Source: an uncultured Myxococcia bacterium (lineage in GTDB: Bacteria > CAZTWC01). Taken from it: a stretch of DNA of 52,547 bases. Of this stretch, positions 1 through 52,547 are shown piece after piece. Position 1 is the first letter of the stretch, and the number at the start of each line of letters is the position of its first letter. A model generated the notes under the pieces. That model searched no databases and was not told the origin of the DNA. It saw only the letters and a list, made by a program, of their open reading frames with translations. Position numbers and translations under genes: made by a program. The stretch covers positions 1 to 52,547 of the forward strand of contig CAZTWC010000004.1 in the NCBI GenBank assembly GCA_964617105.1, written 5' to 3'.

Positions 1-2
1 TT

Positions 3-794
3 AAAGAGATAACCCTTTTAGGACAAAATGTTAACTCCTACGGAAAAACGGATCTTATGGGGGGTGATTTTGTCCATCTGCTCAAACAGGTTTGTGCGGT
101 TGACGGTATCTTGCGGGTGAGATTTACCACCTCACATCCAAAAAATATTAACCACAGTCTGCTGGAACTTATGGCCATGGAACCAAAACTGTGCAACCAC
201 CTTCACCTTCCTCTGCAATCCGGCTCTGACCGGGTGCTGAAAAAGATGAACCGCAAGTATGATATAGCCCATTATCTCAAGTGGATAGATCTTTTTAAAC
301 AGCATATTCCAACAATTGGACTTTCTACCGATATCATTGTAGGATTTCCAGGAGAAGATAAACAAGATTTTCAACAGACTATTGAAGTTTTGGAAAGGGT
401 TCGTTTTGACAATGTCTACTCCTTTGTTTTTTCGGCCCGGCCTCACACTGCAGCAGCGGCCATGCAGGACGGACTTTCGGAAGGACGGAAAAAGGAACGG
501 CTACAGTTTCTGCAGCAGCGACAATACCAAATAACCCTGGAGAACAATAAGGCCCTGGCCGGAGAGACAAAAAAAGTATTAGTGGAGTCTTTTAACCAGC
601 AGCAATACACCGGCAGGAGTGAATGTAACCGGGTGGTTAATATCGACCGGCAAAAGAGGATGGATAATCCGGTAAACCTTCAATCTAAAATTGCTGACCA
701 AGTTGAAATAATCGGCCAGGAAAAAGAGATAAAAATTACCAAAGGCCTGCCCCACTGTTTACTGGGTGAATTTAATGCAAACCGGGAGAAATAA
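3..794 (+). CDS. miaB: tRNA-2-methylthio-N6-dimethylallyladenosine synthase MiaB (5'-truncated by window edge)
   Basis: The frame is open from base 3 (KEITLLGQNVNSYG, upstream of the ORF-track Met at 57). It carries methylthiotransferase motifs RVRFTTSHP, HLHLPLQSGSDRVLKKMNR, STDIIVGFPGE and FSARPHTAAA, plus a C-terminal TRAM domain (VLVE..GRSECNRVV). Confidence 0.93.
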   Translation, partial: KEITLLGQNVNSYGKTDLMGGDFVHLLKQVCAVDGILRVRFTTSHPKNINHSLLELMAMEPKLCNHLHLPLQSGSDRVLKKMNRKYDIAHYLKWIDLFKQHIPTIGLSTDIIVGFPGEDKQDFQQTIEVLERVRFDNVYSFVFSARPHTAAAAMQDGLSEGRKKERLQFLQQRQYQITLENNKALAGETKKVLVESFNQQQYTGRSECNRVVNIDRQKRMDNPVNLQSKIADQVEIIGQEKEIKITKGLPHCLLGEFNANREK

Positions 795-1280
795 ATGTTT
801 ATTAAAATGCGCGTGGCAGGATTGACTATAGATCCTTTTACCAATATGCCCATTGTCATTTTAAAAGACTCCGATGACAAAGAAACAATCCCCATTTGGA
901 TTGGTCTGGTTGAGGCTTCCGCTATTGCCACTGAACTGGAAAATATTGAGTTGGCCCGGCCCATGACTCATGACTTGATTAAAAACATGCTTACTCAGTT
1001 GGATGTTATAGTGGACCGTGTTGAGATAAACGAATTGCGGGAAAACACTTATTACGCTTCTATTTTTTTGAAAAAAGGAAAAGAGTCTTTTGAGATCGAC
1101 TCCCGGCCTTCCGATGCCATCGCTCTGGCTCTGCGCACCAATGCTGATATTCAGGTGGCTAAAAAAGTGATCGAGAAATCGCGCAACATCGATCTGCGTG
1201 AAAGCCAGGAAGACAAAGACAAGTGGACTGAACTCTTAGAAAATATGTCGAATGATGATTTTGGCAAGTATAAAATGTAA
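795..1280 (+). CDS. bifunctional nuclease family protein (DUF151/BFN)
   Basis: Motifs PIVILK, IPIWIG..EA.AI, RPMTHDL, TYYA and DSRPSDAIALALR. Starts immediately after the miaB stop. Confidence 0.92.
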   Translation: MFIKMRVAGLTIDPFTNMPIVILKDSDDKETIPIWIGLVEASAIATELENIELARPMTHDLIKNMLTQLDVIVDRVEINELRENTYYASIFLKKGKESFEIDSRPSDAIALALRTNADIQVAKKVIEKSRNIDLRESQEDKDKWTELLENMSNDDFGKYKM

Positions 1281-1282
1281 GG

Positions 1283-1359
<77 letters not shown>

Positions 1360-1425
1360 AAACCAAATAATAACTATCTTTTAGCACTAAATTAAAATAG
1401 TTTCAAGCTTCTCTACTTTCATAAA

Positions 1426-2967
1426 ATGCACACCCAATTAAACTCTCTCCAACTCCATGAAATAAATCAACGGTTCACCGCTGAACATTTTTCCCTAAAA
1501 GAGTGTGACCGTATCTCTTATAGCCGTGATCTATGGCCTCAAGATTTGATTAATCTCCGTCATCAGGATATTGAACCCAGGATAAGTTGTGTAATCTGGC
1601 CTCAAAATGAAGATGATCTAACCTGGTTATTTGATTTTGCCGGTCAGCATAAAATCCCCATAATACCATTTGGCGCCGGGTCCGGCGTATGTGGCGGCAC
1701 TTTTCCTGCCCGGGGCGGCATTATCCTGGACCTGAAAAAAATGAGCCGGCTAATAAAAATAAACCGGTTGGACATGAGCGCTACCATAGAATGCGGCAAA
1801 ATCGGCCAGCATTTGGAGGAGGAGTTGAACCGAGCCGGTTTTACCATGGGGCATTTTCCCTCATCCATCTATTGCTCCACCCTGGGCGGGTACCTGGCCA
1901 GTCGCAGCGCCGGCCAGTTCTCCAGCCGGTATGGTAAAATTGAAGATATGGTTTTGGATTTCCGTTTTATTTCACCTGGGCAAAGGCCAATAGACACCGC
2001 CCTCATGGAGTCAGGCGCCAACAGCCTCAACCAGGTTTTACTCGGTTCCGAAGGGACGTTGGGAATCTTTTCCCAGGCCAGGTTGCGCATCTATCCCTAT
2101 ACATCCAATTTTCTGTGGCGCGGCTTTTCCTTTAAAGATATTCTCCAGGGGATAGAGGCTCTTAAAAGAATTTTTCAGTCTGGATTGCGGCCCACAGTTG
2201 CCCGACTCTACGATCCATTCGATTCCCTGCTGAACAAACTCCATTCAGAAGATGAACCATCTAAGCAGCCAGGGAAAAAACTGGGATACACCTTCGACCC
2301 GCTACTGGAAGAGGCATTGAACCTGGTTACCCGAAAAACCATTAATAAACTGCTTGGACAGCCAAAACTGCTTAACCACCTGGCCAGCAAACTGCCCTCC
2401 GGCTGCCGCCTGGTATTGGGTTTTGAAAACCGGGGGGCCATAGATTTTGAGGCTGCTTCTCATTGCTTTAACTTGCTTAGATCAATGGGTGGAAAAGATT
2501 TGGGAGAAAGCCCTGGGAAATATTGGCTCCAGCATAGGTACAAGGTGGCTTATAAGCAGTCTAAAATATTCGATGCCGCCGCTTTTGTAGATACTATGGA
2601 AGTGGCTGCCACCTGGGATAATCTGCTCCCCATGTACCAGCAGGTAAGAAAAGTGATCGCCCCATACGCCTTTATTATGGCTCATTTTTCCCATGCCTAC
2701 CAGGAGGGATGCTCCATATACTTTACCTTTGCCGTGGCTGACCGCGGTAAAGATGAGTCACTTTCCCATTACCAAAAAATTTGGAGAGAAGGACTATCAT
2801 CGGTAATTTCCTGCGGCGGCACCATTAGCCATCACCACGGTCTGGGAAAACTAAAACAGGATTTTGTCCATCAGGAAATGGGGAATTTTTTCCCTTACTT
2901 CCAAAAGATAAAACAGACCTTTGATCCCCTGGGGATCATGAATCCAGAAAAACTGGGCTTATTATAA
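1426..2967 (+). CDS. FAD-binding oxidoreductase, alkyldihydroxyacetonephosphate synthase (AGPS/ADAS)-like
   Basis: PCMH-type FAD-binding motifs IPFGAGSGVCGG, TMGHFPSSIYCSTLGGYLASRSAGQFSSRYGKIEDMV and GSEGTLG; AHFSHAYQEGCSIYFTF; C-terminal GGTISHHHGLGK...FDPLGIMNP. The HHHG motif is typical of the AGPS branch. Confidence 0.85.
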   Translation: MHTQLNSLQLHEINQRFTAEHFSLKECDRISYSRDLWPQDLINLRHQDIEPRISCVIWPQNEDDLTWLFDFAGQHKIPIIPFGAGSGVCGGTFPARGGIILDLKKMSRLIKINRLDMSATIECGKIGQHLEEELNRAGFTMGHFPSSIYCSTLGGYLASRSAGQFSSRYGKIEDMVLDFRFISPGQRPIDTALMESGANSLNQVLLGSEGTLGIFSQARLRIYPYTSNFLWRGFSFKDILQGIEALKRIFQSGLRPTVARLYDPFDSLLNKLHSEDEPSKQPGKKLGYTFDPLLEEALNLVTRKTINKLLGQPKLLNHLASKLPSGCRLVLGFENRGAIDFEAASHCFNLLRSMGGKDLGESPGKYWLQHRYKVAYKQSKIFDAAAFVDTMEVAATWDNLLPMYQQVRKVIAPYAFIMAHFSHAYQEGCSIYFTFAVADRGKDESLSHYQKIWREGLSSVISCGGTISHHHGLGKLKQDFVHQEMGNFFPYFQKIKQTFDPLGIMNPEKLGLL

Positions 2968-4085
2968 TGAACGTCAAACTGCCTCGTAAAATCCCGGCCA
3001 ATATCCAGGATATAATAAAACTTATACACAGTTGCCACGGCCAGAATAAAAACATTTTGGTCCACAACCTGGTGGCGCCTACAACCCCCATTGAAAATGC
3101 AGTTCAACTGGATTTACGCCGAATTAACCACCTGGATATCAACCCAAAAGTACCCCTGGTAAAAGTTGGCGGCGGGAAAACCGGCCAAGAGATAGAAGAA
3201 CAATTAGCCCCCGACTATACTATAGGTTGGCTGCCTTCCTTTGCCGGAAAGATGAAGATTGGTGATTTCTTTGCCAATTTTACCACTTTATGGCGCCGCC
3301 CCCGCTTTTTGCCCCTGGAGGGAAATCCTTTGGGACTAAAGGTGATAGACAGCCATGGCGAAATCCTCGATTCAAAGGTGGTGACTCCCCGCTCCGCCGC
3401 TGGGCCCGACCTGAAATACCTTTTTTGCGGCTGGCCCCATATAGGTGGAATCGTGGTGGAGGTGATTTTACGCCTCTACCATCAACCTGGTCCCCGTCAT
3501 ATTTTCTCTTTTGGTGATCAGCGGTTGGAAGAGGCCCTGGACAGAATACGTGGACTTCTGCACCAGAATATAAATCCTCTACACATCTCCATAATCCCCC
3601 TATGGAATATTAAAAAGAAAAAACAGGCCGAGTTAGATTGGAGTTCCGCTCAATATGTTACAACTTTGGTTCTTGAAGAGTTCAGCCCTACCTTTCGGGA
3701 GGAAAAGGCCGCCCTTCTCTCCGCTTCTAGCAATGGCCAGGTATTTTTTCAAAATGGCTATACCGAAACTTGGCCGCTAGAGCCATACCACCATTTATGG
3801 TATAATTTAGGCCCCCGGGGCATTTGCTGGCAAAAAAAACCTCTATGGTATCTACATAGAAGATATAAGTGGTCTGCCTTAAAAGAGCAATTTAGCCATC
3901 TCCAGGAATTAATGAAAGATAAAACCTGTGTTTTTACCATCTCCAACTTTGATCTCAACGGCCTGGATATCACCTTATCGGTGCTGGAGAATTCTCTTCA
4001 GAACAACCAGCCTCCTATCTCTCCGCTGATGAAAACCTTAAAACAACAACTTGACCCAGAGGAAATGTTTCTATGGCCCAAATAA
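2967..4085 (+). CDS. degenerate FAD-linked oxidase (GlcE-like/VAO-PCMH family) partner subunit
   Basis: Retains LDLRRIN, PRSAAGPDLKYLFCG..GGIVVEVILRL and C-terminal LKQQLDPEE. Lacks the GxGS FAD loop and the HHG motif. Overlaps the upstream stop by 1 bp (TAATG). Confidence 0.65.
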   Translation: MNVKLPRKIPANIQDIIKLIHSCHGQNKNILVHNLVAPTTPIENAVQLDLRRINHLDINPKVPLVKVGGGKTGQEIEEQLAPDYTIGWLPSFAGKMKIGDFFANFTTLWRRPRFLPLEGNPLGLKVIDSHGEILDSKVVTPRSAAGPDLKYLFCGWPHIGGIVVEVILRLYHQPGPRHIFSFGDQRLEEALDRIRGLLHQNINPLHISIIPLWNIKKKKQAELDWSSAQYVTTLVLEEFSPTFREEKAALLSASSNGQVFFQNGYTETWPLEPYHHLWYNLGPRGICWQKKPLWYLHRRYKWSALKEQFSHLQELMKDKTCVFTISNFDLNGLDITLSVLENSLQNNQPPISPLMKTLKQQLDPEEMFLWPK

Positions 4086-5671
4086 TTATATACGACAAAA
4101 AGAGTAGATCGGAAAAATCCTACCCCTTAAAAGGGGAAACTATTGTTATTGGTCGGGGAAAAACATGCCATATCCATATATTGAACATGAAAGTGTCTCG
4201 AAACCATGCGGAGATCCAGATTCAAGGAGATGAATATTATATCAATGACCTTAACAGCCGCAACGGTTCTTTTTTAAACGGCCAAAAAATTAAGCGTCAC
4301 AAACTATCTGGCAACGATGTCATCTTTTTGGGCGATGAACAGGGTTCAGATTTGGAAATGGTCTTTAAATATGCCCCCCTCCCACCGATCCAAAAAGAGG
4401 AGGACCCGATCGACCAAAGCGAACTGCTCTCATCAGAATCCAGCATCATCTCCCTTGATGACCAGAACCTGACCGGAGATAACCTGGAACAAATAGACCT
4501 AAAAAAAATACCCAAAGAGACCCATCACATTACGGCAAAAGATTATCTGAAAGCGATCCAAATAGAAAAAGAACGCTTTTTTCTTTTACAAAAAATTTCT
4601 GAGATCCTGTATAGCACCGACAGTCTATACAGTTTTATGCGCAAAGTTCTGGAGTTGATTTCCAGAGTTATCAAACCTGATAGAGGAGCCATAATCTCCT
4701 ATAAAACCGGAGAAGATAGTTTTTTTACCGAGCATGTCGTTTTCAATGAACATTGTAAGTCAGAATTGATAAAGGCCCCCTTTAGCCAAACGCTGATGCG
4801 GCGCACCCTAAAAGATCGGGTGGCAATTTTAACCAAAGATGCTAAACAAGATCCCCGTTTTATGCACGGCGGCAGTATTATGCGTTACGAAATCCACTCG
4901 GCCATGGTTATTCCCCTGTGGAGAAAAGAGGAGATAGTGGGAATAATCTACCTGGACAGTTTTTCCTTTTCTCCATATTTTTCCAAGTATTACCTGGAAT
5001 TATTAACAGCAGTCGCCTATCAAATAACCGTGGCGCTAAAACAAGCTCAGCAAAACGCCCGCTTACGGTTGGAATCGGCCCACAAAGAGGAATTGCTGGA
5101 TTCTATCCTGGATATCAACAAATATGTTTCCCTGTCCCAACCCAAGCCCAAAGAGTACAGTAACAGCCATGACCTGATCAATGACGCTGTGGACAGCAGA
5201 TCGCTATTGGAAGCCGGACTGACGCAAATGATCAAAATTCTCAATGTGACCGAAGGAGCTGTCTTTATTCGAGAGGATAAAAAAAAATATCCGCTTTACG
5301 TTTTCAAGGGTAGAAGAACCATGATAAGCGGCAGCTTTTCCCTGAAAATAAAGACCAAAGACCTGGAAACATTTATGACCGCGCCGGAGGTGATATATTT
5401 AAAAAACAGTGATCACGCCTGGCAACTGGAACAATTTATCTCCAACAATCAACTGCTGCTGGATGAGCTTGATGCCCGGATTATTTTGCCCTTTATTTAT
5501 AGAGACCGTCTGAATGCCATTGTCGTGCTGTCCATCAAAGTAGATGATGACAAATATGTGGATGAAGATTTTTACTATTTGGATACCCTGAGTGGTTTCC
5601 TGTCCATCAAGCTGGCTCAATACTTTTATTTCCGCTACCTTGCCAAACACCTGTTGAAAAGAAAAAAATAG
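4073..5671 (+). CDS. FHA domain + tandem GAF domain signalling protein
   Basis: FHA motifs IGRG..C.I....VSRNHAEI....DLNSRNGSFLNG. First GAF: DAKQDPRF..SI....IHSAMVIPLW....VGIIYLD. Second GAF-like region: IILPFIYRDRLNAIVVL..K..D..Y.DED. Confidence 0.85.
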   Translation: MAQIIIYDKKSRSEKSYPLKGETIVIGRGKTCHIHILNMKVSRNHAEIQIQGDEYYINDLNSRNGSFLNGQKIKRHKLSGNDVIFLGDEQGSDLEMVFKYAPLPPIQKEEDPIDQSELLSSESSIISLDDQNLTGDNLEQIDLKKIPKETHHITAKDYLKAIQIEKERFFLLQKISEILYSTDSLYSFMRKVLELISRVIKPDRGAIISYKTGEDSFFTEHVVFNEHCKSELIKAPFSQTLMRRTLKDRVAILTKDAKQDPRFMHGGSIMRYEIHSAMVIPLWRKEEIVGIIYLDSFSFSPYFSKYYLELLTAVAYQITVALKQAQQNARLRLESAHKEELLDSILDINKYVSLSQPKPKEYSNSHDLINDAVDSRSLLEAGLTQMIKILNVTEGAVFIREDKKKYPLYVFKGRRTMISGSFSLKIKTKDLETFMTAPEVIYLKNSDHAWQLEQFISNNQLLLDELDARIILPFIYRDRLNAIVVLSIKVDDDKYVDEDFYYLDTLSGFLSIKLAQYFYFRYLAKHLLKRKK

Positions 5672-5675
5672 CCCC

Positions 5676-7154
5676 TCAACTCCGTAATGAGATCAAAAAT
5701 GTGGTGCCGCCGGTTTTGTTCTGACGTAGAATTATCTCGCCCTGGTGCTGCAAAACAATTTTTTTAACAATTGCCAGTCCCAGGCCGGTGCCGGTTTCCT
5801 TGGTGGTAAAATAGGGATCAAAGATTTTTTTTCGATATTTTTCTGGAATTCCCGGGCCATCATCTTCGATACCGATTACCAAATTACTATTCTCAGTGAA
5901 CGCATAAATGCGGATATTGGGCTTGCGGCCGCTATTGGCCTGGATGCTGTTGGAAATAAGGTTGTAAAGGACCCGCTTAAATAGCAGGCGGTCCAATCCA
6001 GCCTCTATATGGGGTGGAACCTCGCAGACAATTTCCGCCTGCTGGGAAAAATAGTTGTACGCCAGGAGAAAGTCATCAATAAACTCCTTGAGCGATTCCT
6101 GGGTGGAGTTGACATCAGGCAATTTAGCAAATTCGGAGAACTCTTGAACCAGAGTCTTTAAAGAATTTATCTCCTCTGAAATAATATCAACCGCCTCGTT
6201 TAACAGTTTGGTAAACTTCGGGTCCCGGCCGTTATATTTGCCCTGCACCTGCTGAATAGCCAGATTGATGGGAGTAAGAGGATTTTTAATCTCATGGGCC
6301 AGACGACGGGCGATCTCCTGCCATCCCGAAACCTTCTCCAGATACACTATTTTATCCCGGTTCTCTTTCAGCTCGTTGACCATCATATTAAAGGATCTCA
6401 TTAGTTGGCTCAGTTCATCTTGACCCTTAACCTCCACTTGAAAATCCAGGTCACCTTTCGATACCCGGCGAGTGGCGGCACTCAATATGGCCATGCGCCT
6501 GGTAATGGTGCGGGCGATAAACATTCCCAATAAAAATACCGCCATAATAACCAGGCCAAAAGCCACAAAAAAACCGTAAGCATACCCCTTTTTAATGTTA
6601 TCCAGGTTGCTGGTAAATACTTTATAGATCTCGGTTAATTCCCCACTTCTGGAAAACTTGTTAAAATGGGAGCGGTTGATCACAAAAGTAATTTCAGCAT
6701 GAAGTTTTTGAAGAAGATATTTTTCTTCTGGCGGAGGAATTACCCGGTTGATGGTCATTTTACGCCACTGGCTGTCTAAAAAGGTTTGATCAGCTTTAAT
6801 CTCCAGGATGGTATTTTGCCGATCTGCCACCCGAATCTTTTCAAACCAGGGATTATCTATCATATATTTTTTTAAAAATTTTACCAAATCCTCCTTTTTT
6901 CCGGCATAACTCTTCCTGCTCATCCTGATGTCATTGGTAAGAGCATCTGCCTGGAGGCGGTAATACAGTTTTCTAAGCCGGAACATCTCCCGGTAAAGGT
7001 CGGTCACTTCCTGCAGGCCCTGGTTTATTTGCCGGTTTATACCGAAGGACAGAGTTTCCTCCAACAGCCGATTCACCAGGTACCCAGAGAACAGCAAGGG
7101 AACAATTGAGGTAAAAAAAAGGATTAAAATTATTTTCCGGTCGAATCTTCCCAT
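5676..7154 (-). CDS. membrane sensor histidine kinase (NtrY-like, HAMP-HisKA-HATPase)
   Basis: Two TM segments, HAMP (VSKGDL...DEL..L..SFN.M), H-box WQEIARRLAHEIKNPLTPI, N-box NLISNSIQA, G1 DDGPGI, F-box FDPYFTTK, G2 GTGLGLAIV. Start placed at ATG 7154 (ORF track gives 7181). Confidence 0.92.
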   Translation of the reverse strand: MGRFDRKIILILFFTSIVPLLFSGYLVNRLLEETLSFGINRQINQGLQEVTDLYREMFRLRKLYYRLQADALTNDIRMSRKSYAGKKEDLVKFLKKYMIDNPWFEKIRVADRQNTILEIKADQTFLDSQWRKMTINRVIPPPEEKYLLQKLHAEITFVINRSHFNKFSRSGELTEIYKVFTSNLDNIKKGYAYGFFVAFGLVIMAVFLLGMFIARTITRRMAILSAATRRVSKGDLDFQVEVKGQDELSQLMRSFNMMVNELKENRDKIVYLEKVSGWQEIARRLAHEIKNPLTPINLAIQQVQGKYNGRDPKFTKLLNEAVDIISEEINSLKTLVQEFSEFAKLPDVNSTQESLKEFIDDFLLAYNYFSQQAEIVCEVPPHIEAGLDRLLFKRVLYNLISNSIQANSGRKPNIRIYAFTENSNLVIGIEDDGPGIPEKYRKKIFDPYFTTKETGTGLGLAIVKKIVLQHQGEIILRQNKTGGTTFLISLRS

Positions 7155-7179
7155 AGGAGTTGTCCCTTTTATAATTAAC

Positions 7180-7213
7180 AAACAAAAAGAATTCCCGGCA
7201 TTCTAATGCCGGG
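7180..7213 (-). terminator. probable intrinsic terminator overlapping the glycosyltransferase stop codon
   Basis: Perfect inverted repeat CCCGGCATT-CT-AATGCCGGG at 7194-7213. On the minus strand it is followed by AATTCTTTTTGTTTG. Confidence 0.5.
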
Positions 7214-8969
7214 TTGAATGGCGTTCCATTCGTTGGTAAATCAACATAATGGGCACGCCATCCAGGTAGATGCCAGATTTGGGGATTACGGTTTGATAAT
7301 CCCGCCAAATATCCATTTCATCAACCCTTTTCTCTTTGGCATGGTGATATAGAGAAAATTGGCTCAGCGGGATGGGTAAAGTCTGATCGCCGGCGTATAC
7401 TATATCATCCCGCAACCGTCCTTCTCTTTTATAGATATCATAGGAATACCAGGTGGTGTTGTGAAAATATACCTTGGCCTCTTTGGGGCTGTGTTTGTTC
7501 AACTCTGGCAAGGCATACAGAGAGGTGTATCCCCAAAATTGCCGCGGCAGGCCATACCTTCCCGAGCCATTGTTGCCCCCCACCAAGATATTGTAATAGG
7601 AGGTGCCGTGAGGATAATTGTGGCCTAGAGCCAAAACGGGCGGGATAAAAAAACAGCATATTAAAATAGCCATCAGCAGCAAAGAGATTCCCCAAGAAGT
7701 TAATTGGGGAGACAAAAAAGAGCGCAGATTTTGATAAATAGAGTGAAAACCCCATCCGGCCATTAAGGCCAAAAAGGGGATAGCCGGCAGCCAGTGTTTA
7801 ATCCCGCCGAAGATAGGGGTGGAAGGCAGGGCGATAAGTATAAAGGGGATAATTAAATTTATCGCCACCAGATAATCTGCGCTTTTTGGGGAGGAATCTT
7901 CAGGGTTGAATGCGGAGATTATACGAGAGATAAAACCAAAACCAAACAGGAGCAGCAGAGCAACCGGCGTAGTTATCAGGCTCATCACAAAAGGGTAGCC
8001 TATTGGAAAAGGGGGGGTATCCAAAAAGACGCCAAAATATTCCACCGGGTAGTGAACGTGGTGAAGGTGAAAACTCAAATACTGCCAAATCCTGGTAAAA
8101 GTGTCGTGCCAAATATAGGGCCAGTGAACAAAAAAAATAGCCGGTCCCAAAATGGCCATAGAGATAAATTGTGTCTCCAGCCTGGGTATTGGTATTTTCA
8201 CCCGCCCTATTTTTAAGCGAGGTAACTTTTTCCAGTTAGTGATAAAATAAAAAATCAAATAGACTGGAGGGATGAAAAAGGAGTTCAGTTTTACGCAGAG
8301 AGATAGCCCCCAGGCGGCGCCGGCCAGCCAACCGCATAAACGGCTGTGTCTCGAGCGCCATAAAAGATAAAAGCAGAGAAACCAAAAAAAGGTGATGGGC
8401 ATATCAAAGCAGGCTAAATGGGCGTGAAAAAATACTCGCGGCATCAGAGCAAAGGTGAGTACCGCCCCCAATCCTGCCAAACGGCTGTATGCCTGCCTTC
8501 CAAAAAGGTAGATCAAGATCAGTAAAAAGGCGCTAAAAAGCATGGCCGGGAATCGATAGGCAGTACCTTCCAGGGAAAACAGTTGCAACTTCTGGTGCAG
8601 CAATTTATGGGAAAAGGCAAAAAGGGTTTTCATCAACACCGGGTGTTCCCAATTATAACTGAAATAACGGTCGATATTAGCTTTCTCAAAAGAGGCGCCT
8701 AATTTGCCCCGGCTAAAATTGTCGGCTAATTCATTGTACCAGCCAATATACTGCCTGGCTGCTTCAAAATAGAAACCCTCGTCCCGGGTATAACCAATAT
8801 CCGGGGCAGTAAAGATCAGCAACAGTAAAAAAGTTAAAGCCACCCCAAAAGCCAGCAACAGGTCAAAGGCATTCAGCCCTTTGCCGCTATTATCAATGAC
8901 CTCTTTTGCCATGCTTGCTGTAATTGGGGCGGATTCAATTTTGATAAATTTTTTCCACATATTATTCAT
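7203..8969 (-). CDS. GT-C fold membrane glycosyltransferase (ArnT/PMT_2, GT39/GT83-like)
   Basis: More than 10 TM segments. First loop has TRDEGFY (DE motif), then EHPVLMK, YRFPA.LFS, MPRVFFHAHLACFDMP and GLSLCVKLN, followed by a soluble C-terminal domain. Confidence 0.85.
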   Translation of the reverse strand: MNNMWKKFIKIESAPITASMAKEVIDNSGKGLNAFDLLLAFGVALTFLLLLIFTAPDIGYTRDEGFYFEAARQYIGWYNELADNFSRGKLGASFEKANIDRYFSYNWEHPVLMKTLFAFSHKLLHQKLQLFSLEGTAYRFPAMLFSAFLLILIYLFGRQAYSRLAGLGAVLTFALMPRVFFHAHLACFDMPITFFWFLCFYLLWRSRHSRLCGWLAGAAWGLSLCVKLNSFFIPPVYLIFYFITNWKKLPRLKIGRVKIPIPRLETQFISMAILGPAIFFVHWPYIWHDTFTRIWQYLSFHLHHVHYPVEYFGVFLDTPPFPIGYPFVMSLITTPVALLLLFGFGFISRIISAFNPEDSSPKSADYLVAINLIIPFILIALPSTPIFGGIKHWLPAIPFLALMAGWGFHSIYQNLRSFLSPQLTSWGISLLLMAILICCFFIPPVLALGHNYPHGTSYYNILVGGNNGSGRYGLPRQFWGYTSLYALPELNKHSPKEAKVYFHNTTWYSYDIYKREGRLRDDIVYAGDQTLPIPLSQFSLYHHAKEKRVDEMDIWRDYQTVIPKSGIYLDGVPIMLIYQRMERHSTRH

Positions 8970-8978
8970 TATTAGTCA

Positions 8979-9992
8979 TTAATCTCGGGGTGCCAGCATC
9001 TCTCCATCAAAACAAAAATGGGCAAATTCACTCCGAACAGTATAGATCTCCAGGGAAATATCTCTGATGGTCCCTTTCTGGTTACTGGTGTCCAAATCCA
9101 GGTGGTTCCAGCCGAAGGGAAGGGGTTGTAGCTTTTTTATCTTCACCTCATGGTTGAAAAACAGTTTAAACTCCACTGGAGAACGATCTGAAACCCTGAA
9201 GGCCTGATCAGTGGTGCCGAAAAACAAACGAAACTTCCGGCCGATTTTTACCTGGGGAAAAGTGATGCGCATTTTTGCCGGCGGCTGAGGATGAAACCAG
9301 ATACAGCGGCGGGGAAGATTGCCGATCTCTTTGTACACCACCCCCACATAACTCCATGGATGCAGGCCGCAATACTGTCCGCCGCAGGAAAGGCTTTCTT
9401 CAGAACCATTAAGGCATTCCCATTTCCTCTGCCAGCGGGCATCTACCGTCATACCCAAACATTGGCGGGTAAGAACCGCACTCTTTTGAAGGTCGCAATG
9501 CCAACTCTGTTGAGCCCAAAAATCGCATTTTTCCTGGTGGTCAACAAAAATTCTCTCCACCCGTGCCGATTCTATCTGCTGGCTCATTCGGAAAAGAGAT
9601 TGAACGGTTTTTATCTGAAAAAGGGATATTTGCAGGCGGGAAAATTTTATCTGCTTTTGCAACTTCAAATATGGGTAGGTATAATCTCTATCCAGGGCTG
9701 AAAAAGCGGTGATCAGCCACAGGCGCCGGTAGGGGGCCAACTCCCTCTCCTCAACCTCCTTCAGCCACAACTGCTCCTGCTGGTTCCGCTGCCGGCCCAG
9801 GTATATACGGCCCTCCTCTGCCCAATGGGGCAGGACCAACAACACATCTCCCTCTTCCCAACCTTTTTCCACCTGCAGGGCCGCTGCTTTCCAATCCTCA
9901 GGGGTAGGTACCTCCTCAATTAAAAGAATTTGGACCAGAGCGGAAAACAGAGCCAAAACCGGAAGGAACAAAATGATAAATGCTTTGATCAT
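8979..9992 (-). CDS. hypothetical exported/membrane-anchored Cys-rich protein
   Basis: 337-aa ORF with an N-terminal hydrophobic segment and several Cys (C..W..WHC, RRCIWFHP, HFCFD). Overlaps the purQ stop by 1 bp. Confidence 0.7.
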   Translation of the reverse strand: MIKAFIILFLPVLALFSALVQILLIEEVPTPEDWKAAALQVEKGWEEGDVLLVLPHWAEEGRIYLGRQRNQQEQLWLKEVEERELAPYRRLWLITAFSALDRDYTYPYLKLQKQIKFSRLQISLFQIKTVQSLFRMSQQIESARVERIFVDHQEKCDFWAQQSWHCDLQKSAVLTRQCLGMTVDARWQRKWECLNGSEESLSCGGQYCGLHPWSYVGVVYKEIGNLPRRCIWFHPQPPAKMRITFPQVKIGRKFRLFFGTTDQAFRVSDRSPVEFKLFFNHEVKIKKLQPLPFGWNHLDLDTSNQKGTIRDISLEIYTVRSEFAHFCFDGEMLAPRD

Positions 9993-10813
9993 TAAACCAC
10001 GTTGGTTTTTAAGTATTGGACAGCGTTTTTAAACAAAACCAGCCCCAGGGAATCCTCTTCCACCTTTTCCCTGGTCCACCGGGGATGGTTGCAGGGATGC
10101 AAAAAAGCCTCGGGATGGGGCATCAGCCCAAATATCTGTCCCGACCCATCACAGATAGCGGCAATAGCATCTGGAGAGCCATTGGGGTTATCCGGATATT
10201 TTTGGGTGACCTGAAAATCTTTATCTGCATAGCGCAACACCACCTGGTTGGCGGATACTAACCGTTTTAAAGTATTAGAGTCAGCGGTGAGAAATTTACC
10301 CTCCCCGTGCCGAACCGGCAAATATAACTGCTCCAGGTTGGCAACAAAAGGAGATTTGGTTTGGCTATTTACAATCAAATTTACCCAGCGATCTTCGAAA
10401 CGCCCGGAATCGTTGACCGTAAGAGTGCAAACTTTCTGGCCATAATTACCATCTAGAGCGGGTAAAAGACCAAGTTTTACCAACAGTTGGAAGCCATTGC
10501 AAACCCCGATAATTAATCCTCCATTATTAACGAAGCGAACCAGCAATTCCAACAAGGGTAAACCACTTTTTTTGCATATCATCTGCTCCAGACGGATGGC
10601 GCAAGCCTTGGCAGAACCAAGGTCATCGCCGTCTAAAAATCCTCCCGGAAAATTGATCAGGTGGTAGCGCTCCAACTCCAGCCCTTGATAGAAAAACTGG
10701 TTTAAATGGACAATATCCACCTGGGCGCCGGCCAGTTTGCAGGCCTGCGCCATCTCATCTTCACAGTTAATACCGTTACCGCTAAAAACCAGCGCTCTTA
10801 TTGGTTGTGCCAT
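9992..10813 (-). CDS. purQ: phosphoribosylformylglycinamidine synthase glutaminase subunit PurQ
   Basis: GINCEDE, FPGGFLDGDDLG, catalytic GVCNGFQ, PVRHGEG, NPNGS, GLMPHPE. GGAGG RBS upstream of ATG 10813. Confidence 0.95.
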   Translation of the reverse strand: MAQPIRALVFSGNGINCEDEMAQACKLAGAQVDIVHLNQFFYQGLELERYHLINFPGGFLDGDDLGSAKACAIRLEQMICKKSGLPLLELLVRFVNNGGLIIGVCNGFQLLVKLGLLPALDGNYGQKVCTLTVNDSGRFEDRWVNLIVNSQTKSPFVANLEQLYLPVRHGEGKFLTADSNTLKRLVSANQVVLRYADKDFQVTQKYPDNPNGSPDAIAAICDGSGQIFGLMPHPEAFLHPCNHPRWTREKVEEDSLGLVLFKNAVQYLKTNVV

Positions 10814-10840
10814 CGATTTAAAAACCTCCAAAAATACTTA

Positions 10841-13831
10841 TCACTTATCCTCACCGAACCTCAATGTTCTCTGCCAACTCTGTTTAAGGTCCAAAACTTT
10901 CTCCTTAAGTAAAATTCTCCCATCACTTCCTTTGATCTGCATTTTTTTCTCCCGCCTTACCTCGCCTATCTGGACACAGGGAAAACCTTTGAGCAATCTT
11001 TCTGCTTTGCAGGAGTTCCAAGGCCGCAAAGTGATAACCAGGCGTCCGGCAGACTCGGAAAACAGGTAAAAATCATCTCTAAACCCATCAGGTATTGAGG
11101 CGGACAAATCGATTTCTGCTCCCAAGTTGCCGGCCAGGCAACATTCGGCCAGGGCCACCGCCAATCCGCCATCGGAACAGTCGTGACAGGAGAGCACTCT
11201 CCCTTCAAGCATCAACTGGTGAAGAGCCCTGTACATGCCTATATTTTTCTGAAAATCCACCCTGGGCACCTGCCCGCCATGCTGGTTATGGTGAAGAAAA
11301 TATTCACTGCCCCCCATCTCCTCTTTGGTTTCTCCCACCAAATAAATCAGGTCCCCCGCTTTCTTGAAATCCATGCTAACCGCTTTTTCCAAAACAGGAA
11401 TCTCTCCCACCAGGGAAATAAGCAGAGTGGGCGGGATGGAGATTCTCTCTCCACTTTCGCTGATATAGTCGTTTTTCATGCTGTCTTTGCCAGATATCAG
11501 CGGAATACTGTAGGCAACCGCACCTTTGTACAAGGCCTGATTAGCCCGAACCAGTTGAGCCAGTTTATACTCTCCCTGGGGATTGTTCTCAGATACCACT
11601 GGATCGCACCAGCAAAAATTGTCCAATGCCGCCATATAATCGGGATTTGCACCAACTGCCAGGGCATTGCGCACTGCTTCGTCCAGAGCGTTGGCCGCCA
11701 TCCAGTAACTATCCAGGTCAGAATATCGAGGGCAAATCCCGTGAGAAACCGCCAAACCCTGGTTGGAGTCCAAATCGATGCGGATAACCGCGGCATCAGA
11801 GGGCCCATCATTTTCAGCGCCCATCAAAGGTTTAATCACACTTCTGGCCTGCACTTCGTGGTCGTATTGGCGAACAAAATACTCCTTACTGCATATATTT
11901 AGCCTGGCCAACAAAGCGTGGAGTTCAGCCCCACAGTCGGCAGGCATCGGGATAGAAGGCTCCTCCAATGTTGGCAGACACCAGCGGGCCGTCAACTCCA
12001 GCCGGGGTACGCCCTGGTGGAGAAATTCCATCTCCATTAAACCCACTATATCTTCACCATAACGGATTTGCAGGTACCCGTTGTCATTAAAATCGCCCAG
12101 CACGGTGGCCTCTACGTCCATCTGTCCGGCTAATTCTAAAAAGTCGTTGATTTTGTCCGGAGGCACGGCCAAATTCATTCTCTCCTGGGCCTCGGAAACC
12201 AGTATCTCCCAGGAGGCCAACCCTTCATATTTGAGGGGAGCCGCCTTCAGGTCCAGATCGCAGCCGCCGCAAAATTCAGCAGTTTCTCCCACTGACGAGG
12301 AGAGACCACCAGCACCATTATCAGTGATAAAGTTGTACAATCCCATGTCACGGGCTTTCAGTATAAAGTCGGACATCCTTTTTTGGGTAATAGGATCACC
12401 AATTTGGACGGCGGTCTGAGGACTGCCCTGGTGCAACTCTTCCGAAGAAAAGGTGGCGCCGTGAATTCCATCCTTGCCAATTCTGCCCCCCACCATCACT
12501 ATCAGATCCCCCTTGTCCACTCGCTTCAAATGGGAGGGCTTTCCGCCTACCTGCCGGGGCATAATCCCGCCGGTGCCACAAAAAACCAGGGGCTTGCCCA
12601 GGTAACGCCGGTCAAAAACCACACTTCCATTAACCGTGGGGATTCCGCTCTTATTGCCTCCGTGTTCCACCCCTTCCCGCACTCCATCCAGAATACGCCG
12701 CGGGTGAAGAAGCCTGTCGGGCAAACTCCCGCTGAAAAAAGGATCGGCAAAACAAAAAATGTCGGTATTAAAAATTAACTTTGCCCCCATACCGGTCCCC
12801 AGGGGATCACGGTTTACCCCTACAATACCGGTGAGTGCACCGCCATAGGGGTCCAAAGCCGAGGGGCTATTGTGAGTCTCAACCTTGAATACCAGGCTGT
12901 GTTTGCCATCAAAAGAGATCACTCCGGCGTTGTCACTGAATACCGAGAGGCAAAAATCATCATCTCCCCTCTGGCGGCGGACCTCCCGGGTGGCGGCCCT
13001 GATATAGGTATCGAAAAGACTCTCTATTACCTGCTCCTCTCCCTTTTCATCCCGAAAAGTTATGCGGGCATTGAATATCTTGTGCTTGCAGTGCTCCGAC
13101 CAGGTCTGAGCCAGCATTTCCAGTTCCACATCAGTGGGGTTGGGCGGGAGTGATTTTTGGGCTCTGAAGGCTTGTACCTCTTCCTGACGATAATAGTTCC
13201 TGATAGCTTCCATCTCTTCTACAGACAGGGCCAGCATCCGCTGGCGACTCAGGTTTTGTAACTCCTGGGCTCCCACCTCCAAAGGGATCTCCTCCACCGG
13301 AAAGGGATCTATATGCACTCGGGGGACTTGATAGAGATGCTGATAATCGCTTTTAAGACTACTGCAGAGTATTACTTTCCAACGCTGAATCAAGCGGTTG
13401 GCAATAAGTTTATCAGCCAACTCCTCCACCTGCCCGGAATTCAAATCTCCTTCAATCCAATATTGACAGGCAGTGTACACCCCCTCCTCCGGCCTCAATT
13501 GCCGCCCCAAATAAACTTCCAGCACTTCCCGAGTGGTCCTGCCCACATTGTCTGTTACTCCGGGTTGTAATCCGATCTCCAGCAGCCAATCGGCACTATC
13601 GGCCCATAAAGGCTCATCCAGGCTGGAGTGGTGAATAATCGGGTCAACCAGGACATGGGCGGCCAACTCTTCCAGGGCATTGGCTGATATCTCCATATTT
13701 AGCAAAAACACCTGGGCTGTTTTAATAGAGTTGAGATCAAGATCCAAAAATTTTTTCGACTTTTGGGCGATCATATCACCCTGAACATCTTTTACCTGTG
13801 GCTTTAAACCTACCTCTATCCTGTGAATCAT
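10841..13831 (-). CDS. purL: phosphoribosylformylglycinamidine synthase synthetase subunit PurL (with N-terminal PurS-like domains)
   Basis: AQTWSEHCKHKIF, KVETHNSPSALDPYGGALTG, DGIHGATFSS, TDNGAGGLSSS, SEAQERM, QYDHEVQ, ISGKDSMKN, HDCSDGG. GGAG RBS 6 nt before ATG 13831. Confidence 0.96.
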   Translation of the reverse strand: MIHRIEVGLKPQVKDVQGDMIAQKSKKFLDLDLNSIKTAQVFLLNMEISANALEELAAHVLVDPIIHHSSLDEPLWADSADWLLEIGLQPGVTDNVGRTTREVLEVYLGRQLRPEEGVYTACQYWIEGDLNSGQVEELADKLIANRLIQRWKVILCSSLKSDYQHLYQVPRVHIDPFPVEEIPLEVGAQELQNLSRQRMLALSVEEMEAIRNYYRQEEVQAFRAQKSLPPNPTDVELEMLAQTWSEHCKHKIFNARITFRDEKGEEQVIESLFDTYIRAATREVRRQRGDDDFCLSVFSDNAGVISFDGKHSLVFKVETHNSPSALDPYGGALTGIVGVNRDPLGTGMGAKLIFNTDIFCFADPFFSGSLPDRLLHPRRILDGVREGVEHGGNKSGIPTVNGSVVFDRRYLGKPLVFCGTGGIMPRQVGGKPSHLKRVDKGDLIVMVGGRIGKDGIHGATFSSEELHQGSPQTAVQIGDPITQKRMSDFILKARDMGLYNFITDNGAGGLSSSVGETAEFCGGCDLDLKAAPLKYEGLASWEILVSEAQERMNLAVPPDKINDFLELAGQMDVEATVLGDFNDNGYLQIRYGEDIVGLMEMEFLHQGVPRLELTARWCLPTLEEPSIPMPADCGAELHALLARLNICSKEYFVRQYDHEVQARSVIKPLMGAENDGPSDAAVIRIDLDSNQGLAVSHGICPRYSDLDSYWMAANALDEAVRNALAVGANPDYMAALDNFCWCDPVVSENNPQGEYKLAQLVRANQALYKGAVAYSIPLISGKDSMKNDYISESGERISIPPTLLISLVGEIPVLEKAVSMDFKKAGDLIYLVGETKEEMGGSEYFLHHNQHGGQVPRVDFQKNIGMYRALHQLMLEGRVLSCHDCSDGGLAVALAECCLAGNLGAEIDLSASIPDGFRDDFYLFSESAGRLVITLRPWNSCKAERLLKGFPCVQIGEVRREKKMQIKGSDGRILLKEKVLDLKQSWQRTLRFGEDK

Positions 13832-13872
13832 TTGGCACTCCACCTTTTGGCATTGATTATAATGATGGGGCT

Positions 13873-13917
13873 ATAATACAATTTTTCCTTGACATTATCA
13901 AGGATTAGTAAGATACT
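13873..13917. promoter_or_regulatory. overlapping divergent sigma70-type promoters centred on a palindrome
   Basis: Plus strand: TTGACA(13889-13894)-17 bp-GATACT(13912-13917). Minus strand: TTGATA(13901-13896)-17 bp-TATTAT(13878-13873). Central palindrome TCCTTGA-CATTA-TCAAGGA (13886-13904). Confidence 0.6.
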
Positions 13918-13969
13918 TTGCCATAGTTTAGTAGCCTGAAATTCAACTATTTTTTAGGGAGTCATTGGC

Positions 13970-14623
13970 ATGCAATTTTTTAAAGCCTGCTTGCTTACCT
14001 GCACGTTATTACTGTTTGTTGCCTGTGCTGGACAAGAGAAAAAAGATATTTACCCCTCTGGAGAGGAGGACCAGAAAAATACCGAAAAACTGGGCAAACT
14101 CAACCTGGATCTGGACAATCTTGACGAGCAAAAGGATACTATCAATCCCAATCAAATTGTGCAAAAATTCGATTTAAACCACGATACCCGGGCCGATGTG
14201 TGGAAATATTTTCTTAAGGGAAGCGATAACGAACCCGGACCATTGGTTCGTAAAGAGTTGGATATCAACTTTGACGGCAAAATAGATATCTGGAAATACT
14301 ATAATTCCGACTCCCAGTTACAAAAAGAATCCATGGATCTTGATTTTGACGGTCACGTAGATGCCACCAATTTTTACCAAAACGATATGCTGTTTAAAAA
14401 AGAGATAGACCTCAATTTCGATGAAACTCCAGACTTGTTCAAATATTATGAAAAAGGCAAAATAATTCGTAAAGAGAGAGACACCGATGGTAACGGCAAA
14501 ATAGACTACTGGGAATATTTCGATAATGGTGAAATCGAGCGCATCGGTATTGATACTGATGGTGACGGACAAATCGACAACTGGCACAAACAGAAAAAAG
14601 ATGAGTCTGACCCTGCTAAATAA
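13970..14623 (+). CDS. lipoprotein with six Dx[DN]xDGxxDxW-type (Ca2+-binding-like) repeats
   Basis: Lipobox LLFVAC. Repeats DLNHDTRADVW, DINFDGKIDIW, DLDFDGHVDAT, DLNFDETPDLF, DTDGNGKIDYW and DTDGDGQIDNW, mostly ~22 aa apart. GGGAG RBS. Confidence 0.8.
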   Translation: MQFFKACLLTCTLLLFVACAGQEKKDIYPSGEEDQKNTEKLGKLNLDLDNLDEQKDTINPNQIVQKFDLNHDTRADVWKYFLKGSDNEPGPLVRKELDINFDGKIDIWKYYNSDSQLQKESMDLDFDGHVDATNFYQNDMLFKKEIDLNFDETPDLFKYYEKGKIIRKERDTDGNGKIDYWEYFDNGEIERIGIDTDGDGQIDNWHKQKKDESDPAK

Positions 14624-14641
14624 CCGGCGTTATAATAAAAC

Positions 14642-16426
14642 ATGGTTTTCGGATGGTCTTCAAATATAATTTCCTCTCTATATTTATCTCTATCCCCATC
14701 CTCTTTTCTTAAAACTCTTTTTTTAGTCTTCCCGATTATCTTCATCTTCAATACTATATTTCTCACTAACGCCCTGGCCTGGGATTTTGAAGAGAGCTCC
14801 AGCGACCAAAAAAAGCGCGAGAGCGGTATTGACCCCTCCCTGGAAAAAAATATCGATGATTTGATGAAATTAAGAAAAAAACGGCTTAAAGCGGTTAATA
14901 AAATGCTAAAACTGCTAGGGCAAAGTAAGGGGGATAAGGAGCCGGATGAAACCTGGGAGGAAAATAAAAAGGCTCCGCCAGAAAAGTGGGAATCCAAAAG
15001 GGAAGGCCGCAGCAAATGGAAGGAAAAAAGACAGCGCTCCACTCAAAATCAAGATACGCAATCGGAAAAACGAGCGAAAAGAAAAACAAGGAGAGAGTTT
15101 GAGGAGGAGGAGGAATTTCCCGACTTGATGCCACTGGTGGACGAAAGAGCACCGCTTCACCAAAAAATGGTGGCCCAATCTCGATATTATTACCAGAAAG
15201 CAGAACGGGAATTAGGTCAAACCAAAACTATTTTAATTGCCGTTTTCGTGGTGTTGCCGCTGCTGATCTTTTTTCTTCGAATTGCCTATAAAATCATATC
15301 TTTGCTGTTTTTTTCCGGTTCTTCTCCCCGATTCCGCCCTGGTGAACTATCGCTGGTGGACCAAATGAACCAGCTGGCTTTAAAATTATTAAAGAAAAAG
15401 AAATATCTAAGAGCCGCTAAGTTATATAAAAAAATTGGAAACCTGCACAAAGCAGCAGAGTGTTTTGAAAAAAGTGGCGCTTTAGCGGAAGCGGTAACCC
15501 TGTATGGTAAAACCTATCCAGTCCGGGCTGCTCAAATATGTGCCAACATCGATCTTTGGGATGATGCAGCCCAATATTACCTGCTGGCTGATATGCCGGA
15601 GAAAGCGGCAGAACATATAATCAAGGGTGGCAATAGACTCAAGGCGGCCAGAATCCTGGAAGATAATAATATATTCGATAAAGCGGCAGATTTGTATATG
15701 CAAATTGGCAACAGTAACCGGGCGGCCGACCTCTATTTGCGAAGCGGAAACCTGGAGAAAGCCGGCGGTATTTACCAGGAATTAGCAAAAGATCCAGAGT
15801 TTATCAGGCACTGTGACAAACCAGGATTAGCAAAGATTTTTGAACAACTGGGCCACAAAAGTCAGGCAGCCTATTTTTACCAACTGACAGGCAATATCAT
15901 AAAATCCACCATTCTTTACCTTGAGTGTGGCAAAAGGGAGGAAGCCCGACTAATCTACAGCCAAAATAAAATAAAAGCAGGACAGTTATTGTCAGAATAC
16001 CTGGTGAATAATCCTGGCAAAAAAGACGCTATCCAAACCATAATGGAGGAGTGCCAGGATTTTAAGGGACTTGCTAAATTGAAAGAGAGCCAGGGAGAAT
16101 ATTTGCAGGCAGCAGATTTTGCAAAAAAAGGGGGGGACTATTTATTTGCCGGTGAAATGTACGAAATGGCCGGTAAAATGGACCTTGCCGCCAGAGCTTA
16201 CGAAAAAGCCAAAAGTTACTCCCGGGCGGCCGAGTTATGGGAACTTTTACAAAAACCGGAACGAGCCGCGGAGATTAACATTCGCCAATCCCATGTCACC
16301 TCCCCCGACATTGAGGTAGGTGCCAGTACCACCACCAAACACAAATTGATGACAGAAAAATTTGAAACCGAAAAGAAAGATAGTAGTTTTGGAACTTTGA
16401 CTCTTGAACTAGAGGATGAGGATTAA
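14642..16426 (+). CDS. membrane-anchored TPR/alpha-solenoid repeat protein
   Basis: Signal-like N-terminus (..TNALA|WDF), highly charged K/E/R region, one TM (ILIAVFVVLPLLIFFL), then ~13-aa helical repeats (G....AA..Y). Start codon uncertain. Confidence 0.72.
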   Translation: MVFGWSSNIISSLYLSLSPSSFLKTLFLVFPIIFIFNTIFLTNALAWDFEESSSDQKKRESGIDPSLEKNIDDLMKLRKKRLKAVNKMLKLLGQSKGDKEPDETWEENKKAPPEKWESKREGRSKWKEKRQRSTQNQDTQSEKRAKRKTRREFEEEEEFPDLMPLVDERAPLHQKMVAQSRYYYQKAERELGQTKTILIAVFVVLPLLIFFLRIAYKIISLLFFSGSSPRFRPGELSLVDQMNQLALKLLKKKKYLRAAKLYKKIGNLHKAAECFEKSGALAEAVTLYGKTYPVRAAQICANIDLWDDAAQYYLLADMPEKAAEHIIKGGNRLKAARILEDNNIFDKAADLYMQIGNSNRAADLYLRSGNLEKAGGIYQELAKDPEFIRHCDKPGLAKIFEQLGHKSQAAYFYQLTGNIIKSTILYLECGKREEARLIYSQNKIKAGQLLSEYLVNNPGKKDAIQTIMEECQDFKGLAKLKESQGEYLQAADFAKKGGDYLFAGEMYEMAGKMDLAARAYEKAKSYSRAAELWELLQKPERAAEINIRQSHVTSPDIEVGASTTTKHKLMTEKFETEKKDSSFGTLTLELEDED

Positions 16427-16446
16427 AAACAAAAAGGAGATTAAAC

Positions 16447-17841
16447 ATGAACACAAAACTCTTACAGATTATTTTATGTCTCAGCCTGATTTTCACCATC
16501 CCGGCAACATCTTTTGGCTTTTCTCCCATGGCTGCAGGCGGTGCATCTGGCGATGGCGGCAATGCCGGCAGCATGATGGGAATTGGCAGGATGGGAGATG
16601 ACCTGGTGCTCGATTTTACCGCCCAATTTGAATTTTCGGTAGGCAAATTCGGCGTGGGACTGGGAATACCTCTCCATATTATCCTGGACTCAAAAAACAA
16701 GGAGGCCAAAGACGAAGCCTATTACGGCCTAATCCGCAAGGAAGACTGGGACGAAACCAGTGACTATCTGAGGGTAATCAAATTTCTGCGCTACGGCCAA
16801 AAACGTGAGCCCATCTATTTCCGTATCGGTGAATTGCGTAATGCCTACATCGGCCACGGCACCATTATGAGCGGCTATTTCAACGGCCTGCTAATAGACC
16901 ACTATCGGGCCGGATTGCAGTTTGATCTCAACTCCGATTACGCCGGGGTGGAAACTATCACCGACAACCTGATGGACCCCAATATCGTAGGTGGGAGAGT
17001 CTATGTCCACCCCTTCTCCGTGCTGAACAAAGACTCATACCTGAACAACCTGGCAGTGGGAGTATCGATTATCACCGATATCAAAGCGCCTTTTTCCTAT
17101 AAAAAAGATGGCAGCGGCCAGGTAATGATGGCAGACAAACACCCGGTGGTGGATAAATCCAAACAATTGGAGGTGGTCGGGCTGGATGCTGAATTTACCG
17201 TAATAGACAGCAAACTGCTCAGACTAATCCCCTACGCTGATTTCAACAAGATTCTCAATCACGGACAGGGGATGCACCTGGGTTTTTTAACCATCTTCCA
17301 TTTTGATTTGGGAGTTACTCTGGATCTACAGACCCGGTGGGAATACCGAATGTTTGGCGAAGGTTATATGCCCATCTATTTTGATACTTTTTATGATGTG
17401 CAAAAATACGATATGCCTCTGTCCACTGCAGTGGCCGGCGGCGGACCCACACCTAAAATCAAGGCGTTGGCCGATTCTGGCATTATCCACGGCTATTACG
17501 GCGATCTCTCCTTTAATTTTATCGACGCCATCAATATCGGCGGTACCTACGAAGACTACCAGGGAGACAACAACTCCCGGCTGCTCCTCTTTTTGGTACT
17601 GCCCAAAATGGCCAACATAGAGTTGAAAGGAGAATACCGGCGCACCAACTTCGAAGGGATCTCCGAAGCCTTTGCCCGGGACGAACGCTCCGCGTTAATC
17701 GCCTACGCCCGTTACTATCCTTACTCTTATATCTATTTTGGCGCCACCTACCTCAGATCTTGGCAGTTTGATGAAAAGAATAAAAAGTATGAAGCCACTG
17801 ATTCTTACAGTACAGGGTTTGGCCTAAACTTTGACTTTTAA
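16447..17841 (+). CDS. putative outer-membrane beta-barrel protein
   Basis: Strong AAGGAG RBS, signal peptide, alternating hydrophobic/aromatic beta-strand pattern, C-terminal BAM-type signal ending GFGLNFDF. Confidence 0.65.
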   Translation: MNTKLLQIILCLSLIFTIPATSFGFSPMAAGGASGDGGNAGSMMGIGRMGDDLVLDFTAQFEFSVGKFGVGLGIPLHIILDSKNKEAKDEAYYGLIRKEDWDETSDYLRVIKFLRYGQKREPIYFRIGELRNAYIGHGTIMSGYFNGLLIDHYRAGLQFDLNSDYAGVETITDNLMDPNIVGGRVYVHPFSVLNKDSYLNNLAVGVSIITDIKAPFSYKKDGSGQVMMADKHPVVDKSKQLEVVGLDAEFTVIDSKLLRLIPYADFNKILNHGQGMHLGFLTIFHFDLGVTLDLQTRWEYRMFGEGYMPIYFDTFYDVQKYDMPLSTAVAGGGPTPKIKALADSGIIHGYYGDLSFNFIDAINIGGTYEDYQGDNNSRLLLFLVLPKMANIELKGEYRRTNFEGISEAFARDERSALIAYARYYPYSYIYFGATYLRSWQFDEKNKKYEATDSYSTGFGLNFDF

Positions 17842-17844
17842 GGG

Positions 17845-17969
17845 CAAGAATTCGGATGCATCTCGGCTAACGTTGTTGCCGGCGTATAAATTATCCTCGG
17901 CGTATTATTTATACGCCTGTGGTAATTTTGCCACCGGCGCCTAGTTATCCGAGCGCCTCCAAATTCTTG
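17845..17969. repeat. ~125-bp palindromic intergenic element (MITE/REP-like; could act as bidirectional terminator)
   Basis: Terminal arms CAAGAATTCGGATGCATCTCGGCTAAC (17845-17871) and GTTATCCGAGCGCCTCCAAATTCTTG (17944-17969) are imperfect inverted repeats. Nested stems: GCCGG/CCGGC, AAATTA/TAATTT and GGCGTAT-TATTT-ATACGCC. Confidence 0.7.
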
Positions 17970-17977
17970 AGTTACCT

Positions 17978-20900
17978 TTAGTTACTACAGTACCCCTTAT
18001 TTGACATCTCAATCTCAATCAACGTCGCCTGTCCATCAGCGGGGTCGCGGGGGGTAATCTTAAATCCCACCGGTCCCGAGGCTTCTGGCATATCTTTGCA
18101 AGAATCCCAAACCAGGGTGTGAACCTGTCCGGGCTGAGTTTTTATTGAGGTCAAATGCCATTTTAAAACCTGGGACTGGTCAGTTATGGGTTGGTTATCT
18201 ATCTTAACAATTGTAGCAAAGGGCAGCATGCCTGAACCTGCCGCCCAGGGGCCCTGGGGATTGTATTGAGGCGCAATTGTAATTTTGTCGCTCTCTTCCG
18301 GATCTGTCAGATAAAAAGTTATTTCCACCTCCCCTTTCTGAAATCCCGAAGGAGTATCGATCTCCACCAGGGATGGCAAAGAGGTGTTGTCAATAGTCAA
18401 GGAGGTTTTTAGAGCAGGTTCTCCCTGCTCTCCGTCATAACCAAAAATACGAAAGATTACCCCTTCATATTTATAAGGTCCCAAATCGGCCATAGAATTC
18501 CAAAGAAAAACATGATCTGTGCCCTGGCTGGTGGTGGCTATCCCCTTTATCGGATTGGTTCCCTGAACCGGCGTGCAATCGATATACTCAATACCGTCAG
18601 AGGTAAAATCCAATCGCAGGTCAGATAGATCTCCCTCCTGATCAAGGAGGTTGAATTCGATTTTATATTCACCGGCTTCAACCCTTTCTATTTTGGAAAT
18701 AACTGCCTCCGGTGGATGGTTGGTATTTTTGACCAGCACTTTGATCTGCACCGGATCCCCGGTGATATGCTGATTATAAGGGGTAAATTGCAAAAATGCC
18801 ACTTGCTCCTCAAAGCCTATATCCAGGTCACTCTGCCAAATAAAGGTATACGATTTGCCTGAGGCATTGTCAGTAGTAAGGTTAGATATAGGGTCAGAAC
18901 CTTCTCCCAGGGCAGCTGGTTTAAAACCCTGGTCATTAACTGAATATTCCACTTTCAGGTTAGCCGTTTCTCCATTGGAATCAAAAAGGTTATAGGTAAA
19001 TTTGATTTGGCGCCGGTCAAAACCGGACAAATGCTGAAGATCCAAAACCTTTGGCGGTTTCAGAGTTCGGTTGTCGACTTCAAACTCAGCACTCTCCAAA
19101 AGATCGCCAATTTCCGTATCCCGGGGAGTAATTCTCACTTTAATATTCTCCCTCAGGTTGGGACAATCTTGTTTTGAATCCCAGATAAATTGATGCTCTG
19201 CCTCGGCAGTGTTGTTGCCATTGAGACAAGAGGATATATTTTTCATGGATGAGGAAAGAGCAGCCGGTGTGGCCAGGCTATATTGGTGGTCTGTAGCTGT
19301 CGCCAATTTTTGCTCTACTGTTATTGAAACCGGATCGCAGTCCAGGTCCAGAGTTTTGAAATTAATTTTGATATTTCCCTCTTTATCGGTGGGAGGAGTA
19401 ATCGATTTTATTTTCGGCAAATTGTTGCTGCCGCTGTTGTTTACCTTGAATTCCCCGCTTTCCAGAGGAGTGCCGCCCTGGCTGTGAGCAAAGTCATAGG
19501 GGGTTAGTTTAATTTTTATCCCTTCTGCCCGACCGGTTATATCCGCAGCAGAATCCCACTTGATTATAGTTTCCTTGCCATGGAGAGAACCCGAGGGAAG
19601 CCCCTGGAGAATTGTGCCACCGTCAACCAGAGAAGCATCTTGAAAAGTGTTATTAAAATAGTATTCCACCTTTAGATCCACCGAATCATTCTCCTGGTCT
19701 TTAACCAGGATTCCCAAGGCTGTCTGGCCGCTTACAATTCCGCCTGCCAATTTTTCCACCAACTCCACCTGAGGTGGGTGGTTGGGCCGGTTATCCAGAG
19801 TAAATTCACCGGTCTGATCCGGATTATTAAACTGAGAAGAGGTTGGGGTAATCTTAAATACCATCTTTTGGCTGAAGGTTGCCGGCAAATCGATGCCACT
19901 GTTCCAATTGTATTTGTACAACTTGCCGCCTTGTTCCATCTTTAATCCCGAATTCCCATCACCGCCGCTGCCCATGGTGGCGGGCTGAAAACTATTTCCA
20001 TCTACCGAATAATGGGCATTGATGTCGCAAAAAGCGTTATCTTCCCCCTTTATCTGGTACTCAAAAATAACCAGTCCCCTGGTTTTTCCCACCGGGGTAA
20101 ACATAGTTATATCAATAGGAGTCGTCACCGGGTTAAACACCTCAAAAGGCGCACTTTGCCCAGAGATGCCGGCAGAGAGGCTGTCTTTTGGAGTTATCCT
20201 GATAATCACTGTATTTTGAGCGCCCAGGCTATCGGCCACCGAATCCCAGAGAAATATCTTTTCTATTCCCGCTGCAGTAGCATTGATGCCAGAGGACAAA
20301 AAGTCGTTGACAGCGCTGCTAACCGGAGTGGCTCGATTAAAGGTGTTGCCAGAATCCAGGGAGTAATCGATATTAACCAAAACCAGATCTCCCCCTACCA
20401 GGGAATCTTTTACCGTAAATTTTATCTCCACCTCCCCATTTTTAACCGGGGCTACGCTTACAGGAGCCACATTTTCCACCACCGGCGGATGGAGTCCAAC
20501 ATTTTCCACCTGAAAACAATCGCTGGCAACTGGATCACCCTGATCCTGATCAGCAGGAGTAAACAGCATCCTTATGGTCCAGGGTCCACCGGCTTGCAGA
20601 TCCTTATAACTGTCCCAATCAAAAGTATAGTCAACTCCATCTGGTTTGGGCAGAGTGCTCATCTGCAGGGGAGATTCACTTCCCGGAGCCGGGCTGGCGT
20701 CATGGCAGCCGGCCTGGCAATCGAGCGATGATGAGCAAAGATTGTTGTCATTTATTATTTTATATTGGGTCTTTATGCTTATAGTATTAGCCTCTCCGTC
20801 CGCCACTTTCATGGTAATGGGGATAGTGCCTTTTTGAGTTCCAATAGGACTCTGCAAAGCAAATATTTCTGGCTTGGTATTTTGGGCTACATTGTTTACC

Positions 20901-23900
20901 AGGTGCTGGACCACTGCAGCCGCTCCCTGGCTAAGGTTATTGTCCGATGCCATGGGCGTCAGCCTTATACAAACATTGGCCACCGTATCTTTAGCCAGAT
21001 CGTAACCTGAATCCCATACTAAAAAATAATCTTTTCCGGCTGCCGGGGCATCCAGTCCAACCAGCAGACTACCACCCGGAGCCCCGGTCATGTTGAACCA
21101 GGAGAGAGTGGTTGATTGACAATCTGAACTCAGGGTCCACTGGGTTTTTAGATCGACCCGATCTCCCTCGGGATCAGAGATCTTGTAACTGATGGTGGTA
21201 AAACGGCTATTGCCGGTAACCTCCAAAATCTCCAGTTGAGGCGTTCCATTTTCCCGGTTGTCTATATCCACGGTAAAGAGAACCGGTGTCCCTTTACCCC
21301 TTTTATCCTCGGCCGTAAAGCGGAGCACTACCCCCTTTTTCTCAGTTTTACCAAACAATTTTTCCGTATCCATTACATATAGATATTTGCCGCCATTGCT
21401 AGGGGGCAAACCTGTCATACGGTGAAATTCCACAAATTGACCCTCGCTGCCGTCCAGGCTGTATTCAAAGAGCGCTGTCAAGTTGTCCCCATCTCCATCG
21501 GATAGAGAAAACTTTATCTCCACTTTTCCCCGGAGAGGGCTGGTGACTTGATCCACCTCGATTATTGGCACCTGATTGGGAGAAACCTGCAGGATGGTAG
21601 ATTTTTCAGCAACTATTCCCTCCTCCACATCAAAAGGGGTCAGTTTTAGAGTTACCTGTCCGCTACCCGGAGGTAAATATCTTCCCGCATCCCATAGAAA
21701 GGTGTGGTAAATGGACGCCTGTCCCGCTTTGCTGGACTGTAAATCGGATATAACCGTATCCTTGGCAGGCAAGGCATAGCTGAACTCTATGGTTGGACCG
21801 CCGGGCAACAGGTATTCCAACTTTACACAACATTTTTGCTCCTCCTGGTCCTCCAAATAATACTTGATTTCAGCCAGTCCCTGCTGATTTATTGTTACAC
21901 TGTCTATAAAGGCAGTTACCTTGGTATTGGGCCGGTTATCCACCGTTAAAGAGATCTCCCTGGTACTACCTGAGGCCAGGTGATCCTGAGGAGAAAACTT
22001 TAATTGCACCTCCTGGGCCGAATTCTGGCTGTCAGCCAGGTCAAGCAGGGTATCCCAAACCACCAGGTGCTTGAGTCCCTGAGGTGTGGCACTCAGGTTG
22101 GATATATCATCGGAAGTGTTGGCAGGAGTGATATCCAGCCAATTTTGTTTATCCAGGCTATACTTAACGCTCAATGATACCTGATTTGACTCCTGGTCAA
22201 AAATAGTCACTGGTATCTCCACTTGACCAGCCAATGAAGAACAGGGTAAATCATCCAACTTTACCTGGGGCGGTAAATTGTCCCGGGTATCTATGAAAAA
22301 CACCTGACTCTGGTTTTTTACATCCAGAGGAGGTTTGGTAAGCATTATTTCGATACTGACCTCTTCCTGGGCGGCCGGAAGGTCCTTTTTCGCATCCCAT
22401 AAGAAGGTGTAACTGATGCCCTGGGGAGAGGTTGCCAAGTCGGTTTTCACCCCACTTCCCGCCGCTGCAGTGCATACTCCCCGGTGCCCGCTGTTTTTAC
22501 GTATATAGTATATTTCCAGGTCCGATTTGGTAGAGTAGGGATTAAACAGGGTATATTTTATCTCCACATTTTTATCAGCCAATTGTTGAACCTGTTGGAT
22601 ACTAATTGAGGGCGGCTGGTTAAACTGGCTCATATCCACGCTAAAAGTATCGCTTTCTGCTGCCGCTCCAGTTTGGCTATCTTTAGGAGTTATTCGAAAA
22701 CGGAGGTTGTTGTATATACCACCGCCCAGGTCGTTGAAAATATTCCAGGAAAAAGTGTTGTCAGTACCGGAAGGGGTGCTGAATAAATTGGTTGTGGCGG
22801 TTACACCGTAAACAGGATGGGTACCTCCGGTGGCGGGTTTGAAAACCAGATTTTGGTTGTGGTCAACCGTGCCATCGCTATATTGGCCCTCCATGCTCAA
22901 GGGATCTGACTCCCGATCGTATAAACGGTAATGAATCACTTTGATTCCATCGCTGTTCACTTTTTCATGGGACAGGATAATCGCTATAGGGAGCGAATTT
23001 TGCTCGCTGTTATCAACCACAAAAGGACCTGCTTCCTGACTGACTTTGTCCGAGGAATCAGAAACAGTTATCTTAAACCTAACAGTTTCCTCCCGTTTTT
23101 TGCCCAAATCGGTCAAAGAATCCCATTTAAAGGTATAAATCTTTCCAGTGGCAGCGGCAGCCAACAGAGAGGCCGCGCTTCCTTGGGCTGGAGTGGAATC
23201 ATTATACAAAACCCCGTCAGTGGAGTATTTATAGGTCATGGTCAGAGTTTCCTGGTCCCTATCTTGCAACACAAAAGGAATATCTACAGTATTGCTAAAA
23301 ATACCCTCCATCTGTTGGCTTATGTTTATAGAGGGCGGAGTATTGATAGGAGTGTTGTCAACCGCAAAAGCACTGGTTAAAGCGGCTGAACCAGCAGCCG
23401 CGTCTTGAGCCCAGCACTTAACAATAACAGTGGCGTTCTTGGTGATATCTTTACTGGAATCCCACTTTACCTGGTGTTTTATGCCGGTTTTTGAGGTGGC
23501 CAAATTTTGGTTAACACTATCAGAGGTAAGGGTCAAGTTTTGAAAAGTCTTTCCATTGTCGATTGAGTATTGGAAAAAAAGTTTTACTGGATCAGATTCA
23601 TAGTCTGACACTATAGTTTCTAACTCGATAATATCCCGCCTTGCTCCTACTCCTTGTGGAGTTGAAATCGTTATCAGCGGGGGCTTATTTTTAGCGTTAT
23701 CCAGAACAAAAATGGTGGAATAACCGGCTATCCCTTTGGCTGAATCATAGGGAATAATCCTCAAACTAGCCTCCTGAACCAGAATATCTCCCGTGTCAAC
23801 ATGGCTATCCCAAACCACCTGGTACAAAGTACCGGCCGGAGAGGACTGCAGGCCGCTAACCTGGTCCTTACCAATTACCAGGGTGGCTTTTTTATAGTCT

Positions 23901-25066
23901 TTTAACAGGTAAAGGGAATACTCCACCTCTATATTTACCGGATCACTCTCTAAGTCCTGCAATTTAAAGGTGATGGGCACCTGGCCAGTCAATTCACCCC
24001 GGGGCACCTTGACCTCCACCACTTTTGGAGGAGTTTTCAGGGGCTTGTTTTTAACTTGAAAAAAACCGCTCTCCACCTCTTTGCCCTGGTGGGTGTCTTT
24101 CGGAGTAATACTCAGCCGCACTTTATCGGCATCTATTTTAATATCAGCCATCGAGTCCCATTTAAAGGTGTTGTTTTTGAAGGTAGGTGCAGTGCTGATA
24201 TTTTCAGTTACGCTGTCCTGAGTAAGAGTGGCTGGATAGAAAATACCATTTTCTCCTACGGCAAATTTTACCAGAATCCTGGCCTGGTCCCCCTGGTCAT
24301 CCTTGATCCGGTAAGTTATCTTCACTGTGTCTTTTACCGTCTGCTGGGGAGTATCCAACTCCACGGTGGGCGGTGAAATTTTAGAGTTCTCTAACTGAAA
24401 TTCTCCACTCTCTTTCTCCGGACCGGCAATGTTTGGATCAGCAAAATCAAACGGTTTGAATTTCATCTTCACTTTGCCCTCAAAATTACCCAGGTCGTGA
24501 AAAGAATTCCATTTAAATATAAACTGCTGCCCCTGGGGAGAAGTCGATATGGGCTGAGACATATTTTCCAGGGGTCGGGCCGTTTTATAAGTTTTACCGT
24601 TGTCAATGCTGAAATAGGGCTCCAACCGAGCATAATCAAACTCCAAATCCAGCAGTTTCATGCTTATGGATATATCTCCTTTTTGCGCCCCGGTTGGAGT
24701 TATTAAGTCTATGATTTGCGGGGGAGTGTTTACTTTGGGGCCATCGGTTTTATCCTCCAGGCCTCCATCGTCCTCAGTTCCGGCAATCTCTTCGCCAGCA
24801 TCGGGGTCATCTGGATCACTTACCTCATCGTATCCACCGTCCACTTCTGCATCTATGATTTCTTCCCCGTTATCAGGAACTTCGATATCAGAAAAAATGA
24901 TACATTTGCCGCTAATACATCTCTTCCCTTCCAAACAGTCGGAAGAGATCTGGCACTCATACTCAATTTTTTTCTTCTTATCATCATCACCGCAACCCAT
25001 GGCAAAAAGCATAAGAACAAAGAGTAAACCGGTTGTAACTAAAAATGGAAACTTATTCCTAATCAT
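17978..25066 (-). CDS. giant surface lipoprotein (2362 aa), 19 tandem Ig-like repeats
   Basis: Lipobox FAMGC, C-x5-C-x5-C-x4-C motif, acidic DGG linker, then 19 repeats of ~115-125 aa (N.PP.....P.G....I.....D.E.D......YS.D......S.P.G....F.WDS..D......I.P.D...G....F.VDN), counted by eye. Confidence 0.9.
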   Translation of the reverse strand: MIRNKFPFLVTTGLLFVLMLFAMGCGDDDKKKKIEYECQISSDCLEGKRCISGKCIIFSDIEVPDNGEEIIDAEVDGGYDEVSDPDDPDAGEEIAGTEDDGGLEDKTDGPKVNTPPQIIDLITPTGAQKGDISISMKLLDLEFDYARLEPYFSIDNGKTYKTARPLENMSQPISTSPQGQQFIFKWNSFHDLGNFEGKVKMKFKPFDFADPNIAGPEKESGEFQLENSKISPPTVELDTPQQTVKDTVKITYRIKDDQGDQARILVKFAVGENGIFYPATLTQDSVTENISTAPTFKNNTFKWDSMADIKIDADKVRLSITPKDTHQGKEVESGFFQVKNKPLKTPPKVVEVKVPRGELTGQVPITFKLQDLESDPVNIEVEYSLYLLKDYKKATLVIGKDQVSGLQSSPAGTLYQVVWDSHVDTGDILVQEASLRIIPYDSAKGIAGYSTIFVLDNAKNKPPLITISTPQGVGARRDIIELETIVSDYESDPVKLFFQYSIDNGKTFQNLTLTSDSVNQNLATSKTGIKHQVKWDSSKDITKNATVIVKCWAQDAAAGSAALTSAFAVDNTPINTPPSINISQQMEGIFSNTVDIPFVLQDRDQETLTMTYKYSTDGVLYNDSTPAQGSAASLLAAAATGKIYTFKWDSLTDLGKKREETVRFKITVSDSSDKVSQEAGPFVVDNSEQNSLPIAIILSHEKVNSDGIKVIHYRLYDRESDPLSMEGQYSDGTVDHNQNLVFKPATGGTHPVYGVTATTNLFSTPSGTDNTFSWNIFNDLGGGIYNNLRFRITPKDSQTGAAAESDTFSVDMSQFNQPPSISIQQVQQLADKNVEIKYTLFNPYSTKSDLEIYYIRKNSGHRGVCTAAAGSGVKTDLATSPQGISYTFLWDAKKDLPAAQEEVSIEIMLTKPPLDVKNQSQVFFIDTRDNLPPQVKLDDLPCSSLAGQVEIPVTIFDQESNQVSLSVKYSLDKQNWLDITPANTSDDISNLSATPQGLKHLVVWDTLLDLADSQNSAQEVQLKFSPQDHLASGSTREISLTVDNRPNTKVTAFIDSVTINQQGLAEIKYYLEDQEEQKCCVKLEYLLPGGPTIEFSYALPAKDTVISDLQSSKAGQASIYHTFLWDAGRYLPPGSGQVTLKLTPFDVEEGIVAEKSTILQVSPNQVPIIEVDQVTSPLRGKVEIKFSLSDGDGDNLTALFEYSLDGSEGQFVEFHRMTGLPPSNGGKYLYVMDTEKLFGKTEKKGVVLRFTAEDKRGKGTPVLFTVDIDNRENGTPQLEILEVTGNSRFTTISYKISDPEGDRVDLKTQWTLSSDCQSTTLSWFNMTGAPGGSLLVGLDAPAAGKDYFLVWDSGYDLAKDTVANVCIRLTPMASDNNLSQGAAAVVQHLVNNVAQNTKPEIFALQSPIGTQKGTIPITMKVADGEANTISIKTQYKIINDNNLCSSSLDCQAGCHDASPAPGSESPLQMSTLPKPDGVDYTFDWDSYKDLQAGGPWTIRMLFTPADQDQGDPVASDCFQVENVGLHPPVVENVAPVSVAPVKNGEVEIKFTVKDSLVGGDLVLVNIDYSLDSGNTFNRATPVSSAVNDFLSSGINATAAGIEKIFLWDSVADSLGAQNTVIIRITPKDSLSAGISGQSAPFEVFNPVTTPIDITMFTPVGKTRGLVIFEYQIKGEDNAFCDINAHYSVDGNSFQPATMGSGGDGNSGLKMEQGGKLYKYNWNSGIDLPATFSQKMVFKITPTSSQFNNPDQTGEFTLDNRPNHPPQVELVEKLAGGIVSGQTALGILVKDQENDSVDLKVEYYFNNTFQDASLVDGGTILQGLPSGSLHGKETIIKWDSAADITGRAEGIKIKLTPYDFAHSQGGTPLESGEFKVNNSGSNNLPKIKSITPPTDKEGNIKINFKTLDLDCDPVSITVEQKLATATDHQYSLATPAALSSSMKNISSCLNGNNTAEAEHQFIWDSKQDCPNLRENIKVRITPRDTEIGDLLESAEFEVDNRTLKPPKVLDLQHLSGFDRRQIKFTYNLFDSNGETANLKVEYSVNDQGFKPAALGEGSDPISNLTTDNASGKSYTFIWQSDLDIGFEEQVAFLQFTPYNQHITGDPVQIKVLVKNTNHPPEAVISKIERVEAGEYKIEFNLLDQEGDLSDLRLDFTSDGIEYIDCTPVQGTNPIKGIATTSQGTDHVFLWNSMADLGPYKYEGVIFRIFGYDGEQGEPALKTSLTIDNTSLPSLVEIDTPSGFQKGEVEITFYLTDPEESDKITIAPQYNPQGPWAAGSGMLPFATIVKIDNQPITDQSQVLKWHLTSIKTQPGQVHTLVWDSCKDMPEASGPVGFKITPRDPADGQATLIEIEMSNKGYCSN

Positions 25067-28000
25067 TTAAAACCTCAAAATCATAAATTATAACCACATT
25101 GTTTCTAACAAAATCGGGATCATTCAGACTAGTTATCAATTTGTCCAGGTGACGGGCCAGGTCCGGATTATATTTTGTCAACGAGTCTTTTTGAACATTG
25201 GTACCTGTGCTTAGAGCATAACTTTTTTCTACCGGCAATCCCTTAACTATTTCAAGATTGTCGTTAAGAGCCACTATGTATCGGCGGCCAAAACGCCAAC
25301 CATCCCGAGGACGAAAGAGCAGATAGTGCTGGGGTACAAATCCGGTATTCCCATCACCAATTGAGATCGCCTGCAGTAAGGGAACCGCCACCACCAGATA
25401 ATTGACTGGCCTGGCCACCACCGTGCCCTGAGCGGTTACTTCTGCCAGCAGGCATGACTTACCAGGGCCATTTACTCTCAACGAACCTTCATCGATTTGA
25501 CCGGTAAAGGGGATAGCGGTAAATTTTTCCATGGCCGCATTACGGTTCTCCTCTTCTGCTTCCACACTACTTAATAATACTCCAGATATTGTCAACAAAC
25601 GTTGCACCAGGAGAGTTGACAAGTAATAAGAGCCCTTTTGCTGACCAATCTCTTCACTGTATTTTTGATCGATATTCAACGGCCATACAAAGGGATAGGG
25701 TAAAATCCTCTCTTTTATACTGAATAGCGGCCGGCTGGCTACCACCTCTACCGCTGTTTGCCCGGTCATCACGATGCTACCATTGACCATAGCCTGAAAA
25801 CCGGCCTCAAAGAAAGAGGGCACTAAAGGCGCCCTGGCCAATATCCGCCGGCTTTCTCCCGGCCGGGAGATATCCAATTTCCAGTTGTAAGTGGCGCCCT
25901 TCACCAGCGGAGCCTGCAAAATATACTCCTGTCCGGCGCCCACCAAAATCCTGTTGCCCTGTGACACCGCTTTTTGTGGAGAAAAACTGCTTATATACTC
26001 CAAAGGAGCAGCCAAAGGATAACCCTGCACCTGGGCTGATAAAGAGTTATCTCCAGGGCAGACTCCGGTCTCAGCCAAACAGGCCTTCTCTTGGCTGGCG
26101 CCACTGCCATTAAATTCACCTGAAAAAACCGCCCCGGTTTGATCTTCAGAGATTTTATCATCCATCTCTATATTACTGGCTATTTCCGCAGTCAATGCCT
26201 TCTTGCACATAGTACGGTCGCTTCCCCTGGACGTGATAGTGACCAGATGATAATCACCGAAAGAATCAGTCTCTTTTTTAACTATTAAAAGATCCGGGTC
26301 TTTAGTTAAAGTACTTAGATCCGCTTCTCCACAGAAATCGACTTTGACCAACCCCTGGCTTACACAGTTGAAAGCCAAATTGTAGGCTCCCTTGATCAAT
26401 TGAAACTCTTTTTGGCCGCGGTAAGTATTTTGAGCCAACTGCCAGGAAAAAGGATGATCCCGGCCATCCACTGTGACCCGGGCAAAACCTTCAAATAAAT
26501 CTACCACTAATTGGTCAAAAACTACGCCGCTGTTATCATAAGAATAGACACCTACCTTACCCTCTTCTATGGAATTCCCGTCCCAAACCTGAAACAGCAG
26601 ATCAGTTTCCGCATAGCCGCGGTCAGCATCATCCCAAAGGAAAGTACGGATGTTCTTTCCATCCACTTCTATCCGAACCAGATGCCATTGGCTGCCTGGC
26701 GAGTAAGTGGTAGAACTTTTTGCCAATATCTCAGGCACGCCATCCTTCACCTTGATCAGCCGGGAACCGGGTGTAGTCACCAATTTACCTTGCTCTGGAG
26801 GACCGGTTTGAATACTCTGGTAGAAGAGGTAGAAATTTTTCTGGTCCTTATACCTGAATACAAATCCGACTGCGCCCTTATCAAGGTTACGATAACGGCC
26901 GGTAAACACATAATTGTGCCAATTGCTGTTACCGCTGACCAGATAGTTGTCCTTAGGAGTATCCTCTCCATAGGGTTTTTCCAGGTCAGCCCCAATGTCT
27001 TTGACGCTAGTCAGGGGAATCACGCCAGAGATATTCTTGGTGCTCCACCCATCCAGGCTGTAACCGTTTTGCCATTTTGAACTGCTGCCGGCAAAATCGG
27101 GCGTGTCGGAGAGATTGAAATCCTCCTGCCAAAAATCGGCGTATAGTTCAGCCTGACAATCTTTAATATTTTCACTGCGAACGGAGTCACTCCACCCTAC
27201 CCCGGTTTTGTTCTGAGCCTGCACACAGAAATAATATTCATCAAAAGGCGTGTCGTCCGCAGGGAGTTTACTCTCCAATATAATTGAAGCGCCGCTGGTT
27301 TCAAGGCCTTCTGCGGTCGGCTGCCAATCTTCCTGACTGATGTTGTCACAGGTGTTGCCGCCACTCTCATTGAACTTCTTGACCACAAAACGAAACTTGT
27401 GAATCGGTGTTCCCTCTTGATCCTTTGCACTGGCCAGGCAAGAAAGTGTATTGGACAGGTTATATTTGTCTGAAACCTGGGCCGATATCTGATCAGGTGG
27501 AGTGAAATCCACCAGAAAAACCGGGCTTGACACTATCGATTCAAGCCCTTTGCCATCTCTGTCCAGAGAATTGTTCACCGCCTTAACCCTGGCCCGGTAG
27601 CGCTTTCCAGATTCCAGGTTTACACTTTCCACCGATGTGACGCTGCGAGCCAAAACTACATCGCGCCAAACCTGTTCACCTAAAGTAACCACCTCGGAAT
27701 CATCCACTCTCTCTATCTGGTAATAGTAATTGGTCACCTGGGAAATATCCTCTAAGAAAGGATCCCAGTTCAGGGAAATCTTGCCGCTTTTACCCGGTGG
27801 CAAAGCTGTATAATTAATATCATCCTGGATGGAGTCGTTAACTTGCACCATCACATTGTTGCCATTTGGCTTAGTAGTATCCACCGTCACTCCAACTCCA
27901 TGATGGAAGTTGCCGGTATTTTCGTTGCCAACATGATCCCGGGCTTTGACCAGCATATAATATCTCTTACCATGTTGGAGAGTGGGTGAAGTAATAGCCG

Positions 28001-31000
28001 CCTCTACTTGACGACTTTGNNNNNNNNNNAAGGAGTCAGGTAAGTGATGATACTGAAATTCCCTCCCAGCTCCTGGCCTTGCACCACCCGGTAAAAGTAA
28101 CCCTTGATGCCCGATTCACCAGCCTCCTCAGAAAAAGCACTCCAGGCGGCAGATAAAACCGTGGTCTCAGAAGTAAATACGCCGGCTGGATAGGTAACTG
28201 TAACCTCCGTGGAGGAGGGTGGTAAAATATCCACCCTAACCTGATCTGAAGAGATCTGGCTGTAGGTACCGGCCTGGTTCCGGGCCTTGACATTAAAAAA
28301 GTAGTTCTGGTTGTGAACTAATTGGAGGTCACCCAAATTGTGTTCTCTGTTGTTGGTTATAGCGCCAGCATCTTTCCAGGTCAGTTTGGAGGGTTCCCCG
28401 GCCGGAAAACCAATAGAGTAAAGATAGTTGTAGATGCCTGACTGGGGATCATTAAAACCGCTCCAGGAAGCTCGTATTACTGATGAATCATTGATATAAG
28501 ACAAACCAGCACTATTAGTGTACACACTATCGATAGATACAGTTCCGGAAGTAAATTCTTGTAGATCGATAAGCAATAATTTGCTTACGCCCTCTTGACT
28601 CCAAAGACCGGCTCCGTTTTTGAATTTGACTTTTACCAAATACTCCGAATTGTGATTTAGATTAAGATTGGGCAATACTCTCTCTCTGTTAGAACCCACA
28701 ACTTCCCGCCAGTCATAGACAACTTGATCATCTTTGGTAAACAGAGCATATTGAATTTTACTCACTCCAGACTCTGGATCAGTTGGCTCCTCCCAGGAAA
28801 AATGGAGATAATCTTGGTATTGCTGATTAGCATAAAGGTCTTCTTGCCCATCGTATTTACCATATTGAAACTCATGATCAAAAAGGTCAAATATAACCTG
28901 CGGAGTTTCAGGCGGAGTGTGATCAATAGTTATTCCATTGGAAACCGCTCCGGTACTCCACGTTCCAGCGCCATTTTTCACATACAGATGAAAATAGTAT
29001 TTATTTTTATCTTCAATGGACAACTCCAAATCAAGGCACTCTTGTTGCAAGCCTACTGATTTAAGCTGCATCAAATTTTGACTGGAATCATCTCCAGGAT
29101 AAACTTTTGAACGACTGCTGGTGCCAATACTGCAAGCATACTCCACTACTCCGGATTCTAAATCTTCAGCACCGCTCCAGGAGGCTCGCAAGCTATCTTT
29201 GTTGGCGGAATAGATACCCTGGTCAGTAATAATCGGCTTTTTAGCCGGCGTAGCATCGTACAGAATTCCATCAGTTACTCCGGCCGAACTCCAGGTTTCA
29301 ACCCTGTTTCTAGCATACAGGTGAAAATAGTAAGTGGTGTTGTGCTGCAAGTTCAGGCTGGAAGGGCTACAATTTCTGGAAGAGGAACCATAGTATTTCA
29401 TCCCCATGGTATTTTTGCTGTCAGCAGTGCCTGAATAGGTTCCTGCAGTTTTGTCAGTGCCTATAGAGCAGGCATAAGACTTAATACCGGATTCCGGATC
29501 TGAGGCCGCATCCCACTGAGCAGAAATAGTGGAGGAGTTGGAGGTAAAACGGCCGGTATCGCTGATCGTAGAAGCGTCTGGAGCAGTGTGATCTGTAGTA
29601 GTGCCCTGGCTGACCCCTGCCAAACTCCAGGTGCCGGCTCCATTTTTGGCATAAATATGAAAATAGTAGGTGGTATTGTGTTTAAGAGGTAAGTTATAGC
29701 CCCAACATTTTCGTATATCGGCACTGTAAAATTTGATATCCATGATATCCCGGCTATAGATGGAACCTGGATAGGCTCCAACGTCATCTCTGCTGCCTAT
29801 GGAGCAAGCATATTGAATTACGCCGGTTTCATTATCAATGGACTCGGAAAAGATCGCCCCTAACCGGGTTAGACTGGCGGTCATGTGCCGGCTGTCCACG
29901 ATTATTCCTCTATCGGTTACCGTTGGAGCAGTTGAGGTTTCGTGATCCACTAAAATAGCCTCTGAAACTCCGGCCGCACTCCAGCCGTTGGCTCCGTTTT
30001 TAGCATAAATGTGAAAATAATAGCGCTTGTTGTGTTGTAAAATGAGATCTGTTCCCACACAATTTGCAGCAGTGCTATCAACATATTTTAGATCCATCAC
30101 ATTTCTGGAGGCAACATCTCCCGGAAAATGCCGGGAAAGACTGCTCTCACCAATGGAACAGGCATACTGAGTGATCCCGGATTCATCATCCTGGGCGCCT
30201 GTCCAGGCAGCCTCTAAACTGTTTTCACTGGCAGTATAATATACACCTTTGCCAACCTGGTAATAGGTGGGTTTATCACCTTTTATAACCGTAACCATTG
30301 GCTTAGCCGGAGGATAAAAGTCCATTAGAATACCATTGGAAACCCCGGCCTTACTCCACAAGCCAGCCCGGTTACGGGCATATAGATGAAAATAGTATCT
30401 ACTGTTATGTTGCAGAGCCAGACTACTGCCAATACACTCCCGGCTGGTAGAGGTGAAACTCTTTAGAGCCATGGTATTTTTACTGTTGGCTAAACCGTCA
30501 TAGGTACCAGATATACTATCGGTACCTATTGAACATTTGTATTGGTTGATATCTGATTCGGGATCACTACTAGCAGTCCAGGTGGCTTTCAATTCTGACT
30601 GGTTTTTACTGTAATCTCCCTGGTCAGATACAATTGGTAATGAAGGAGCGGTGTGATCCACCTTAATCCCATCTGAAACGCCGGCCTGGGTACTAAGGCC
30701 GGCTCCGTTTAGGGCATAGATGTGAAAATAATAGGTAGTGCCACTTTGCAGATTCAATCCAGTACCCTGGCAAGAGGTTTGGCTGGGATCATACCCTTTT
30801 AACTCCATCACATCCTGGCTGTTAGCATTGCCGGGATAATCACCAGGGGTGCTTTCGGTACCTATGGAACAGGCATATCTGACCACCGTGGATTCATCGT
30901 CAACCGAACCGCTCCAAAAAGCAGTCAAACTATCATTGCTTACAGTGTAGTTGCCACTGTCAGTAACGATTGGCGTGGATGGGGGCGTCCAATCGGTCTG

Positions 31001-34000
31001 GATAGGTGGACTTACCTCCGCAGTTGACCAAATCCCCGCTTCATTTTCAGCATAAACATGAAAATAGTAGGTAGTGTCATCGTCTAGTTCCGTACCGGAA
31101 CAGCCAGTAGCATCGGGACCAAGGTATTGCATTGCCTTAACATTAAAGGCGCCGGCCTGGCCCGGATAGGTACCGGCCACACTGGAGTTACCCACTGAAC
31201 AGGCGTATTGGGCAATTCCCGATTCTTTATCTTCCGCCTTGGTCCATAAAACCTTAAGGCCGGTTTTACTGGAAGTGAAACGTTTACCAACCAAAATCTT
31301 CGGTTTTCTCGGTGGAGTAGCATCGTATTTAATGCCATTGGATACTCCGGCTTTACTCCATAGACCAACACTGTTTTTTGCATAAACATGGAAATAGTAG
31401 GTGCCGCCATTGGTAAACCTTAATCCTTTACCAATACAGCTTTTGATTATGGACTTGCGCATACTGAGCCCCATAATATTTTTAGATTCGGAGCTGCCGG
31501 GATATTCGCCAGAAACAGGGCTGGTACCAATGGAACAAGCGTATTGGACCAACTCAGATTCTGGTTCAGAAACCGGTGCCCAGTTGGCTTTGATGATATT
31601 TTTAGTGCTATAATGGCGGCTTTTAAATTTCTTCTCCGCATCAATCACCACGATAGGAATGGTAGGGGGAGTAAAATCGGTTTTTATGGCTGCACTAACT
31701 CCGGACTTGCTCCAGTTACCAACCATATCTTTGGCATAGATGTGGAAATAGTAGTTGGTGTTATGGGACAGGTTGAGTGCCGAGGAAGTACATTTCCGGT
31801 CATTGGAGTTGTAGGATTTTATCCCCATTATATTTTTAGCCAAAGAGAAACCAGAGTAGGCACCGGAACTGCTGCTAGTACCAATGGAGCAAGCATAACC
31901 ATTTATACCGCTTTCACTATCTTTTGAAGCATCCCAACTGGCAGCCAAACTACTGTTATTTCCAGCAACAGAGATATTTGGCCGGACTTTGGGAATCGCA
32001 GGGGGATTTAGGTCCGCCTTTATACCGTTGGATACTCCAGCCGGACTCCAGAGTCCGGCCTGGTTCTTGGCATATATATGAAAGTAATAGGTGGTGTTGT
32101 TAGAAAGATTCAGCCCGCTGCCAGTACAATTGCGGTCACTGGCGCCATAGTATTTGATCCCCATTACATTTCTGGAGTCAGAACGCCCAAAGGAACCGTT
32201 ACTGTAATTGCCAGTCCGGTTGCTGGTACCGATGGAACAAGCATACTGTGCTATTGGCGATTCTTTTTCCTCCGCTGGTGTCCAGGAGGCGCTCAAAGTG
32301 CTGGTGTTTCCAATATAGGCGCCCTGATCAGTCACTGCAGGTTTACCAGGAGCAGTAAAATCCACCATAATACCATCGGAAACTCCGGCTGAACTCCACA
32401 CGCCGGCCCCGTTTTTAGCATATAGATGAAAGTAATAGGTCTCGCCAGTGGTTAAATTCGCACCATTGCCAATACATTTTCTATCCTTAGCGCCATAAAA
32501 TTTGATATCCATGGTGTTCTTGGAGTTGGCACTGCCGGGAAAAGCCCCGGCACTGTTACTGGTGCCGATAGAACAGGCATACTGCGTAACTCCGGATTCA
32601 TTATCAGAAGCAGGTGACCAGGAGGCAGAAAGACTGTTTTTACTGGTTGTGTATTGCCCCTGGTCGTATACTGCGGGGCTAGAAGGGGCGGTAAAATCGG
32701 TTTTTATCCCGTTGGAAACCCCGGCAGCGCTCCATTTCCCCAGATTGTTTTGAGAGTATACGTGAAAATAGTAGGTGGTATTGTGCTGTAAATTAAGGCT
32801 GGTGCTCTGGCAATTTGTGGTGCTGCTGTGAACCGTAATAAGCCCCATTATGTTTTTGGAATCTGCCCGGCCAGAATAGATACGGGAGATACCGCTGGTG
32901 CCAATTGAACAGGCGAACTGGCTAATCCCCGATTCATTATTTGAAACTGCAGACCAGGTGCCGCTCAAGGATGTGCTGCTGGAGGTATAAGTACCATGAT
33001 CGTTGACAATTGGTTTTGAAGGCGGAGAGTTATCCACTTTAATCCCGTCTGTCACTGCCACCTGGCTCCATCTGCCGCTATTGTCACGAGCGTAAATATG
33101 AAAGTAGTAGGTGGTATTGTTGCGCAAACTGGCATTGCATACACACTCCCTGATATTGGCGCCCAGTTGTTTAGTCCCCATTACATTTTTGCTGGATTCA
33201 GCGCCCGGATAAGCGCCGGGGGAATTGCCAGTGCCCACTGAACAGGCGTACAAAGCAATCCCCGATTCGTTATCAACCGCTGCATCCCAAAAGGCTTTGA
33301 TGGTGCTGGAAGCGATATAGGCGCCCTGGTCGCGGACATTTTTAGGCGCAGTAGGCGAATTGCGATCCACCTTGATGCCATTGGAAACCCCGGCCCGGCT
33401 CCATAGACCGGCGTGGTTTTTAGCGTACACATGAACATAGTAATTAGTACTGTTCTGTAAGTTCAATCCGGAAAAATTACACCTGGTGGTATTTTCCGAA
33501 ACATATTGAACCGGTTTGATGTTTTTGGAACCGCTGTTGCCGGGAAAATTACCAGTGGTATTGCTGGTGCCCAGAGAGCAGGCATATTGGGCAATTCCCG
33601 ACTGGGAATCAGAAGCGGATGACCAACTAGCAAATAACGTGGTATGGTCAGTGGTATAGGTGCCGCTATCAGATACCGCTGGCACCGATGGGGCAGTGGT
33701 ATCTATTAAAATACCATTAGAGATCCCGGAGGCACTCCAGAGCCCCACACTGTTTTTGGCATAGATGTGAAAATAGTATCTATTCCCGTTTTTAGCGGTA
33801 AACTTGCCGCTGGTACTGCAGGAACGGCTATTAGCGGTATGAGTGCTCAAAAAGGTGAGGCTTCTGGCAACGTCATTATAGGAGATGGAGCGGTTGGTGA
33901 TCCCGATATAGCAGGCGTATTGGCTAATAGAGGAGGCATCTTCGCTCGCTGCCGTCCAGGTGGCAGTCAGGTTGCTGGCGTTGGTAGAATAATCACCCTC

Positions 34001-37000
34001 GTCAGAAACCGCCGGTTTATCCGGGGCTGAAAAATCGGTCCTGATCCCGTTGGAAACTCCCCCCCGGCTCCAGGCGCCGGCATTGTTACGGGCGTAGACA
34101 TGGAAATAATAAACCTGGTTGTGAACCAAAGACAAATTGTTTGCCCGGCAGGTTGTTCCCCGGCCCACCGAAGCGAGAGCTCTAATATTGCGGGAATCTG
34201 CCCGTCCTGAGTAATTACCGGCAATCTTGTTAGTGCCGACTGAGCAGTGATATTCCGCTATTCCCGATTCAGAATCGCTGGCATGGGGCCAGGTAGCGGA
34301 TAAATCTTTAGAGGTGGTTAAGGAACCCTGGTCAGTCACAGATGGTATGGAAGGTGCTGTGGTATCAACTTTAATGCCGTTAGATGAGAGCACCGAACCT
34401 ACGTTGCCGGCGTTGTCAATGGCCCGCACCGAAATGTAGTAGGTAGTGCCGCTGGACATCTTTATGGAAGAGACAGTTACGCTGGTGGCAGTGCCCACAT
34501 TGGTCCATCCCCGCACATTGGTGGCGCCTTTTGAGGTGCCCACCGCGTATTGGTAAAGATTGACGCCGCTGCCATGATCGCCGGCGGTGGCCCACCAAAA
34601 CTTCAATTGAGAGGTGCTCCTGGTATAGGTACCTTCGTCCTTTACCCAACCAACGGCATTGGGAGCATGTTTATCCACGGTTACTATCCGCTTTTCGCCG
34701 CTAGACCAGAGACCAGATTTACTCTGGGCTCTTACCCAGAGATAGAGTTTGTCATTGGTGCCATAACTGGAACGATCGCCAATATCCACATAGTTTCTGG
34801 TGCTGATATCAGAGTACCAGCCCAAAGGTGGTTCAGAGGAGTTGTTGCGCTGGAGGTTATACCGGTAGCGCAACAATCCGGAAGGCCCCACATTGACGTT
34901 CCAGGTACCTTGTACCGATTGGTCGGCTCTAAGATAGGTGGGCAAACTAAAACTGGTAATGCCGGGAGTTTTGGCATCCACTTTAACTGTACACCAGCCG
35001 CTCCATCTGGAGTTGGAGTTGTTGCTGTCCCGGCCATAGACCCGGAATTTGTTGACGCCGTTGTCACCTATGCCATCATTGTTAAACTTTACGTTTTTCA
35101 GGTAACTGTGTGAGCCGGAGTTAGCCCATCCGCCAGAACGGTGGGGGCCATAACGGCCAGCCTGCTTGAAACCACCGTCAAATATGCCATAGGCTCGATC
35201 GCTGTCACCATCTACCATCCGGGCTCGCAGGTTGTGCCAGGGTGTATTATACCAATGGCTGGATGAGCAGGGGCTGAGTTGATCCGGAGTGTTGGGTGTT
35301 CGATTCCTGATGGTTACCGAAACGCTGGCTGTTGATCCTACGTAGGTCCGGCCATCTTTGTAGTACCGGGGATAAAATTCAGCCTTGATGATTTGGCCGG
35401 GCGAAGTTTCCGAAGAGGGCAAAGGATTTTGGTTATCCTGCCCGGGAAGATGACTGCCGTTTCTATACCATTTGATGCTGTATGCCGAGGGATTAATATT
35501 GTGGTAGCGCAAGGTCAGATTTTGGTTGGAGTATGGCGATGCGGGAGCAATAGAAACTGCTGGCGGATTTGCAAAAATCAAAATAGGTGTAGTGGTGGTC
35601 TGGCTAACGTGCCCGGCCTTGTTCTTTACTTGTAAGGAGATGAAGTAAAAAGTCTCGTTGTTAAGGTTCAGACCGGAATGATTAATTCTGCCATAGATAC
35701 GGGTGCCGCTAGAATTTCGGTACGATGCCAGCGCATCTCGCCAATTGACTACGTTGGGGCAGTTGGGGCAGGTGCCAATGGCGTAACGAGCATATTCTAT
35801 ACCACTGTGATCATCTAGAGAGTCCCAATTGGCCACCAAATTAGATCTGCTGTTGTGAACTGCGGGATAGGCGCTAAGTTGGGCTCTGGGTGCACTAGCA
35901 TCGATGATCAATTTATCGCTTTGCATCACATTGGAAAAAAGACCAGCATTATTCTTGGCCCGTACACAAAAACGATAAGCATCGCCGTCTTTCATGCCGC
36001 GGCGGTACCAATAACTCCTGGCGCCGCGCATATTGAGTATGCCTTCCCCATTGGTACAGTCGGGCCACCGGCCTAAAGCCACCTCGTAGTGGCTGATTCC
36101 GCTGTGAGGCTCGTCGGCAGAATCCCATTTGACCAGTAATTTGTCTCTATCGTGATTATACTTGACGCCGCCATAATTGCGGTGGTAATGGTCCCACCAA
36201 CTGTTGAAGTTGTTAGGTGCGGAGCCATCTATGCCAACATACCACCAACCGCTCCAGCCACTGGTAGCACCCTGATCATCATAGGCGTAAGCCCGCCAGT
36301 TGTATTTGCTGCCTCTATCGGAATGGCTCCCGGTTTGATTGGCATCAGCGCATGATACCTGGCCGCTCCCTACCCAGTTGCCCCAAAACTCATCTCCGTT
36401 TAGATTGAAACGCGCCCGCACTTTGTTGCCGTCCGGATCGCTAACTTTGACACAGAGTTGAGGGGTACGATCTGTGGTCCAACTGTAGTTGCCAGGACTA
36501 TGATGTGTGGGCGTAGAAGGATTTTTGTTTGGTAAGGTATAAGAAACTCTAAGTCTGGGATAATGAATAGCGTAGCCTCTGTTGCCGCCTTCATTTATGT
36601 GCCAGCCCAGGGCAAACCAGCGCTGCCCCAGCAGGGAAAGCAACTGCGCTCGGGCTTGTCCGCCTAAGTCGGTATAATTATTGTAATAACCTGGCGCCCA
36701 GCGTTGGTGATAAAGTGTCTGTCCACCTATATGGTGGTATTTGTCATGCCTCCCCATATGAACAGGGTTGGTGTTTATTTCCCTGATGTAGAGATGGGCA
36801 TTTCCCTTGATATTCCAGGCATAATAACTGACCTGCACCTCATCAATACTTTTAGGATGCTGACCGGTCAACCAGCCGGTGTCGTAACGACTTATCATCC
36901 GGTAACGTTCACCATCGCAGGTTTTACACCAACGAAAAATATCGTACCATTTGCTATGAAAAGACTCATATACTCCCATCCAATTGCCAGCCGGACTCCG

Positions 37001-38356
37001 GTAATATTCCCATTTTACAACAAAATGCTTAGTGCAACCCCACCGCCTGCAACTGAGGTCCTCATTGCCGCCAACCTGCCAGCCCCAGTTACTGTCAAAA
37101 TAGGCGGGAGAGGGATCAATTACCACCGGGTAATTGCGCTCTTTCTCCAAAAGCCAATCGGCCAAAACCAAAGTTTTAATTACATAGAAATCGCCTTGCC
37201 TGGATACTCTTTGTTTACCCATGGCAAAAGTGCCAAAATCTTTCTGCTCATAGATTTTAGGAGGAGTAACATAATAGATAGTGTTACCCTTCCGGTCAAC
37301 AAACTCTAAAAAACGGGCTTCTATCTCCTCCGTGCCCACCTGCTTGCCGTCTGCCAGCAGGTCCAAAGAGGTTTTTAGATGGGACTCCAGATACAGATAC
37401 TCTCCCGGTTTAATATCGGCAGGTGCAAAGTGGAGAATAAGGTTATGCTTTACATTGTTATTGCCCGGCAGATACTCCTCATCCACTTGGGGGAAAATAT
37501 TCCGATAGAGCAGGCGGGTTTCCACCAGAGACTGTCCCTGCTCCAGGCTCATGTTGTCCTCTGGATTGCTTATCCCTTCGCCAAATTTTGGTCCCCGTTG
37601 ACGCCAGTCAAATTTGGTCAATTCTCCATCAGTTTTCTGGGCATCTTTCTGCCATAAAACCTGCCCCATTTGATCCACCGCCCCCATTTTTTTGGCTCCC
37701 CATTGCAGAGGTTTTTCTCCGCGCTTCTGCAGAGATATGGTTTGAACGGTACCGCTTTGAGCAGCCATTAGAATTTTCGTCCCATTGTTCAGAGAGGCGT
37801 ACTTATAATTTTTTTCAGTTATTTTTTTAGGTTTATAGAGACTAAAATTGGGCTCGATCTCTTTCCATTTACCATTGTCATCTTGAAAATAGGCGGGACC
37901 GGAATTAATAAGAGCGGCTCGTTTATTGCCCTGGAGTTTTTCTATTTTGGTGGATTCATTGACAATGCCAAAGAGTTCCCGTTTACCCATGGCCTGCAAA
38001 TCGGCCCGAAGTCGATCTTGCCGCTCAATTTTTTCTATATCAGCCATCTCTCTGAGATTTTTCATACGGCGTAGAAAATAACTGTCATCCGGAGTAGGTG
38101 GATTATATTTTAACTCCTCACTTTGCAACTTATTGAGATTATATATCGCTTTTCGTTGGGCTACGATTCCGGTAATTTTTTTAAGCGGATCCTCTTTTTT
38201 ACCTGAAGAATCGTCTTTATCTCTCCCAGCCTGCTGAAAGGAGTTGGACGCACCGCAGCCAAACAGCATTAGGGAAAAAAGTATTACCGACACTCCCCCT
38301 ATCTTAGATATCCACCTGGGTCTAATATTTTTATACTTTTGGTAATTTATCATCAC
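25059..38356 (-). CDS. giant surface lipoprotein (~4430 aa; ORFs 28004..38356 and 25059..27956 joined across the N gap): WapA/Rhs-type N-terminal domain, DNRLRE-like domain, ~25 FN3-like repeats, ConA/LamG-like lectin domain, C-terminal Ig-like domain
   Basis: Lipobox LMLFGC. Motifs P.YF....GKWKEI..F, YRNIFP.VD.EY......KHNLIL, WL....R.YPVVIDP, and repeats D.T.P..P.V.D.G...W....D.ESGI.QYACSIGT...YYFH.YAKN.AG.WS. The frame of the 965-aa ORF is open back to the gap (QSRQVEAAITSPTLQHGKRYYMLVKARDHVG) and completes the interrupted repeat. Confidence 0.85.
28020..28029. other. scaffold gap (10 N placeholder)
   Basis: Run of N in the sequence; it causes the apparent frameshift. Confidence 0.98.
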
Positions 38357-41300
38357 TTACATGCCTCTCTGGAGTTATTTACGGTAAACAAATTGGATGC
38401 CCCGCTATCACCAAAGGCCGGATTAAAGGGGACTATCTCTATCTGCACATCGGTATAACAGGTATCGGGAAAATCTTTGGCTGAATCCCATTTGACGGTG
38501 TGTAGGCTCCCTCCAGGAGTAGCGGTCAAATTAAAAACGGTCTGGGCTTCGTTAACCACAGTGGCCAACACTCTGGTTTTGGCATTTGTCTCTCCACCAT
38601 CGGGTTGCTCTCCAACTCCGGCGTCTTGCAGAACAGAGTCCGGAACCTCACCTCCATCATTATCGATCTCTATAGTACCATCTTTTTCATCATATATATA
38701 GTAAACCTCAATACTGCTACTAGTTGCCTCCGGAGCAGTAAGGGTAAAGTTGATCTCAATATTGCCGCTGGTAAGCCCGGTTGGAGCCGTTACACTGGCC
38801 ACAGACACCCGGGGATTGCGATTATCAATATCGAATTCATCTGATAAGACCTCTTTACCTTCCGCCTCATCATTGGGTTTAATTTTGATCATTACCTTGA
38901 ATTCAAATCCATCTATATCTTTTTTGCTGTTCCAGATAAAATGGTGATCCTTTCCCTGGGGAGAGGATGCCACCCCCTCTATCTTTGGACTGTCATCAGC
39001 CAGGGTAAGTCCGCTAAAATCATCCCCTTCATTAACCGGCATGGTGACAAAGGAAACCGCCAGGTTCACGGGATCGCTCTCAGCATCTATTACGGTGTAT
39101 TCAAATTTAATTCTCCCCTTTAATTCACCCACAGGACCTTTTATTACCACCTGAGGCGGAGTGTTTATGTTGTCTAATTCAAAGGGGGCAAGGGTGACTG
39201 CCAAACCAGTGGCCTCTTTGGTAAAGGGTGTTAACCGCAAAGTAACAGAGTTGAAGTGCCTATACTCCAGATCCACAAAACTGTCCCAGATAAAATTATG
39301 TTTTACTCCCTCGGCAGAGGTGGCCAATTCGCTGTTACCCTCACACTCCTCGGCCATGGCAGCGGGAAAATAGGTTTGGCCGTCAAGGCTGTACTCCACG
39401 AATATATCTGCCCGGGTACTGCTTTTCTCTTTCAGGTTGTAATCTATTTTTACTTTGCCCCGTTGTTTTCCAAATAAATTTTCCACCTGGATAACCGGAG
39501 TGGCCAGGCCTGAATTATCAATAAAAAATAGTTCTGATTCACTGCTTGAACCATCAACAATGTCTGTAGGAGTTATTTGCAAATAGACACCGGTACGGCC
39601 GATTAAGCCCAAATCCTGTAAAGAATTCCACACAAAGGTGTGCTCTTCGCCCTGAGGAGAGGAGGTTAGATTGGTGACCGCTGACTGCTGTTCCTGTCCC
39701 GGAGCCACACTGGCCAGGGAGTAGTCGGTTTCGGTTTCAATCCTGAATTCCACCTTCACACTCAAGGGATCGCTCTGGGCATCTTTCAGTTTGTATTTAA
39801 AAGTGACGTTGCCATCCTGAACATCAGAAAAACTGCTGATAATAATAACCTCCGGCGGGGTATTGGTACCACTGTTATCAACAATAAAAGGGCCGGTCAG
39901 GTCAGATCGCAAGGGGTCAAACTGGGAAGCAAAATCTTTGGCCTGCAACCTGAAGATAATGTTTTCGTCTCTTTTGCCGTTCACCTGTCCGTGGCTATCC
40001 CAGGTAAAATTGTGCTCTATACCTTCTGCAGAGGATTCCAACTGGACTACCGGGCCGCTGTCAGCAGCGGATGTGCATTGCTGGTAATCAAAATCATTGG
40101 ATTTTACTTCAGCAGTAATGGCGGCCAGGTTGGAAGTTTCATCTTTTATTAAGTATTTAACCTCAATGTCACCGCTAAAAATCCCGGTCAGAGGCGGGTC
40201 GATAATTACTGTAGGCGGTTTGTTGGCCCGATTATCCACCGCAAAAGCAGCGGTCTGCCGGGGTTCTCCCCTGGCGGAATCGGAAGCCTCCATTTTAATG
40301 ACCACCTGCCTCTCCTCCTTTGCCCCCAAGTCTGCCATGCTGTCCCAGACAAAGGAATACATTTTTCCATCTTTACTGGTCTCCAGGTTGTCCAGGTCAT
40401 CACCCTGTCCCACTATCCTGGTGGCCGGGACGAAATTGATCCCATCTATTGAGACATCCACGGTAACGGAGCAAATGTCATCATCATCGTCAATTAAGAA
40501 ATAGGCTATTTCCACCTTATCCCGCTGAATAGTGGCCGGAGTAAATACCGCTACCCGGGGACGGGTGTTGGGCTTGCGGTTATCCAACTGAAACTCGCCG
40601 GTTATTACTGGTTCTCCGGCTGATTCGGCATCAGAAGGAGTTATCCGGAAATAGACCTTATCCACCAACTTATTAACCACATCCTGGCTTGAATTCCATT
40701 TGAATACATACTCTATCCCCAGGGGCGAAGTGAGCCGTCCCTGATCAACATAGGCATCTTCACTGCCATCTACCGGAGTAGCAGCCATATAACTAACGCC
40801 ACCGTCTATAGAGAATTGCGGCAGAATAAAAGCACTGTGACTTTGACCGTCCTTTAGAGTGAAATTGATCTCAACCTGATTGCTTTGACGCCCGGCCGGG
40901 GTCTGTATAGTTACAACAGGCGGCGACAGTTGCCGGTTATCCACCTCCATCAAAGAGGTCACCACACTGGTACCCAACAGGGAATCTTTGGGGGTGAAGC
41001 GAAATTTTATTTTTTTTGGACCCTGTAAACCAAAGTCTGCCACCGAGTTCCAGGAGAAGATATGCTCCACACCATCTGGCTCCGGAGCAGAGGACAACTC
41101 TTTCATACTTTTACTTTCCGGCGCTAAAGTGGCGGGTTGAAAAGTGCCGTTCTCCTCTTTTACCTCCACCGTCACCTCAGTGGGGCTGTATTCACTGTCT
41201 TCCAACTTGAATTTAAAACCCACATTACCCGATACCGGAGAGGTGGGTATATAGATGAGAGTCAATTGGGGCGCAGTGTTTCCTCCGGCGTTATCTACTG

Positions 41301-44300
41301 TAAATTTGCCGCTGAATGCAGCCTGACCATACTCCTTGCCATCAAAAGCAACTATTTTGAAACGCACATGTTGGTATTTCTCCTGTCGCAAGTCATGAAA
41401 ACTGTTCCAGACATATTGGTGATTTACCCCGGCAATGGAAGTTGTCAAACTTTTGAGCGGCGGGCTGCTTTTAGCCTGGTGGGCAGTAAAGAAGGGAGCA
41501 CTGCTGTCGGGCTCGTCGGTAAAGGCGAAAAACATAGCCAGATCCACTTTGTCTGCCTCCTGGTCTTTTACCTGAAAATTGATATTAACCAGCCCCCGCT
41601 GGGGAGAGGTCGGGGTGGTGACAATCACCTGGGGCGGATTGTTGAGCCGGTTGTCAACCGTAAAAGGAACGGTGCAGTTAAAAGCCTGACTCACCAAGTC
41701 CTCAACCTGAATACAGAGTCTAACTCCCTGGTACAATTGTTCACCAAGATCAGCCCTGGAGTTCCATACAAAAATCATATTTACCCCGGTGGGAGCTGAG
41801 GGCAATTTGGCCGGCAACCGGATCTGAGTATCCTGGGCGGCCGATTTAAAGGTGGTCCCACCCAGAGAATAGGTGATCTGCCAGGACAATTCATCACTTT
41901 GACCGTCAAAAACGCTAAAGCCAAAATTGACATCCTCTTTTTGCAAACCACTGATAGGTTCGATAGTGATTGAAGGAGTAGTATTGATACGGTTGTTTAC
42001 GGTAAAATTTTCGCTAACGGTTTCCTGTCCCAGGGCAGCATCTCTGGGAATAATTTTAAAAATCACCTCGGATAAATTTTCCCCCATATCTTTGAGGCTG
42101 TCCCACTGAAAAACATGGGAAATTCCAGCCGAAGAACTGGCCAGGCTGGTAACTTTACCATCCTTACTGGAGGCTTCAAAATAACTAACACCGCCATCCA
42201 AAGAGTAAAAGGCATCTATATTTACGAAGGAACTTTCCTGATCTTTCAAGTAAAACACTATATCCACCCGGTCTCGAAGCACTCCGATAGGGGTGGTGAT
42301 AATCACTTCCGGCGGAGTGTTGGGCCGGTTATCCACCACAAAACTCTCACTGTCAACCGCAGCCCCTTGCTGCTCATCAGAAGGTGTCATTCTGATTATG
42401 GCCTCTCCCTGAAAGGAGTCGGCCAGATCATCATGGGAGCGCCAGATAAATTTGTACTCTTCACCAACAGGAGATGAGGCTATATCCTTGGTTTTGGTGG
42501 AATCGGGAGATGGGGTGGCTACCTGATAGCTTTGGCCGTTATCAGTGGAGTATTCCACTTTGACAGAGACCAATTCGCCCTCCAAATCTACTACTTTATA
42601 ACCAATTTCTATATCAAAACTCTGAATACCCTCTACAAGTTCTATGGTCAATACCGGCAGGCTGTTGATAGTGTTATCCAAGTTAAAAATACTGGTGGCC
42701 GTTTTTTGGCCGCTTCCCTGGGCATCCGAGGGGATGGCTACCAGAGTCATATTTGAGATACGATTGATCCCCAAATCTGCCACACTGTCCCAAACCAAAC
42801 TATGGGATACTCCTTCCAGGGATGCGGGCAGATTGGAAAGTCCGTCCCCGCCCTGCCCGGGAGTGATGCTGGTTAGAGTTTCTCCCTGGTCTGGAGAGTA
42901 GTAAACATCCAGGTTAACCAAATCTCCGCTATTATCCTTGAGAGTATAATTTACCTGAACTTGCTGCCCAACCAACGCTGGCAGAAGTTCAAATTCGATA
43001 AGCGGTTCGGTAAAAACATCTTTTAAATTGATGACAAATTTGATCTCTCCTGGAGTGCCTTGCTGCTCGTCTTTGGGAGTGATGCGGAAGTGCACCTCCT
43101 CTATATCCACCCGGCCCAGATCTCTAATGGCATGCCAGCCAAAAAAATAGGTGTTGCCAACGGGAGAAGCGGGAATATCCAGAATATGCTTTTCCGGGAT
43201 ATTACCAAACTCGGTGATAGCCATCCGGTCAGGATCGATAAAATTGGCTGGGCTGTAATTTTGCCCTCCGTCCAGCGAGTATTCCACCTGGATATCCACA
43301 TAGTCCGATTCCCGATCAGCCACTATATACTCCACCGGCACTACTCCCTCCCCCTGCATCTCATCCACCCCCAGAACCACCACCATGGGTGGAGCATTAC
43401 CATCCACGTTGTCCAGCACAAAAGGCTCTGAAAAGGCAGGTTCACCCTCATCAAAGTCAGAGGCCTCAATGCGGAAAATAACCCCATCGTGCCTGGTTTT
43501 GCCTAAATCGGTGAGGCTGTCCCAGGTAAAGGTATAATTTATTCCATCAACAGAAGAAGCCACAGCCTTGGAAAAATCAACCGCCCCTGCCACTTCGGAG
43601 GCGGTATTAAAAAGGCCTCCTCCATTGGTGGAGTAAAAAAACTTGAGATTAACCATGGAGTTTTCATAGTCTTTAACTTCAAAATTTATCCTCACCGGGC
43701 CGGTATTCATCCCCTGCAGAGGATAGATGGCCACCCGAGGCGGTGAATTGATAACAAAACGGTTGTCCACCTGAAAATCGGCGGTTTCGCCAAAGATACC
43801 CTCTTGTCCATCAGCAGGAATCACCTTTACCCTGACGTTGCGGGCCAGTTGATCAACAATATCGGTATCAGAACTCCAGGTTAACTTGTGTAAATATCCA
43901 TCCTTACTAGTGACCAGGCTATTTAAAGCCTCGCTAACAGTGGCGTCACTATAGGTTTGCCCTCCGTCAAGGGAAAATTTTACCTTTAGATCTACCAGAT
44001 CCTCCTCCTGGTCACTAACAGTAATCTCCAACTGAACCGGTCCGTGCTGTATTCCGGCTGGTGTAGCAACTATGACCACCGGTTTTTGATTTTCACCACT
44101 TGTACCCTGGTCGTTGTTGACCGTAAAAGACATAGTATGGACAGTGTCTTCATTTTCTCCGTCACTGGCAATAATCCGGAAAACCATATTTTCCTTTTTT
44201 ACGGCGCCAATATCGGTGCGGCTGTCCCAGGTAAAGGTGTATTTGATCCCTTCGGGTGAAGTTGCCAAAGGAAAGGGTGGAAAATCTCTGGCCGTGGCTG

Positions 44301-47300
44301 CGGACTGGTACAGAGTCTGGTCATCGGAGAAGTGGAAAGAAACATTTACCCCTTTGCTCTCTTCATGCTTAATAATAAACTCTACCTGGATCTCTCCTTT
44401 TTGTTCACCGTCCAGGGGCAAAATCGACAATTTCAAAGGATTTTCCAGGGTGATATCCAAATTATCTACTTCAAAGTCTGTGGTTTCCGCCGCAGTACCC
44501 ATCTGGCTGTCAGCCGGAGTGACTTTGACCCGAACCGTTTTTTGATTTTGATTTACAATATCCACTGCTGATAACCAGGTTATCACATGCCTGGTGCCAT
44601 TGGCGGAACTCTCCAGGCCCAGAGGAGAAGCCAACATGGAGGCGGCCAGATAGGTAGCCCCCGAGTCAATGCTGTATTCCACGGTAAGATCTACCAGATC
44701 CTCTTCAGCATCAGTAATGACCACTTGAAGCCCAATCTCACTCTTTTGTACTCCCACCGGAGACTTTATTATTGCCACCGGCTTTTCATTGTCAGGTCCC
44801 TCTCCTGCGGGCGAGTTGTCCACTATAAAGGGAGCAGTTTCTCTCTCCATTTGGATCAAACTGTCGGAAACTTGAATTTTAAAAACCACATTTTCCGCTT
44901 TTATCTCTCCCAAATCCTGGCTACTGTTCCAATAGTAAATATATTTTTCTCCCGCCACCGAAGTGGGCAAGGGGTTGCTGGGAAAAGAACGGGCAGTGGA
45001 GGCGGGATAGAAAGTAACCCCATCGGTAGAAAAGAAAAAGCGCGCTTCCACCGGGCTGGCTTCATCATCTTTGATTCCAAAGTTGATTGGTATATCTCCC
45101 TTTTGAGTCTGGCTAAAATCGCTGAATATCTCCAATTGCGGCGGTGTATCAAAGATCTCCCGGTTGTCAACCTCAAAGTCAGCGGTTTCTCCGGCTACCC
45201 CGGCCTTATTGTCAAAGGGCGTAACTTTGATTCTTACTGTGTCTGCCTGTTGCCGGACAATATCCACCTGGGACAGCCATTTAACAGTGTGGACAATTCC
45301 CTCTGAGTTAGTGACAAAAGAGTTTAGGGAAGTGGACATAGAGGCGGGTTGATAACTGGCCCCGCTGTCAATAGAGTACTCTACCTGAAGGTCAACCACA
45401 TCTTCTTCCGAATCGCTCAGGCGAATTTGCAGGCTTACTTCGCCGGTTTGGGTATCTTCCGGGGTGCTAATCAGGGCCACGGCTTTTTCATTATCAGATC
45501 CGCCCGGACCGGCGCTGTTATCCACCACAAAAGTCTGGCTGTCAATATTTATCTGGTTGACACCATCATTGGCGGCGATTCTGAAGACCACTCCCTCCTG
45601 CTTGATGTAACCAAGATCTGAAGCGCTGCTCCAGGTGAAAATATATTGCTGGCTGATATTTTGGGTAGAAATGGGATTTTCAGGAAAATCACCACTTAGA
45701 GTGGCGGAATAGAAATCTGTACCGTCGGTAGAATAGTAGAACCTTAACTCTACATTGTCTTTTTCCGAATCCTGAAGAGAAAAAACTACATCGATGTTGC
45801 CCTTCTTTACCCCTTCTAAGGCCGGTGTAAAAATAATTTCCGGCGCCGAGTTTATTGTGGGCCGGTTATCAACCACAAACTCCTCAGTTTCACCGAAAAA
45901 TCCCTCCTGGCCATCATCTGGATAGATCCTGACTTTTACTTTATCGACTCTAGCCGAAGGGATATCCACCTGTGAATGCCAAAGTATGGTATGGACTGTA
46001 CCTTCCAGAGTGGCTTCAAGCCCAATCAATTCACTGCTAACGGTGGCTTTTGAATATAAGATGCCTCCATCGATGCTAAATTCAACTTTGCTGATATCTA
46101 CCAGATCCCCTTCCGGGTCACTCAGGCTAACGCTCAAAACCACATTGCCTCTTTGGTCTCCCTGGGGAGTGGCTATGGACGCAGCCGGAGCCTTGTTCTC
46201 CACGCCGCTGCCTCCAGTGCTATTGTCAATGGCAAAGGGTGTGAAATGTTCTTTTATCTCACTATGGCCGTCATGGGCAATAACCCGGAATATAATCCAG
46301 TTTTCCTTGACATTACCCAAATCTCCCCGACTATCCCAGATAAAGGAATAGCGTTTGCCGGTGGGGGAACTTTCCAGAGGATTTTTAGCAAAAGCCCGGC
46401 TGGTGACAGCACCGATAAAATCGATATTGTCGGTGGAATAGAAGAAAGTCACATCCACAGGATCACTCTCTTTATCCTTTAAGATAAAGTCAAAAGGGAT
46501 TTCACCCTTTTGTACCTGGCTGAAAGAGTTGGTGAAAACTATTTGGGGAGCCTGATTGGTGGTATAGATGGTATTATCAACTATAAAATCAGCGGTTTCA
46601 CCGCTTACACCGGTTTCAATATCGCTGGGGGTAACTCTTATGCGTACCAAATTCTCCAATCGGTTGGGGATATCCACCTGGGAGAGCCAATGGAGAAAAT
46701 ATTTGCTGCCCTTGGAAGATGTGCTCAAGCCGGTCATTTGGTCGGAAGAATCCATAACTGCCTCCTCAAAGGAGTTGCCCTGGTCAAGAGAATATTCCAC
46801 CTGCAGATCCACCATGTCTCCTTCCTGGTCGGAGATATTAACTTCCAGTTCAACCCTGCCTTTTGCCGCCCCTGCCGGAGTTTTAACGGTAGCCACCGGC
46901 TTATGGTTGGTGTCCGGCCCGGTGCCGCCATCCGGCCGGTTGTCCACCGTAAAGGGGGCGCTGGTGGCGATTACCTGGTGCTTTCCGCTTTCTACTTTGA
47001 TACGGAAAAGCAGGTTTTCCGTCATAATTTTCCCCAGGTCAGCCAGGCTGTCCCAAAAATAGATATAATTTTTCCCCTGGACCAAAGAGGCCAGGGGATT
47101 GTCTGGAAAGGAACTGGAAGTGGAAGTGGCTAAAAACAGTTGCCCATCAGTAGAAAAAGAAAAAGAAGTGTCCAGGGGTAAAGAACGGTTACTCTTAAGG
47201 ATAAATTTTATTTCCACCTGCCCCTTTTGAGTCCCAACCAGGGGTTCGATAGTAATTTCCGGCGGCAAGTCATCCCTGGTATCCACTGTGAACTCACCGC

Positions 47301-49644
47301 TTTCGGCTGCTGCTCCTGCAGCGGTGTCAATGGGAGTGACCCTTACCTTAACGTTTTCTTCCAGTTTGTCCGGCATATCCTGGCCAGCCTGCCAATGGAA
47401 AAGATGCTCTTTTCCCTGGGCCAAGGCTACCAAACCTTTAAGACTTTCCTTCATGGCTGCCAGGTTGTAAGTGTTGCCACTATCCAGCGAGTACTCCACT
47501 TTCAGGTCTACAGAATCGTTCTCCGGATCAAAAATGGTAACAGTTAAAGGCACCTCTTGGGTCTGAAAACCGGCAGGGGTTTCAACTTCCACGCTGGGTC
47601 TTTGGTTCACTACTTCCGGCAAGTTGTTTACCTCAAAGGGAGGGGAATCTTTGGTAACCATATTTCTACCATCGTCAACACTTACTCTGAAAATGACGCC
47701 AGTTACATTTTTTTGCCCCAAATCCTTTTCGCTGTCCCAAATAAAAGTGTAGGACTTACCGGTAGGAGAGGTGGCTACCTGCCTGGTAGAAAAGGGTTGG
47801 GCAGAAGTAGCGGGGCTGAACAGTTTGCCATCGCGGGAAAAGAAAAGATCTATATTCACCGGGTCTTTATCTTGATCCTGGAGGCTGATCTTGATCTCCA
47901 CCTGCTTTGATTGTACTCCAGACAAAGGAGATATGTTGATCTCAGGCGGAGTATTATCTCGATTATCTACTGTAAAGGCACTGCTTTCAGCCGGGCTGCC
48001 GGATTTAAGGTCAAAGGGAGATATTTTTATTTTTACCTGCGGGTAGAGTTTTTTCTCCAAATTTTTACTGGCCTCCCAGACTACCTCATGGACTCTTCCC
48101 TGGGGAGAAGTTGGTAAATCGTTGGTTTTTGAGATTTTGTCCAGAAAGGCGGTCTGAAAGGTTATTCCATTGTCAATAGAATAATGAACTTCTATCCGAG
48201 CCGGATCATATTCCGGATCGCTGAGGTTGAAGGAGATTTTCACTTTTTGGTATTGAACTCCAGAGGGGGTGTTAACAGTGGCGCTCGGGGGGATATTGCC
48301 TTGGTTGTCAATATCAAAGGGCATAGTTACGGCAGGATTTCCCTGGTGGGCGTCTGAAGGAGTAATTTTAAAACGTATTCCGGATATCTTTACCTTACCC
48401 AGGTCATGTAGACTTCGCCAGACAAAAAAATGTTTCACCCCAGCGGGGTCGGAGGCCAGATCCTTAACCTTGGTAACCGATGTGTGGGTGGCCAGGCTGC
48501 AACTGGTGCTCTTGGGCAGGCAAAACTCCCCTTTTATGGATATCTTGTCGCTCTGGAGATCTTTTATAGAATATTCGATTTTAATAAATCCACCCTGCTC
48601 CCCCTTGGGAGTCAGTAGAGTTACTTCCGGCGGCGAAGAGAGAGGCCGGTTATCTACCGTAAATTGCCGGGAAATTTTGGCAATTCCGGGATTGATATCA
48701 GCCGGGATAATTTGGATCTTTACCTTAAACAAACCCTCTCCGGTATCATCCAAAGAGTTCCAGATGAATTTATGCTTGATTCCGGTTTTAGAGGTGTCCA
48801 GGTTCTCCCGGGGACCATCTTTAATGGTCATGTGAATAAAACGGCCATTGCCCAAATCAACCTGGGGAATTACACTGGCCTTGTCCGCCTCCGAGTCTTT
48901 AATGGTAAATTCAATGCTTATATCACCGCTCCCCGTTTCCGGGACACTAATAGATTCAATTTGGGGCGGAGAAAGATGAAGATTGTCGAGTTGAAAGGTG
49001 TCTGAAATTGCATCTTTTCCTTTGACACCTGGATACACCGCATCGACAGGAGTCATTCTGATCTTCACGTTTCCGGAAAAAGTGGGCAGGTCGGCGTTGG
49101 AGTGCCAGACAAATATGTGCTTTTCCCCTTTTGGAGAGGCCGATACTGCATCCAGTAATATAGTTGACGGTTGAGGCAACTGGGTAGCCTTTGAATAATT
49201 TTTGCCCTGGTCTATGCTAAACTCCACTTCCAGGTTGATGTCATTATATTCTCCATCAATAGCAGAAAACGAGATATCCACCTGGCCAGACTGTTTTCCC
49301 TGGGGCGTAGTTATGGTCAGAGAGGGCGGAGTATTTTCTTGATCAGCGTCAGTGCCCCCATCCGGCTCATCGGTGAGTTCTGTATCTCCGCCATCAGGTT
49401 CTTCGGTTTCACCTATTATTTTTGATAAACAGGTGCCATTGATACACATTTCGTTGACAGAACAATCATCATGGGATGAGCATCGTTTGGCCGATGGAGC
49501 ACTTGGATCGCCGCAAGCGGAAAAAAGAATTACCTTCAGAGTAAAAAGAAATATTAACATTATAGGCCGGGCCATAGTTCTGTAACTGATTAGGGCCTGA
49601 TAAGGTGGTCTATTTTTATTCCAAATCAGGTAAGGTGTATGCAT
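38353..49644 (-). CDS. giant surface lipoprotein (3763 aa), 31 tandem Ig-like repeats; paralog of 17978..25066
   Basis: AAGGAG RBS before ATG 49644, lipobox ILFSAC, C-x5-C-x5-C-x4-C motif, PDGG acidic linker. 31 repeats with the same W[DN]S..D / F.VDN consensus as the 2362-aa protein, counted by eye. Confidence 0.92.
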   Translation of the reverse strand: MHTPYLIWNKNRPPYQALISYRTMARPIMLIFLFTLKVILFSACGDPSAPSAKRCSSHDDCSVNEMCINGTCLSKIIGETEEPDGGDTELTDEPDGGTDADQENTPPSLTITTPQGKQSGQVDISFSAIDGEYNDINLEVEFSIDQGKNYSKATQLPQPSTILLDAVSASPKGEKHIFVWHSNADLPTFSGNVKIRMTPVDAVYPGVKGKDAISDTFQLDNLHLSPPQIESISVPETGSGDISIEFTIKDSEADKASVIPQVDLGNGRFIHMTIKDGPRENLDTSKTGIKHKFIWNSLDDTGEGLFKVKIQIIPADINPGIAKISRQFTVDNRPLSSPPEVTLLTPKGEQGGFIKIEYSIKDLQSDKISIKGEFCLPKSTSCSLATHTSVTKVKDLASDPAGVKHFFVWRSLHDLGKVKISGIRFKITPSDAHQGNPAVTMPFDIDNQGNIPPSATVNTPSGVQYQKVKISFNLSDPEYDPARIEVHYSIDNGITFQTAFLDKISKTNDLPTSPQGRVHEVVWEASKNLEKKLYPQVKIKISPFDLKSGSPAESSAFTVDNRDNTPPEINISPLSGVQSKQVEIKISLQDQDKDPVNIDLFFSRDGKLFSPATSAQPFSTRQVATSPTGKSYTFIWDSEKDLGQKNVTGVIFRVSVDDGRNMVTKDSPPFEVNNLPEVVNQRPSVEVETPAGFQTQEVPLTVTIFDPENDSVDLKVEYSLDSGNTYNLAAMKESLKGLVALAQGKEHLFHWQAGQDMPDKLEENVKVRVTPIDTAAGAAAESGEFTVDTRDDLPPEITIEPLVGTQKGQVEIKFILKSNRSLPLDTSFSFSTDGQLFLATSTSSSFPDNPLASLVQGKNYIYFWDSLADLGKIMTENLLFRIKVESGKHQVIATSAPFTVDNRPDGGTGPDTNHKPVATVKTPAGAAKGRVELEVNISDQEGDMVDLQVEYSLDQGNSFEEAVMDSSDQMTGLSTSSKGSKYFLHWLSQVDIPNRLENLVRIRVTPSDIETGVSGETADFIVDNTIYTTNQAPQIVFTNSFSQVQKGEIPFDFILKDKESDPVDVTFFYSTDNIDFIGAVTSRAFAKNPLESSPTGKRYSFIWDSRGDLGNVKENWIIFRVIAHDGHSEIKEHFTPFAIDNSTGGSGVENKAPAASIATPQGDQRGNVVLSVSLSDPEGDLVDISKVEFSIDGGILYSKATVSSELIGLEATLEGTVHTILWHSQVDIPSARVDKVKVRIYPDDGQEGFFGETEEFVVDNRPTINSAPEIIFTPALEGVKKGNIDVVFSLQDSEKDNVELRFYYSTDGTDFYSATLSGDFPENPISTQNISQQYIFTWSSASDLGYIKQEGVVFRIAANDGVNQINIDSQTFVVDNSAGPGGSDNEKAVALISTPEDTQTGEVSLQIRLSDSEEDVVDLQVEYSIDSGASYQPASMSTSLNSFVTNSEGIVHTVKWLSQVDIVRQQADTVRIKVTPFDNKAGVAGETADFEVDNREIFDTPPQLEIFSDFSQTQKGDIPINFGIKDDEASPVEARFFFSTDGVTFYPASTARSFPSNPLPTSVAGEKYIYYWNSSQDLGEIKAENVVFKIQVSDSLIQMERETAPFIVDNSPAGEGPDNEKPVAIIKSPVGVQKSEIGLQVVITDAEEDLVDLTVEYSIDSGATYLAASMLASPLGLESSANGTRHVITWLSAVDIVNQNQKTVRVKVTPADSQMGTAAETTDFEVDNLDITLENPLKLSILPLDGEQKGEIQVEFIIKHEESKGVNVSFHFSDDQTLYQSAATARDFPPFPLATSPEGIKYTFTWDSRTDIGAVKKENMVFRIIASDGENEDTVHTMSFTVNNDQGTSGENQKPVVIVATPAGIQHGPVQLEITVSDQEEDLVDLKVKFSLDGGQTYSDATVSEALNSLVTSKDGYLHKLTWSSDTDIVDQLARNVRVKVIPADGQEGIFGETADFQVDNRFVINSPPRVAIYPLQGMNTGPVRINFEVKDYENSMVNLKFFYSTNGGGLFNTASEVAGAVDFSKAVASSVDGINYTFTWDSLTDLGKTRHDGVIFRIEASDFDEGEPAFSEPFVLDNVDGNAPPMVVVLGVDEMQGEGVVPVEYIVADRESDYVDIQVEYSLDGGQNYSPANFIDPDRMAITEFGNIPEKHILDIPASPVGNTYFFGWHAIRDLGRVDIEEVHFRITPKDEQQGTPGEIKFVINLKDVFTEPLIEFELLPALVGQQVQVNYTLKDNSGDLVNLDVYYSPDQGETLTSITPGQGGDGLSNLPASLEGVSHSLVWDSVADLGINRISNMTLVAIPSDAQGSGQKTATSIFNLDNTINSLPVLTIELVEGIQSFDIEIGYKVVDLEGELVSVKVEYSTDNGQSYQVATPSPDSTKTKDIASSPVGEEYKFIWRSHDDLADSFQGEAIIRMTPSDEQQGAAVDSESFVVDNRPNTPPEVIITTPIGVLRDRVDIVFYLKDQESSFVNIDAFYSLDGGVSYFEASSKDGKVTSLASSSAGISHVFQWDSLKDMGENLSEVIFKIIPRDAALGQETVSENFTVNNRINTTPSITIEPISGLQKEDVNFGFSVFDGQSDELSWQITYSLGGTTFKSAAQDTQIRLPAKLPSAPTGVNMIFVWNSRADLGEQLYQGVRLCIQVEDLVSQAFNCTVPFTVDNRLNNPPQVIVTTPTSPQRGLVNINFQVKDQEADKVDLAMFFAFTDEPDSSAPFFTAHQAKSSPPLKSLTTSIAGVNHQYVWNSFHDLRQEKYQHVRFKIVAFDGKEYGQAAFSGKFTVDNAGGNTAPQLTLIYIPTSPVSGNVGFKFKLEDSEYSPTEVTVEVKEENGTFQPATLAPESKSMKELSSAPEPDGVEHIFSWNSVADFGLQGPKKIKFRFTPKDSLLGTSVVTSLMEVDNRQLSPPVVTIQTPAGRQSNQVEINFTLKDGQSHSAFILPQFSIDGGVSYMAATPVDGSEDAYVDQGRLTSPLGIEYVFKWNSSQDVVNKLVDKVYFRITPSDAESAGEPVITGEFQLDNRKPNTRPRVAVFTPATIQRDKVEIAYFLIDDDDDICSVTVDVSIDGINFVPATRIVGQGDDLDNLETSKDGKMYSFVWDSMADLGAKEERQVVIKMEASDSARGEPRQTAAFAVDNRANKPPTVIIDPPLTGIFSGDIEVKYLIKDETSNLAAITAEVKSNDFDYQQCTSAADSGPVVQLESSAEGIEHNFTWDSHGQVNGKRDENIIFRLQAKDFASQFDPLRSDLTGPFIVDNSGTNTPPEVIIISSFSDVQDGNVTFKYKLKDAQSDPLSVKVEFRIETETDYSLASVAPGQEQQSAVTNLTSSPQGEEHTFVWNSLQDLGLIGRTGVYLQITPTDIVDGSSSESELFFIDNSGLATPVIQVENLFGKQRGKVKIDYNLKEKSSTRADIFVEYSLDGQTYFPAAMAEECEGNSELATSAEGVKHNFIWDSFVDLEYRHFNSVTLRLTPFTKEATGLAVTLAPFELDNINTPPQVVIKGPVGELKGRIKFEYTVIDAESDPVNLAVSFVTMPVNEGDDFSGLTLADDSPKIEGVASSPQGKDHHFIWNSKKDIDGFEFKVMIKIKPNDEAEGKEVLSDEFDIDNRNPRVSVASVTAPTGLTSGNIEINFTLTAPEATSSSIEVYYIYDEKDGTIEIDNDGGEVPDSVLQDAGVGEQPDGGETNAKTRVLATVVNEAQTVFNLTATPGGSLHTVKWDSAKDFPDTCYTDVQIEIVPFNPAFGDSGASNLFTVNNSREACK

Positions 49645-49712
49645 ATGATTCTCCTTGATTATAAGGGCCTTATTTTATCCGAATCGATCCTTTTTGAACG
49701 AAGTAAAATTAA

Positions 49713-49744
49713 ATTATTGACTTAATTTCATATTTTGTCATAAT
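49713..49744. promoter_or_regulatory. candidate overlapping divergent promoters for the giant-protein cluster and the PEGA gene
   Basis: Plus strand: TTGACT(49717-49722)-16 bp-CATAAT(49739-49744) with TGn extension. Minus strand: ATGACA(49741-49736)-17 bp-AATAAT(49718-49713). The AT-rich context lowers specificity. Confidence 0.35.
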
Positions 49745-49793
49745 TTTGTAAAATTTTCTATAGGAAAAATGACCTATACAGTCGGAGTTGACC

Positions 49794-51749
49794 GTGAACA
49801 ATAGAGTATTTACGAATTTGATTATCCTGGTTTTGCTTACCCAAATAAATTTTGTACCCGCAGTTGCTAAAGAGAGTAGCCAACCAAGAGGAAAAGAGAA
49901 CAAAACCATGCACTTTGAACCGATTTTTTTAGAATTGGAGTATGAAATAGATGACCAGAAAAAAGAGGTGGAAAAAAAGAAGAAAAAAAACTACGGCAGA
50001 ATGATCGATTTACGAAAAGTCCAGCCTTTGCTGATTCTAAATTTTCTGGCCCGACCGGGCACCAAGAGATCTCTATTGGAAAGGATGATGGATTATTCCC
50101 TTGATTCCTTCAACCGGCTCGATTTTTTTAAACCTATAGGCCAAAACGATATCAACAATATGCTTACTCTCTCGTTTCCGGAGTTATCCACTGGCTGCAC
50201 TGATGCCAAATGCATCTTGAAGGTGATGACGGTCACCGGCACCAGATTTGCCATTAAAGGCAGTATCCATCCCTGTGGAAAAAAGATGCTTCTGGACATG
50301 CAACTTATCGATGCCAAGAAAGAAACCGCCATCTCCAAAGGCAACCGGTTACTTAAACCCAGGGCAAGCCGGAGAACCATTCAAGCGGCCATAAACGGAA
50401 TAATTATCGACCTGTTACAGTACCTGGTTCCCCAACGGGTTTTAAATAATACCGCCAAGAGACTGGGGCGGATGCTCCCCAATAAACTTGGTGAAAACAA
50501 GGGCGGTATTTGTGTAAACACCAAACCAACCGGAGCCAAACTGGCCCTAAACGGCTTTAAATTAAAAGACAGATCGCCTACTGTTATCGATAAACTTCCC
50601 GAAGGAGAATACTTGATCGAAGGCTTTAAAAAAGATATCTCTGCCAGCCTAAAATTATCACTGTCCACTGGGTACTATACCCCAATTAAGATCAACCTGA
50701 AAAAAAGGAGAAGTAAAACCGGCAAAATAAACATATCTACCGACCCAACTGGTGTGGCTATTTACCTGGACAATAAATTTGTCGGCCAGACCCCCATGAC
50801 GTTAACCGGTCTAAAAACAGGACGTTGTCTCCTGGAGTTGAAAAAAGATTATTATTTGCCCATAAGACAGGAAGTAATCATTGATACTGGAAAAATAAAA
50901 CAACTGGCAGCCAGGATGGAGAGAGGGGCAATTATGGAGGTTACTTCAACGCCCAAACCAGCCAAATTAAAAATTATACGCCTGGACTCCCAAAAAACCT
51001 GGACTAAAAAAGCAGACAAAACCTGCACTCTACCGGATTGCATAGAAACCATAACTCCAGCCCATTTGAATATACGGGAAGGTAAATACAAATTAAAATT
51101 AGAAAAAGAGACTTTCTTGCCTCGGGAGAAAGAGGTGTCAATACAAACAGGGGAACTGTTGAAGTTTGACTTGATGCTCAAGTCTTCTTATGGTTCTATT
51201 GAAGTTGTCAGCATTAATCCTCAAGACGCAGAATTGTTGCTAGACGGCAAACCCACCCCAAAAATAGTGAAAAAAAAACCAGGGAAATATATGCTGGAGG
51301 TAAAACGGCCAGGCTATCTTTCTGCGTTCAAGATGATTAAGTTGGACCCGGCGGAGCGGGAACTTATTGTCTTCAACCTATTGGAATCCTCCGAATTGTC
51401 TGCCTTTAAAAAACAGGACAAGATGTACGATTATATCTCCTGGGGGATGTACGGGTTAGCGATTTTTTTAACTGGCACCGGTGGTTATTTGATTAGTTCC
51501 GCCGGAGATTTCGACCGCACAGGCGATGATTATTTCACTAAATATAATGCTGAACTATCTCCCGATAAAATAGCCCTTTACCGGGATAAAGGGCTGGAAA
51601 ACTATAGCAGCGCCAGCAGCAGACGAACTTATGGATATTCCATTCTTACCACCGCCGGACTCTCGGCCTTAGGCGGTTTTTTCACCTGGTATTTAAAGCC
51701 TAAGAATCCCTTTACCCAAAAGCCGGAAACTGAGGCTAAAAACCAGTAG
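49794..51749 (+). CDS. PEGA domain-containing membrane protein
   Basis: Signal peptide, an alpha/beta domain with GCTDAKC, four PEGA-like repeats (e.g. GKINISTDPTGVAIYLDNKFVGQTPMTLTGLKTG), two C-terminal hydrophobic helices. GGAG RBS before GTG 49794. Confidence 0.85.
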   Translation: MNNRVFTNLIILVLLTQINFVPAVAKESSQPRGKENKTMHFEPIFLELEYEIDDQKKEVEKKKKKNYGRMIDLRKVQPLLILNFLARPGTKRSLLERMMDYSLDSFNRLDFFKPIGQNDINNMLTLSFPELSTGCTDAKCILKVMTVTGTRFAIKGSIHPCGKKMLLDMQLIDAKKETAISKGNRLLKPRASRRTIQAAINGIIIDLLQYLVPQRVLNNTAKRLGRMLPNKLGENKGGICVNTKPTGAKLALNGFKLKDRSPTVIDKLPEGEYLIEGFKKDISASLKLSLSTGYYTPIKINLKKRRSKTGKINISTDPTGVAIYLDNKFVGQTPMTLTGLKTGRCLLELKKDYYLPIRQEVIIDTGKIKQLAARMERGAIMEVTSTPKPAKLKIIRLDSQKTWTKKADKTCTLPDCIETITPAHLNIREGKYKLKLEKETFLPREKEVSIQTGELLKFDLMLKSSYGSIEVVSINPQDAELLLDGKPTPKIVKKKPGKYMLEVKRPGYLSAFKMIKLDPAERELIVFNLLESSELSAFKKQDKMYDYISWGMYGLAIFLTGTGGYLISSAGDFDRTGDDYFTKYNAELSPDKIALYRDKGLENYSSASSRRTYGYSILTTAGLSALGGFFTWYLKPKNPFTQKPETEAKNQ

Positions 51750-51791
51750 AGTTTAGCAGGGATCGGATGATACTTAATGGAGATAAACAAG

Positions 51792-52547
51792 ATGAGATTT
51801 CTCAGAAATATTATTGGATTCATTTTGATGCTGGCCATGGTTTTGATGGTTATCAATTGCAGTCCCAAAAAAAAGGCTGGAGATTTTAAACATCCTCTTG
51901 ATGCTCAAAACGGTTCCAGTTCGGAAAAACTAACCCAATTGTTCAATTTCCAGGCCGAGGCTCAAATAAATCAGGCATCTCTCTCCTGGCAAGTGCCGGC
52001 AGGGTTGACATACAGTAAAATCGTTATTGCCCGGAAAGATCATACCAAAAAAGATGCCCAGGAGGAGATCCTGGCCGAACTGAAAAAAAATAAACTTCAG
52101 TATATTGATAAATTTGACCTGGACCAGGTGCTGTTTACTGACAATCAGACCAAACTTATTTATCGCCTGTGGCTAAAGGGAGATGAAGGCACTAGTGCTG
52201 CGGTGGAATCAGCCCCGGTGGTGGTGCAATTGGATAGCGACCTGGATGAACACCGGGATCACCTGGAGATACAGAAAAATTGTGACCCTCATAATAAAGC
52301 CGTATTTCCCGGTAACTCGGAAACTTGCGATGGCTTTGACAACGATTGCGATGGTAAAACCGATAACAGCCTCGATATCCCGGCCGGTACGCTATCCAAA
52401 GGAGTTTGTCACAGCGCCAAAAAAATATGCCGGGGAGTGAAGGGCTGGCAAGAACCTGATTACAGCACTATAGAAAAATTTCAGGAACAGGAAACCTGGT
52501 GTGACAACCTGGATAATGATTGCGATGGCCAAACTGATGAGGTTCAG
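51792..52547 (+). CDS. lipoprotein with FN3-like domain and MopE-like Cys/Asp metal-binding repeats (3'-truncated; absent from ORF track)
   Basis: Manual translation: MRFLRNIIGFILMLAMVLMVINC (lipobox-like)...ASLSWQVP...NCDPHNKAVFPGNSETCDGFDNDCDGKTD...GVC...C..ETWCDNLDNDCDGQTDE. Open to the window end. Confidence 0.85.
   Translation, partial: MRFLRNIIGFILMLAMVLMVINCSPKKKAGDFKHPLDAQNGSSSEKLTQLFNFQAEAQINQASLSWQVPAGLTYSKIVIARKDHTKKDAQEEILAELKKNKLQYIDKFDLDQVLFTDNQTKLIYRLWLKGDEGTSAAVESAPVVVQLDSDLDEHRDHLEIQKNCDPHNKAVFPGNSETCDGFDNDCDGKTDNSLDIPAGTLSKGVCHSAKKICRGVKGWQEPDYSTIEKFQEQETWCDNLDNDCDGQTDEVQ

Follow-up and report, generated by a model that had tools for sequence, protein, structure and literature searches.

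Three overlapping genes for giant predicted lipoproteins of tandem beta-sandwich repeats, with a duplicated gene pair, in an uncultured marine bacterium

Three overlapping genes on the minus strand of a contig from an uncultured bacterium, here called A, B and C (Table 1), encode predicted lipoproteins that together comprise about 10,557 aa and consist mostly of tandem beta-sandwich repeats. The explanation that we favour, at a probability somewhat better than even, is that these genes form an operon making three separately anchored surface rods, of which A and C would be acidic, calcium-stiffened spacers or contact rods and B a glycan-binding adhesin. The window, that is, the whole stretch of 52,547 bases that was analysed, is the entire contig C4; the draft genome to which it belongs spans 4.07 Mb, is split into 489 contigs and has a completeness of 96.5%. 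The stretch is wholly or partly present in eight public DNA runs of two studies, labelled as marine or seawater metagenome, and contigs from five of these eight runs were aligned to it; no RNA run is among those listed.

Four minus-strand frames were obtained by ORF calling, those of A (3,763 aa) and C (2,362 aa) on the outside and two, at 28004-38356 and 25059-27956, between them. The two middle frames represent one gene, B, since an unbroken paralog, B′ (2,495 aa, on contig C94), matches both halves and since bridging contigs restore the frame. One contig each of the runs X3 and X5 (two of four runs, depth about 2-2.5) bridges the scaffold gap, which lies within one FN3 repeat, and gives it four more bases than the assembly; the resulting 14 bases put the halves of B in one frame of 4,432 codons. 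A middle gene truly broken or mis-joined at the gap, which would make the cluster four genes or an assembly artefact, could be argued from the different frames of the two halves in the assembly and from the bridging contigs being single and of low depth, but the identical gap size from two runs, the restored frame, the alignment of B′ across both halves and the position of the gap inside one repeat make this extremely improbable, and four genes or a frameshift in the cluster were rejected as a gap artefact. B starts with the ATG at 38353, where it overlaps the stop codon of A (38355-38353), with an alternative GTG at 38356, and its own stop overlaps the start of C by eight bases (25059-25066). 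The original prediction of three same-strand genes of more than 10,500 aa with overlapping stop and start codons was thus borne out once the gap was closed. Identity of the A, B and C genes to their paralogs is 0.53-0.60, 0.65-0.66 and 0.35-0.38 at the three codon positions in turn, a pattern which indicates that selection acts on the proteins and that the genes are real. Across A, the contigs of four runs show one synonymous difference and no joints.

Table 1. Features of the cluster and its flanks, in positions of the window
Feature	Position	Strand	Description
Upstream region of A	49651..49741	-	Ribosome-binding site 49656-49651; sigma-70-like site 49741-49713
Gene A	38353..49644	-	Predicted lipoprotein, 3,763 aa, Cys45; 4-Cys motif, acidic linker, 31 repeats
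Repeat array of A	38374..49338	-	Residues 103-3757
Gene B	25059..38353	-	Predicted lipoprotein, 4,432 aa; single gene spanning the scaffold gap
N-terminal module of B	36527..37984	-	About 485 aa; unnamed domain, then DNRLRE/CBM96-like domain
FN3-type array of B	27159..36232	-	25 repeats and two other Ig-sized spacers; fn3 E 3e-41
Scaffold gap	28020..28029	.	10 N in the assembly; 14 bases in bridging contigs, B stays in frame
Lectin-like domain of B	26550..27197	-	Near the tip; 3-keto-disaccharide hydrolase / thrombospondin C-terminal-like
C-terminal ~500 aa of B	25062..26549	-	Small beta domain, then tail without Pfam match
Gene C	17978..25066	-	Predicted lipoprotein, 2,362 aa, Cys25; paralog of A, 19 repeats
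Hairpin repeat, 126 bases	17845..17970	.	Directly past the stop of C, between convergent genes

All three proteins carry, as predicted, a lipobox after a hydrophobic stretch (FSAC, LFGC and AMGC in A, B and C, respectively; pattern-based). In A and C, which are acidic (pI 4.5-4.6), the lipobox is followed by a short 4-Cys motif, an acidic linker and then only repeats of about 113 aa, 31 in A and 19 in C, and neither has a separate head. The description of two paralogous poly-Ig proteins flanking an FN3/lectin-like protein is therefore apt: A and C share the repeat, the motif and the linker, and B has terminal modules. Repeats 5-16 of A are the product of duplicating a two-repeat unit, and its last repeat contains an acidic insertion and a Cys pair. 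A weak match to DUF7107 at residues 54-74 of A is below the cut-off. The repeat has no convincing Pfam or NCBIfam family and its profile finds no sequence relative in the PDB (best E 0.2). Big_2 gave no match in A, B or C at E 0.01, and Cadherin_5 (20.6 vs 26.5 bits) and the tandem-95 model (24.3 vs 90 bits) scored below their cut-offs. Membership of A in Reelin_subrepeat-B was rejected; the whole-protein cut-off was passed only by summing short pieces, none significant alone, and these matches are read as a recurring S-x-D-x-G loop.

A single A repeat is predicted as a beta-sandwich (pLDDT 97.5), in line with the claim that tandem beta-sandwich repeats make up most of these proteins. The best fold match of this model is to contactin FN3 domains (Z 10.3, rmsd 2.8, 98 aligned), and a PKD domain reaches Z 9.4 (rmsd 2.7, 92 aligned), a PKD domain being also the top match in Foldseek (E 3.4e-4); invasin and cadherin are absent among the fold matches listed. 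For three tandem repeats, the nearest entries in the Atlas are unnamed clusters (0.95-0.96, low recognition). Over the 69 A-type repeats of the genome, the polar positions that are conserved hold Asp, Glu or Asn and lie at either end of the domain: D28 in 60/68, E30 in 40/68, D32 in 43/68, D98 in 59/68, D113 in 48/64, N114 in 59/60 and N2 in 48/51. We take this pattern to resemble cadherin linker motifs. Calcium in the linkers stiffens RTX extenders (PMC7493085), and the conserved acidic ends of the A repeat suggest calcium-bound linkers by analogy; with Cadherin_5 below its cut-off, it is solely the motif conservation that speaks for the predicted calcium binding. Short exact patterns, which miss distant relatives, found no relatives of the C-terminal repeats of A in genome contigs; one distant metagenome locus resembles these repeats, with no B-type neighbour seen by eye.

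B is laid out as a lipobox, a base module of about 485 aa, 25 FN3-type repeats, a lectin-like domain and a tail. The base module is similar to a DNRLRE cluster of the Atlas by language-model features (0.95) and has no HMM match to Pfam, NCBIfam, CBM96 or DNRLRE models, permissive E-values included. It has paralogs on C94 and C421; relatives were found neither in protein searches (327-6,024 aa) or the PDB nor, by short exact patterns that miss distant relatives, in genome or metagenome contigs. Weak partial matches occurred in 3 of 400 genomes, two of the three being confirmed by a three-sequence profile (E ~1e-10). In the array, where the repeat spanning the gap was counted once, about 16 central repeats form a homogeneous expansion with a Cys pair. 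The lectin-like domain matches PF06439 (E 1.1e-4, 22.8 vs 26.8 bits) and PF05735 (TSP_C; E 3.2e-3, 17.7 vs 25.6 bits), both below cut-off, and is common to all three B-type genes of the genome, with 88/199 residues identical between B and B′; it is called lectin-like on the basis of these two sub-cut-off matches and of its conservation in the three paralogs. Structure prediction of this region from three sequences was unusable (pLDDT 37.8), and a complex prediction combining it with the last two A repeats, which covered one guessed interface, gave a score of 0.01 and a mark of 0.32 and thus speaks neither for nor against contact. The small beta domain that follows is also common to the B-type genes, and the tail of the third of them, B″, has a weak PKD match. 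The Pfam/NCBIfam scans of A, B and C revealed neither a toxin domain nor any catalytic one, hydrolases and peptidases included.

As to transcription, the sigma-70-like site upstream of A is a consensus match only (10/12), and the 126-base hairpin repeat past C, which is present in multiple copies in the genome, may end the transcript. Terminator-like sites occur at chance level (22 vs 21.2; 14 vs 15.6), and internal terminators found no support in the promoter and terminator scans. It is the gene overlaps that argue for co-expression, and A, B and C are likely co-transcribed as one operon.

A-type repeats occur in just five frames of the genome, namely A, C and three fragments at contig ends. 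The fragments are collinear with A repeat for repeat: that on C170 corresponds to repeats 1-4, that on C385, after its first three repeats, to 17-22, and that on C94 to 26-31. They are not joinable by sequence overlap, and the view of them as one gene, A′, rests on this collinearity. On C94, B′ starts 13 bases after the A-type C-terminus. The second A-then-B pair is collinear with the first at about 45% identity, with third codon positions near saturation, and has no C-like gene downstream of B′. B″ begins on C421 after a short unrelated ORF, with no A-type gene upstream, and probably continues on C75. All three A-type genes thus adjoin a B-type gene, and two of the three B-type genes follow an A-type gene. 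The repeated unit is the A-B pair, not the triad, and one duplication gave rise to it. At the first locus A and B each exceed their counterparts in length (31 vs about 21 repeats for A and A′, the latter an inferred number; 25 vs 11 FN3-type repeats for B and B′), which is a lead towards parallel growth of the A and B stalks, resting on two loci that share one duplication.

Beyond this genome, the A repeat is frequent, and its profile matches 3,572 protein clusters at E 0.001 and 542 at 1e-30. Among the best 150 of the 3,572, which include two fragments of A and C, most are covered by the repeat only in part, 34 have the lipobox pattern, many others have ends resembling C-terminal sorting tails by eye, and none contains the B-type FN3 repeat. 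When 12 A-repeat proteins were scanned, ten showed other domains (such as NHL, RCC1, Kelch, C25, FG-GAP, FGE and carboxypeptidase-regulatory); of the remaining ones, P0021 had only repeat-loop matches and P0026 none. Named members belong to Planctomycetota, Ca. Rifleibacterium and unclassified bacteria. In 400 other genomes, which include no second genome of the host's phylum, the A repeat was found in 38 and the B-type FN3 repeat in 21, counts obtained with unequal E-value limits and at most 11 candidates scored per genome. Seven of the 400 have both repeat types, on different contigs among the matches listed. No B-type neighbour was present in 20 A-repeat flanks, which were taken from 14 of the 38 genomes with a choice among the top matches and several of which are cut by contig ends; a giant neighbour with one FN3-type match occurs in two of these flanks, whereas neighbours bearing an FN3 array, a base module or a lectin domain occur in none. 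Given the partial coverage, the varied other domains and the lack of B-type neighbours in these flanks, the A repeat is thus a widespread spacer module in proteins with other heads, and the A-B pairing is, as judged from sequence among the genomes examined, found in the host genome only. The Ig/FN3/Ig triad that had been put up for checking is consequently not conserved, either at the second locus or in the flanks. Linkage of the homologues held inside the genome, where the A-then-B order is kept in a second, diverged copy, and failed outside it, where the A repeat stands in unrelated architectures.

It had further been pointed out that export signals usual for giant adhesins are missing. Indeed, no Pfam or NCBIfam model of RTX repeats, a T1SS signal, an autotransporter barrel, TPS, a T9SS tail, PEP-CTERM or MYXO-CTERM matched in A, B or C, and no secretion gene is among the ORFs of the cluster. 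What fell was the idea that this absence is special. The genome encodes LspA, LolA, Omp85 proteins and four secretins (T2SS, PilQ and two that are Tad-type by eye), and its gsp cluster contains GspC, D, E, F, G and N over cut-off and K and M below cut-off, GspC being of deltaproteobacterial type. The lipobox pattern is passed by 21 of the 74 ORFs of at least 1,000 aa with an intact 5′ end, although the genome-wide pattern missed A itself and may include false positives; the genome also includes, on C5, a frame of 3,574 aa made of Cys-rich repeats. Surface display of the lipoproteins InvL and PulA requires GspN (PMC12802150), InvL is a lipoprotein adhesin without a barrel (PMC9245377), and the Lig proteins, surface lipoproteins with Ig repeats encoded by the tandem genes ligA/ligB, are placed on the Lol route (PMC7821625). 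Anchoring giant proteins by lipid is therefore a habit of the host as well as a known principle, and with these precedents, the gsp cluster with GspN and the other giant lipobox ORFs, the missing export route in the cluster is nothing special. The first positions behind the lipidated Cys are enriched in G, S, D and N in four of the proteins (A, B, C and A′) but show no such bias in B′; a G/S- or N/D-rich surface-sorting signal after the Cys is defined in Acinetobacter (PMC12802150). An "unexplained export route" was rejected, as the genome has LspA, LolA and the T2SS cluster with GspN. Among the T2SS substrates named in the papers, we know of none as large as A, B and C, and passage of chains of 260-490 kDa through T2SS is hypothetical. 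Lol together with an unknown flippase, as proposed for Lig, is an equally possible route.

In the favoured explanation, A, B and C would be exported by Sec and lipidated, and the T2SS/GspN system of the genome would move the lipidated proteins to the cell surface, where each would stand as its own rod on an N-terminal lipid anchor. A and C would lack heads and be acidic chains of a single unnamed Ig-like domain, probably stiffened by calcium and contributing reach, spacing or repeat-mediated contact; B would be an FN3 chain, with glycans likely bound through its lectin-like tip. The joint role may be attachment to particles, to a biofilm matrix or to other cells. A beta-sandwich domain of this kind is about 4 nm long, so that the rods would measure roughly 125 nm for A, 130 nm for B and 75 nm for C. 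Of the lipid-anchored surface apparatus originally proposed, the giant predicted lipoproteins, the operon-like arrangement, the two headless stalks and the one end-bearing protein stood, and the conserved triad did not.

The occurrence of all three A-type genes beside a B-type gene, and the keeping of the pair through deep divergence, fits a closer partnership than that of independent rods. A and B could co-assemble into one lipid-anchored, length-matched fibre in which acidic rods, C being another A-type subunit, brace an FN3 rod with a binding tip. The A-then-B order was duplicated and kept at the identity and near-saturation given above, both partners are longer at the first locus, and A and C are acidic while B has a stretch of net positive charge (residues 501-2250). 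However, A, B and C carry a lipobox apiece, the second locus lacks a C-like gene, and B″ is not preceded by an A-type gene. Charge complementarity is not conserved, since the pI of B′ is 4.7, and the length trend comes from two loci of one duplication with A′ in three contigs; the absence of the B-type repeat from the best 150 A-repeat proteins, the 20 flanks without a B-type neighbour and the different contigs in the seven genomes, among the matches listed, point the same way. We regard a shared fibre as unlikely, and give a similarly low chance to its strict form, in which A and B would be obligate partners of a doubly lipid-anchored heteromeric fibre of more than 100 nm, calcium-stiffened A bracing the lectin-tipped FN3 rod, the chains lengthening together and T2SS exporting them.

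A second possibility, which we likewise hold to be improbable, is that the proteins are not adhesins and instead give the cell a protective or spacing layer, like a dense brush of acidic chains against phages, predators or neighbouring cells. The headless, acidic A and C of 2,400-3,800 aa and the many giant lipoproteins of the genome, including the Cys-rich-repeat frame on C5, would suit such a brush, but the lectin-like tip and the DNRLRE-like base are kept in all B paralogs, in other organisms the A repeat carries heads for binding or catalysis, and no feature of an S-layer or lattice was seen. That the rods are adhesins for contact with prey or a host, in an organism living as a predator or epibiont, seems quite unlikely. 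The four secretins and the deltaproteobacterial-type GspC are compatible with this; T2SS, PilQ and Tad-type machines occur in non-predators too. A preprint on Omnitrophota connects giant proteins with adhesion to prey (bioRxiv 10.1101/2023.11.21.568195); A, B and C are without a hydrolase, peptidase or toxin domain. Three separately anchored rods remain our preferred explanation.

The locus is a new mix of known parts and not a proven new machine. Surprising are its size, the headless rods, a repeat that is common and yet unnamed, and the duplication of a gene pair whose stalks seem to have lengthened in parallel, all in an orphan phylum. Already known are lipid-anchored adhesins of Ig repeats, the tandem-gene arrangement (Lig) and a lipoprotein adhesin displayed through T2SS/GspN (InvL). 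As a stalk module, the 113-aa repeat is common among uncultured bacteria and has no name; it is easy to express and to test for calcium binding. Should T2SS/GspN display headless lipoproteins of 2,400-3,800 residues, these would probe the size limit of surface-lipoprotein export, and co-assembly of A and B at matched lengths, if it occurs, would represent an undescribed kind of surface fibre. The locus also shows how surfaces are built in a phylum of which the host's is the sole genome among those compared.

Repeats of the Lig proteins are about 90 aa long and belong to the Big_2 family, whereas the repeats here are about 113 aa long and Big_2 is absent. No description of giant lipoprotein Ig/FN3 clusters in uncultured or Myxococcota-like bacteria was found in the literature searched, which covered few subscription journals. 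Leptospira LigA and LigB are like A, B and C tandem Ig-like lipoproteins from tandem genes with no barrel or RTX signal, are elongated, and have been reported to bind calcium (PMC7821625); LigA has 13 Ig-like domains. A, B and C are two to three times longer, and one of them, B, is built as an FN3 array and ends in modules of another kind. The T2SS/GspN-dependent lipoproteins InvL (Acinetobacter baumannii) and PulA (Klebsiella) resemble the present proteins in having a lipobox, no barrel and export genes elsewhere in the genome (PMC9245377, PMC12802150); in contrast to InvL, the profile of the A repeat found no sequence likeness to invasin or to another solved structure in the PDB, and T2SS dependence is proposed here by analogy. 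Long arrays of beta-sandwich repeats are likewise found in the RTX extenders of MhLap, AhLap, MpIBP and a Salmonella adhesin (PMC7493085), but A, B and C have an N-terminal lipid anchor instead of RTX repeats or a T1SS signal, and A and C lack a distal ligand-binding domain. The base of B is similar to DNRLRE/CBM96 proteins in the language-model features, with no HMM match, and the order of an unknown domain followed by a DNRLRE domain, which is described for the N-terminus of WapA (PMC12704120), probably applies to B as well. Unlike WapA, B has no Rhs core or toxin and is a predicted lipoprotein of a diderm with an FN3 array after the base; a WapA/Rhs polymorphic toxin was rejected for B, no Rhs match being found. 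The cluster likely works like the Lig, InvL and RTX-extender adhesins and belongs to none of these three groups.

The genome of the uncultured Myxococcia bacterium (G000) encodes further B-type and other giant proteins beyond the cluster of A, B and C, the three adjacent giant predicted-lipoprotein genes. The two parts of the third B-type gene, which lie on C421 and C75, probably represent a single gene spread across two contigs; it has its own 10-N gap, and its product contains an inserted beta-propeller and matches PKD weakly. Further giant frames of 2,500-3,600 aa are found on contigs C5, C67, C79, C20 and C122, several of them with lipoboxes or Cys-rich repeats. At the second A-B locus, two genes resembling MotA/MotB-type proteins by eye lie upstream of A′ (the A-type gene of this pair) on C170, and beyond them is a gene that looks FliJ-like, also by eye.

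Coordinates of the features
Feature	Position	Strand	Remark
Second A-B locus	L013 (G000:C94) 2838-12420; L014 (C170) 3-1505; L015 (C385)		spread over three contigs
Third B-type lipoprotein (predicted)	L075 (G000:C421) 920-2572 + L016 (C75) 1-7891		
A-type repeat protein loci of one genus	L053 (G142:C7); L054 (G142:C4); L055 (G297:C106)		
Three genes convergent to cluster	window 13970-17841	+	Pfam/NCBIfam scans
Genes divergent from cluster	window 49788-52547	+	domain scan
Long hairpin, 126 bases	window 17845-17970		between convergent genes; folding energy -54 to -60 kcal/mol

The A-type repeat protein of one genus, which includes G142 and G297, consists of ~2,230 aa with 16 repeats, and P0007, a similar protein, carries an FG-GAP head. 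A secA-looking gene adjoins the ~2,230-aa gene, which in G297 is followed by a short gene with five repeats and a Pro-Glu tail. Within gene A itself, all four aligned marine/seawater metagenome runs have A in place of G at window position 45586, a synonymous change at the third codon position of Val1353.

The genes convergent to the cluster encode a lipoprotein with a weak Lsa25.6-family match, a TPR protein, and a protein resembling Leptospira ImpL63 (E 3e-59, below cut-off). On the divergent side, one gene encodes a protein with a PEGA domain, and a lipoprotein-like frame containing Cu-binding_MopE motifs is truncated by the contig end. The hairpin recurs at 26 distinct places in its own genome, each of at least 60 bases, with about 73-85% identity in the best matches, and is a REP- or MITE-like repeat.
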